A model generated the notes under the pieces. That model had not been told where the DNA came from, ran no database searches, and was given only the letters and a program-made list of their open reading frames with translations. A stretch of DNA of 64,000 nucleotides, taken from Neoechinorhynchus agilis. Lineage: Eukaryota > Animalia > Acanthocephala. The DNA lies in assembly GCA_051530055.1 (NCBI GenBank), contig CM121341.1, forward strand, positions 18,392,784 through 18,456,783, read 5' to 3'. The translations under genes and the position numbers were made by a program. Below, piece after piece: positions 1 to 64,000 of the stretch (positions are counted from its first letter, which is position 1; every line of letters begins with the position of its first letter).

Positions 1-125
1 CTCTAAATACTCTTCCTTCGTAAACACCCGTAACCCCAGCCTTTTTCTTCCCCCCTCCCTCGCTCGTACCACCCTGTGCCAAAAATCTTTCTTCCCACAA
101 GCCCAATCTCTCCTTAACAACCGGA
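1..125 (+). mobile_element. 3' end remnant of a CR1/L2-like LINE
   Basis: C-rich; translates to LARTTLCQKSFLPTSP, resembling the RT..Y..SFLP C-terminal motif of CR1/L2 ORF2. Confidence 0.3.
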
Positions 126-1208
126 GGACAAGGAAAGACTCCTAATCTGTCATTCTCCTGTAAACTCCAAAGACAAATCCCACCTCCGTACTTCAACATC
201 CGACATCCAGACAACTTCAGCAAAGATCGTTTTTCTTAATTAATAAAACGTGTTTATATATAAATCATGTGGTGAATCGTGGACATCAAGTTGATTTTGA
301 TGGCTCGAATGTGTGATAAGCGTACAACCATATTTTCGGAATCGGTTGATAATTGAAGCCATCGAAATAAGCTGCTCAGTTCAACCAATCGAAGGTAATA
401 ATTCCAGCGTCCGTTTAAAATTACCATTGTAAAGGCAGTGGTGTTCTGGCTCAGAGGTTCTAGTGGACAATGAGTAAAGGAACGCGGGTCTGACGAACAT
501 GTTACCCGATAGGAACCAGTCCACAGGAGAACGCCATAATGTTTGTGTTTTAGATGACAAACCTTCAGGAAACGTCGGAATTATCCGATGTGTAATATCG
601 GAAAAAAATTAGTGAATTTAAATCATAGCGATGGTATAACTACCAAAAGAATCTTTGCTCCCGAAGATAATAATCTAAGAAATATTTAAGTGTATAATAC
701 AACAGAAAAATGCTATAATTTTCAATTTTTTTAATTTTGTTAACATTTTGAAGGTAGAAATTTCATAAATTCCTGATTGGATTCTTTTAATGGCATTTAG
801 AGCAATAAAAATGGGGCCATTTTCCACTTATAGATGTTTATCAACAAATAGCTTGTAGACAACAAACACCTTTTTGACTTCCTAAATCGCCACCGCATAA
901 AAATGAACACGAGTGCTGTACAATAGATTTACTTTCGGACTACGAGCGATTCAGAATAAATAAAAAAATTGCTATTTCACGGTAATATTAGAATTCTACT
1001 TTAAAATTTCGATTTTATCATGACTAAAAAATCATGTGTTATTAGTATGTTAGATTTCTCCTTTTAAATGTATAGGTTATTTCGTACAAATTTGGAATTT
1101 CCAGATGGATGGCCACGTAAATTCTTTGATCAATCAACTATGGACGCAGTTGCCAATACTTACAATTGCCCAAATAATCATTATGTAAATAATTATTCAT
1201 TATAGTTT

Positions 1209-1402
1209 CGGTTTCAATTAGCGATGTTTGATTCAGAAATAGATTTATCTTGAAAATTTTCGGCCTTTTCGTTGGATCTCTTCAGTCAATTGTTTGCAAG
1301 TGTTTACGACTGCAAACAATTGACTGAAGAAGGCTGGCGAAAAGGCCGAAAATTTTCAAGATAAATCAATTTCTGAATCAAACATCGCTAATTGATACTG
1401 TA
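1209..1402. mobile_element. Palindromic MITE (fold-back), Tc1/mariner-like ends
   Basis: Arms CAATTAGCGATGTTTGATTCAGAAAT..CGGCCTTTTCG (1215-1271) and its near-perfect reverse complement (ending 1394), plus an inner stem TCTTCAGTCAATTGTTTGCA / TGCAAACAATTGACTGAAGA; right end ACTG|TA. Confidence 0.75.
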
Positions 1403-4400
1403 ATCATTCTGTGTCGTATTGCGTTCTGGCTTCTTTTGAACACATACTTTGTGCCCGACGAATATTTTCAATCGAAATTTCGTCGCTAATGCAATCTACT
1501 CGTGAAATCAATCCAGAAACCGATCTTGCATGGGAATGGTGAAGCTCGTTCGCACGCCGCTATCCTATCTACACTCTTGTTTTTTATTGGCTCCTTAAAT
1601 TGGCCAATCAGATTACATTTGGACTCATTTAAAACATGCATTGGTTCTCTCCTGTCTATGGAGAACTTTTGAAATATTTCGCTTTGATTACACCATACAG
1701 ATTCGCTTCGCTCGTTCAATCTATAATAATGTCAATTGCGGACCGAGTGTTATACGAATACGTCTACTTAATTAAGCCCCGATCTTCGATGATAATGCTC
1801 GCATTGAGATACGTCATCTGGTTCTCACCTTTTTCGGGATCTCGGACTCTTTATAACACAATTGAGGAATCTCTATTTATATTCTGTCTCTACTTTAGTT
1901 TACTGATTTCCTTGAAAAGAACAACTAAATCGGTATTGAGTTCATTGGCAGTGATTTCAGCGATTTCCGTTTACATACGGCCCACAGCTATTATTGGCAT
2001 TTCACCTCTCTTACTATTTATTGCGTTTGTACGTGATTGTTCATTGGTTTGGAGTGATACAATTTATAAATTTCCAACTAGTTACAAACATTTGGATTAT
2101 CGGTTAATCGGCAGTATATGTCCGTACTTTGAAATTTTATCTAAATCAGTAGCTTATATTGATCTTGGTTGAACTTTAAACATGTATCCCTGCCAAATCT
2201 AAAAACTAAAAGTCTATCGTATTTTCTATGCTTTGTGAAAACACAAAAATATCAAAGTAGCTAGACTCATTTTCGTAGCAATCGCGCAATTCGCCTAATC
2301 TAAAGGACATGACCATTTCTGAAGTCATTCATCTGGGACTTATTGGATTTTCTACTTTGGCAGTCTGCCTTAGCGCCGATTGTTGGTTTTATAATCGTCT
2401 CACGTGCAGTCCATTCAATTTCTTTAAATTTAATATTCTGATGGATTTGTCATCATATTTCGGTACGCTTCCATGGTATTGGTACCTAGTGATCGGAATT
2501 CCACAAATATTCAATTTCTTCACATACTCATTGATTAGAGGTATCCTGGAAGAGTTGAAACACGCATCAGTGTTTTCGCATAGAACTCTCACGATAAGCG
2601 CAATTATTATGATCGCTTATTCAATTATCAAACATAAAGAAATCCGATTTATCAGTCAGCTGTATCCTCTTTTGCTCATATTTTGCGCAAACGGATTATC
2701 TAGACACAGAAAATTGTCGTTATTTTGGAAAATAGTGATCGGCCTGAACATTTTCGTGACTTTGTTCCTCTTGGTCGAGTTCCAAAGTGCACCTATTAGA
2801 CTTATTAATCATGTTAGACAATCAGTGGCGGAAAAAGAAATTCAACTGTTGTGTTTCTACTTCCATGTTACTCAACTCCACTTTATAGTCACTTACAAGT
2901 TGGCTAGATATCGGCAAAAGGTGGCGCAAATCATATAATCGATATCCACTAACACATACATTCAATCGAGCCGAAAACGATTATAAGTCTCAAATGCACA
3001 GCCGAATTCGCTAAACCATATTACGAGGTTAGTTCCATAAGGGACTATTTATCGACGTCGAAAGTGTGCGACATATGAACGTTATAGTTTGAAGACCAGT
3101 GATTCAGTGCCACCGCTCCATTTGAGTTAAAGTCCCCCAGTATCAAGTCCGGTTTCCATTCTAGCAACCATTTCTCTACGTTTTTTTTGAAGAAAGATAT
3201 TTTTCTGGGAGCTATATATAAGTTGCCTAGAATGAGTCTAGCCTGATTAAATACTTCTTCCTTTAAAAAATTACTTATCGAAATTATTTGTATTGCATAG
3301 TTTACGGTTTTGGATTGCACTAATAATTTTGGACAGAGGGACTTATGAACCGTTGTTTGTAATCCTCCCGAGAAACCCATTTTATTATTAGGGGCATTAC
3401 CATTATTTATAGGGGCTAATACTACAGTAATGTAATCCAAGTTTTCAATCAGGGGTTGTTCTCCTGTCTCCTGCATACAAAAAAATTTCGTAGAGTCCCA
3501 ATTTATCGCCTGTTTCAAGAAATTAGATAATGTTGAAATTTTCGAAACATTATATGTTATAATATTAAAATTATGATTTAGGTAATTTATGGGCCTTATC
3601 ATATTAAATTTTGTTTGATCATGAGGTTTTCCCCTCTTACCTCCCATGATTCCATTTCTATTTGATATTATGTTCCCTCCTCTGCTCTTTTTTGTAATTT
3701 GCTTTTCTGGTTGCGCCACTTTTCCACTGTTACCAGATGTAATTACTATTTCCTCTATGTCTGAACTTGATTCTAATGAAACTTCACTGCCTTCTCGCTT
3801 TCTTAGTTCCGCTTTTAAACTCCTGTTTTCCTTCTGCAGTTCGTCTATTTTTTTTATCTTTTTTTCCATTTCACCCATTAATACTACCATTTTTTCGTTC
3901 AATTCTTTTATCATACTTGCTAGGGACTGCACATCTCTCTCCAAATATCTATCTTCATTGATTTCGGGCCAGGAAGTCTGGTTGTGATTAAATCCTACCC
4001 AGTCATTCCCTGAAGATGTGTCCTTGTTGTTGACACTTTTCCAATATCTTATAGCGGCAGGACATACTCTGTTGAAACCTTGATGTTCTCCGCAGTTGGG
4101 GCAACACAGTCTATTATTGCTACTACATTGTTCCTTACCATGGTTTTCTGAGCAAAACATACATTTGATTTCGTTATTGCACTCCCAGGTTCTGTGCGAC
4201 AACACTTTTGGCATTGGGTTAGAATGAAATTATGTATTGATGTTTTATTTTGACTTGAAAATTCTATCCAGCAAGCCAAAAACGGAAAATTGCGCCCTTT
4301 AATTTCATTAATCGTGTCTTGGGTTCCCGCAACCAAAATCGCATATGGATCCATTGTTAGATTTTTTCTTAAATATTTAATTGGGTCAACGCCAAACACA

Positions 4401-5411
4401 TTTCTTATCTCCTGGAACTCTTCCTTACTAGGTTTTGGTGGTGGATTAAGCATAAGAAGAGTAGATCTCTGAGATATATCGTCAAATGTAATTTTCTTTT
4501 CCTCAAAAATTCCTTTAAAGCTTTTTAAGCCCTCCATTCCGAAGAAAAAAACCAAGTGTTCACCACTTTTTTAATTTGGAATACCTGCTGTTTCGTAAGC
4601 TTACTAGGTTCTAAGAACTTTTTATAATATTCCTTTATTGGACAGTTTATCGTTAAAGTTCCCAAGTTTTCTCTTTTTACTCTTATTCCAAAGTCCTCTT
4701 TTAGTCTAGGGAATCTCTGGAATGCTGTTCCCATCCATTGAGACCCACCGTTTCATATTCACCCCTTTGCCGACTGTAGATTTGGCGGTTGGTCCGCAAA
4801 AACGTTATTTGTCATAACTACCTCATCTTCTTTATTTTCTGAGCAGTTTTCCTTCAGATTCCTTCTTTGGTGGGGGGACCAGAAAAACATTATCATCAAT
4901 AACCACCTTTTTCTCCTTGTAACGTGGATATCACACACACTCATAACTAACCTTAGCAGGATCTTCATCCACTTCCATTCCTCTTTCTATAGAAGGTTCC
5001 TTCGCATTATCATAATCAACCTCCATCTGACCCCCTCCTCGGTCATCCGGAGGATCGGGGTCCCATAAATCTCGATTATTCGAACTTTGTCAGAGCGCAG
5101 TTTTTTAACAAAAAAATTGCGCGACATGTGACAATATAGCGCTTCGAATTAATGATCGACTATCGTGGATTGCATCCAGTGAAAAGTCAAATGTCGTTGT
5201 ACGTTGGTTTAGCAACACCGAATATTGATAGTCAATGACGATTTATGTGAGAACCTTAAGCGAACGTAAACTTGAACGTTGCGTTTTAAAAATAAACCAT
5301 AGAATTGATCATATAGGTCAATTAGTCTCTTTGGGTCTTGTTTTAGTGTTTCATTCACGAACTATAAATTGTATACAGGATCTACGTCTTGATTTAAAAG
5401 ATCTGACATAA
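1403..5411 (+). CDS. PIGB: GPI mannosyltransferase 3 (PIG-B, GT22 family), multi-exon; start not resolved; several small frame disruptions
   Basis: Motifs TYFVPDEYFQS, LAWEW, SRTLYNTIE, IRPT, FNFFKFN..YFGTLPWYWY, HKEIRF, FLLPCYSTPLYSHL. Probable GT-AG introns 2029-2305 and 3028-5139 (the latter holds a LINE); last exons about 5140-5411 (IVFHSR). Indels near 1539, 1562 and 2845 are assembly errors or pseudogenisation. Confidence 0.85.
3045..5095 (-). mobile_element. APE-type LINE fragment (Jockey/I-like ORF1 with CCHC knuckles plus N-terminal endonuclease), 3'-truncated, inside a PIGB intron
   Basis: CQKC..C..C...H...C..CPNCGEH..CP knuckles; APE motifs IITYNV, CMQET, GNLYIAP, ILGDFNS; frameshifted; no RT. 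Confidence 0.8.
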
Positions 5412-5499
5412 GTTCGGTCCGTAGAGTCCAAAATAGTTGTTAAAGAGTAACTGAAATGTGATTTAATGTTGATGAAAACAACATGTTACCCTTTTTTGA

Positions 5500-5880
5500 A
5501 ACAATTCCGCATCGCTCTCAAGAATTATCTCCTCCTCCATTAAACCGTGACTGCATTCGGTTTCATTTAGCCTAGGGAGTTCTCGTTGTCAAATGTTTTT
5601 TAAGATGATTGCTGCTCTTCGGTTGGTGATTTCGATACGATTCTAAAGTCATGGACCTCATTTGTTATCTATTTCATAGTGACACTTTTGAACATTGGCG
5701 TCACAAACAAGGGACTTTTAACGAATTCCAACCATTCCTGAGTTAAACGTAGGAAAAATATATGGCAAACCGTTGCTCCGTTTGCCCTACACAAAAACTA
5801 TATTGCTATACAACTTGAGACTTACCTTGCACTTGCATTTAAGATTTGTCAAGTCATTAAAGAATCAGGCGGATACACAA
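5500..5880 (-). mobile_element. Penelope-like GIY-YIG remnant
   Basis: Minus-strand translation SQVV*QYSFCVGQTEQRF resembles VVY..C..YIGQT.R; highly decayed. Confidence 0.3.
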
Positions 5881-5899
5881 GAGGGTATAATTGTGCCAT

Positions 5900-6700
5900 G
5901 TATGAGTAGAAATTAAGCTTAAGGCTGCAAATTCCTCCTACATCCTTCTGTCAATTGTAGTATCCAAGAATCCTCGAACTAAGTGCCTGGAAGACGGCGA
6001 TGCTCATCTAAAGAATAGTGTCTTAAAAATTAGAGAATGGCAATATCCGTAGTGCGGCTCGAATGTTTGCATCCATTGATAAGCTCCTTCGTCCAAACCA
6101 ACAAATTATAGAAATGCACCTGCGACCCGCTCGGAATGGACGGCTTGATCCCCTCCCATCTTCGAGGTTTTACTATCACGTCGAGTGGTACAGTTTGGAG
6201 CTGTTTGATAAAATCACTTGGCCAGCTTACTCGCACGTTAATCAGCTGTAAAACTGCGCCTTCGATATTACCCACCATTTGCAGAGCGAAGATTGTCGAG
6301 TTTAGCAAAAAGGACAGCGAATTGAGGTTTGCAATAGAATTGCTTCTAAGGTCCTAAAAATGCAACGCTTTACCAATACATCCGCTCCTCGGTGTTGTCC
6401 CAGAATCGAAAATATGCGACTTGCTCTTAGCAAATCTACTCGGTACACCTTTCTGCGACGAATCGAACCTCGACAATTTAGTAAAATCAGCGGCAAATAA
6501 ACTCAATAAAGTAGTGAAGAACGTGCTAAAATTGACGAAACAAGACACCTATCTCTTCGTCCTTCGACGCTACCTTGCGCCACCGAAAGTGAACTTCCTC
6601 TTTCGCTGTACACCGTGCTTCCAAAAAGAAAACCTCGCAACTTTCGAAAAAGAGATCCGTCGCATAATTACCAATCAATGAACAGTGAGCAAAAAATCGG
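5900..6700 (+). mobile_element. CRE-type (RLE) LINE fragment with internal deletion
   Basis: GMDGLIPSHLRGF, KKDSELRFAI and LLGTPF..LRRYLAPPKVNFLFRCTP match the RT-region motifs of the near-complete element at 26430. Confidence 0.65.
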
Positions 6701-6718
6701 CCAAATATTCTGCTATTA

Positions 6719-7057
6719 TTGATGTTGCACTATAGAAGTGCTTTGAACGAATTACTGTCCTCCCTCAAGGATAAACATCGTATCATCCTTATTGTTGGTA
6801 TGCAAGAAGCCCCTATTGCAGATCCTGCCGCCGTTGATGCACACAACTGCCACCAAATTTTTCCTATCATTCAACTCCTTTTCCCCGACATTCACTCTAC
6901 AAATAGAGAATCAACTGCCGTCTTGGTGAAACAAGTCCTTTTCAGCGAGATTCTTCCGGAGCGATCATGTGACGTAAACAAACACGTGACGTACAGCTCG
7001 TACATCTGTTACAATACTTCCAAAGCATTCCATTTGGATCACATCCTATTGTTCTAA
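6719..7057 (+). mobile_element. Decayed APE endonuclease remnant
   Basis: IILIVG(M/D), TYSS..LDHILL resemble APE motifs. Confidence 0.3.
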
Positions 7058-7192
7058 GGACTTTTTACCACTTGGCTTTTAATTCTTCCGGATAATTGGG
7101 TTTCTTAGTTACTGTGTCTCTGGCTAGTGGAGCTCTCTCAAAAACATTCCACGACTACGATCCCTTTTCTTTAGTACGACTTTTTAAGACAA

Positions 7193-8916
7193 ATGTATTC
7201 CAATCTTGACAATGAGGCAATTAATAGGTTTCTTAAATCGCTTCCTAGCTTGGCTCAATTGGCGCCTACTGGCGCTCTTAATCTGCCAAAACGAATGGGT
7301 GCCCTGGACGCTAGTATGATAACTGATTTAGGTCGTAGGACAGACCGGTTGGATCGTTGCTGTGATTGGACAATGCAATTGAGTCGAAACATGACTCGAA
7401 TTGATGGTGACGATGAGGAAGGTGAATTCACGTTTCTGGATCAAACTAAGATCAATAGACCAACTTATGGAAGACGTGGGATGATTCGTGGTCGAGGTCG
7501 TATGTATACCCGTCCAAATGCGCTTGCAAGTGGACTCGGTGCCGGTGGCGGTGCCCAATTGAAAGCCACAAAATCATTAATCAATCTTGAACGAGAACGG
7601 GAACGTCAGTATTTGAAGATTCGAAAGCAGTACAACTATAGAACCGGTGGACCGGGTCCTGGTGCTCCTGGTGGAACTGACCGACCTCAAGTTCTTAAAC
7701 GCGAACCATCAATACAAATAAAACCAGAGTGGATCCTTAAAGAAGAAATAAACCTTCAGCAATTGAATCGACTGAATTTACACGTCGCTAATCCGGTTGA
7801 GCTTGCTGAATGTGGCCAGATCGGTTGCTACAACAGTCTTTTTGATAGCACGACCACGAAACGAGAAGCTAAATTGGCCAAAACGGATGTATTGCCTCTT
7901 AAAGACGAAACGACGACGGATGACTTAACAATTAGATTGACCAATGTCCATTTGGGTTTGTGCAGAACACATCTAATGAGTCAAAGTCTTTCAAAATGGA
8001 CATGTTGTCAAATAGAGCACTATGTGACCACCACGCAAATGTCTACATGACCGATTCCATATTGGCGACGCTTATGTGCGCCAATCGCAGTGTTAATCCG
8101 TGGTATTTAATAGTCGATCGGTATAGTGGCAAACTGTTTTTCGACAAACCAAAGGACTTTCAAGTTCTTACTGTGAGTGAAACTAGCTGGGATCCACCAG
8201 GAGATTCCCCAAATGCTGGAATTAATGCAGCTCAGAATTTATGCCGAGAAGCCGTCGAGGTTAACCATAGGTTTCTCCAACAAGTCACGCATGGAACCGC
8301 TCGTTTACGCCTTAAAGATGGCCCCGTTAAGTACTTAGATGGATCTATTCCACAAAGCTCACTTGGATACAAGTATCGGGAGTTCGATATTGGAAACGGG
8401 ATCAAAGTGATGGTCAGGTGCGAAATACACGGTTACGTTGAACCTCGATTCCTCGCCCACATCCGCGCTCTTACAGAGTGGGATTCTCGCTACAGTGACG
8501 GAATCGACTGGAAAAGCAATCTAGATACGAGGAGAGGAGCTGTGCTAGCCACAGAGCTTAAAAATAACGCGTTTAAATTTGCCCGATGGACAGCAACCGC
8601 TCTTCTATCCAATGTTGACAAGCTCATTTTGGGTTATGTGAGTCGGGAAAATCCAATGGATAGTACCAAACACGTGATCCGAGCAGTCCAACATCTTCAA
8701 CCAGCCCAATTTGCCCGACAAATCAATCTTAACATCGACAATGGATGGGGTGTCCTTAGATTCCTAGTGGATTTCTTTTTAAAGGACGGCAAAAGACCCG
8801 CAAAATATATTATTTTAAGAGATCCAATCAAACCAGTCATAAAAATTTATCTTGTAGAAGAAGACGAAGAGGACCACGACGATGCTGAAAAACGCACAAT
8901 AGAAAATGCAAATTGA
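7193..8916 (+). CDS. EIF3D: Eukaryotic translation initiation factor 3 subunit D; join 7193-7933, 8014-8916
   Basis: DRLDRCCDWT, TTTDD, TDSILATLM, KLFFDK, WDSR..DWKSNLDTRRGAVLATELKNN, LGYVSR; two ORFs in different frames joined by removing 80 nt. Confidence 0.95.
7934..8013 (+). other. Putative non-canonical (AG..AT or AT..AG) TIR-bearing intron in EIF3D
   Basis: 80 nt between TAGA direct repeats; inverted repeats 7937-7954 and 7992-8011; removal gives TIRALCDHHANVYMTD, colinear with the conserved VIRKLAKTQGNVFATD. Confidence 0.8.
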
Positions 8917-9369
8917 TGTTAAAATATCAGCTCGTTAATTGGATTTAAATTCTATTTTTCGTTTACTTTGCGATTTTAGTGCTTAAAATGCAATTTGCGG
9001 CAGTGTTCATGTAAAGAATTAGAGCTCCGTGAAATATTACAATTCACAAAAGTTTTATCCGGGGATTATGATCATCACAATGACAACTTTTAAAAAATGC
9101 ATGAGCAATTTAAAAGATTGGTTCTTATGGAAATGTCATTTCAACTTTTTTGATGACGACCATTTTTAATCCGAAATCAAAGTCCCCATCTAAAACATAG
9201 CGCTCCGAAATGTTGTAGCTCAAAGACGGTTCTGATTAAAGTTTTAGTGAGGGTTGTGTTTAAAGATCGCAGTTTTATCTCAACTTTTCGCCGTTGGACA
9301 AACATTCCATCAATCACATCTTTTAGCGCTGAAGTCCAACGAGACATGCGAAATATTGGGAAAGGGAAT

Positions 9370-9926
9370 TGATAAACTGATTTAGGACATCCCTAAATCG
9401 GCTTTTTGCTCTTCGGACATACTGCCACACCGATCTCTTACATCAAAGAAGTTATTGAATCACTTAGACTCTGACAACGATATTTCGTCTCGGCGTGGCT
9501 TCATGTCAAGAAGGAAAAGCCGAGGAAGGAGATGTTCTAAATCAGAATCAATAGAACCGGCTTGCCAGTAAAAAGATTTTAGAATTGATCGCTCACTCTG
9601 AGTTATAAAACTGGCCGAGTTTGTACATTCCGTAATTGTGCCGAGGAGGTCAAGTGGACTTCAGCCCTGATTTCCTTTTTCTGGGTGGGTGGATTCAAAT
9701 CCACGATAGCCGATGACGAACAACCAAAGGGGACAAAATACCGCTGAAGGGAAGAGGAAACTCACAGATGAGTCCCGCCTCCTGTGGAAATATCTAAGAA
9801 TCCGGAGGGATGCGTCACTTCTCTAATGTAAGAGATCGGTGTAGCTTCATGCCAAAACGGAAAAACCAAAAAGCCGAGAAAGGGGATGCTCTAAATCAGA
9901 ATCAATAGAACCGGCTTGCCAGTAAA
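9370..9926. mobile_element. Cluster of MITE family with TA|CTGGCAAGCCGG termini
   Basis: ATCAGAATCAATAGAACCGGCTTGCCAGTA occurs at about 9541 and 9896; inverted AAAGCCGA..GGGATG subterminal motif at about 9385; internal module shared with 53035-53200. Confidence 0.6.
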
Positions 9927-10086
9927 AAACATTTGCGAATAATAAATTAACCATTATTTCTTCAATCACCAAACAAGATACACCTGTGAACAACTTCTTT
10001 ACAACCACTAATTCTATAATATATTTACAAAAAAGAATAGAATTTCATATTTTCACGGAAGTAACGAAAACGAAAGAATTATGTTT

Positions 10087-10858
10087 TTATCGATTCTGGC
10101 TATAATACGTCTTAAAAAACACATTTAAGTCTTTTGTTGAGATTACGCACACCCTTCTATCAATCTTTAGGATTATGTCATTATATACCGATATTAATGC
10201 GCTGAATCTGTTCGAATTAAAGAATGTAATGGCTTCATTTAAGTATTGCGGCATGGTCTGTCCCTCTTGACGATGCTTTAAGTAATGGTAAGCGAGAGCA
10301 ATCGGCTCTCGAAATCCGAACTCTCCTTTTATGCCATCTCTGATTACGATGATCGCTTTTCTCCCACGCTGAACCACTAGAAAATCGACCATTGCACACA
10401 ATGACGTTAGTGCCCTCAGGTGGACACTTTTTTGTGACATTTAGTTTCGATGCCTCTTTTAATGTGTACTCCCACAATTTCTCAACGTCATCTTTTGAAA
10501 CATCGCCATCGAGATTCAGGTCTTTTATTTCGCCGGGTAAAGGAAGTTTATTGTAATGCTCATTGGGCTCATACTGATTTATAATGTGTCTATTAATATT
10601 TTCGGACCTAATAATTCTCGATGCCGCAATGTATCCTTCATAAACATCGCCGAAGCATCGCATGCATTCACAGCGATTATCCGCGTAGGCCACTGCCCAC
10701 TCAAGAACTTGTCGTTGCAATCCTACGCTAGAATTTACTATTTGACGAAATCTATTATCTAGCCCGTTTTCGTCAAAATCGCATTTGAGTCTTGAAACAT
10801 TACTTGCGCTGTATCCCGTCATCTCCTCAAATATGATCGCATGTCTATTCTTATACAT
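10087..10858 (-). CDS. Hypothetical protein of about 255 aa, split by one frameshift near 10435
   Basis: Two overlapping minus-strand ORFs (207 and 117 aa) with globular composition; no motif recognised. Confidence 0.4.
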
Positions 10859-11055
10859 TTTCGCTTCCTTATTTTAAGTGCCAGAAACATAGCCATTGTC
10901 ATGGTTACATTTTTTCTAATATAAAGGATCCATGTTTTACTTGAATCTAAAAATGCTTTGAAGCTTATCGCTAAAAGAAGTCGCTGTGACTTTCGCGAAC
11001 GAAATCAACCTAAAGAATAGCTTTCGCTTGTGGAGAATGACATACACATTTCAGA

Positions 11056-11561
11056 ATGGACTCTCCAAATATGGCCAAAAACGAACCAAAAATGAGCCGG
11101 GAAGAGCAAAGGCAAGCTGAAGAGGTTAGTGCGCAAATTAAGCAAATTTATCCTTCTCGCCAAGCAGCAACAAAAAGAAGAGGCCAGAAATAGTATTCTC
11201 AATCAAGTTCTCGATAAAGATGCCATTGCCCGATGTATGTTCTCAACGCTACTAATTGCTCTCGAAATTGCAATTCTACAGTGAACACTCTGAGATTGAC
11301 GAAACCAGAGAATGCCACGACGGCTGAACGTTATATAATTAACCAGGTTCAACGGGGAATGATCCGGTCGAAGCTGAGTGAAGATGATCTTGTGCGCATC
11401 CTTACTCAGATATTCGATCAGACGTCACAATCAAGACAGCATAAAATAACGGTTGGCCACATATAAAATCAATGAAATATCTTTAATTGATAACTATTTA
11501 GTTTCATCGACGCAGAAATGATTTTGATGAAGATGAAGATGATTTTGACGGCATAGAATAA
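11056..11561 (+). CDS. PDCD5: Programmed cell death protein 5; GT-AG introns 11125-11164, 11235-11281, 11452-11501
   Basis: Spliced product EEARNSILNQVLDKDAIARLNTLRLTKPENATTAERYII..KLSEDDLVRIL..FHRRRNDFDEDED; start codon uncertain. Confidence 0.9.
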
Positions 11562-11915
11562 ATAGTCGTAATGGATAACCTTTACCAGTATTAATAATGC
11601 ATCGATAAAAAAATTTTCGTAGTTGTCGAGGTTTTAAAAAATAAAAAATGTTTTAGATTTTTTCGACCTTTGCCTCGTTTGCGATTCTGTTGAGATAACG
11701 AATTCTCAACAGCGACTCTTCATTGAACACAATCAAAAATATTGTTTAATTGATCCCTGCACGAAATTTTAGAGTCTAAATCGTCTTTAGAAGTGGATTT
11801 TTTTCGCAAAATTCATCGCCGAAACTGATTATAGAGATCACTTTTTGAATGGGAAGATTTTTTTGATCGAAATTTATTAATCCATCACTTTTATCATTGA
11901 TTCCTGAAGATTCGC

Positions 11916-12122
11916 TCACACCACGGCCGCTATACGGATGCTCGCGGCGTATCCCCGCTGCATGACGAGACTTATGTTTCGGCGCAAAAACATTGGTTCG
12001 CGATTACCCTTCGTTATTTCCACCAGTCTCAGCCCTATTTCCTTGGTCAGTCTTTCGCTATTCCCATTTTTTGAATAAAAAGCAATTTTTTCGAGCACTT
12101 TCGATCGATTATGGTTGAACAT
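11916..12122 (-). mobile_element. CRE-type LINE 3' end fragment
   Basis: FLRRNISLVMQRGYAASIR matches the C-terminal FL.Q.IS.A.QRGNA motif. Confidence 0.7.
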
Positions 12123-12147
12123 TAGCTATCAATGAATACATTTTTCA

Positions 12148-12392
12148 TATCGTCATTAAATTTAGCTTGTCCCTTATACCCGGCTTATTTATTTTTTAGT
12201 CCTACAGCCAAACCAATTACATCAGAGAAGTGATATAACCACATAGTCTCTAATGCACGGTTAAGAGTTTGTGCACCCCTCCAGATTCTCAGATACCTTC
12301 AGGATTAGAGAATATGTGGTTATATCACTTCTCTGATGTAATTGGTTTGGCTTCATGCCTAAAAAAGAGACAAGCTAAATTTAATGACGATA
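12148..12392. mobile_element. TA-flanked MITE with nested inverted repeats
   Basis: TA|TCGTCATTAAATTTAGCTTGTC ... GACAAGCTAAATTTAATGACGA|TA; inner ~45 bp arms AGCCAAACCAATTACATCAGAGAAGTGATATAACCACATA. Confidence 0.8.
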
Positions 12393-12499
12393 TAAAAACA
12401 AACCGGATTCTCAGTAAAAAAACCTTAAAATAGAATACCTTTTTCGTTAAAAAGCCAATGTCCACTATTAAAATATGATTTCTATGCGTGTGGTACCGG

Positions 12500-13922
12500 G
12501 TATCGAAGTGTGAGCTGCTTTTAATTAACATGGAGGAGGTGAACCGGGCCAGCGTACTTCGCGACTTTACCTCCGTCGCACCAGGCTTGAAGCTGATTCA
12601 GCACGATCAGCTTAATTTGCTAGGTTCATGCATGTTAGGGGAGAACGTTCCAATGGATATCGAAAGCACATTGGCCAGTCTGGAGCTGCTATGTTGGAGG
12701 GTTTCAAAGCTAAAAGCCTACAAGGCAGGTTTTCTCATCAAAAATTGCCTCTACATACCGAAGCTTCTCTGCAAGTTCAGAACCACTCCAACCTTCAACC
12801 ATCAGAAAGACTTGGCTAATCTCGACAACCTCGTACGCGACAAACTTGAGAGCTTTCTAAATGTGAGCTTTGGCGAATTATCATGGCGGCAGACAACCTT
12901 GCCCACATCTTTCGCTGGTTCTGGCATTAGACGTACAAGTGACCTTGCCTTACCTCCTTCCTTGCGTCAATATGCGCGAGTCGTGAACACTCGAAAATAG
13001 TTTTCGATGAGGTTAATGAAAGGTGCCTTATCGAAATGATCGTCACTAACCGGATTGGATCAAATTACAGGAAACTGCGCCAAACAGCAATCTTGGGACT
13101 CACCAGTCGTTCACGGGGTTTACAACTCTTTAATGGACCAGATGGATGAAATGTCCCGAATTCGGCTGGTGGCTTGTTCAACCAAAGAATCGGGATCATG
13201 GCTCGAAGCTGATACTTAGGTATTATATCGACTACCCTCGACACAGTGCTTTGTTTCGGGAAACACCCCCTTAAAGAAAATTAGATGAGGTCGAATACAT
13301 AAGTACTCGAAGCTTTGCCCAATGAACGCTTGGGAACGTTGCTAGACGACGAGACACTGCGCATCTTATTTTGCCTCAGGTTCGGATTGAATATCTGCAT
13401 CATCCCGCACCAGTGTCGTTGTGGCTCACATGTAGACGAAACTGGCACACGTGGGCTATGCAATCAGGTTCCCGAGACACTCAATACTCAACGCCTTAAT
13501 CAGCAGAGTTTGGTCCCGCATTAACATTCACAACGTCCTCAAGCCAAGCAAATCTAGGTAGTTTCAATGAAAGACGCCCGGGCAGTGTGACCGTCTTCCC
13601 CTGGAGCCGCGGACGCTGTCTTATGTGGGACGCGACATGCACCGACACTTTGGCCATGAGCAACTTTAAAGTTACGAAAAAAGGTGAAGGCAAAGTCGCC
13701 ATTGCTGCGGAGAGAAGGAAGGTTGCCAAATACAGCAACTTCACTGCAGATTTTATCTTCACTCCGTTCGGCATCGAAACCTATGGGTCGCCGGGAAGGA
13801 AAAGTGCGGAGACTGATGAGGATTACGAGAAATCCTCGCGCCCATTCTTTTTGGGCCAAAACATAGGTATTGCCGCGCATAGGGGAAACGCCGCGAGCAT
13901 CCGTATGGCGGCCGTGCTGTGA
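12500..13922 (+). mobile_element. 5'-truncated CRE-type LINE (post-RT region plus RLE), decayed
   Basis: LYIPKLL..RT, RLGLNIC.PHQCRCG, GRRPG..VFPWSRGRCLMWDATC, FGIETYG, QNIGIAAHRGNA. Confidence 0.85.
13211..13305. mobile_element. 95-bp MITE inserted in the CRE fragment
   Basis: Flanked by CTCGAAGCT direct repeat; imperfect TIR TACTTAGGTATT..TCGAC / GTCGAATACATAAGTA; removal restores WLEALPNERLGTLL. Confidence 0.75.
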
Positions 13923-14169
13923 GCAAATTAAGTGTTTTGTGCTTATAAAATTCTTTGAAAAAACAGACATATAATTATCATTAAGGTCTAATTTGTTTAT
14001 TTCTTTTTTATCACGATTAAATACACACTTAGCGAACGAGACTATGGGACTATTTGCCAATTATGTCTAAAACAAAGCATTCTCGATTCATTTTTTTCAA
14101 AATTCGAACCATTTATTCAATTTAAATCTCCGTTTTTGCAAAAGAATTTATCAAAAATCAATGATCACA

Positions 14170-15423
14170 TTAACTCATGAATACGGAGACAACCCGATCG
14201 GGCTTCTGCCGACAAATAGGGCACTTTACGATTTTTTGACCACATCCAATGCAAGTGCATAAGTGACCACATGGCAAAAATACCGAATTCCGCTTCTTGT
14301 CCAGGCAAATGCAGCAAAACTCTTTTTGGTTACTGTGGCTACCGATGATATTAGACAAATCGATTGAACCCGCTGATTTCTCTACTTCCTCCTTTAACTT
14401 TAACATCTCATCAGCCAGCATGTTTCGTCCATTCGTATCTCGATTAGTACATTGCGCGATTTTTGCATCGATCGAACGAATCGCGTCCAACAATTCATCA
14501 ATTTTTTCCAAATTCAGAGGGTGAGCAGCCGCTTCTTCTACGAGCAGTGGATCTCGTTCCACAATTTCCTTTAGAGAATAATCACTGAAAACATTTTTGG
14601 ATTTAAAAATAGATTGAATGAACGGCATTGCAAGCACGGATCGCATTTTGAGCTGTGATTTATCCAAATTGGTACATAAAGAAATGCTTTCTGTATTAAA
14701 ATCTTCAATTCGTGATAGTTTTCGAATCAAGTCTGTATTTGAAGATTGCGCACGAACGTAATTGCGTAAAAAATCACAGTTAGGACTATATTTTGCATGT
14801 TCGATAATTGGATCATCATCATGTTCCCAATCGGCCAGTGTGACGTCACAATAAAAGCATCGAACTGCGTCGTCCTTTCCTTCATAGAAGAAGCCACCAT
14901 TCGACAATACATCGGCATTTTGTTTGGCTGATTTGGGCCACCTTTGAAAACTTAGCATTCTTTGCTCGAAAGATGACATTAATACATTATGAGGTCTTTT
15001 ATTGATAATTGACGAAATCAAGGATGTCTCGGATTCAGGTCGAGTTGACTTGGCTGAAGAGTCCATTATTCTACCATCAAGTATTTTTCTTTCATTCAAA
15101 CATTTCTTTAAGTATTCACAATGGGGACTTTCTTCATAATGTCTTACTAAAGGATAGTCACTTCCATCAACGCCAATCTCTCGAAATTGATGACACCAAT
15201 TGCCAATCGATACATGACACTTAAAACACTTTACAACATCAGAGAGACCAGTGTAGTAAAATCCATTGTCAACAAATGAGGAGAACGTCCATGGAACTGT
15301 ATACGGAAAGTCCGCAAATGATGCATACCGAAATTCCGAATGATTCATCTCAATTGCGCCTACTTTATCTCGGGCAGTCTCATTCACAATAATTCGTGAA
15401 CGTCTTTGAAAGGGCCACTTCAT
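14170..15423 (-). CDS. Inhibitor of apoptosis protein (BIR-BIR-RING), intronless
   Basis: Two BIR motifs (GFYYTG..DVVKCFKC..H...C; GFFYEG..DAVRCFYC..W..DDPIIEHAKYSPNC) and C-terminal RING CCICLDK..FLPCGHLCTC..C..CPICR. Confidence 0.95.
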   Translation of the reverse strand: MKWPFQRRSRIIVNETARDKVGAIEMNHSEFRYASFADFPYTVPWTFSSFVDNGFYYTGLSDVVKCFKCHVSIGNWCHQFREIGVDGSDYPLVRHYEESPHCEYLKKCLNERKILDGRIMDSSAKSTRPESETSLISSIINKRPHNVLMSSFEQRMLSFQRWPKSAKQNADVLSNGGFFYEGKDDAVRCFYCDVTLADWEHDDDPIIEHAKYSPNCDFLRNYVRAQSSNTDLIRKLSRIEDFNTESISLCTNLDKSQLKMRSVLAMPFIQSIFKSKNVFSDYSLKEIVERDPLLVEEAAAHPLNLEKIDELLDAIRSIDAKIAQCTNRDTNGRNMLADEMLKLKEEVEKSAGSIDLSNIIGSHSNQKEFCCICLDKKRNSVFLPCGHLCTCIGCGQKIVKCPICRQKPDRVVSVFMS

Positions 15424-15654
15424 CGTAATTGGACAAATACGGCACCTTTTTTTCGTTCCACTGCGTTTGTTAGAGTTTTAAAAAATTATTTCGTATTTAA
15501 ACCCTATACGATTATTCGTTGATTTGAACAGTTGCAGTTTGAGAAAAAAGTAAGATGATCTTATAAAGCGCTAGGCCCCGATCGAATCATTAGTGTCCAA
15601 CGCTGAAAAAATTAAAAAAGAAAACTCAAAGTAGAACGCTACCAGAGTTTCTTG

Positions 15655-16260
15655 TTTTTTTGGCAGAAAAATCGAAGTAATTTATTAGGTCCGATATTTC
15701 GGAGTCACAATCTTGTGCCTTTCTTAACTTTCTCCCTTAACTCTCGAAACAATTTACAACCTTGATAAATGCGTAAAATAATTGGTTGTTTTCTGTCGAG
15801 AAATTTATTATTCTTAAAGTTGGACAATTTGTTAACTTATCAAAATCTTGGAGAAAACTTTATCTGGCAAAAAATGCATAGCCGTCCTCAAATGTCGCCC
15901 GAATGCTTGCCGTGTTGCCTCTCAACACGGCAATGCTGATATTTTGACCTGACCTTGCATCACCGGTTATAACCTGAACACGTCGCTTCAGATCCCTCAG
16001 GAGTTGAAGAGCCTCGCTACCAAGAAATCCGTAGGCCTCAGCTCCAAAAGGCACAAACACATTGGTGCCGTTTTCCGTCCTTCCGCAGCGTTCGCTGCAC
16101 CTCCAGCTTGAACCAATTTAAAATCCGATATTTCGGCGCACAATCATGTACGCCTTTATCAAGGCGAATGAAACACTTTAACAACCTTGATAAATGCGTA
16201 CATGATTGTGCTCCGAAATATCGGACCTAATAAATTACTTTGATTTTTCTGCCATAAAAA
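15655..16260. mobile_element. TIR element (~55 bp TIRs) containing a CRE 3' fragment (15860-16095, minus strand)
   Basis: TGGCAGAAAAATCGAAGTAATTTATTAGGTCCGATATTTCGG and its reverse complement at 16210-16255; inner fragment FGAEAYG..SGQNISIAVLRGNTASIR. Confidence 0.7.
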
Positions 16261-16526
16261 GCATGAATAATTCAATTTTCAAGAGTTTCTCAAGAATCTT
16301 CGTCTTTGATTTAAAAATGTTAGATTGAAAAGTAGCATTTTTTGCGATTGACTGGAACATGACAGCCTTCACGACTTCGACTTCCGTTCTAAATAGGAAA
16401 CTTAATTCAAAGCGTGCGCCGGACACCAATTGCGTAATTCCAATGCTCTGGAAGAAAAACTTTATCAAGATCTGTTAATCCCTGATTCCCCCCACAAGTA
16501 TTATTAATTAATCGCTTTGATCAAAG

Positions 16527-16907
16527 ATGCCAACTGCAAAACTTCGTCGGATTCAACAACCTGGACGGCAGTTCAACGTGCCGACGCCTGCGAATATCAT
16601 TGCACTTCTTAAAGATATGCGATCCGACTACTCAGCCCAAACCGGCTACCATCAGAAATATATCGACCTCTATATGCTTTACTGCATGTTCTCTGGTCTT
16701 GTTATATTCATCTACTGTCTCGCGGTTTCTTCGTTTCCATTCAATTCATTCCTTGCAGCGTTCGGTAGCTGCGTCGGAAGCTTCGTCCTCGCTGCTTCAC
16801 TCAGGACGAGTCTAGATGATGGAACCACGCCCCCTGGAAAAGGATATATGGAACTTTTGTTCGCACAACTGATCTTACAATTAGCAGTTGTTAATTTCCT
16901 TGGATGA
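16527..16907 (+). CDS. DAD1: Oligosaccharyltransferase subunit DAD1/OST2, intronless
   Basis: IDLYMLY..FIYC..SSFPFNSFLAAF.SCVGSFVLAASLR..LFAQLILQLAVVNFLG. Confidence 0.95.
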   Translation: MPTAKLRRIQQPGRQFNVPTPANIIALLKDMRSDYSAQTGYHQKYIDLYMLYCMFSGLVIFIYCLAVSSFPFNSFLAAFGSCVGSFVLAASLRTSLDDGTTPPGKGYMELLFAQLILQLAVVNFLG

Positions 16908-17151
16908 ATTCAGCACAAGAGAATAAATTTGATTGTCTCATTTCATCCAAAAAATCGTTTTCTTCTTGGATCAATCTCACTTTGGTCAGCGGAAAAATTT
17001 TCGTTGCACCGAAAATTGGTCCAAATTGATTTAATAACTATCATTGTAAGCCAGTGATTTTCAATCGGTCATTTTCCGTTGGGATCGTCCCTATTACTAT
17101 TTTTTCATTAAAAATGGTACAACTATCCAATTGTTCCTTCGAGTGGATGTG

Positions 17152-17304
17152 TATTCTCAATGGCGAATCGTAACACACTCGTGTTTTATTGAAATCAACT
17201 TTGTTCGCAAGTTTGTACAATGCTTGAGAAGGAGGCTGAGGCTTAAAATTTGCAATGAAGAGTTCAATAAAACTCGAGTGTGTTACAATTCGCCATTGAG
17301 AATA
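17152..17304. mobile_element. TA-flanked palindromic MITE
   Basis: TA|TTCTCAATGGCGAATCGTAACACACTCGTGTTTTATTGAA ... TTCAATAAAACTCGAGTGTGTTACAATTCGCCATTGAGAA|TA. Confidence 0.8.
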
Positions 17305-18349
17305 AAAATGGTACACAGCAGCTTTGGACTGCATTTTTCTGTACACCGAAAATCTCACTACACCATTACAAGCACCACCGCCTGCATTTTATTGGTGGAT
17401 GGCACTCGTTTGGAAAGCATTGAATGATTAGATATATCTGCACTTGAGCAGCGTCCAAAAAACACTTGCAAAACTATTTTCCTGACTTTCTTCAACCTGA
17501 GAAACACGTTTGAGTGGTGAAGCAATTTCCCTTTGCTGATGATGCGATTCTAGACTAAGAGTTCACAATGAAGGCCGAACTTCTCAACCTAAGAAAAGGC
17601 ATCGCGCACTGAAAACGGGCTTGTAGGAATATGATCCAATGGAGTTTTGACAACTACGTGCCACCGAGTTTTTATTCCTGCATCCAAAATGCATGCTCAT
17701 TCTGCTGCCATTTGCAAAGCCTATGAATGCGAGACGGTTTTTCTCCGCAATAGCAACCATCAAAATGAAAATATCGGAACCGGCTTGTCATGGAAGCAGA
17801 TATTCGATGTGCCGTGTCAACGATTTAATCTCGAATCAAGGAAATTGTGCAAAGAAGGCAAGCTCAGCAGCCACACAAATCAAGAGATGATCATGGGTGT
17901 TGAATTTTAAAAGTATATTCGATATTGTGGTTACAAAATAATGTACCCATGGACTCCAGTTGCCTAATGACGAAAAATTAAAAAAAAGATACTGTACTGT
18001 TTCTTTAATCGCTTTTTGTAATATTTGATCAAACCATACCATCAAATTAAATGTACTAAGAACCGGAATGGTATTTTACCAGGTATATTTTGTTTTTCTA
18101 AGGTGGAGTCGTCATCGAATACCAAGTTTGGGTGGTGACCACAAAAAAGGTTGAAAACTGTTATTTTAAGCGGCACGGTGACGCTTTTTACCAAGTCAAA
18201 ATTGAAAGATTTTACATTTTAAGAACTATGTGAACTGCAGACAAGCTATCATAATTTATTGTGTGTTTTTAGATTAAAGAAGAAATGTGCTCATGCAACA
18301 CATTTAAAGTTCATTCTTTTCGTTTACAAATTCCTCCTGCAACTGTCGA

Positions 18350-18480
18350 CATGATTGTTCGGCAGCTTCCTTGATGGCCGCGGCGTTGCCGCTTTGGATC
18401 GCCGCACTGATTCGCTGCATCAGAAAGCTACTGGAGCGCATGTCGCCCTTGGCATATTTTAGCATCTTTCCCATTCGAGA
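18350..18480 (-). mobile_element. CRE-type LINE 3' end fragment
   Basis: GDMRSSSFLMQRISAAIQSGNAAAI. Confidence 0.6.
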
Positions 18481-19194
18481 AAGGAAATAACCGGCTTCTT
18501 TTGTGATTTTAGTATCTTAAATTCAACTCTTTTTCTTCTGTGTTCAAATTTAGAACCTTTAGTTAGAATAGTTTATTATACATTTCATTTTCATAGCTCA
18601 GCTCAGTCGGTAATAATTTCGCCTTAATAAGGAATCAAATTAAGATGCGGGATTTAGCGAACTTTTAAGTTAAAATTGAAGTTTTGCAGTTGAAATTGCT
18701 CTATTTTATGAGTTATTTTGAAGCACTTTAGGCATAAAATTGAGATTGATTTTCGATGCGTGAATTTGTCGTTAGAAACGCATCAACATTTTTGCCTTAT
18801 TAAATTATTACGATTTGTTGCACCGTGCATTTCGGAATATCATATCGAGAAAATCCATCGGGATGGTAAATTTTGACTTGTGGTTAAGATAATCTCGGTT
18901 AGAAATCGTTTTATTGTAGTTAAATATTTCGCGAGGAAACCTCGCCTCATCAATCGTCGCTAAAGTGTTAAATCCGCACTGGGGTTTCCTCGTGAAATAT
19001 TTCATTACAATAAGATGATTTCTAACCGGAATTAGCTTCACCACAAGTCAAAATTTCGGAATATCCTGAATGTCTTTGAATTGGATGCAAACGGAATACA
19101 TAAATGGTTTAGGCCGTCTTCAGTTTTCCTACGCGTAGTCATAGCGACTTGAACGTTCATTTTATCGATTATAAGTCAAATCCGAATAATACAG

Positions 19195-19551
19195 ATGCAT
19201 TGTTGTCGTTGTAAGAAGTGCAATCGACCCAGAAAAACGAAACGAGTTTGTAGGTGCATTAATTGTTGTCCTTCAACCGTTTGCACTCCGGTGTACTGCG
19301 AAGTGAAACCGGATCAAGAATGCAAGACCGACCGCTGTATGGATGCAAGCATATTTACCGACATTTCCTATCTTCTCCAGAATAGCAAGAACGTGGGAGT
19401 TCTTTTCTGTAAACAAGAAAACGGTAAATTCTTTTGTGAAGACATATCAAAACTGAACGAGCAGTTGAATAAAGCGAAAAATGATTTGAACAGGGACAAC
19501 ACGTTTATTGTTTGTTGTTTTGCTACAGTGAATTGCTTTCTTTTAAAATAG
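19195..19551 (+). CDS. Small Cys-rich hypothetical protein
   Basis: 118-aa ORF whose N-terminal ~50 aa are rich in Cys, Arg and Lys; no family recognised. Confidence 0.4.
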   Translation: MHCCRCKKCNRPRKTKRVCRCINCCPSTVCTPVYCEVKPDQECKTDRCMDASIFTDISYLLQNSKNVGVLFCKQENGKFFCEDISKLNEQLNKAKNDLNRDNTFIVCCFATVNCFLLK

Positions 19552-19692
19552 GTGAATTCGTCAACTCTCAATATAATCGAAGGCTAAAAGATTGTTTAGA
19601 TCTATGGGTACTTTCAGGACACACAACGATATTCGACAAAGTCAGTAACGAAATCTGTTTGAGAATTAAAATCATCTAAAGAATTATTTGTT

Positions 19693-20158
19693 TCACTTTA
19701 ATAGCATTCTGACAAGATCTTCGAATCTCGCGTTTCCATCAGCATCCATATCAAGCGACTCTATAAGTTCCTTGAACTCCTCGCCTGCAATTTTTTCGCC
19801 CCTCGATGTCATTGCATGTCTCATCTCATGCATATCTACTAATCCATTCCCCGTTTTTTCGAACACTCTAAACCTACAATTTATCATAAACGGGTTTGGA
19901 ACTTGAGAATTACCGTAACGCTTCTCGGACCTCGTTTGCGTTACTCTTGCTATTCTGCAATAAATTTTCAGCGATGTCAGAAAACAAATTCCAATTTATT
20001 TTTCCCTTGTGTTTCGAAATAAGCTCCGCGATGTCGAGCTGGGACGGACATAGTCTACATGACCTTAGTGCTATACCGAGATCGGACGGAAAAATAAATC
20101 CATCGCGATCTCGGTCTAAATATGCGAAAACTTCTTTAAGATAATTTCTTTGGTCCAT
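19693..20158 (-). CDS. Calmodulin-like / myosin light-chain-like EF-hand protein; GT-AG intron 19868-19913
   Basis: DRDRDGFI, spliced EALRVFEKTGNG, GEKI..DMDADGNARFEDLV. Confidence 0.85.
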
Positions 20159-20955
20159 TAGATCGTTCCACGGTGATATTTCAATGGCTTAGTCTCTTCA
20201 AAAGCATAAAATTATACTACTTAAAGCTATGCAATTGCCTTTTATTTGAGACAATCGAATGATAGAAAGGGAAATGAGTTTTACAGAATGTTAATCTAAA
20301 AATGTCGAAATCCAGCTTGAAAGGCAAATAAAGGATTTTATTTTTACGCATGAGTGGAGTTTCCAAATCATATGATTTATTTTCGTCATTTCGTAAATCA
20401 GAGCCCTATTGGTAGAATTCTTAATATAAAATTGTGAGGATGTAAAGAATATATTTCTTACAAATTTTCACAAATAGCTTCAATTTCGAAATCGTTCGAA
20501 TTATAATTGACCGATTTTATGGTTAACAAACAGTCAAAGTTTATCTCCCGTGAAGCATAAAGCTGAAAACTTCCTGGTTCGGAGATCAAAGTAACGATTC
20601 TTTTTTGTTCTTGGATGGTTGTATGAACAGCGTTTAGTTTACTGACGTTATTTTTGCATAGACCGTTCTTCCCATTGCCGAACAGTTTTTATTCAACTTT
20701 CAACTAGGTAACTAACAGATCTCCTCTGTGCTTTGATGTTTTGGGAATAACTTGGTTGCTATTTGTCAGTGGAAATTCTAGAGATTGAGCATCATTCGTC
20801 TTAGAACAATTGGATTAAAGAGTGAGGTATGAACATAAAATTCTTCAACCTTAAAATCAAACCTGGTGTATCCGAAGAAAAAATAAAATCTCGCCTATAA
20901 AATCTTCAATTTAGAACCGTTTTTTACTCCATTCGTTTCTGAAGATATTTTGAAT

Positions 20956-21103
20956 TACACTTTCGGTGAGAATAATCCCGGTCATTACATATTTTATTTA
21001 TTCAAAGCACTTGCAAACAATGACTGAAGAGGCGAGGATGCCTCGCGAAATATTTGAATAAATAAAATATGTAATGACCGGGATTATTCTCACCGAAAGT
21101 GTA
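20956..21103. mobile_element. TA-flanked palindromic MITE (second copy 40372-40519)
   Basis: TA|CACTTTCGGTGAGAATAATCCCGGTCATTACATATTTTATTTATTCAAA and a perfect reverse complement ending |TA. Confidence 0.85.
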
Positions 21104-21574
21104 ATTTTATTATCCCGAAGGACTTTCTATCGATGGATATTTTGAATTGTTGTGTAGTGGCGACAAAAAATTTTGTAAATTTATTGAATCGATATTTCAG
21201 CTCAATCCAGAGCCTTTATCAAGATTGTTAACGTGCGAATAAAACACTTTAATAATCTTGATGAATGCTCTGGATTGGGCCGAAATATCGATTCGATAAA
21301 TTTACCAAATTTTTGTCGCCACTGCACAACAATCATGAGCAGTTTCATTTTTCAAGATATTTTGAATTTCAAACAATTATTCCCGTTCTCATAAAAGTAA
21401 AAGCAGATTTTTTAGTTAAATATCGAGCAGCACTTTGTGTCTCGAGGCTAAAAAGCATTGGTTATCGATAGTCTGATTATGTGTGTGTTTTAGAGGGTAC
21501 TTTGGTAAGTTCAAGTGGACTTTAAGGTCCCTTTGATTTAGAAAGTTTTTATATATTTTTTAAGGAAGACGACC

Positions 21575-22262
21575 CTACACGTCTTTAAAATACTCAAGCG
21601 ATCCCTTTGGATCAGGTTTGATTGTTCTTTTATTCTTATCTTCCGACCAATTTGCAGGACATACCTCACCATGCGTTTCTACAAATTGAAACGCTTTGAC
21701 AATTCTTAGAACCTCATCCACACTGCGTCCAACGGGAAGATCGTTAATGGTGATATGGCGAATGACTGACGTTGGATCAATCACAAACAAACCTCTTAGA
21801 GCAATTCCATCGGTATCGAGTAGAACACCGTAGTCCCGTGAAATGGACTTGTTAAAGTCTGATAGAAGCGGGTACTCTAATTGACCGACACCGCCCTGTT
21901 TTTCACTGAGATTTGTCCATGCCAAATGCGAAAAATGAGAATCGGTACTGATGCCAACCACTTCAGCGTTGATGTCCTTAAATTCGTTTAATCGCCTATT
22001 AAAGGCCACTAACTCAGTCGGACAAACAAACGTGAAATCAAGAGGATAAAAAAATAAGACCAAGTATTTGCCTTGGTAATCACTCAATGCAATCTCCTTA
22101 AATTCACCATTAAGAACAGCCTTTCCGGCGAAACTCGGAGCTGGATGACGCACTTGAGCGTAGAGGCGAGATGGAGTGGCCGAGAATGGTCTCCAGTTCC
22201 TTAAAGATGGATGCAGTGGTGAAATGCGATCCAATTAATCGACTGGCAAGATGGGATAGCAT
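21575..22262 (-). CDS. PRDX3: Typical 2-Cys peroxiredoxin, mitochondrial type; copy 1 has +1 frameshift near 22203
   Basis: [21 protein letters not shown]; N-terminal MLSHLASRL transit-like peptide lies out of frame because of an extra A relative to copy 2. Confidence 0.85.
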
Positions 22263-22919
22263 TGAACAAACTTTAATATATCTGTAAAGAAGTTGTTCAT
22301 TTGTATATGTGTTCTTTTTAGTGATGAGAGGAATAGATATTGATCTAAATATTTCGTCCGTCTCTTCAGACTTCCTCATTTTGGCATTATCCGGAGTTTT
22401 AGACTATAATCGGCCTTATTTGATGTTTAAGTGTTTTATTCGCACTTGAAGTGAGGCGAACGAAATATTGAGGACAATAAACCAATACCCATTCTTCCCG
22501 TTAATTATATCCAAAAATGAGACGAAGTGAGCAGAAACCACACAGAAATCAATCGAAATTTCTTCACTTACGGATGCGGAGGCGTATACAACAGTCGAAG
22601 CAGTTCTTCTGTGTCACGACGTAGATATTAAAAAGTTCGTCCTGATCGCTTTAAAGAAATGGCCTGTGAAACGAGGGACTCCAAAAATATGTTCATCAAA
22701 TATTCAGTAAACGGAAATAGCCCGATAGTGATGGCAGAATTTCCATAATAAAAACTACAAGAAAATCAGATTTTTTAAGACTGCCTTAAAATTGTATGTG
22801 AATTAGACGGGGGGATAAGTCTTACTTTGCCAACCAAAATATAGCGGCCTTCCTATTCTCTCAAATAGATGAGGTTCTATTTAAGGAAGATGTATTTGAA
22901 TAACCTTATCACATAGACG

Positions 22920-23550
22920 ATCTCACCTCATCAATCAATCACCACCCCACCTCTCCCTCTCCTTAACCTCTAACGAAATCACCCGCATCAATGATTTCTG
23001 CACCAATCACAAACGCCACTTGAATTTCTTTACATGCTTGGAGTTTATTCCCTCACTCTCTCGTAATCCAATATCCTATCCCGATCTTCCAAATGACATC
23101 CGACGAGTCATATCCCTCAGAATTCTTTGTCTTCAATTTCAGTCAAATCTGAAATGAGACTCGCACAGTTAACTTTCTCTCAAACGCCTCCGCCACTTAA
23201 CTCATTTAACCGATCTTGCCAAATTTTACAAGAGCTTTATTTTTCCCTCCCTCACCTACGGCTATCCCGTCTTTTACAACATGTCCAAATCACAAATTTG
23301 TCGTCTTGAAACGTTTCAGCACAGTTGATTTTCCTCCTCCTGCTCACCGAATACATCTATAAATGTTTCAGGAAACAATCAAAGCGCCTCTCAACACTAC
23401 CACCATAATTTTTACAACATTTTATAACCCTTTTTACATGAGGACAACATTCGTAATTCCAATTCATTTCATCCTCCTAAATCTCGCACATCTCTCTACC
23501 TTCGCTCCTTTCCCCACTGCCCCACTAGAACGGACATACAGAAATTAGAT
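22920..23550 (+). mobile_element. CR1/L2-like LINE 3' remnant (better preserved copy at 42330-42990)
   Basis: Copy 2 reads FRILGIQFQSNLKWDSHI..YHLKRLRHLG..FYYSFIFPSLAY. Confidence 0.7.
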
Positions 23551-23821
23551 AGACCGTCACGAACTGATTTCCGAGCACCAACTACCGAATATTCCCACCC
23601 ATCTACGGCAAACAATGAATATGTTTATTAAGAAGCTGAAAGGAGCTTATTTTATAATGTTTTGGCGGAATGCCAAGGCGCCCCTTGGATTTCTCTTTTA
23701 ATCAACAATTTACGCATTACAAATCTAAATTCTTAAAAGGGAAGAAAACACTCATTTTAATAATCTATGGGAAACATGCGAGTAAGTTAAACATTGAGCC
23801 CTATCGGCAATAATAATAGGT

Positions 23822-23905
23822 GGAATTTATTGATTCCGAAATTTCGGCACAATCGTAATCTTAGTAGGGCACAAGATTGTGCCGAAATATTGGAATAAAT
23901 AAATT
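23822..23905. repeat. Short hairpin related to the TIR of the 15655-16260 element (also about 43260-43343)
   Basis: GAATTTATT..TCCGAAATTTCGGCACAATC ... GATTGTGCCGAAATATTGGAATAAATAAATTC. Confidence 0.6.
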
Positions 23906-24109
23906 CTCTTAAATTTTATGCAAGATACAAACATGAACAATCGAATCGTCAAACAAATAATAATAGGACTTATTGAGAAACAAAATGCCTCCAATGTGCG
24001 ATACTCAGATATATGCTTTTATTCTTTAGACCAGGATTTGTTTCATTGTCCATTTCGCTTTTAATGTGAAAGACCCAAAGTACTATTTTCTTACTTGTTC
24101 AATTAGGAG

Positions 24110-25360
24110 TCACAGTTCCTGCTGGAGCCGAGGCGGCCGTGCATACAGCACGAGCGTATGGTCGGAATGGTATCCATAAGGGAACGGCTATGGTCGAGCG
24201 TGACATGGAGAACGCGTTCAATTCAATATGCCGCACCGCGATGACAGAGGTTGTCCACCAGCATCTACCAGAAATCTACCAGTACGTGTCTTTGTGCTAC
24301 GACCAGTCCAGCATGCTGCTGTTCGACGAGTTCCAGGTCGAATCAGCAGAGGTTGTTCAACAAGGTGATCCTCTAGGTCCTCTGCTGTTCGCAATGACGA
24401 TCGATTATCTTGCCCACAGCTCTTCGTCAGAGTTATCGATCTGGTACCTTGACGACTGTTGCATCGGAGGGGAGATCGACCAGCTCATCCGCGACATCAA
24501 AAACATCTCCGAAATGGGTACTGATATGGGACTATTCCTGAGAACGGACAAATGCGAAATAATTTCGGACGACCAAGAGGAGGCATCGAGACTGCTCACC
24601 GTTCTACCCGGAACAAAAACAACTGCAATTGACTCAGCCGACATTCTCGGGTCTCTAATCGGTAACCTGTCCAACCTGGAAACGTTCCCCTCAAAAGTCA
24701 TCGATTAATTGCGGCTCACTGCCTCCAGGCTCTTGCACATCGCGCGACACGATGCTCTGTTATTACTAGGACGATGTCTGTCGCTACCGAAGATTACGTA
24801 CCTTCTAAGGACTTCTCCATGCTTCAAGTCAGTACTCACAAGGGATTTCGACAACTGCGTTCGATCAACCCTGTCAGAAGTCCTTAACCTACGACTGTCC
24901 GACACAGCATGGAAACAGGCGATCCTACCTATTCGATTCGGCGGTCTTGGCACTCTGAGTGCCACCGAAGTAGCAATTCCTGCTTTTTCGTCATCGATTT
25001 CGGTCTCTTCAGACCTGGTGCTGAGAATCATCCCACCACACACTCGACTAGAGTCGCATCCACCACCTGAACTGATTGAAGCGCACGCTTAATGGACATC
25101 AGTGTTCGGGCAGGTCGTTCCAACGGAAACAAACTCCCAAAAACGTTGGACTGTCCTGCCCCACACTGCATATTCTCAGCACCTTCTCAACTCATGCTCA
25201 TCTCCCACCGATAGAGCTCGTCTCCTGGCAGTCTCAGCTCCACACTCCAGCGACTTCTTGAAGGCTTTCCCGATCACGGCTGTTGGCACAAGGCTGGATG
25301 ACCAAGCCATCACCGTCGCTGTGGGACTTCGATTGGGCATCGAATTCTCTTTATTTTGAA
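24110..25360 (+). mobile_element. CRE-type LINE RT fragment, truncated at both ends (copy at 43550-44794)
   Basis: DMENAFNSI, VVQQGDPLGP, WYLDD, LPKITYLLRT, RARLLAV, AVGLRLG. Confidence 0.85.
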
Positions 25361-26427
25361 ACATACATTCCAAATTTCCCATGGTTTCGCCGAACACTGA
25401 AAAACTGAATCTATTACTGGATGCCGGATTATGTTCTTTGTGGTTTGAAGCGATTGAAGAATATCGTGTGCACCGATGCTATTTTTAAAACTGGTTTAAA
25501 TGATAAATTTTTAATTGATAACTGACCCAGAGAAACGTCCTTCACTGAGGTTGAAGGAACTTCCTATATGTAAGCAGTATGATTATTAGATTCATAAATT
25601 GTTACCAACGAATTCAATGTTGTGGGAACTTGCATTCATTCAACTCAAATCATATTGTATCTGAAGATAAAACAGTTCAATATTTTTTAGCCAAATGTGG
25701 CTAAAGGAATTGCACCGTTGCGGCTCAACGACGGAGAATTTAAACATACGGTTTTCGAGAAGGGAAAAAAATTTAAAAAGTAAACATGATGTCCAGATGA
25801 TTACCACAAAGCAATGTTGTTACCGTGGTTTTTGAGCCGTGCAGAGAAAGGGCTTTTTAAATGTCAAGTTAATATAACTGTCTTAAAAAAGAAGAATTTG
25901 AGCGCTAAAAAATTAGCCATTTAAACATAAGTTAAGCACGTTTGTTCTTGAAAAAATTCGGTGTCAAAGCAAAATGTGACCACTAAGAAAGTTCCAGTGT
26001 GTTTAATACGGTAAAATTTTTTAATCCTTCTGTTGTATCCGATCTCCATCAGAGCTCAAATTTAGCAATTCTCAAAAAAACGCGTGTATTACCAACATTA
26101 TTGAACAAATAAAAATTCACTCTACGAAGCATTTATTTATGAACGTAATTGAAAGAAAAAATCAATTCCCGACAAAATATTTGAAGTGCATAACAAGCGC
26201 TTCCTGGCTAAAGTGCGTTTATAAAGGTCATATTTGGCTCAGGAACTATAAATTCCATCTAGTTGCAAAATTTATCTAAATTGCAGTAATTGGAATGTTT
26301 ATGGTTTAAAAACTGGTTTTGCGAAGAAACGTAGCTTTCGAAGTTGGCTACTCCGAACGTTCAAAAATTTAATTATTCATGTTTGTCTATGGCGAAAAAA
26401 TTTAGGCAATCAACGTCCATAATGGAT

Positions 26428-27268
26428 ATGCCACCACCGCCGTCAACGATGCCACCACCGCCGTCAACGATGCCACCACCGCCGTCAACGATGCCACCAC
26501 CGCCGTCAACGATGCCACCACCGCCGTCAACGATGCCACCACCGCCGTCAACGATGCCACCACCGCCGTCAACGATGCCACCACCGCCGTCAACGATGCC
26601 ACCACCGCCGTCAACGATGCCACCGCCGTCAACGATGCCACCACCGCCGTCAACGATGCCACCACCGCCGTCAACGATGCCACCACCGCCGTCAACGATG
26701 CCACCACCGCCGTCAACGATGCCACCACCGCCGTCAACGATGCCACCACCGCCGTCACCATTACCACTGCCGTCAACGCCACCACCGCCGTCAACGATGC
26801 CACCACCGCCGTCAACGATGCCACCACCGCCGTCAACGATGCCACCACCGCCGCCGTCAACGATGCCACCACCGCCGTCAACGATGCCACCACCGCCGTC
26901 AACGATGCCACCACCGCCGTCAACGATGCCACCACCGCCGTCAACGATGCCACCACCGCCGTCAACGATGCCACCACCGCCGTCAACGATGCCACCACCG
27001 TCGTCAACGATGCCACCACCGCCGTCAACGATGCCACCACCGCCGTCAACGATGCCACCACCGCCGTCAACGATGCCACCACCGCCGTCAACGATGCCAC
27101 CACCGCCGTCAACGATGCCACCACCGCCGTCAACGATGCCACCACCGCCGTCAACGATGCCACCACCGCCGTCAACGATGCCACCACCGCCGTCAACGAT
27201 GCCACCACCGCCGTCAACGATGCCACCACCGCCGTCAACGATGCCACCACCGCCGTCAACGATGCCAC
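26428..27268 (+). repeat. 21-bp minisatellite (ATGCCACCACCGCCGTCAACG) of about 40 units at the 5' end of the CRE element
   Basis: Direct inspection; a few 18-bp, 24-bp and degenerate units; reads as (MPPPPST)n. Confidence 0.97.
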
Positions 27269-30200
27269 CATCGCACCCCCCCGCTTCGCTCGGGGACGGT
27301 CAATAAGGTGACGAATTAGCGACTACCCCGAAGTCACCGCCCAAAGCCAAGCAGTCAGACGATGGATATAGCGACGGATCAGATTCACCTCCCAGCCCTA
27401 TACCTCCAAGAAGGCTCAGGACGATCTCAGCATCGGATAGGTTTTGCCGAAATTCCAAATTACGTCACAATATGTTCAAATCGCCTACAATGGATGCTGC
27501 TGAGGCAGATAATTTGAACGCGACGCTCAACCTGAGAAGACCAACGCCGCCGGGCTCCCACGCGTCTCTACTGGTTTGTGTCCGGTTTGCGGTAAGTCTT
27601 TTCAATTAACCAATTTGGGGGTTTTGTTTGTCCATGGTCCACGGGATCTCCGCTGTAGTGGATCTGGTTCTCCACCACAATCAACCGATCTGTTTATGGC
27701 TGGGACCTCTCAGATCACCACTGATTCTATTTCGATACCTGATATCGTGCGGGTTCTGCCCAGGAACGTCCTGAAACGGATCCCCAAAGGCGCGCGATAT
27801 CTGGTCGCCAAAGCATTTACGGGATTGCTCAATGATTGCCTGCAAACGAACTGTGCGCCTTCATGGACACGGCTCTTCGCTTTCCCGCGCTTAGTCCTCT
27901 GCACCAGCGGTGATTCTGGGGTGTCTTTGACATCAACAATCAAGGAAAGGTTAGATTCCTTTGAACGAATATTTAAAAATTTTGAAAGGAATCTCCGCGA
28001 GGTTTCTAAGGGACGCACGAAGGAAGAGTATCGCTGCCGTTTTTCAAAGCGATCACTGACTGAGCGTGTCTCTTCGAAGCTTGCGGACGGGGATGTTCGG
28101 GGGGCTGTTCGGTTATTGTCATCCTCCGACAGTTTCGCAAAAGGAGACAGCGAGACGCTACAAATACTCCGGTCGAAGCACCCATGCAGTAGCGGAAGTT
28201 TTGAAATTCCATCTCCTCCCATTCAGGACAGGACGCCCACTCAAATTTCAGAGTTACAAAAGGCCATCTCATCTTTTGCAAATGGTTCTGGTCATTGGCT
28301 TGACTGACTAAGGCCTCAGCACCTAAAGGACTTTACAACTGGTGAAGCAGCTTTCTCCTTAGAAAAGTCGCTTTGTCGAATATTCGACCGCCTGACTGGA
28401 GTGGACCTGAACCCCGTTGCAAAAGACCTATTTTTCGGAGCATCATTATGTGCTCTCACAAAAAAAGAAGGTGGGATTCGTCCCATCGCCGTATCTTCGA
28501 CGATACGCCGACTTGCAGGAAAAATTCTCTGCAAACGTATTACAGAGAAAACCGGGCAGCAACTTCGTCCAGTCCAACTGGGCTGCTGCACATCCTGCGG
28601 GGCGGAAGCTATTGTCCACGCGCTCCGAAACTTTGCTGCGAGAAGCTCAGAGCCCAGCGTGATTCTTAAGTGTGATTTTCGGAACGCCTTTAACTCTCTC
28701 AATAGAGAAATCATGTTCTGCGCAGTTAGGGATCACGCACCAGAAGCCTTCCAGTATTTTCTCAATGCCTACGGGACGGCGACTCCTTTGCTTTTCGAAG
28801 ACCACCTCATTTGGTCCGAAAGAGGAGTGCAGCAAGGAGATCCCCTCGGTCCAATCGGATTCTCCCTAACAGTAAACCCAATAGCGCATTCTCTCCATTC
28901 CAGCTTCAACGCTTGGTACTTGGATGACGCTACGCTCGGAGGTGATCCCTCCGTTGTACTGCGCGATTTGGAGACGCTGATTAGGGAGACCTCGAAGATG
29001 GGCATTGAGCTCAATGCTGGAAAATGTGAGCTCCTTGTATTGAATATTGGAGACGCCGCCAAAGTCAAAGAACTAATGGCTGGGTTCGAGGCCGTAGCTC
29101 CAGGTCTGAAACTCGTGACTCGGGAGCAACTCAGCCTCCTGGGCAGTTGCGTCTTCGATTCAAATGTGGAAGATGAGATCGGCCGTATCATACCGAAACT
29201 TTCGTTGCTGTACGATAGGGTGAGCGCTCTCTCGGGTAACGAAGCGTTTTTCTGATAAATAACGAGCTCTTCATCCCCAAATTATTGTACAAGGTTCGCA
29301 CAGCAACATTTTTCAAACATAAGGAAGGATTGGCTAAGCTCGACGGCAAGGTGAGGGCTTGCCTCGAACGTATTTTAAATGTCCAGCTCTCAGATGAGGC
29401 GTGGCGACAAGCTTCTTTGCCTGTGTCATCCGGGGGATTTGGCGGCCTTTCTTGGATCGTTTGAGGGGAGCCTACCAGTCTCGAAGAACATTTTGAAGGA
29501 AAAGTTCTGTCTTGACCGGGATTTCGTGGTGGCGGTTGAGGAATGGTGCCAGCAGACAGGCGCTAACCATGTTCCCGTGAATGGCCTCAGACAGTCGATC
29601 TGGGACGGACCTCTTGTCGCGAGAGCTCACAGCTCTCTTCTTTCAGGTTCTCGCGATGGGGTCGTCCGAGCTAGACTGTTGGCAGTTTCAACACGAGAAT
29701 CTGGGGCGTGGTTGGAGGCTGTTCCTCTGGCATCTGTGGGAACTCTTCTTACTGACGAGGTGACGAGGATCGCAGTATCCTTAAGACTCGGTCTCCCGAT
29801 ATGCACGCCCCATCGCTGTCGATGTGGGTCGTTGGTTGATGCTTTCGGGCGACACGGTCTCGTCTGCAGAAGGTCAGCAGGAAGGTTTTCACGCCATTCT
29901 GAAATCAATAACGTAATTTCTCGGGCGTTGAGAACGGCGAACTTCCCGAACATCCTGGAACCCGCCCACCTCTGCAGACTAGACGGCCGTAGGCCCGATG
30001 GAATTTCAGTCTTCCCGTGGCGGGAGGGCAAATGCCTTCTCTGGGACGCCACGTGTGTGGACACCCTCGCAGCCAGCAACATCCCCTACTCCCTCGAAAT
30101 CGCCGGTGGTGCCGCCAGTGCAGCGGAAGGGAGGAAGGTACGAAAATATATTCAGCTATCGAGGGCTCACTATTTTGTCCCCTTTGGGGTAGAGACGTAT

Positions 30201-30421
30201 GGAGCGCTCGGCAGCTCGGCACTCTCTCTGCTCAAGGATCTCTCGAAGAAATTGAGAGAGGCAACCGGAGACTCAAGGGCAGGCTTATTTCTTCGACAAA
30301 ATATCTCGCTGGCAGTACAACGGGGCAATGCTACCAGCGTGATGGCGACGGTCGAGGAAGGACAAAAGCTGGAATTTGGTGGGAGGTGGTGAATGTAAAG
30401 AAAAGTAACCAAATAGAAAAC
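26430..30421 (+). mobile_element. Near full-length CRE-type non-LTR retrotransposon (ZnF, RT, RLE), frameshifted
   Basis: CPVCGK..HGPR..C, GGIRPIAV, CDFRNAFNS, GVQQGDPLGP, WYLDD, CRCG..HGLVC..RH, RPDG, WDATC; boundaries set by the empty site at 45753/45754. Confidence 0.92.
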
Positions 30422-31096
30422 TTATAGAGGCTGTAATTCATTAAATGTCGCTATTCTGTACATTAAATTAAAGTCTAACTGTTAAAGTGCGGCACGTGTC
30501 CTAATAATCGCTACTTTATGGTGAGTTTTAGGTCTTCGATCTTCAATTTTGCAACATTAATTTGGTAAATTTGCTAGTGTAATCTCGTGTACTATCTTTA
30601 ATAACTTTTAAATGTTTCATATTGAATTTAAAGTAGAGATTAAAAATGGTCAAAATGTCTAAACTTTTTGTGTAGTCTTATAAGACAATGTCCATTGTGA
30701 ATTCCGCAATATGCATTTAAAGACTCTACAAACACCAAAAGCTTGCAGCAGTTCCACTTATGGCCCCTTAGATTCATCGCGTCATAAACTCAATTGATTC
30801 TAATTAAAAATGGCTTAAACGGTTTCACGTCCTACATATTTGTGCGGCGATCTAGAAATTGTTACGAATGATACTTGTATCCTTTAGTCATGAATTCTTT
30901 TTTTATTGGTTTTTATATTGCGTAGTCTTTAGGGGTGCCTTGAAGTCTAAGCAAATGTTTTTGTATTTGTCGTAAACACTTTATTGGATTTTTTAAGTAA
31001 CATTAGTCGCGAGACTTCATGCACCTTATAACTACCGGAATTCATAAAACCAAGCCGATAATCAAAACAACGCAAACTAAAATCACGGAATCTAAG

Positions 31097-31450
31097 ATGC
31101 AAGGAGATAAATCGACTAATATTCCACCCACATTAATCCACGATCTCCTAAGTGTTGTTCGATTCTTTATTAAACAATATGGAAACGTCAACATTGCTCC
31201 AAAAATCCAAATGACCTTCGACATGAATGCATATGGAGTTCCTGAGGTTTTCACCACCTTAAAGGGTCATGTAAAGTCTCTCCGCGAAAATACGGTTAGA
31301 TTTATAGTGCCCTTAAAATTCCCTTTTGATCTAGATCCGGATAAGGTTAGTTTTGTAGTTTGCTTAAGTATGAATGCTGCATGGAAAAAATCGGGCGAAT
31401 CGCATATCATAATTCCTCTAATAAAAATTTCTACAGTCAACTTTCTGTAA
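31097..31450 (+). CDS. Hypothetical 117-aa protein, weak UEV/TSG101-like pattern (copy 46428-46781)
   Basis: ORF open in both copies; loose resemblance of FTALKGHV..VPLKFPFD to UEV domains. Confidence 0.35.
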   Translation: MQGDKSTNIPPTLIHDLLSVVRFFIKQYGNVNIAPKIQMTFDMNAYGVPEVFTTLKGHVKSLRENTVRFIVPLKFPFDLDPDKVSFVVCLSMNAAWKKSGESHIIIPLIKISTVNFL

Positions 31451-31469
31451 CTGTAGAAGCTTTTGAATA

Positions 31470-32074
31470 ATGGCATACACGGTATTAGAACCGGTGTCCT
31501 TAACGGAAGTAGGAAACGGAGAGCGCCCAATTCTAATAGTTGCTGAACGATCACTTTATGATCAAATCAATGATGACCCAACTGGGTGGAAACAAAAAGG
31601 TATAATAGGCGTTTCGAAGGAATATTATTCTCTAATATCAAAAAAATATACTGATTCGAGGCAAGCAATAAAAATCGACGATAAATGTGATCAGAAATTC
31701 TTTTCAAAATTTTCAATAGATTTACCCGAATTAGCTTCAAAATACTATAGAATTGAATCACAAAAATTGAAAAACTACGATTGGATAACTCCTATGCTGT
31801 ATTTTATGCTATTTCACTCGATGGAATGAGAAAGAGATACATAGTCTCTTGTCATTTCTGTGATCGAAACGCGGATTTCGCTTCACTAAAACAGCGATTG
31901 CTCTATCAAAGGTGGTATCGGACAAGATGCAGTGCTCTGGTACCCAATGTTTTAAATGATGCCGACGGAAACGTTCTTAGAGTGCACACGATGAACTTCG
32001 AAGAAAATTATATGGATTTCCTCTATTATATATCGGAAAATCATTTCAATTGTACCGTTACTTTAGCTGAGTAA
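31470..32074 (+). pseudogene. Frameshifted copy of the 201-aa hypothetical protein
   Basis: Three small indels near 31760-31785 relative to the intact copy at 46801-47406. Confidence 0.5.
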
Positions 32075-32879
32075 GCATCACGGTTGTCGTAATGAACGCA
32101 TTGGAAGGAGGGTTCCAAAATAATCACTTCATATTGTCTTCTTTATGTTCGAAGAAAGTACACCTCTCAATAATTGATCTTGCCAATGGTAACATCCTTA
32201 AATGCTAATTTTGATTTAAATGTGACGAACCAGATGGAAATAAAGGGTTAATATTTGCATTAAACCAACAAAATTGACTTTAATTGCCAAAATCTTTACT
32301 TTCAAAATTTTTTAACATTTAAAATCACTTTCATTTAGATTTATCTGGTACTCTAAGGATATGGGTGCTGAAACTCTTAATATTTCAAGAAAAGAGAAAA
32401 ACGAGCTGGTTTTATAATCAACATTTTAACTTTGTAAAATAGACGCGTGCAACTATTAATCGCGCATGAATGTATATTTTATAAGACATTGCATACAAAA
32501 ATGAATTAATATAAATATCATGGGAATATTTAGCCATTTATTTCTCAAATACTAATAGCGAAGAGCATTCCACCGTTTCATTCGGTATTTTACATGTTTT
32601 ATTTGACGATGAATTAGTTACTTAACTTTGATTTGATTCAGCGTTGTAATTTTTAGGGTATCATCTAAAATTGAGTCGAATTAGAACATCAAAGCACCAT
32701 ATTTAGGAATAGTGATAGCGATCGAGTCCACTCGTAAAGTATTCGTTTTATTTTCCACATCATATGCTTTTATTGGGAGCGTTAAACTGCGAACAATGAT
32801 TGTTCATTACGCTCGTGAAGTTACTGTTTAACTGGAGACCGAAAATCACTCGCTTTTCTTAGCAAAGAATGTGAAAGTC

Positions 32880-33611
32880 TCGGCTTATTACTTGGAGAGT
32901 TCCATCAGCATTCATGCTACCGTGTTCAACTCAATGCAAATCAAGACGGTACCTGCAGTCGATGGTTAGTGGATACGTTTGCAAAAAGGTTCACCACGTG
33001 GGGCTTTACTCAAACAGTGAATCCATTTGCGATTTACACTAAATAAAGACATCGATAATCTCTACTCATCTATTGCAAAAAAAGCACCTCCTCAAATGTT
33101 GGAATTGATGGTTTCGTGTATTGAGGCCCTAAGGTTTGCGATCATTACTCACGCCAAGCGATTACGAAAGGGTTGGTGTCATTGGAATGTCAAATCCACC
33201 AATATTCTCATATCTGCTAAGGAATCGAATCCGGACATTTCTGATGTCGAAAATCTCATTTTATTCAATTTTAACGATGCAATCTACACATTATACGTTT
33301 GTGACCTTGCGAACACTTTATTCCGCGTCGTATGCTCAAGTAATCAAAACAGGGCAATGATTCGAGCATTCCTCGAGTCCTATATGCACATGTTTCGTCT
33401 GGACCGTAGCGAATTTGTAGTTCTTTTCAACGCAACTCTGGCAATGGGATGCGCCGCAATATCAGATAAGTTAAAGGATTGGAAACAAACGAGCGCTCTT
33501 CAGGCCAATGAACACGCTCAGCAGATCAAACAAGCCTACGATGCGTTGGAGTTTTGCGCTACGGATGATTGGTTCATCAACTTCGTGCGTCCGTTAGATA
33601 AGCAACAGTGA
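32880..33611 (+). CDS. APH/hydroxylysine-kinase-like phosphotransferase fold with degenerate catalytic motifs; upstream exons not resolved (copy about 49015-49764)
   Basis: LGLLLGEFH; KGWCHWNVKSTNIL in place of HGD..NIL; LFNFND in place of LDFGD; YVCDLANTL; FLESY..L. Confidence 0.6.
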
Positions 33612-34354
33612 GAAGACGTCTGAGAAATAACTAGTATAATAATCGTAACTGGTCTTTTAACTATTGAAATGTCTTTGTCTTTCGATTAATAAAAATCAGT
33701 CAAAGGGTAAATCTTTATGAAGATAATAAATACAATTAAATTGCGTTCCTTAATCCTTAAGTACTTTTGGATTTTACGAAGTTGTTATGTAGGTTATATT
33801 CCAATTTTGTTTTACTTTTCTTCGCTCAAGCGATTAACCAAATCATCTATTTTTGGGTTTGAGCTACATATTTCCCACTTTGTGTTTTAATTTTGTCGCT
33901 TTTTCACGTTGCTTATGTTTCGCACGAATTTCTTTGATTTACAAATACTTAAAAGTTACTGGCAAGCCGCTTCTATTGATTCAGATTATTACATCCCTTC
34001 CTCGGCTTTTTGCCTTTCCTTCTTGAAAAAAAATTATTCGGTAAAGGTAAACCATGGATCGAACGCTGTCGCTGAATAACTGAAGCAACATTCTATACTA
34101 GTTACTATCCGTTTTTGGAAGTCATAATCCGATCCACTGCATGGATTTGTTGGCCCAGTCTGCTGAGGAAATCCACTCAAAGGGTAGCCTCGACAGGATT
34201 TTCAAGAATACACGGCATCCTTCTTGGCATGAAACCTGTGATATTAATAAGGTGTGTAAATATCGATCAGCTCAACGAGCGTTATTTCGATCCACTATCT
34301 CGGATCTTCTTCAGCGATCTAAAACACATATAACAGGGATTCTCAATTCACGCG

Positions 34355-35000
34355 TCACATAACATCCGGTGGGTGTCGCATCCTTAATTTGAAATCAGGT
34401 TTATTGCCCTCGAACGTTTCGAACCTATTGCAAACTAGTGTTGTAGCGGCACTAAAATCAATAGTGTGCCCCGTGTTTTTTGCATGGGCCACCACTGCGG
34501 AACTAATATCCGTGTTGAGAACAACTGATGATTCGTGCTCCTTCAACCGTCTGGTGAAATTGTTGGTCTGCCCCACATAAACCTGTTCGCAACCGGAGCA
34601 CGGAATTTTGTAGACCGGATGAACTCCATAGCAAGATACGAATGATCATCAGGGAATGGCAGTTCAACGTAGATCTCTTCCTTTTTAGACTTTGTCTCCC
34701 CATTGAAGGTATGACGCACATTCCGAATGCACCGTTCGACAAGATGGAGAGGATAACCATATCGACCTGATATGTACTTTAGGTAATCAATCTCCTCGTT
34801 ACACAACTTAACGTTGCTACAATGTGTAAGAGCACGATGGATGAGTGACCTAATCCTCGAATTTTTTTTGTATTTGCGAGGTTGGGCTGATGTCCATGGC
34901 ACAAGGCCCACTGGTATACCTCTCTTTCGGTACCCCCTGGTCGTGTAGTTTCCACTGGCTAATCGGTATATCCACACATCCAGGAACGGAAACTTACCAT
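34355..35000 (-). mobile_element. Penelope-like element remnant (RT thumb plus GIY-YIG) (copy 50508-51150)
   Basis: RSLIHRALTHCS..EEIDYL..GYP; YVGQTNNFTRRLKEH..SAVVAHAKNTGHTIDF. Confidence 0.8.
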
Positions 35001-35026
35001 GGTCCTCCTCGATCGTCCACTGAATA

Positions 35027-36790
35027 TTGTCGTTCCTTCAGTATACGCCGTTGCGTTGTGTTCTTTTTTTCCAAGAGGGTAAAAGTGTATATAATACATC
35101 TCAACTTTTCAATTTCTTACCTCAATTTGACTCTCCTGAATACGTTTCTTTTATCTCTGCTCCATTCAGCCCATCGTCACAAGGTCTAATTTCTGTCTTC
35201 CACACATCTCTTGATCCATCTTTAATATCTACGTTTATTTCGAATGAGCTGTCTTATTCCCTTCTTAAATTTTTCTTCGAGCGCCGGCGTTTCACTGTTG
35301 CCAGTCTGTACATACGACCCAGCTTTATACATCGCCCGGCTGTTAAAAATATTGTGAAATGCCTTCTCCATTCTAACATTGATTTCATTGCTGGCGATTT
35401 CAATGACCCTTCGGCGAGGTGGTCCAAGGCCATAGTAAACTCAATCAAACCTCGATATGAACTCTCGACATCTCTTACTCCGTCCTATCACAATATAACG
35501 AAAAATATCCACTCATTCTTAGACCTTATAGAAAATGTTTGAATTTGTTAATTCAAGTAGAGCAACAGGTGTCTCTCTTTAACTTAGCTGGCCATGACGC
35601 TTTAATATGATCTATTGGCAGTATTAGTAATTTAAGGACAGTTCTACACTTGTCCCCTCTAAACATTGCTCTGTTCAGATCAGTTGACCAATTACTTCTA
35701 TCGCGGATTTATTTAGCCAATAATTTGAGTTATGTCCTTCCTCAAGTTAATTGTTTTATCAATTCAACAGCTAATCTTCTTCTCTATCAACCACAGAGGG
35801 TTTTCTCTGGACCTTACGAAAGCATATCATTTTGTTTCATTGGGTGTCAGCTATATCAAGTTAGACATTGTGGAGACGTTTTTCTGGTTAAAATACTTTC
35901 CAGTCAATACTGGGCAGCTCGCTGTAGAGAACAAATGGCGTTCGAAGGCGCCTTTTTAAAAACTTTAAGACCCTTCTCTTCGAAGTGGTGGAATACGATT
36001 TCGAGGAAGAAATTCATTAATTGGAAATCAAAGCTAACCTCCTGGTTAAAAACCTCCACTTTGGACCAGATACTAACTTCTATCTTTGATTTTCATGCCT
36101 CCGCTCGCGCCAAAGGAAATATTCCGCCAATCTTATTTCGCAGATTAATTCGTAATCGCTCTGATTTGACTCAGAATGATATTGCCAAAGTTTGATCTCT
36201 TAATCCCAAAATTTCTCATCAAACAGCACTTCAGGAACAAAATGCTTCTCTCTGCTCCCTCGGGATTGCGTCCTCAACATAGCAAACTTGATGTTGAAGT
36301 GTTCCTCGTATGCCTGGCGGGATATAAATATCTCACGGCGCATCGCCTTGGTTAAAAATGGGACACCCAACGACCTTCGCCCGATCTCCTTGCAGAACCC
36401 ATTGGTCACCCACCACCTACGAACGTGCTCTAGCGCATAAACTCAATCTCTTCGTCTTGGAGCACAAGTGCATATCCTTTGAAAGGGAAGTCTGTTCACT
36501 CAGCGTTGGCTGATATTTATTCGAACTTTGGCGACGATGCGCCCCTTTACGTGCACTTTTAGCAGTAGACCTGTCTCAGACCTTTGACGAAATCTCCCTA
36601 AGCTTCGTTGTCGAAATTTTAGAATTTTTCAGTGTTCCACATAACCTAATTGCCAGGATTCATAATACGCTTTTCTCGAAAGCGTTTTATTACGATGATG
36701 ATGTTGGCATGACGTTTTATTACCTTCTTAACGGTGTTCCACAAGGATCGCAACTCTCCCCTATTTTATTCCTTTTTTCTTCTCAATACA
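35027..36790 (+). mobile_element. Decayed APE-RT LINE (copy 51180-52945)
   Basis: SLYIRP, FIAGDFN, LRPISL, AVDLSQTFD, GVPQGS. Confidence 0.75.
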
Positions 36791-37076
36791 TTGTACAAAA
36801 TTATCCTCTTAATGTATCTATGATTTGTTATGCAGGGACATCAGTTTTAGGATGAAATCTCATCGAGCGGCCAGGCTGAAACTTTTAATCGAACAATCCA
36901 TAGAGTATCTAAAAACCATACTAGCTCACATGAACCTTTATCTTAATTTAATAAAAATAAAATTGATCATTAAAACTCGCTCAAGCCGAATACGCAGAAA
37001 CTTCAAACTATTCTTTTCTTCACTTTTATCCGACAATTCTCAGTCCGTATTGAACAATTCTTTTATGCCCTACAAG

Positions 37077-38560
37077 CTACGTATTCTTGGACACAATCAC
37101 AGTTAATTTATCCCTTAGGACAGACATTACTCGAATGAAAAACTTCTTAAAGTAGCCAAATCGAAAGCGACTCGTGGCTATAAATTGGGGCTGAGTTTTA
37201 ATGACGTAAGAACTATATGGAAAACTTGGACTATCTCCAGCCGTGTTTTTTCTCCCGAACACAAGCAACTTTTTATTCAAGCGTTTTTCAGGCTCATTAC
37301 CACAAGCCTGGGCTGGATTTCTAAAGGATTTTTGCCTGCGACATTGCGATCGATGGACATCTAACATACACATCTGACACAGATATCCTCCGCCGCTGAT
37401 ACGCTGAATAAATTCTCCTTGTTGTTGCGTTGTGTGTTTTTTTGGCAAATAATGGTAAAGTCCGCGGACTTTCTATATCGGTTAAAATGTCCGTACAAAG
37501 AACCAATGAGATCGATATTGATTGAACGCGACGTGCTTTTGGATATCAAGTCATATGGACGCCAATATTGCTTGCACAACTCAAAATACCGCGCGGACGT
37601 GAGCAAGCATCATTTTGGCAAATAAAACCTCGTTGCGGTTATCACAATTTATTTGCCAAAAATCCATGAATCCTCATGATACTTCTTGTTCAAATTCGAA
37701 CATTACAAACGATGGTCTATCAGAACTTCAAAGCCGAGCGATGCAATGTTCTGCCACACCAGGATTATTCAAGCAAGAAATACCGACTGTGGAAAAGGAA
37801 TTTCGAATATATAATTAAAAAAATCGTCGATTTGAAAGACAAACTTGCCCACATAGGACCAGATGTCTACGAACTCATTTTCGATTGCACTAAGATGTTA
37901 CAATTACCGGTGGGACCCTGTTGTTCAAATGTGTCACTTGCGTCGGGAAATATTGGGAAGAAAACGCTAGGTAAAGTTAAGGCTGATACTCGATACACCG
38001 GGACATGTTTGCTGCAACATCGTCCTAGGATTGACGTTAATTCTACTACACGAATCACCTTGTTTGACGATGTCAAGAAAAGAGCGTGCCATCGAACTCA
38101 ATTTAGAGCCCTTACCCACCCACGGATATGCATCAATGTCGATTGCAGAATGTGATTTCGTACCGTCACTTTCCACTAATCTATTTACAGAATGCAAACC
38201 AATTGCTACAAAGTCTAGATGTTACAATCACAATGATATGATATTCATCAAATCCGAAGTCGATCACATGCTGGCGGAAGGTATTGTCGGAAAATCCAAT
38301 TCACCATGGAGAGCGCAAGTACTCGTTGCAAACGACGAGAACGGGTGGATTTTTCGTAAACGATAAATAGATGTACCTTCCTTGACGCCTACCCTTTAAT
38401 GAAAATAGAAACAATTGCCAATCAAATAGCAAGAAATAATTTTTTCAGTCGCATAAACTTGAAAGACGCTTATTATCAGGTATCAATTCCCTCTCATGAA
38501 CGAAGCTACACTTCGTTCGAGGCGTGTGGCCAACTGTATCGATTTACGCGACGTTTTTGG
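37077..38560 (+). mobile_element. Ty3/Gypsy LTR retrotransposon remnant (protease to RT)
   Basis: SNSPWRAQVLV, FSRINLKDAYYQV..TSFEACGQLYRFTR. Confidence 0.7.
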
Positions 38561-39079
38561 GAAAACATTAAAAGATTTGCCTAAAGGAGTTCCGAGCGTA
38601 GATTCGAAAATAAACAAGAATCTACAGATTCAATGTTCAATTTGCAGGCGAGAAAAGGTCAGAAAAATACATTGCGATTCGCTTTGTCGGCAATGTTTGC
38701 GCTGGTAAAATTAATAAATTAGAAGCGCAAAATGAAAAACACAACAATTTAACTTACGTTGATCTGTGCTAAACCGAATTTATGAAAACTGCAACGCAAG
38801 AATGCAAACCGAAAAACAACGAACCGCAGGATGAGATTTTATTAAATGTTATTGGCCGAAATTAATTTAAACAAGATGGAAATTGGCGGCAATTTCAATC
38901 TAAATGTTTTCCTTCGGTATTCAGAAATACATTGGTGCCAAGCTCATAAATTTCGAAAAGTAGCCACGATTCTGATCACTATAAAACGAAGGATCAAAAG
39001 GAGACACGATGCCAAATAAAAGCCGAACGAATTTAGGCTTTGCGTTCAGATAAAATACAACTTTAGGACAAAAAATAAG

Positions 39080-39476
39080 GTCTTTAATGCCCCTCAGAAG
39101 CGAAAAATACCTTGGACGCGCACACTACCTCACCTCTTGCCACCACCTCTTCAGCTCCCAATATCCTCTTTCCCCCCGAGTTCATCCCGCATGCACAGTT
39201 CCCACCCCTATGGTCCCTACACTCAAATCACTCTTTACTACAGTGTCCACCCACGAATCCCACTACCCCATGGGTCAACTCCCATCCCTTCTCTCTCTAC
39301 GCAGCTTCAACCCTCTCCGTCAATGTCCACCCCTCATGTCCCTTCTAAACATCCCCTTCCAATAATCTTTTATTCTAACATCCGCAGCCTCCTACCCAAA
39401 CTGGATGAGCTCCATATAGTTGCCTCTTCTTGCAACGCCGACATCCTTGTAATTACGGAAACATGGCTCTCACCCC
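39080..39476 (+). mobile_element. CR1/L2-like LINE 5' ORF2 fragment, cut by the duplication breakpoint
   Basis: IFYSNIRSLLPKLDEL..ADILVITETWLSP (APE N-terminus). Confidence 0.75.
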
Positions 39477-40990
39477 AGATCGGACGGAAAAATAAATCCA
39501 TCGCGATCTCGGTCTAAATATGCGAAAACTTCTTTAAGATAATCTCTTTGGTCCATTAGATCGTTCCACGGTGATATTTCAATGGCTTAGTCTCTTCAAA
39601 AGCATAAAATTATACTACTTAAAGCTATGCAATTGCCTTTTATTTGAGACTATAGAATGATAGAAAGGGAAATGAGTTTTACAGAATGTTAATCTAAAAA
39701 TGTCGAAATCCAGCTTGAAAGGCAAATAAAGGATTTTATTTTTACGCATAAGTAGAGTTTCCAAATCATATGATTTATTTTCGTAATTTCGTAAATCGGA
39801 GCCCTATTGGTAGAATTCTTAATATAAAATTGTGAGGATGTAAAGAATATATTTCTTACAAATTTTCACAAATAGCTTCAATTTCGAAATCGTTCGAATT
39901 ATAATTGACCGATTATATGGTTAATAAACAGTCAAAGTTTATCTCCCGTGAAGCATAAAGCCGAAAACTTCCTGGTTCGGAGATCAAAGTAACGATTCTT
40001 TTTTGTTCTTGGATGGTTGTATGAACAGCGTTTAGTTTACTGACGTTATTTTTGCATAGGTGGATATTGAACAAGAGACCGTTCTTCCCATTGCCGAACA
40101 GTTTTTATTCAACTTTCAACTAGGTAACTAACAGATCTCCTCTGTGCTTTGATGTTTTGGGAATAACTTGGTTGCTATTTGTCAGTGGAAATTCTAGAGA
40201 TTGAGCATCATTCGTCTTAGAACAATTGGATTAAAGAGTGAGGTATGAACATAAAATTCTTCAACCTTAAAATCAAACCTGGTGTATCCGAAGAAAAAAT
40301 AAAATCTCGCCTATAAAATCTTCAATTTAGAACCGTTTTTTACTCCATTCGTTTCTGAAGATATTTTGAATTACACTTTCGGTGAGAATAATCCCGGTCA
40401 TTACATATTTTATTTATTCAAAGCACTTGCAAACAATGACTGAAGAGGCGAGGATGCCTCGCGAAATATTTGAATAAATAAAATATGTAATGACCGGGAT
40501 TATTCTCACCGAAAGTGTAATTTTATTATCCCGAAGGACTTTCTATCGATGGATATTTTGAATTGTTGTGTAGTGGCGACAAAAAATTTTGTAAATTTAT
40601 TGAATCGATATTTCAGCTCAATCCAGAGCCTTTATCAAGATTGTTAACGTGCGAATAAAACACTTTAATAATCTTGATGAATGCTCTGGATTGGGCCGAA
40701 ATATCGATTCGATAAATTTACCAAATTTTTGTCGCCACTGCACAACAATCATGAGCAGTTTCATTTTTCAAGATATTTTGAATTTCAAACAATTATTCCC
40801 GTTCTCATAAAAGTAAAAGCAGATTTTTTAGTTAAATATCGAGCAGCACTTTGTGTCTCGAGGCTAAAAAGTATTGGTTATCGATAGTCTGATTATGTGT
40901 GTGTTTTAGAGGGTACTTTGGTAAGTTCAAGTGGACTTTAAGGTCCCTTTGATTTAGAAAGTTTTTATATATTTTTTAAGGAAGACGACC

Positions 40991-41677
40991 CTACACGTCT
41001 TTAAAATACTCAAGCGATCCCTTTGGATCAGGTTTGATTGTTCTTTTATTCTTATCTTCCGACCAATTTGCAGGACATACCTCACCATGCGTTTCTACAA
41101 ATTGAAACGCTTTGACAATTCTTAGAACCTCATCCACACTGCGTCCAACGGGAAGATCGTTAATGGTGATATGGCGAATGACTGACGTTGGATCAATCAC
41201 AAACAAACCTCTTAGAGCAATTCCATCGGTATCGAGTAGAACACCGTAGTCCCGTGAAATGGACTTGTTAAAGTCTGATAGAAGCGGGTACTCTAATTGA
41301 CCGACACCGCCCTGTTTTTCACTGAGATTTGTCCATGCCAAATGCGAAAAATGAGAATCGGTACTGACGCCAACCACTTCAGCGTTGATGTCCTTAAATT
41401 CGTTTAATCGCCTATTAAAGGCCACTAACTCAGTCGGACAAACAAACGTGAAATCAAGAGGATAAAAAAATAAGACCAAGTATTTGCCTTGGTAATCACT
41501 CAATGCAATCTCCTTAAATTCACCATTAAGAACAGCCTTTCCGGCGAAACTCGGAGCTGGATGACGCACTTGGGCGTAGAGGCGAGATGGAGTGGCCGAG
41601 AATGGTCTCCAGTTCCTTAAGATGGATGCAGTGGTGAAATGCGATCCAATTAATCGACTGGCAAGATGGGATAGCAT
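40991..41677 (-). CDS. PRDX3: 2-Cys peroxiredoxin, mitochondrial type, intact and intronless
   Basis: Continuous [28 protein letters not shown]. Confidence 0.92.
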
Positions 41678-44600
41678 TGAACAAACTTTAATATATCTGT
41701 AAAGAAGTTGTTCATTTGTATATGTGTTCTTTTTAGTGATGAGAGGAATAGATATTGATCTAAATATTTCGTCCGTCTCTTCAGACTTCCTCATTTTGGC
41801 ATTATCCGGAGTTTTAGACTATAATCGGCCTTATTTGATGTTTACGTGTTTTATTCGCACTTGAAGTGAGGCGAACGAAATATTGAGGACAATAAACCGA
41901 TACCCATTCTTCCCGTTAATTATATCCAAAAATGAGACAAAGTGAGCGGAAACCACACAGAAATCAATCGAAATTTCTTCACTTACGGATGCGGAGGCGT
42001 ATACAACAGTCGAAGCAGTTCTTCTGTGTCACGACGTAGATATTAAAAAGTTCGTCCTGATCGCTTTAAAGAAATGGCCTGTGAAACGAGGGACTCCAAA
42101 AATATGTTCATCAAATATTCAGTAAACGGAAATAGCCCGATAGTGATGGCAGAATTTCCATAATAAAAACTACAAGAAAATCAGATTTTTTAAGACTGCC
42201 TTAAAATTGTATGTGAATTAGACGGGGGGATAAGTCTTACTTTGCCAACCAAAATATAGCGGCCTTCCTATTCTCTCAAATAGATGAGGTTCTATTTAAG
42301 GAAGATGTATTTGAATAACCTTATCACATAGCCGACGATCTCATCAGTCAATCACCATTCGACCCTCTCGTTAACGTCTAACGAAATCGCGCACATAAAT
42401 GATTTCTGCACCAATCACAAACTCTATCTAAATTTCTCTAAATGCTTCGAGATGATCCCCTCAATCTCCCGCAACCCCATATCCTACACGGATGTTCCAA
42501 ATGACATCCGACGAGTCACCTCTTTCAGAATTCTGGGTATCCAATTTCAATCAAACTTGAAATGGGACTCGCACATCACTCTCTCCATCTTACGCAATAC
42601 CTTTAAAATTTACCACCTCAAACGCCTCCGCCATTTAGGAATCCTTTCGCCCGATCTCTCCAAATTTTATTACAGCTTTATTTTTCCCTCCCTTGCCTAC
42701 GACTATTTCGTCTTTGGCAAACTGTCCAAATCGAAAACCCGTCGCATTGAAACGTTTCAGCACAGTTGATTTTCCTCCTGCTCACCGAATACATCTATAA
42801 ATGTTTCAGGAAACAATCAAAGCGCCTCTCAACACTACCACCATAATTTTTACAACATTTTATAACCCTTTTTACATGAGGACAACATTCGTAATTCCAA
42901 TTCATTTCATCCTCCTAAATCTCGCACATCTCTCTACCTTCGCTCCTTTCCCAACTGCCCCACCAGAACGGACGTACAGAAATTGGATAGACCCTCACGA
43001 ACTGATTTCCGAGCACCAACTACCGAATATTCCCACCCATCTACGGCAAACAATGAATATGTTTATTAAGAAGCTGAAAGGAGCTTATTTTATAATGTTT
43101 TGGCGGAATGCTAAGGCGCCCCTTGGATTTCTCTTTTAATCAACAATTTACGCATTACAAATCTAAATTCTTAAAAGGGAAGAAAACACTCATTTTAATA
43201 ATCTATGGGAAACATGCGAGTAAGTTAAACATTGAGCCCTATCGGCAATAATAATAGGTGGAATTTATTGATTCCGAAATTTCGGCACAATCGTAATCTT
43301 AGTAGGGCACAAGATTGTGCCGAAATATTGGAATAAATAAATTCTCTTAAATTTTATGCAAGATACAAACATGAACAATCGAATCGTCAAACAAATAATA
43401 ATAGGACTTATTGAGAAACAAAATGCCTCCAATGTGCGATACTCAGATATATGCTTTTATTCTTTAGACCAGGATTTGTTTCATTGTCCATTTCGCTTTT
43501 AATGTGAAAGACCCAAAGTACTATTTTCTTACTTGTTCAATTAGGAGTCACAGTTCCTGCTGGAGCCGAGGCGGCCGTGCATACAGCACGAGCGTATGGT
43601 CGGAAGTGTATCCATAAGGGAACGGCTATGGTCGAGCGTGACATGGAGAACGCGTTCAATTCAATATGCCGCACCGCGATGACAGAGGTTGTCCACCAGC
43701 ATCTACCAGAAATCTACCAGTACGTGTCTTTGTGCTACGACCAGTCCAGCATGCTGCTGTTCGGCGAGTTCCAGGTCGAATCAGCAGAGGTTGTTCAACA
43801 AGGTGATCCTCTAGGTCCTCTGCTGTTCGCAATGACGATCAATTATCTTGCCCACAGCTCTTCGTCAGAGTTATCGATCTGGTACCTTGACGACTGTTGC
43901 ATCGGAGGGGAGATCGACCAGCTCATCCGCGACATCAAAAACATCTCCGAAATGGGTACTGATATGGGACTATTCCTGAGAACGGACAAATGCGAAATAA
44001 TTTCGGACGACCAAGAGGAGGCATCGAGACTGCTCACCGTACTACCCGGAGCAAAAACAACTGCAATTGACTCAGCCGACATTCTCGGGTCTCTAATCGG
44101 TAACCTGTCCAACCTGGAAACGTTCCCCTCAAAAGCCATCGATCAATTGCGGCTCACTGCCTCCAGGCTCTTGCACATCGCGCGACACGACGCTCTGTTA
44201 TTACTAGGACGATGTCTGTCGCTACCGAAGATTGCGTACCTTCTAAGGACTTCATGCTTCAAGTCAGTACTCACTAGGGATTTCGACAACTGCGTTCGAT
44301 CAACCCTGTCAGAAGTTCTTATCCTACGACTGTCCGACACAGCATGGAAACAGGCGATCCTACCTATTCGATTCGGCGGTCTTGGCACTCTGAGTGCCAC
44401 CGAAGTAGCAATTCCTGCTTTTTCGTCATCGATTTCGGTCTCTTCAGACCTGGTGCTGAGAATCATCCCACCACACACTCGACTAGAGTCGCATCCACCA
44501 CCTGAACTGATTGAAGCGCACGCTTAATGGACATCAGTGTTCGGGCAGGTCGTTCCAACGGAAACAAACTCCCAAAAACGTTGGACTGTCCTGCCCCACA

Positions 44601-45164
44601 CTGCATATTCTCAGCACCTTCTCTACTCATGCTCATCTCCCACCGATAGAGCTCGTCTCCTGGCAGTCTCAGCTCCACACTCCAGCGACTTCTTGAAGGC
44701 TTTCCCGATCACGGCTGTTGGCACAAGGCTGGATGACCAAGCCATCACCGTCGCTGTGGGACTTCGATTGGGCATCGAATTCTCTTTATTTTGAAACATA
44801 CATTCCAAATTTCCCATGGTTTCGCCGAACACTGAAAAACTGAATCTAACAAAAGTTAAGTAGGTCTATTCTTGAAAAAATTAGGTGTCAAAGCAAAATG
44901 TGACCACTAAGAAAGTTCCAGTGTGTTTAATACGGTAAAATTTTTTAATCCTTCTGTTGTATCCGATCTCCATCAGAGCTCAAATTTAGCAATTCTCAAA
45001 AAAACGCGTGTATTACCAACATTATTGAACAAATAAAAATTCACTCTACGAAGCATTTATTTATGAACGTAATTGAAAGAAAAAATCAATTCCCGACAAA
45101 ATATTTGAAGTGCATAACAAGCGCTTCCTGGCTACAGTGCGTTTATAAAGGTCATATTTGGCTC

Positions 45165-45521
<357 letters not shown>

Positions 45522-46800
45522 TAGGAGGAAATTCCATCTAGTTGCAAAATTTATCTAAATTGCAGTAATTGGAATGTTTATTCGTAAATTTAGAGAATAT
45601 TTTTAGATGTACTATGTTTTTGGATGGTTTAAAAACTGGTTTTGCGAAGAAACGTAGGTTTCGAAGTTGGCTACTCCAAACGTTCAAAAATTTAATTGTT
45701 CATGTTTGTTTATGGCGGCAAAATTAAGGGAATTAAACGTCGATAATGGATATTGTAGAGACTGTAATTCATTAAATGTCGCTATCCTGTACATTAAATT
45801 AAAGTCTAACTGTTAAAGTGCGGCACGTGTCCTAATATTCGCTACTTTATGGTGAGTTTTAGGTCTTCGATCTTCAATTTTGCAACATTAATTTGGTAAA
45901 TTTGCTAGTGTAATCTCGTGTACTATCTTTAATAACTTTTAAATGTTTCATATTGAATTTAAAGTAGAGATTAAAAATGGTCAAAATGTCTAAACTTTTT
46001 GTGTAGTCTTATAAGACAATGTCCATTGTGAATTCCGCAATATGCATTTAAAGACTCTACAAACACCAAAAGCTTGCAGCAGTGCCACTTATGGCCCCTT
46101 AGATTCATCGCGTCATAAACTCAATTGATTCTAATTAAAAATGGCTTAAACGGTTTCACGTCCTACATATTTGTGCGGCGATCTAGAAATTGTTACGAAT
46201 GATACTTGTATCCTTTAGTCATGAATTCTTTTTTTATTGGTTTTTATATTGCGTAGTCTTTAGGGGTGCCTTGAAGTCTAAGCAAATGTTTTTGTATTTG
46301 TCGTAAACACTTTATTGGATTTTTTAAGTAACATTAGTCGCGAGACTTCACGCACCTTATAACTACCGGAATTCATAAAACCAAGCCGATAATCAAAACA
46401 ACGCAAACTAAAATCACGGAATCTAAGATGCAAGGAGATAAATCGACTAATATTCCACCCACATTAATCCACGATCTCCTAAGTGTTGTTCGATTCTTTA
46501 TTAAACAATATGGAAACGTCAACATTGCTCCAAAAATCCAAATGACCTTCGACATGAATGCATATGGAGTTCCTGAGGTTTTCACCGCCTTAAAGGGTCA
46601 TGTAAAGTCTCTCCGCGAAAATACGGTTAGATTTATAGTGCCCTTAAAATTCCCTTTTGATCTAGATCCGGATAAGGTTAGTTTTGTAGTTTGCTTAAGT
46701 ATGAATGCTGCATGGAAAAAATCGGGCGAATCGCATATCATAATTCCTCTAATAAAAATTTCTACAGTCAACTTTCTGTAACTGTAGAAGCTTTTGAATA

Positions 46801-47406
46801 ATGGCATACACGGTATTAGAACCGGTGTCCTTAACGGAAGTAGGAAACGGAGAGCGCCCAATTCTAATAGTTGCTGAACGATCACTTTATGATCAAATCA
46901 ATGATGCCCCAACTGGGTGGAAACAAAAAGGTATAATAGGCGTTTCGAAGGAATATTATTCTCTAATATCAAAAAAATATACTGATTCGAGGCAAGCAAT
47001 AAAAATCGACGATAAATGTGATCAGAAATTCTTTTCAAAATTTTCAATAGATTTACCCGAATTAGCTTCAAAATACTATAGAATTGAATCGCTAAAAATT
47101 GAAAAAACTACGATTGATAACTCCTATGCCGTATTTTATGCTATTTCACTCGATGGAATGAGAAAGAGATACATAGTCTCTTGTCATTTCTGTGATCGAA
47201 ACGCGGATTTCGCTTCACTAAAACAGCGATTGCTCTATCAAAGGTGGTATCGGACAAGATGCAGTGCTCTGGTACCCAATGTTTTAAATGATGCCGACGG
47301 AAACGTTCTTAGAGTGCACACGATGAACTTCGAAGAAAATTATATGGATTTCCTCTATTATATATCGGAAAATCATTTCAATTGTACCGTTACTTTAGCT
47401 GAGTAA
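46801..47406 (+). CDS. Hypothetical 201-aa protein, intronless
   Basis: Intact ORF with ATG start, 19 nt downstream of the 117-aa ORF; no family recognised. Confidence 0.55.
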   Translation: MAYTVLEPVSLTEVGNGERPILIVAERSLYDQINDAPTGWKQKGIIGVSKEYYSLISKKYTDSRQAIKIDDKCDQKFFSKFSIDLPELASKYYRIESLKIEKTTIDNSYAVFYAISLDGMRKRYIVSCHFCDRNADFASLKQRLLYQRWYRTRCSALVPNVLNDADGNVLRVHTMNFEENYMDFLYYISENHFNCTVTLAE

Positions 47407-47954
47407 GCATCACGGTTGTCGTAATGAACGCATTGGAAGGAGGGTTCCAAAATAATCACTTCATATTGTCTTCTTTATGTTCGAAGAAAGTACACCTCTC
47501 AATAATTGATCTTGCCAATGGTAACATCCTTAAATGCTAATTTTGATTTAAATGTGACGAACCAGATGGAAATAAAGGGTTAATATTTGCATTAAACCAA
47601 CAAAATTGACTTTAATTGCCAAAATCTTTACTTTCAAAATTTTTTAACATTTAAAATCACTTTCATTTAGATTTATCTGGTACTCTAAGGATATGGGTGC
47701 TGAAACTCTTAATATTTCAAGAAAAGAGAAAAACGAGCTGGTTTTATAATCAACATTTTAACTTTGTAAAATAGACGCGTGCAACTATTAATCGCGCATG
47801 AATGTATATTTTATAAGACATTGCATACAAAAATGAATTAATATAAATATCATGGGAATATTTAGCCATTTATTTCTCAAATACTAATAGCGAAGAGCAT
47901 TCCACCGTTTCATTCGGTATTTTACATGTTTTATTTGACGATGAATTAGTTACT

Positions 47955-48768
47955 CTTTTCTTAATCGCCTTTACATGGGTGAGATTAATTTTTGTTACTT
48001 TCTATTTGGTTACTTTTCTTTACATTCACCACCTCCCACAAAATTCCAGCTTTTGTCCTTCCTCGACCGTCGCCATCACGCTGGCAGCATTGCCCCGTTG
48101 TACTGCCAGCGAGATATTTTGTCGAAGAAATAAGCCTGCTCTTGAGTCTCCGGTTGCCTCTCTCAATTTCTTCGAGAGATCCTTGAGCAGAGAGAGTGCC
48201 GAGCTGCCGAGCGCTCCATACGTCTCTACCCCAAAGGGGACAAAATAGTGAGCCCTCGATAGCTGCATATATTTTCGTACCTTCCTCAATTCCGCTGCAC
48301 TGGCGGCACCACCGGCGATTTCGAGCGAGTAGGGGATGTTGCTGGCTGCGAGGGTGTCCACACACGTGGCGTCCCAGAGAAGGCATTTGCCCTCCCGCCA
48401 CGGGAAGACCGAAATTCCATCGGGCCTACGGCCGTCTAGTCTGCAGAGGTGGGCGGGTTCCAGGATGTTCGGGAAGTCCACCAATATTCTCATATCTGCT
48501 AAGGAATCGAATCCGGACATTTCTGATGTCGAAAATCTCATTTTATTCAATTTTAACGATGCAATCTACACATTATACGTTTGTGACCTTGCGAACACTT
48601 TATTCCGCGTCGTATGCTCAAGTAATCAAGACAGGGCAATGATTCGGGCATTCCTCGAGTCCTATATGCACATGTTTCGTCTGGACCGTAGCGAATTTGT
48701 AGTTCTTTTCAACGCAACTCTGGCAACGGGATGCGCCGCAATATCAGATAAGTTAAAGGATTGGAAAC
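47955..48768 (-). mobile_element. Chimeric insertion: inverted CRE 3' end (47955-48477) plus ~290 bp copied from the downstream kinase-like gene
   Basis: Flanked by AGTTACT direct repeat (47948-47954, 48769-48775); 48477-48769 matches 49348-49640; absent from copy 1. Confidence 0.85.
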
Positions 48769-51700
48769 AGTTACTTAACTTTGATTTGATTCAGCGTTGT
48801 AATTTTTAGGGTATCATCTAAAATTGAGTCGAATTAGAACATCAAAGCACCATATTTAGGAATAGTGATAGCGATCGAGTCCACTCGTAAAGTATTCGTT
48901 TTATTTTCCACATCATATGCTTTTATTGGGAGCGTTAAACTGCGAACAATGATTGTTCATTACGCTCGTGACGTTACTGTTTAACTGGAGACCGAAAATC
49001 ACTCGCTTTTCTTAGCAAAGAATGTGAAAGTCTCGGCTTATTACTTGGAGAGTTCCATCAGCATTCATGCTACCGTGTTCAACTCAATGCAAATCAAGAC
49101 GGTACCTGCAGTCGATGGTTAGTGGATACGTTTGCAAAAAGGTTCACCACGTGGGGCTTTACTCAAACAGTGAATCCATTTGCGATTTACACTAAATAAA
49201 GACATCGATAATCTCTACTCATCTATTGCAAAAAAAGCACCTCCTCAAATGTTGGAATTGATGGTTTCGTGTATTGAGGCCCTAAGGTTTGCGATCATTA
49301 CTCACGCCAAGCGATTACGAAAGGGTTGGTGTCATTGGAATGTCAAATCCACCAATATTCTCATATCTGCTAAGGAATCGAATCCGGACATTTCTGATGT
49401 CGAAAATCTCATTTTATTCAATTTTAACGATGCAATCTACACATTATACGTTTGTGACCTTGCGAACACTTTATTCCGCGTCGTATGCTCAAGTAATCAA
49501 GACAGGGCAATGATTCGGGCATTCCTCGAGTCCTATATGCACATGTTTCGTCTGGACCGTAGCGAATTTGTAGTTCTTTTCAACGCAACTCTGGCAATGG
49601 GATGCGCCGCAATATCAGATAAGTTAAAGGATTGGAAACAAACGAGCGCTCTTCAGGCCAATGAACACGCTCAGCAGATCAAACAAGCCTACGATGCGTT
49701 GGAGTTTTGCGCTACGGATGATTGGTTCATCAACTTCGTGCGTCCGTTAGATAAGCAACAGTGAGAAGACGTCTGAGAAATAACTAGTATAATAATCGTA
49801 ACTGGTCTTTTAACTATTGAAATGTCTTTGTCTTTCGATTAATAAAAATCAGTCAAAGGGTAAATCTTTATGAAGATAATAAATACAATTAAATTGCGTT
49901 CCTTAATCCTTAAGTACTTTTGGATTTTACGAAGTTGTTATGTAGGTTATATTCCAATTTTGTTTTACTTTTCTTCGCTCAAGCGATTAACCAAATCATC
50001 TATTTTTGGGTTTGAGCTACATATTTCCCACTTTGTGTTTTAATTTTGTCGCTTTTTCACGTTGCTTATGTTTCGCACGAATTTCTTTGATTTACAAATA
50101 CTTAAAAGTTACTGGCAAGCCGCTTCTATTGATTCAGATTATTACATCCCTTCCTCGGCTTTTTGCCTTTCCTTCTTGAAAAAAAATTATTCGGTAAAGG
50201 TAAACCATGGATCGAACGCTGTCGCTGAATAACTGAAGCAACATTCTATACTAGTTACTATCCGTTTTTGGAAGTCATAATCCGATCCACTGCATGGATT
50301 TGTTGGCCCAGTCTGCTGAGGAAATCCACTCAAAGGGTAGCCTCGACAGGATTTTCAAGAATACACGGCATCCTTCTTGGCATGAAACCTGTGATATTAA
50401 TTAGGTGTGTAAATATCGATCAGCTCAACGAGCGTTATTTCGATCCACTATCTCGGATCTTCTTCAGCGATCTAAAACACATATAACAGGGATTCTCAAT
50501 TCACGCGTCACATAACATCCGGTGGGTGTCGCATCCTTAATTTGAAATCAGGTTTATTGCCCTCGAACGTTTCGAACCTATTGCAAACTAGTGTTGTAGC
50601 GGCACTAAAATCAATAGTGTGCCCCGTGTTTTTTGCATGGGCCACCACTGCGGAACTAATATCCGTGTTGAGAACAACTGATGATTCGTGCTCCTTCAAC
50701 CGTCTGGTGAAATTGTTGGTCTGCCCCACATAAACCTGTTCGCAACCGGAGCACGGAATTTTGTAGACCGGATGAACTCCATAGCAAGATACGAATGATC
50801 ATCAGGGAATGGCAGTTCAACGTAGATCTCTTCCTTTTTAGACTTTGTCTCCCCATTGAAGGTATGACGCACATTCCGAATGCACCGTTCGACAAGATGG
50901 AGAGGATAACCATATCGACCTGATATGTACTTTAGGTAATCAATCTCCTCGTTACACAACTTAACGTTGCTACAATGTGTAAGAGCACGATGGATGAGTG
51001 ACCTAATCCTCGAATTTTTTTTGTATTTGCGAGGTTGGGCTGATGTCCATGGCACAAGGCCCACTGGTATACCTCTCTTTCGGTACACCCTGGTCGTGTA
51101 GTTTCCACTGGCTAATCGGTATATCCACACATCCAGGAACGGAAACTTACCATGGTCCTCCTCGATCGTCCACTGAATATTGTCGTTCCTTCAGTATACG
51201 CCGTTGCGTTGTGTTCTTTTTTTCCAAGAGGGTAAAAGTGTATATAATACATCTCAACTTTTCAATTTCTTACCTCAATTTGACTCTCCTGAATACGTTT
51301 CTTTTATCTCTGCTCCATTCAGCCCATCGTCACAAGGTCTAATTTCTGTCTTCCACACATCTCTTGATCCATCTTTAATATCTACGTTTATTTCGAATGA
51401 GCTGTCTTATTCCCTTCTTAAATTTTTCTTCGAGCGCCGGCGTTTCACTGTTGCCAGTCTGTACATACGACCCAGCTTTATACATCGCCCGGCTGTTAAA
51501 AATATTGTGAAATGCCTTCTCCATTCTAACATTGATTTCATTGCTGGCGATTTCAATGACCCTTCGGCGAGGTGGTCCAAGGCCATAGTAAACTCGGTCA
51601 AACCTCGATATGAACTCTCGACATCTCTTACTCCGTCCTATCACAATATAACGAAAAATATCCACTCATTCTTAGACCTTATAGAAAATGTTTGAATTTG

Positions 51701-53034
51701 TTAATTCAAGTGGAGCAACTGGTGTCTCTCTTTAACTTAGCTGGCCATGACGCTTTAATATGATCTATTGGCAGTATTAGTAATTTAAGGACAGTTCTAC
51801 ACTTGTCCCCTCTAAACATTGCTCTGTTCAGATCAGTTGACCAATTACTTCTATCGCGGATTTATTTAGCCAATAATTTGAGTTATGCCCTTCCTCAAGT
51901 TAATTGTTTTATCAATTCAACAGCTAATCTTCTTCTCTATCAACCACAGAGGGTTTTCTCTGGACCTTACGAAAGCATATCATTTTGTTTCATTGGGTGT
52001 CAGCTATATCAAGTTAGACATTGTGGAGACGTTTTTCTGGTTAAAATACTTTCCAGTCAATACTGGGCAGCTCGCTGTAGAGAACAAATGGCGTTCGAAG
52101 GCGCCTTTTTAAAAACCTTAAGACCCTTCTCTTCGAAGTGGTGGAATACGATTTCGAGGAAGAAATTCATTAATTGGAAATCAAAGCTAACCTCCTGGTT
52201 AAAAACCTCCACTTTGGACCAGATACTAACTTCTATCTTTGATTTTTATGCCTCCGCTCGCGCCAAAGGAAATATTCCGCCAATCTTATTTCGCAGATTA
52301 ATTCGTAATCGCTCTGATTTGACTCAGAATGATATTGCCAAAGTTTGGTCCCTTAATCCCAAAATTTCCTCATCAAACAGCACTTCAGGAACAAAATGCT
52401 TCTCTCTGCTCCCTCGGGATTGCGTCCTCAACATAGCAAACTTGATGTTGAAGTGTTCCTCGTATGCCTGGCGGGATATAAATATCTCACGGCGCATCGC
52501 CTTGGTTAAAAATGGGACACCCAACGACCTTCGCCCGATCTCCTTGCAGAACCCATTGGTCACCCACCACCTACGAACGTGCTCTAGCGCATAAACTCAA
52601 TCTCTTCGTCTTGGAGCACAAGTGCATATCCTTTGAAAGGGAAGTCTGTTCACTCAGCGTTGGCTGATATTTATTCGAACTTTGGCGACGATGCGCCCCC
52701 TTTACGTGCACTTTTAGCAGTAGACCTGTCTCAGACCTTTGACGAAATCTCCCTAAGCTTCGTTGTCGAAATTTTAGAATTTTTCAGTGTTCCACATAAC
52801 CTAATTGCCAGGATTCATAATACGCTTTTCTCGAAAGCGTTTTATTACGATGATGATGTTGGCATGACGTTTTATTACCATCTTAACGGTGTTCCACAAG
52901 GATCGTTGCTCTACCTTATTTTATTCCTTTTGGCCCCTCAATATTGAGAGGTCTTTCTTTTCAACATTGTCGGGTTTTTTCTTTTCTTATATTGGTGTGA
53001 ATTAGCATTTTCGACGGCCAGAGAAACTTTGTTT

Positions 53035-53200
53035 TACATCAGAGAAGTGATGTAACCACTTAAACTCGGATGAAACGTTAAGAGTTCGTACATCTCTCTG
53101 GACCCTCAGATACCTCCAGGAGGCGGGACTCATCAATGAGTTTCCTCCTCCCTTCAGCGGTATTTCGCCCCCTTTGGTTCTGCGTCATCGGCGACAAACC
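53035..53200. repeat. Dispersed ~160-bp module (inverse of about 9690-9830; part also in 12200-12310)
   Basis: GGAGGCGGGACTCATC..GAGTTTCCTC..CCCTTCAGCGGTATTT shared. Confidence 0.65.
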
Positions 53201-53622
53201 GTTGAAGAGAGGAAACTCACTAATTTTCACAACTCTGGTGTCCTTAAAATTAATCGTTACCCAGTTCGTTAATTGTTTACATTTCGCCAAATATTTTGTC
53301 AAGCATTTAATTTTCCTATTTTGATCAGATATTCAACAATTGAACAACTTTTCACGTGAGTAGTATCCTCTATTTATTACTGCATTTACATCGTTTAATA
53401 TCCAACCTTAGTATTCACGTTCCCTACTATTACTCTTTGGTGTTACTGAATTCTTATTTTGTAGTTTTTTCACTTTTTATCAATGGCTTTAAACCTTCCC
53501 TAGACTTTTTTCACGTATTAAAGCTCAGAAACCATTCATAACCGTTTTCAATATTTAAAAATTTTCAGTATTTTTCTACATGACCTTCATTTATCACTTC
53601 AATGTTCTCAACGACTTTTCAC

Positions 53623-55766
53623 TCAAACGGTTGACGGGCATTCAAAATGAATGAGATGAAACACTTCGTTGGCTGTGTTACGAGTGCCGACTATCCTGAT
53701 GAACACAATGGGTCTTGGTTCAAACCGAAGAACCTGCCACGATGAGCATAATTCGTCTCGCTTGTCGACAGTCATGCTCCAATCTACGCCGTTAATCGAA
53801 GTCAAAATGTAGTAAGAGTAATGCCTTTGTTCAACGTCCCATAAAAGCATACTTTGGTGCATGTTAGGTCGACTAAATGCAAAGACAAACATCTCACCGA
53901 AATGAACCGATAATATATGGTTGAAAGAGTTGAATAGTTATATCTCCATTTCCAAGTTGGTGACATGTATACCCAGAATTCCAATCGTAATTTACCCAAT
54001 CTCCATCGATCAATGCGTTGGGTTCTCTACTGACTCCACTTAAAACTGCAGCTGATCCTTTAACCGCTACGTTCGCCTTAGGAGCTACGAAAAGAAATTA
54101 AGCCTATTAGATCACGCTCTTATTACCGTTGATATCGTCAATTGTCGGACACAGTCTTTCCGGATCACGGAACTGAATCGTGAGCGGTATATGTGGTGCA
54201 TCCGGTACGATTTTGTTAATGGTAAATCGAATACATTTAGCAACCACAGATTTGGTGTAAATCCTCTGTAAGTCTCTACACACATATTGGCTATAGTTCA
54301 CAATGGTCGTAAACTCCATGTTAGTTTTCATCGAAGATTCCACGATGTATGTAGAATCCCTGTGGTAGCATCGTTTAAATTCAACAGAATCGCATTCATA
54401 AAACTTACCTTAAGAGTCCTTCCAGCTGCATTTCGATATAGTTCATGAAGCACGGTTGGCTGAAATTCACAAGTAATTGCGTTTTTCCATTATTGAAAAT
54501 GGAATCAACTGATCCGAAGAGTTCAATTAAATTTCTATTGCAAACTAAGAACACAATTAAGGTATGATCTGTATAATTACTTACTGAGTTTGGCTCTCTC
54601 ATCTGTTAAAACTTGACCATTATTAACAGTTTTGATTTCATACCTTGAGCAGATAGCATCAAGCAAGCGAGTATCATCGAAGAGACCAGTTGCTCTAACC
54701 CATTTTAAGATTGCTTTTTCGTCTATAACTGTGATTATCTTTACAAGAGATGACAATTGTTTCATTTAAATCACGGTATTATGTTGGCGAGAGATTCACT
54801 TTGGGTGAAAAAAGCGATCATGCGATTTCGCCTCATTATATCTTGAAGAACTTTCACACCCTAGGCTATTCGTCTTTAGGATATACGCAAAATATATTCA
54901 CAGTTTTAAAAGGTTCAATCGTGCACACTCAAGCAGCTTGTGGGTGGGATTCAATAATATACCACGCATATTGTGCCAATCAATCAAAAATTTTACAATA
55001 ATTGCTTCGCTTGCATAGAATGTCGAACGAATCAGAATGCTCCGGACAACTTCTTCTGATGACTTCAAAAACATTTTACTTGCAAGGATCTCTTCTGAAT
55101 ACGCGTCGATTTCCATTAAACACTTTTTCGTTAACTTTTCTATTTGCTTAAGAAAGGCGACTTCATAAATTTGAAGGGCATTAAAGCGATCAACTTTTTT
55201 CTCGACAATCTTGGACATTGCCTCAAACAAGTGTATAAATCCAAATTGATCTGCTGCGATCAACATATTGGTCGGACATAAATCCTAAAATATTCGACGA
55301 ATATGGAGTGCTGTGAACCGAGAATTATTGTACTTTTTCTATTATATGATTAATCGATCCAGTATAAGCGTAAATAAGAAGATCCCGGAAAGTACTTGTG
55401 TCGATGTCGTGTACCTCAATCTCCTCATTTGGTTTAAGAAATGATTCCTTCATTCCGTTATAGAATAAAGCGCTAAAGAAAGCTTTAAGCTCTATTATTC
55501 GACGAAAAGGTCATACGAGAAATATGGCGACCTCACGGCTAAGATACACTTATGGACTTTGAAATAAGAATTTCCGACTTTTAGAGTGGCATCACTGTAA
55601 CTGCCGTCAAATAAAGATCCTTAGATGTGTATACTATTGAATGGCTGGACGGGTAAACCAGACAAAACGAACCGATTTGCTCAAGAAGTTTGTTGCGATG
55701 TGAAGTGCCGTCCTCCGCGAATTCAATATTCTGAACAATTTGAAACTTTGTTTGTAAATTTTGCAT
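53623..55766 (-). CDS. BTBD9: BTB/POZ domain-containing protein 9 (BTB, BACK, two F5/8-like domains), multi-exon
   Basis: YSDATLKV..VHKCILAVRSPYF, YAYTG, LLDAI, NALIDGD..YDWNSGYTCHQLG, LLWD..YSYYI, FIRIVGTRNTANEVFHLIHFECP; several short GT-AG introns plus one non-canonical. Confidence 0.93.
54725..54907 (-). other. Putative non-canonical (AA..AT or AA..AG) TIR-bearing intron in BTBD9
   Basis: 183 nt between TA direct repeats; 16/19 inverted repeat (54724-54742 vs 54890-54908); in-frame stop inside; removal gives RLNLLDEKAILKWVR, colinear with RLPLMSLTELLNVVR. Confidence 0.8.
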
Positions 55767-56525
55767 TTTAATCAGAATCTGAAAGGAATGAGCATGCGTA
55801 AGATCATTTGTACGCACTCTACAGGCCAAAGAGAAAATAATTTGGATAAAACACGATTAAATGTTCCGGACGATGGAGGTTTGAACTAAATGTGAATGCA
55901 ACAAATTGCATGAGATACCGTTCCCACCTAGTCCCGGCGTTCCTGTTGGAGCAAGAAAAGGCAATACACTGAATGCGTCGTTGCGATGGGAGAGAAAGAT
56001 ATCGACAAACATTTTAGGGAGAGAAACGAGGAGGCAGACGTATAGAATTTCTGGATTTTGGCAGCGCTGATTTACAAAAAATCAATTTTTGATCTTGAAG
56101 TGAAGAAATAGTCCAATAATGGATTTTTAGTGAGCTTCCAACGTTTTATTGCTTTCGTTTTAAAAATAACTATATTTTCCACCATGATTAATCCATTTCC
56201 AATATCGAAAGAGGGATCACTGGTAGGATAAGTTGCGTGGTTAACATTTTTCAATGAAACAATTTAAAGCTTTAAAATGTTTATCCGTTTGCCGACGAAC
56301 TGCTCTCTTAGCGCTCTTTCTAGACAAAAATGTGAGATTGTGATGAGAAATTTGAAGATAAAACGTTCACGAGAAGAGGATTGTGGTAATGGAAACTAAT
56401 GAATATTCGGAACATATAGTACATCTTCTATTTCATTACACTACCTTTTTTTGTGATTTAGAAATTTACACAAATAAAGATCTACGAACTGTCGCCCTGA
56501 TTTTATTTCTCAGAATGATTATTTT

Positions 56526-57808
56526 CTAATGAAGTGATATTTCAGTTTCACTCATTAGATCGTCGGAAACGAAAATATATGGTTCATTGCTCGAGTTCCC
56601 GGCCTTTACTTCTTTTTCGCAACTTCGTACATCATCTTTATGTAAAGCTTGATTTGCGTTTCGCCGTATTTCTTCGTACTCACACCATTCCGTTTTTGGG
56701 ATTTTGGGCAAACTCTTTCCAGGATGGAATTCGGGGAAAATGTGAGCTGTTTTTTCTGGTGGTTGTCTTCGATGCCAGTAGTCGTGAATTATTTTCGAAA
56801 CTCCTGAGTTGTAAAGTGAAATGACGGCGACTGACGAGAGAGTCAAGAAAGGGATAAATACGGGTAATGTTCGCTCAAACACGGCTGGGTTATGTTTGCG
56901 TCCGTTTGTAGCCGCCATCATGTCAAAGATGGTAGTTGTTAAAGGCTTCCCTCGATAATGAACTTCCATCTTCAACCTACGCCAATTGGAACAATCCAGA
57001 CTAGAGCCACGGTTGATAATAGTGGTGAGTGTATAGTGGAGATGTGGACAAATGACATTGGAAGGCCGAATCCGAGATAATATGGCCACGATGAGTGAAT
57101 ACGTTGGCATCGGTCAAGAATAGGTACTGATTCGTGGTACCAAATGGGTTCGAACATTATCATTGACATCAATAAACCATGAACTAGGACTAAAGCTAGT
57201 CTAGCAAGGGAAAAAGGCAGACATTCATTAAAGGCGTATATTGCGAGAAGTCCACAATGGAGAATCGTAGCGAACTGGAGTACGCTGAGAAGACTGACGC
57301 TTGCGTCCGCAATCAATCGGTGCCTAGAAAATTGCTGACATGCCTTTTGATCGGAGCCATCAGAGAACCTGAGAGCAGTGTTCTTAGCTTCTGTTAGAAA
57401 TCCAAAGGTATAGAATCTCCACAAAGTCATCATAAGAGGACCGATTGTGATCGCGTAAAAGAAACGAACAATTGTGTAAGCGCCGGAATTACAAAAACAT
57501 CCTGTGCATCCGAGAAATTGAAATGTTATAGCCAAGCATGCGATTAATAAAGATAAAGCAGTCGCCATTTTTACTGTTTCACTTCTAATCACTTCATGTA
57601 GTCCAATAGACTGCACGGCGTACATTGCTCGGAATGAAAAGATACCAAAATGAACAATTCCCCTTATAAAGTCCTCGGATATCGACGTTAAATTCGCCAG
57701 GATTGATACAATGGTTGATGGGACTAAGTATGTGAGTGCATGATTGGACCGCTGAGCGCTTCTGTTTTTCTTGAACGAAGCGGACGTCGTGGAGTCGTTG
57801 GATATCAT
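56526..57808 (-). CDS. EI24: Etoposide-induced protein 2.4 homolog; 35-nt GT-AG intron 56946-56980
   Basis: LIADASVSLL, FEPIWY..SWPYYLGFGLP, multi-pass membrane pattern. Confidence 0.85.
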
Positions 57809-58484
57809 CTTAAACGATAGCAGGTGATCCTAGGATTAATCATGAACAATATCTAAGCGATACGGATGTCTACCTTTAATTACAGTAAAGAATGGGGTTA
57901 AAAAAGGATGTCCGTCATCACTAAATGAAATTCGCAATCAAATTGATACCCCGTCGAAGACCAATGCCGCACGGTGGTGATGAAGATCCTGACCGTTATT
58001 GAGAAGTGCATCCAGCCTCCACAGCATCGGTCGCGAATGAAGACGTCAAAAAACGAGAGCTGACGCACAATCTTGTAAGAGTCAAGAGGAATTGATGAAT
58101 AGACAGGAAATGAGCAAGAAGCTGTGTTCTTTCTAAAAATAATATAACCTTCCATTCGCAGAATGCTTTGGTGTATGGAAAATGTTTAGACCAAGGTGAA
58201 GTGGAGAAAATCCATAATGAAAAAGTGGGTTAGGTTCCCAATAAGAATTTTTTGCGGAGCAACTAGAGAGGAAATTGATTTTTATTGATGACAAATTTAC
58301 TTGAATTGAAAAAATGGAGATGTCAATGTGCATTGTTTCTTGACAAGTAGAAACTTCGATTGATTCAAAGTTTTGTTGTGCTTAATATTTTTTAAAGCGA
58401 AGCTCGTTTGGATTTAGCGAAGTATTACACGGCATCCGTTTCGTTTTGAATTTTGAAGTACAAATATGTTTAAGTGTGTTGGAC

Positions 58485-58659
58485 CATCCCTTGCTCGGCT
58501 TTTTCCTTTCAGGCACACAACCAACCGATATATTGGATCAGGGAAGTGAAGTGATTGAATAACTTCCCCAATACAAGATATCGATTGGCTGTATGCCTAA
58601 AGGAAAAGCCGAGTAAGGTTGTTCTACCACTTAATTAATATAACCGGCTTGCCAGTAGA
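58485..58659. mobile_element. MITE of the CTGGCAAGCCGG family (hairpin)
   Basis: CTCGGCTTTTCCTTT.AGGCA..CAA..CCGATAT / ATATCGATTGG..TGCCTAAAGGAAAAGCCGAG; ends CCGGCTTGCCAG|TA. Confidence 0.6.
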
Positions 58660-59959
58660 CAAAAGAGAATTAAAAAAAGAACAAAGGATTTTATTAGACA
58701 TTGAAAAAAATGCACTATTAGGAGAGAACTTTTAACTCATATTAATAAGAAATAGCATGAATTTTATTATATCGCTACGTGTTACTGGCATATAGTGCAA
58801 AACAGACGAGAAAATGTCTACAAATGCGATTACAAAAATCTCTAAGGCAATCGTTAATCTTCATTATGTGGTTTATCGCATTGTTCGCCCGTGCTATTTT
58901 TCTCTTGCGTGATGCAAATCGAATTTGTTGAGAAATGCATAAAATCGAAACAAAGATCACATCTTCTAAGTGTCGACGAGGGAATGCCCATTTTTGTTTA
59001 AATTGATTTTATCGGAAATCCAGTGGAGTCCACTGATGTTAAAGTCATTTTCAAAGCTAGCAATCAAAAATTTGAATGAAACGAAACTGGTATTCCATTG
59101 CTGTTTAAACCGTGAAAAATTGTCGGCCATAAATACCCGGGTGAAACGACAATGGGGGAAAATTAAAATTTCAGGTAAAATAATGATAAATGGGGCGGAT
59201 AAGTTTCTTGGATGACCTTATTCTCCGCTAATAAAATGATAGCAGAATGTTACGAAAATATTTTTCCGTCGTAATTTGGGAAATTTCGAATGTAAAACTG
59301 CTTAATTAAGATGTCGGGCGGCTTTAGTGATTCCTAGCGTAAAACGATCGAACTTTAGACACCTCAAAAATGCCTAAGTACCAATCAGACTGCATCTATG
59401 CAAAATTGGGCAAATAGGAATTCAAATTGATCAATAAAGACTATTTGTTTGCAAATATGATATTGCAAGGAAATACCACAAAATTGTTCTTACAAAGCAA
59501 ATTGTATTAGCCTTGAGTTCTTTAGATGTTGTTAATAAATCTTCAAATAATAGTGATCACGATATTCACTTTTTAAATCACCTTGTGAATGATAAACTAT
59601 GTATACTTAATCTTCTTTCGTTTTTAAAGAGGTTTAATGTAAATATTGAATTTCGTTCCATTTTGACACTTTTTGCGATTAGAGCCCCAATTCCATTGCT
59701 CAAAATCAGATCAAAAATAGTCTTAACACCCAGCAGGTTATCGTGGACGTAAGATTTCGATCTGAGCGAGCATCGGCACTTACTCGAGTCAGAATACAAC
59801 TAAGCATTTCATATCAAGGCATGACTTAAGACAAATCGATCGTCTTTTGTATTTTTAACATTTAAGAATTCAAAATTGCTCCTTTCGGTAATGCACTTAT
59901 TTCACAAAATTTATATTTAAACCTGTAAACAACATTTCTTTGAACTTTTCTCTCACTTG

Positions 59960-61210
59960 AGAGGTCGTTCTTTTCAGCATTGTCGGTTTTCGTCTTTGTT
60001 CTTCTCCTTTCCCAGCGTCTTGAGATATCCGTTCAGGCGTCTTCATCTGCTTGTGTCACCTGCAGGTACCACCGCATCCGCCTCTTAGCGATTGCCCCCT
60101 TGATCGGCTCGACAGCAAACAGCTCTCGCACCTCATTGTGCACTCGATCCTTGCGTGTCAATCCTGCGGACCATCTCAGCATCCGCATTTAATGACGGCT
60201 AATACCCGCGTTGAACTCTTTGTCCGATCTCTGGTGCAAGCTCACATTGCATGTTCAACAGGCTGCCCAAATATTTAAAGGTGTTCATCTTTTTGATCTG
60301 AGTTCCTTGCATATCGAGGTTACCCGACCCCATGTATTTCGTTTTGCGCCTGCTCACTCTCAATACGTTGCTCTCCAGCAAATTCCTGAGCGTGTCCACG
60401 TCCCTAACTGTGAGCACCAAATCGTCCGCGAATGGTGCGTTCATTTCTCTTTCCGCATTTCCTAGGACGTCTATCACAATCGTAAACAAGAATGGGCTCA
60501 GAGCCGAACCTTGTTGCAGACCCATGGAGACTCGGAAATAGTCGGTCGTTCCGCTGTGGCATCGCATGCAGGTGTAGCATTCTCGATACATCACTTGGAT
60601 CGCGGCGACATAGTGTTCGTGACAATTCCTTTTCCTGAGGAATGCCCACACCAGATCTCGATGGACAGTGTCGTACGTCCCTTCCAAATCGACGAACACA
60701 CTGTGCAACGGGCATTGCATCTCACTGGCGTCGATTGAGCTTCTGCCGGGCATGAATCCTCGTTGGTACTCGCTGATTCGGATCTCCTCGCTAATCCTGG
60801 GATCGATCATTTCGTTCTCACAGTTTAATTGCGTGATACATGAGTTTGATGCCGCGGTAGCTCCTACACTGCAGAACATCCCCTTTGCCTTTGAAGATCG
60901 GTATCAATATGCTTTCCTGCCATTCCGACGGGATATTTTCCTCCATATCTATCTTCTGAAAGAGCCTCGTGAGCAACTTTATTCCGAAGACTCCCAGGGA
61001 TTGCCACAGCTCGATCGGAATGTTATCTGGACCGGCGCTCCTACCGGTCTTCATTTTCCTAAGCTGTGCAGCCACCTCGTCGTACGAGTACGGCCTCGTC
61101 ATATTAACATTCGGGTGTACGTCCTCTAGAGACAGTCTGTCATTCTCAGTGTTCAGCAGAGTGCTGAAATATTCCTTCCACCTATCCAAAATGTCCTTGC
61201 ATTGGTACAA
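59960..61210 (-). mobile_element. RTE-clade LINE, 5'-truncated and decayed
   Basis: RWKEYF, AGPDNIP, YRGIKL, QRGFMPGRS, FVDLE..YD, GLQQGSALSPFLF, FADD, FKYLGS. Confidence 0.85.
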
Positions 61211-61499
61211 TGCACGATATCCCGCGATTTTTTATCCCTGACTTTGGCCGTGGTGCACTCCTCTCCTAATATTATCTTGACATTCTGAACTTCACCCCAT
61301 CTCCCTATCGGATATGTGGTAGGACGTCAGCGATACGCATAGTACGATCGATAGTGTGTAGTGCATGTACGTTTGAACATTGTGGTTTGACATTGATAAT
61401 AAAACATAGAGTTAGTAGAAGCATGCCGGCATAAGTGGCGACGAGGGTGGGATGGAGATCAAAGACCTGGTGAAAGTGATGATGGTTCAACAGAAGCAG

Positions 61500-62020
61500 C
61501 AGGGGGAAGTGATGACGCAGCTGTTAAAATTAATGGTCAACGAGAAAAAGCATCGAGGTAAGATCCATCCCAGTGTTCCATGGTTATAATAAAGAAAGCC
61601 AAGAGTGGCATGAATACGTCGTCGAATTGGGTTTATGAGGAAAAAAGTAAAAAATCGAGCATATTAGCATGGATGGGTGCGGAAGCCTTTAAAAATCTAG
61701 AAACTCACAGCAGCTCCGGATATGGAAACATTGTCTTTCAAAGAGATTGTCCAGCTACTGGCCAAGCATTATAAAAATGAGAAACCAGAAATTATGGCAT
61801 GATATTAATTTAATTCGATGCCTAAGCGGGACAATCAACCACACGCGGAATGGGTAACAGAATTAAGGGGAGCAGCCAGGGGTTGCAAGTTTTTTCTGAG
61901 AAAATCGTCGATGAAAGAACGGCCGTGGACGATAGAATAAAGGATCTCGTGATATTGAACACCCCGAATGCTGGACTCCGAACTACTGCACTGCAGATGC
62001 CGATTATGGATTTATAGAAA
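61500..62020 (+). mobile_element. Gypsy-like gag remnant
   Basis: LAWMGAEAF..SFKEIVQLLAKHY..EWVTELRGAARGCKF..DDRIKD. Confidence 0.55.
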
Positions 62021-62189
62021 TTGCTGGAGATTGCGGGAATGATGGAGGCAAGTGAACAGGCGAAGAAATTGCTTTCTGCGAAAAAAAGTGAAATCGTCGG
62101 AGAAGTTTATAAATTAAATGAGAGAGCATTTAGAAGAGGATTTAAGCAGCGTCGGAGATTCTCAAGAAACGAAGATGATGGTTCAAAGT

Positions 62190-64000
62190 GTCAAAAATGT
62201 GTGTATAAGCATGTTGTCGCGAGCGCAATGGCGTAGGGGAACCCTGGCCAAATTGGCAAGGGACGCCAGAATGGATCTTGTGTTTTTACAAGAATTGCGC
62301 ATAAGAGGCCAGTCAGGCACAGACGTAAATCAGGAGGATTTAGGAGGAGGCTGGTCATTATGTTACCTATCTGCGGACAGTCGAGGAAATGAGGTGTAGG
62401 CGCTTGTTTATCACCCTGCCTCCGAAACTCAGCACTATGCAGTACTATAACTGACCGAATTCTTCGTGTCAGCATAAAGCTTCGGTCGAGAAATCTCTAT
62501 GCTTTTGGCGTGTTTTCACCGACCTCCTCGTCGGATGAAGAGGCGTTTGAAGGATTTTATGAAAATCTAGCCGAAGCATTAGATTATGTACCGAACAGCC
62601 GGTGACTTCAACGCGAGTTTACCGCATTCCGAAAGATCGCTATATGTGTTGAAAGGCGAGAATCGGAACAGCCGGTACTTGGTTGAGGCGCTGGAGCGGC
62701 ATGATCTCGTGTCTGCTAACACTTTATTCCGGAAGCGTCCGTGGCGTTTGGCGACGTTTATGGGTCAAAAGAATCCGTCCAAACATGCCATGGGAAAAAA
62801 TCTCAAGAGACGCTTAGCTCAGCTTGACCATATATTGTTGAGACGTAGGGAAAAATGTCGGGTCAAAAACGGTGACACATTCACAGTTGATGGGCTGCCA
62901 ACCGACCACAGCTTGATGATGTGTCAGTTGAGCATGAGTGACTCGTTGTTCCGTACGCCTCAGCATCCTCCACGTCCGTTCTATGGCGCCCTCGCTAATG
63001 AGGAGAAGAGGAAAGAGTTCGATACCGAACTAGAGAATCAACTGAGCTCGATGCCAGCTGCTGAAACGGACATTGATTTTTATTACAAGTCAATCTGCGA
63101 CGCGGTGACCGAAGCGGCCGAGAAAACCCTCCCAAAAATGAGGCGTATAAAAGCTGCAAAGGTTATATGGTAGGAGGACTGTGAATTTATGGCAATGGCC
63201 GAGCAGATCAAAACTCTAAGAAAAAGAGGAAAACGATCTGAGGCTCGCATTGCAAGTCTTGAACATGCCAACCTCTATAATGAAAAGCAAAAGGCTTCGA
63301 TAGAGGATGCAGTTCGCAGGATCGCATATAAGGAAGGTTTTGTTAGTACCTCCTTAGCATGGAGAGTGATAAAAACTCTCACAGGAAGATCCCAAAGACA
63401 GCCAACTTTGATTAAAGATCCCTCCCCGGAAATCAGAAAAAAGAGAATCGCAAATTATTTTGCGGAAATTCTGAATTCGCCATTATCGTCTTTGAAAGTG
63501 AGTTCTGCACTTCCAAAAGGCACAATCGTCCCAAGCACTCAGGCATACTTCACTGGACCGATTTCCGTGAAGGGAGCGATCGCTGCGGCGAAAATTATGC
63601 ATGCGAGACGTGCATCAGGCCCAGATGGGATAATGGCAGAGGTACTGAGGTTTGAATCTATTGCCAGAATAATCATACCGATAATGAATGGCATAATGAA
63701 TGGTGGCTCAGTACCTCAAATCTGGCAAACGGCGCATTTAGCAATGATCCCCAGGAAATGCTGCTCGACAAAGGTGGAGGAATACAGAGGTATATCCTTG
63801 ATGCCCAACACGGCAAAACTTTTCAGCAGCATTTTGAGACGCCGAATTCAGCCAATCCTCGAACCGTTTCTAAGAATTGAACAGAACGGCTTTAGGGAAG
63901 GTCGAGGCACTACAGAGCACATATTGGCTTTGAGGAGGATCCTCGAGGAGGCACGAATTTATCAAACGGATGTGACGCTAGTATTTGTTGATTTCCGTCG
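62190..64000 (+). mobile_element. APE-RT LINE (RTE-like), decayed, runs off the window
   Basis: VFLQELR, AGDFNA, LDHILL, TDH; ASGPDG, YRGISL, EQNGFREGRGT.EHILALRRILE, VFVDF. Confidence 0.85.

Follow-up and report, generated by a model that had tools for sequence, protein, structure and literature searches.

Non-GT-AG introns with inverted-repeat ends in three genes of the acanthocephalan Neoechinorhynchus agilis

Interrupted genes and free palindromic elements in the window

The window analysed here is a stretch of 64,000 nucleotides (64 kb) of contig CM121341.1 (assembly GCA_051530055.1). On its plus strand lies EIF3D (7193-8916), which begins with an ATG at 7193, ends with a stop codon at 8914-8916 and is split by an insert into two exons. 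Exon 1 (7193-7933) is an open reading frame of 247 codons that matches positions 33-234 of the Pfam eIF-3_zeta profile, and exon 2 (8014-8916), for which homologues were found, matches positions 244-531 (E 8e-97), so that the profile coverage is contiguous across the junction. The frame breaks at 7934, where an 80-nt insert (7934-8013, plus strand) begins; it runs from AG to AT in the T|A register, has a TAGA direct repeat on both sides (7933-7936 and 8013-8016) and carries inverted arms at 7937-7941/8007-8011 and 7944-7953/7994-8003. The open reading frame and the Pfam eIF-3_zeta match revealed no further frame break outside this insert, and the gene has no other intron. In the rotifer Brachionus, the position of the insert is free of an intron, and about seven introns lie elsewhere in the same gene.

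On the minus strand, a BTBD9-like gene (53623-55766) with a BTB-BACK-discoidin arrangement contains eight introns, and RNA contigs of up to 1806 nt cover every joint. The BACK domain was matched, while the C-terminal exon may be discoidin-like, a lead taken from its features. Seven of the eight introns are GT-AG introns of 40-53 nt, which agrees with the initial annotation, where the other resolvable introns had been described as short and GT-AG. The remaining intron (54725-54907, 183 nt, minus strand) runs from AA to AT in the T|A register, and its arms, AACTGTGA (54905-54898) and TCACAGTT (54734-54727), adjoin a duplicated TA. The initial annotation had credited the EIF3D and BTBD9 inserts with inverted ends, a TA-containing repeat and no in-frame GT/GC-AG boundary, and all of this was borne out by the sequence.

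The gene next to BTBD9 (56526-57808, minus strand) encodes a multi-pass membrane protein of 407 aa after splicing, according to RNA contigs and an ORF check. A further insert of this class, which the initial annotation did not list, interrupts the gene: a 59-nt element (56978-56920, minus strand) that runs from AG to AT. Language-model features, through a high-scoring atlas lead, suggest that the product could be EI24-like; Pfam and sequence homologue searches with this gene gave no match. A GT-AG register is allowed for none of the three inserts.

The initial annotation had also pointed to free palindromic elements nearby. These exist at 12147-12393 (a 25-nt perfect terminal inverted repeat with TA at both ends), at 17152-17304 (TA, TTCTCAATGG...CCATTGAGAA, TA) and at 20953-21106 (54-nt arms, with an identical copy at 40369-40522). 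A link between them and the inserts as an introner family was not supported, as no sequence similarity was found between the free elements and the three introns. The free elements are near-perfect long palindromes of different sequence, whereas the interiors of the three inserts are not palindromic.

Removal of the inserts from RNA

RNA contigs from three individuals (runs X10, X11 and X12) join 54723 to 54907 and 56919 to 56979 without mismatches and with long flanks. In BTBD9, the transcripts are joined exactly at ...TTA|GAC..., as expected from the T|A register in which the initial annotation had placed the excision, and the seven GT-AG introns are gone from the same contigs. The joint contains 2 ambiguous letters, and the registers 54724-54906 (AA..TA) and 54726-54908 (TA..TA) are also allowed. 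The initial annotation had considered that both inserts might instead end at an AG after a shift of 2 nt; this is possible for EIF3D, where it yields the same mRNA. For BTBD9, an AG-ending intron was ruled out, as the junction would read AAC and the RNA contigs show GAC. For the 59-nt intron, one alternative register is 56921-56979 (TA..CA), and its joint was covered at a depth of 147-221 in the three RNA runs.

The joined form, covered as deeply as the neighbouring exons, occurred alone in two RNA runs and predominated in the third. In one run, an unspliced contig across the 183-nt BTBD9 intron was found at a depth of 10.8, compared with 35-64 for the spliced form; such a contig was listed for this non-canonical intron only, and none was listed for the GT-AG introns. 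The unspliced contig is also compatible with late, non-spliceosomal removal, as in Euglena.

Joining restores the reading frame. The BTBD9 coding sequence built from the RNA joints is 1638 nt long and encodes 545 aa with no stop; retention of the 183-nt insert would place a stop at codon 241, in line with the truncation foreseen in the initial annotation. In the membrane-protein gene, retention of the 59-nt insert would give a stop at codon 279, and the joined coding sequence is open. For EIF3D, the evidence is indirect but quantitative. First, deletion of the 80 nt yields an ORF of 547 aa that aligns to homologues with no gap at TTTDDLTI|RALC. Second, the share of sampled words of the gene found in the three RNA runs was 0.93, against a value of 0.935 expected for transcripts lacking the 80 nt. 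These results support the removal of the EIF3D insert from RNA; because of the TAGA repeat, five registers lead to an identical mRNA.

The whole-genome reads (run X8, about 15-20x) cover the BTBD9 and 59-nt inserts as deeply as the flanks, and none of about 740 reads across the BTBD9 region and the 59-nt insert showed the joined form. This run is presumably one of the libraries of the genome paper, whose Illumina DNA was obtained from about 50 pooled worms and from a single female (PMC12690905). Transcripts retaining the insert, or raw reads lacking it, were the outcomes that the initial annotation had named as contrary to its reading; in the BTBD9 region, the three RNA runs yielded transcripts without the insert, and the genomic reads carried it and never the joined form. 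Each insert is transcribed with its gene and then cut from the RNA at single-nucleotide precision, while genomic DNA retains it, and the piece removed is the element plus one copy of the flanking repeat, which leaves the mRNA as if nothing had ever been inserted. The idea that MITE-like insertions are removed from RNA is accordingly supported, by transcript joints for BTBD9 and by word share and homologue alignment for EIF3D.

Shared geometry and comparison with known systems

Besides the GT-AG introns, the inserts thus make up a second class of genuine introns, which lack GT-AG and have inverted-repeat ends, with a TA-type duplication in EIF3D and BTBD9. Although the repeats at the junctions make the cut register of the three introns studied unreadable from mRNA, one register gives them a common geometry: the exon ends with T, the intron starts with A-R and ends with A-T, and the next exon begins with a purine. 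Both junctions are then Y|R in all three cases (T|A and T|A, T|A and T|G, T|A and T|A). The 5' ends read AGATTG, AGGTTG and AAAACT, and the 3' ends are all AT. In each intron, a predicted terminal stem starts at +3 or +4 and pairs with the bases directly before the terminal A-T. The BTBD9 stem has 8 bp and starts at +3, EIF3D also shows a terminal stem in the predicted fold, and the 59-nt intron has a stem of 11 bp that includes two G.U pairs (z = -4.66; none of 200 shuffles was as stable). When exon flanks were included in the folds, the stem stayed within the intron, and no consistent helix including exon sequence appeared. Two of the three introns are poor in pyrimidines upstream of the 3' end (0.39) and have no clear polypyrimidine tract there. 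At 59-183 nt, all three are longer than the 40-53-nt GT-AG introns.

The closest parallel in animals is the tunicate Fritillaria borealis (Henriet et al. 2019; Soo et al. 2026, PMC13326754), which likewise combines a compact genome with non-canonical introns that have inverted-repeat ends, target-site-like duplications and lineage-specific positions and that are precisely removed from RNA without GT-AG. AG/AT is one of its two main non-canonical intron classes, for which the U2 spliceosome is required (PMC13326754; PMC11282704). Further marks of the Fritillaria type are U2AF paralogues and loss of the U12 system. AG...AT is a possible reading for two of the three N. agilis introns (the EIF3D intron and the 59-nt intron), and AT is the 3' end of each in the common register, but the BTBD9 intron starts with AA. 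GT-AG introns account for 7 of 9 transcript-verified introns in N. agilis, compared with about 5% of the introns in F. borealis. A further difference concerns the repeat, which is a TA split by the junction in N. agilis and a YAY triplet upstream of both sites in F. borealis, where YAY stands just before the 5' site and as the last three intron bases (PMC13326754). In N. agilis, the triplets upstream of the 5' site (ATT, CGT, TTT) include no YAY (0/3), while the last three intron bases are YAY in 2/3 (AAT, CAT, TAT). Because Acanthocephala is a different phylum, of protostomes, the origin of these introns would be independent of that in Fritillaria.

Similarities extend to the introners of Amoebophrya (Farhat et al. 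2021, PMC7789003), which also have inverted-repeat ends, direct repeats overlapping the exon/intron borders and a predicted hairpin that links the exon boundaries. Their terminal inverted repeats measure 8-20 nt and their direct repeats 3-5 nt (PMC7789003), compared with direct repeats of 1-4 nt (T, TA, TAGA) in N. agilis. Non-canonical introns make up more than 60% of the total in Amoebophrya; in N. agilis, the canonical spliceosome is clearly active.

Two other known intron types did not fit. U12-type (AT-AC) introns have the consensus ATATCC/GTATCC with an AC or AG end, at odds with the ends observed here. tRNA-type or IRE1-type endonuclease introns, in which exon sequence takes part in a bulge-helix-bulge or in paired stem-loops with the cut sites, were rejected, as the folds placed the stem inside the intron. 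A search of the 64-kb window for snRNAs gave no match.

Origin and mode of removal

The explanation that we favour overall, with modest confidence, is that this second intron class derives from TA-targeting transposons and is removed by U2-type splicing. The origin is the firmer part: the inserts probably began as small TA-targeting inverted-repeat transposons that entered coding exons of an intron-poor genome. This is indicated by the TA or TAGA direct repeats, the inverted ends and the empty EIF3D site in Brachionus. The EIF3D and BTBD9 inserts resemble TA-targeting MITEs (Tc1/mariner-derived, Stowaway-like) in that they are short and non-coding, with terminal inverted repeats and TA duplication. 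No transposase is linked to the three inserts, and no related copy of any of them was found in the 64-kb window; family and transposon status is therefore judged from structure. For the removal, we see about even chances that a U2-type spliceosome of the worm tolerates AR...AT ends, by analogy with F. borealis, in which case the terminal hairpin might hold both splice sites together.

Excision independent of the spliceosome is unlikely on balance, yet it accounts for several features. As proposed for euglenids, a separate machinery would read the closing hairpin and cut between pyrimidine and purine on both sides. Euglenid nonconventional introns come out as circles. The N. agilis introns share with euglenid nonconventional introns the Y|R junctions (3/3), the short border repeats, the base pairing at the termini, which draws both ends together, and the position beside conventional introns. 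Their stems begin 2-3 nt from both intron ends, the stem of the 59-nt intron pairs on through two G.U wobbles, which are valid for RNA and not for DNA, and a clear polypyrimidine tract is missing in two of three. In addition, the unspliced contig, found for the non-canonical intron only, gives a weak hint of slower removal, and euglenid nonconventional introns leave after the conventional ones (PMC11282704). However, the introns lack the CAG/CTG pairing seen in euglenids at +4..6/-8..-6, the AR...AT ends fit the Fritillaria class that needs the U2 spliceosome, and a consensus would require more than three cases. The euglenids are, moreover, protists, and we know of no spliceosome-independent, hairpin-guided machinery for intron excision in any animal.

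A bolder reading, which we regard as rather doubtful, is a dedicated acanthocephalan system of "un-insertion" at the RNA level, guided by hairpins and cutting at the T|A flanks of TA-targeting hairpin transposons. A specialised spliceosome subtype or a separate endonuclease/ligase would carry it out. Having arisen independently of the similar AG/AT class in Fritillaria, it would let a genome of 46 Mb tolerate exonic insertions by the thousand. If true, it would point to a shared chemical constraint on spliceable non-GT-AG ends.

It is improbable that the inserts descend from old GT-AG introns that lost their canonical ends by decay once the spliceosome had become permissive, with the inverted ends arising or being kept as a splicing aid. 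Such a history would suit the want of related copies in the window, the direct repeat of the 59-nt intron (1 nt, no TA duplication) and the non-palindromic interiors. It is contradicted by the intron-free EIF3D position in Brachionus, by the TA/TAGA repeats permitting scar-free removal, which are a trace of TA-targeting insertion, and by the greater length compared with the GT-AG introns.

Elimination at the DNA level is largely refuted and very improbable. Internal eliminated sequences of ciliates are bounded by TA, end in inverted repeats and are precisely removed, and similar elements could be cut from somatic DNA so that mRNA would come from rearranged genes. The joined form was not met as DNA at about 15-20x, the inserts are covered at flank depth, and the unspliced contig shows that the 183-nt insert is transcribed. 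Finally, template switching by reverse transcriptase classically produces non-canonical junctions that span a stem and are flanked by repeats of 1-4 nt, but such an artefact, or an assembly error with the genes as pseudogenes, is hardly credible given the depth and predominance of the joined form in all three runs, the long conserved ORFs restored in three genes, the integrity of EIF3D, a core translation factor, outside its insert, and DNA reads of the BTBD9 region that show no insert-free gene copy.

Significance for intron evolution and annotation

Among animals, such introns have so far been known from Fritillaria only, and our literature search found no paper reporting them for Acanthocephala. 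N. agilis would add a second animal lineage of independent origin, and the first among protostomes, in which inverted-repeat insertions in coding exons are neutralised as non-GT-AG introns. The convergence of its AR...AT ends on the Fritillaria AG/AT class offers a comparative test of the limits of splice-site choice, and transcripts that carry both intron classes, such as that of BTBD9 with its single non-canonical intron beside seven of the GT-AG type, provide a natural system for separating modes of recognition.

These genes are disrupted by gene finders built on the GT-AG rule; in the public annotation, EIF3D is cut into two "genes" of 285 aa and 188 aa. The BUSCO completeness of the genome is below that of the transcriptome (47.1% vs 54.9% for the metazoan set and 58.4% vs 71% for the eukaryotic set; PMC12690905). 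Therefore, with annotation bound to GT-AG, part of the "gene loss" ascribed to acanthocephalans may be an annotation artefact.

Non-canonical introns in EIF3D, BTBD9 and a neighbouring gene

Over its C-terminal ORF, EIF3D matches the Neoechinorhynchus agilis NCBI protein ACOME3_004417 with 100% identity, and this protein sits on the chromosome-scale record CM121341.1 of GCA_051530055.1. The N. agilis assembly comprises 46.2 Mb with three major scaffolds (PMC12690905). The window holds many genes with few introns, and EIF3D, an IAP-like gene, DAD1 and peroxiredoxin are each contained in one ORF or nearly so.

The frame of EIF3D (7193-8916, +) breaks after codon 247 (...TTTDDLTI) and restarts at 8014 with RALCDHHANVY.... 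The 80 nt in between (7934-8013) have TAGA at each flank and contain the inverted arms TTGAC/GTCAA and ATGTCCATTT/AAATGGACAT. When exactly these 80 nt were taken out, a 547-aa protein was obtained that aligned gap-free with its EIF3D counterparts from a rotifer, nemertean, mollusc, lamprey and Ciona, and the Pfam profile ran on across the junction (33-234, then 244-531). No GT/GC...AG pair was found in register in either EIF3D or BTBD9. Sampled 31-mers of the 1724-nt EIF3D stretch were all present in the DNA run (1.00), while their share was 0.93 in three RNA runs and 0.97 in one; RNA without the 80-nt segment, whose loss touches 110 of 1694 words, is expected to give 0.935. These shares constitute the RNA support for EIF3D, and read alignment covered 53300-59200, where a junction can discriminate between models.

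Reads from three RNA runs and a single whole-genome run were aligned to this region. In BTBD9 (53623-55766, -), a gene whose name rests on a BACK domain, discoidin-like features and our reading of the putative BTB and C-terminal motifs, the frame stops at ...RLNLLKL* downstream of three GT-AG introns and restarts 183 nt further on; the intervening segment (54725-54907) begins AAAACTGTGA and finishes TCACAGTTAT. RNA contigs of up to 1806 nt reproduced the BTBD9 mRNA without mismatch and revealed seven GT-AG joints, each skipping 40-53 nt, together with the joint 54723->54907, which skips 183 nt and is ambiguous by two letters. Across this joint, the coding strand of the mRNA reads CTT TTA|GAC GAA (LLDEKA), and given the ambiguity the intron ends may be AA..TA, AA..AT or TA..TA. 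The AG-ending cut that the initial annotation had offered as an alternative is excluded for BTBD9, since it would give AAC where the RNA has GAC. The CDS derived from the RNA joints is 1638 nt long and encodes 545 aa without a stop, while retention of the insert brings a stop at codon 241. For a 681-nt stretch that includes the insert, the 31-mer share was 0.71 in three RNA runs and 0.96 in one, against an expected value of about 0.7.

The same read alignment revealed a third insert in the next gene, a multi-pass membrane-protein gene (57808-56526, -), where the joint 56919->56979 skips 59 nt (56920-56978) at a depth of 147-221 in all three RNA runs. Removal of the 59 nt turns two overlapping ORFs into a single 407-aa ORF, and the ends of the intron can be read as AG..AT or, one base shifted, as TA..CA. 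No annotated protein for the gene at 56526-57808 was recovered from the public annotation, and homologue searches with this membrane protein and with the BTBD9 BACK exon returned no match, which a length filter or fast divergence may explain.

Removal of the inserts at the RNA level

At about 15-20x, the whole-genome reads over 53300-59200 covered both inserts in this region and contained no joined form. An independent DNA library thus contains the inserts, which are not assembly artefacts; the Illumina DNA of N. agilis was prepared from a pool of worms and from a single female (PMC12690905), presumably the source of the run used here. Because these inserts are present in DNA reads and absent from the RNA joints, they are removed at the RNA level, and this post-transcriptional removal is exact and efficient. 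A 241-nt unspliced contig spanning the 183-nt insert was recovered in one RNA run (depth 10.8 vs 35-64 for the spliced form), indicating transcription of the insert and its partial retention in that sample.

The initial annotation had described inverted-repeat inserts without GT-AG boundaries in EIF3D and BTBD9, and this observation was confirmed, with the transcript and raw-read test made at BTBD9. Its proposal that transposon-like inserts are removed as non-canonical introns is likewise supported by the RNA joints, the open CDSs and the DNA reads that retain the inserts. Of the other explanations considered, reverse-transcriptase template switching and DNA elimination do not fit. An insert-free allele or paralogue is ruled out, as none was seen in the DNA reads of the BTBD9 region, and so is translational bypassing, because the RNA itself lacks the insert.

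Insert removal coexists in the same transcripts with GT-AG splicing and spliced-leader trans-splicing. Direct transcript evidence for the latter was obtained at 55778-55780 and 57808-57810 (-), where an identical non-genomic 5' extension heads the mRNAs of BTBD9 and of the neighbouring gene. On the mRNA strand the last bases of this extension are ...TTAAAAACTTACAAGCA; up to 21 nt of it were recovered, and its junction immediately follows an AG acceptor in both genes (tttcAG|A and tttaAG|ATG). It resembles the bdelloid rotifer leader. A different 5' extension was found on BTBD9 in one run.

Shared anatomy and mechanism of removal

Only a single register, that is, one placement of the cut within the flanking repeats, is open to all three introns. 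In this register the exon ends in T, the intron starts with A-R (AG, AG, AA) and ends in A-T, and the following exon starts with a purine in 3/3 cases. The first intron base (A) can pair with the last (U), and the second (G or A) lies opposite an A; in all three, a stem begins at +3/+4, pairing with the bases directly before the terminal AU. The stem comprises 5 + 10 bp in EIF3D (z = -1.4), 8 bp plus extensions in BTBD9 (z = -1.55) and 11 bp including two G.U pairs in the 59-nt intron (z = -4.66; 0/200 shuffles as stable). Whole-intron folding energy is therefore unremarkable in two of the three, but the end-to-end pairing, with perfect 8- and 10-bp complements right at the ends, is unlikely to have arisen by chance. 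The three introns measure 59-183 nt, compared with 40-53 nt for the GT-AG introns, and in two of them pyrimidines show little enrichment before the 3' end.

We rate a permissive U2-type spliceosome, aided by the terminal hairpin, as the most likely agent of removal, at roughly even odds. It is favoured by findings in Fritillaria borealis, in which the U2 spliceosome is required, AG/AT ranks as one of two main non-canonical classes, and inverted repeats and target-site duplications likewise occur in the introns (PMC13326754; PMC11282704). The main rival, which we consider possible but rather improbable, is structure-guided removal without a spliceosome, as in Euglena; it would accommodate the Y|R junctions, the short, constant distance of the stems from the ends, the weakness of the pyrimidine tracts and the hint that removal may be late. 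Neither U12-type splicing nor endonuclease splicing of the bulge-helix-bulge/IRE1 kind fits.

Origin of the inserts and relation to known intron classes

Judged by sequence, the TA/TAGA duplications and inverted ends appear to be what a TA-targeting cut-and-paste element leaves, and excising such an element with one repeat copy would return the pre-insertion sequence. The EIF3D intron lies at a site that is mid-exon in Brachionus plicatilis, where the gene carries about seven short introns at other sites; N. agilis EIF3D has lost all of the rotifer introns, and its sole intron is the non-canonical one, at a different position, consistent with a gain specific to this lineage, in a genome depleted of introns. 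However, a simple introner family is argued against by three points: none of the three introns has a relative in the window, the 59-nt intron has a repeat of only 1 nt, and no sequence relation was found to the free palindromic MITE-like elements that the initial annotation had listed (12147-12393, 17152-17304, 20953-21106). The free elements are long, near-perfect hairpins. A further 120-nt hairpin element (CTCGGCTTTT...AAAAGCCGAG) lies at 58485-58613; very abundant RNA contigs originating elsewhere (depth 400-640) match its two arms and leave out the interior, and many diverging DNA read continuations were seen at its borders. This element represents a transcribed MITE family with multiple copies, and 9388-9576 is related to it at about 70%.

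Among known systems, the closest are the non-canonical introns of Fritillaria, the introner elements of Amoebophrya and the nonconventional introns of euglenids. The N. agilis introns work like these, but by the features tested they are not strict members of the Fritillaria class: they lack the upstream YAY triplet, one begins with AA, and GT-AG introns are still the majority (7/9 verified introns). When 3,325 genomes were surveyed, introners were detected in only two groups of animals (PMC9860276). Our full-text literature search returned no such report for Acanthocephala, Pomphorhynchus, N. agilis or rotifers, and the word 'intron' is absent from the text of the N. agilis genome paper (PMC12690905). 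This is a known but rare kind of intron in a new animal phylum, and what the present analysis adds on these inserts in N. agilis is the transcript and raw-read test. The introns bear directly on annotation, as EIF3D appears in the public annotation of GCA_051530055.1 as two separate genes, one of 285 aa and one of 188 aa (8876-9733 and 10001-10599 of the comparison sequence L001, corresponding to window 7193-8916), the first of which runs into the non-canonical intron and ends at its stop.

Other features of the window and further candidates

Large near-identical duplications (20075-25400 vs 39489-44835, and 30984-34869 vs 46315-51022) hold a peroxiredoxin gene (21575-22234 and 40991-41794), reverse-transcriptase ORFs and palindromic elements, and represent either real segmental duplication or uncollapsed assembly. 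At 45160-45530, poly-C and poly-G runs of >60 nt each make perfect inverted repeats, which look like a sequencing or scaffolding artefact and not biology. An Rfam search of the window gave no match.

The pattern T|AR...AT|R, combined with a stem of >=5 bp and required to join two open frames, gave hundreds of matches on the two strands and was far too unspecific to reveal further introns. We also rejected a suspected fourth intron at 1204-1675, enclosing a 198-nt palindrome (1206-1403), in a gene first read as ALG12. A representative search identified the homologues of this gene (1397-2898, +) as PIG-B-type GPI mannosyltransferases, and the palindrome lies upstream of the conserved VPDEYFQS motif of the N-terminus. 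The homology jumps frame at least three times (near 1475-1520, 1540-1710 and 2840), with no space for introns, which points to a decaying pseudogene or to uncorrected indel errors. Between two large ORFs of this gene, a 259-nt GT-AG intron (2047-2305) is the only in-phase option.
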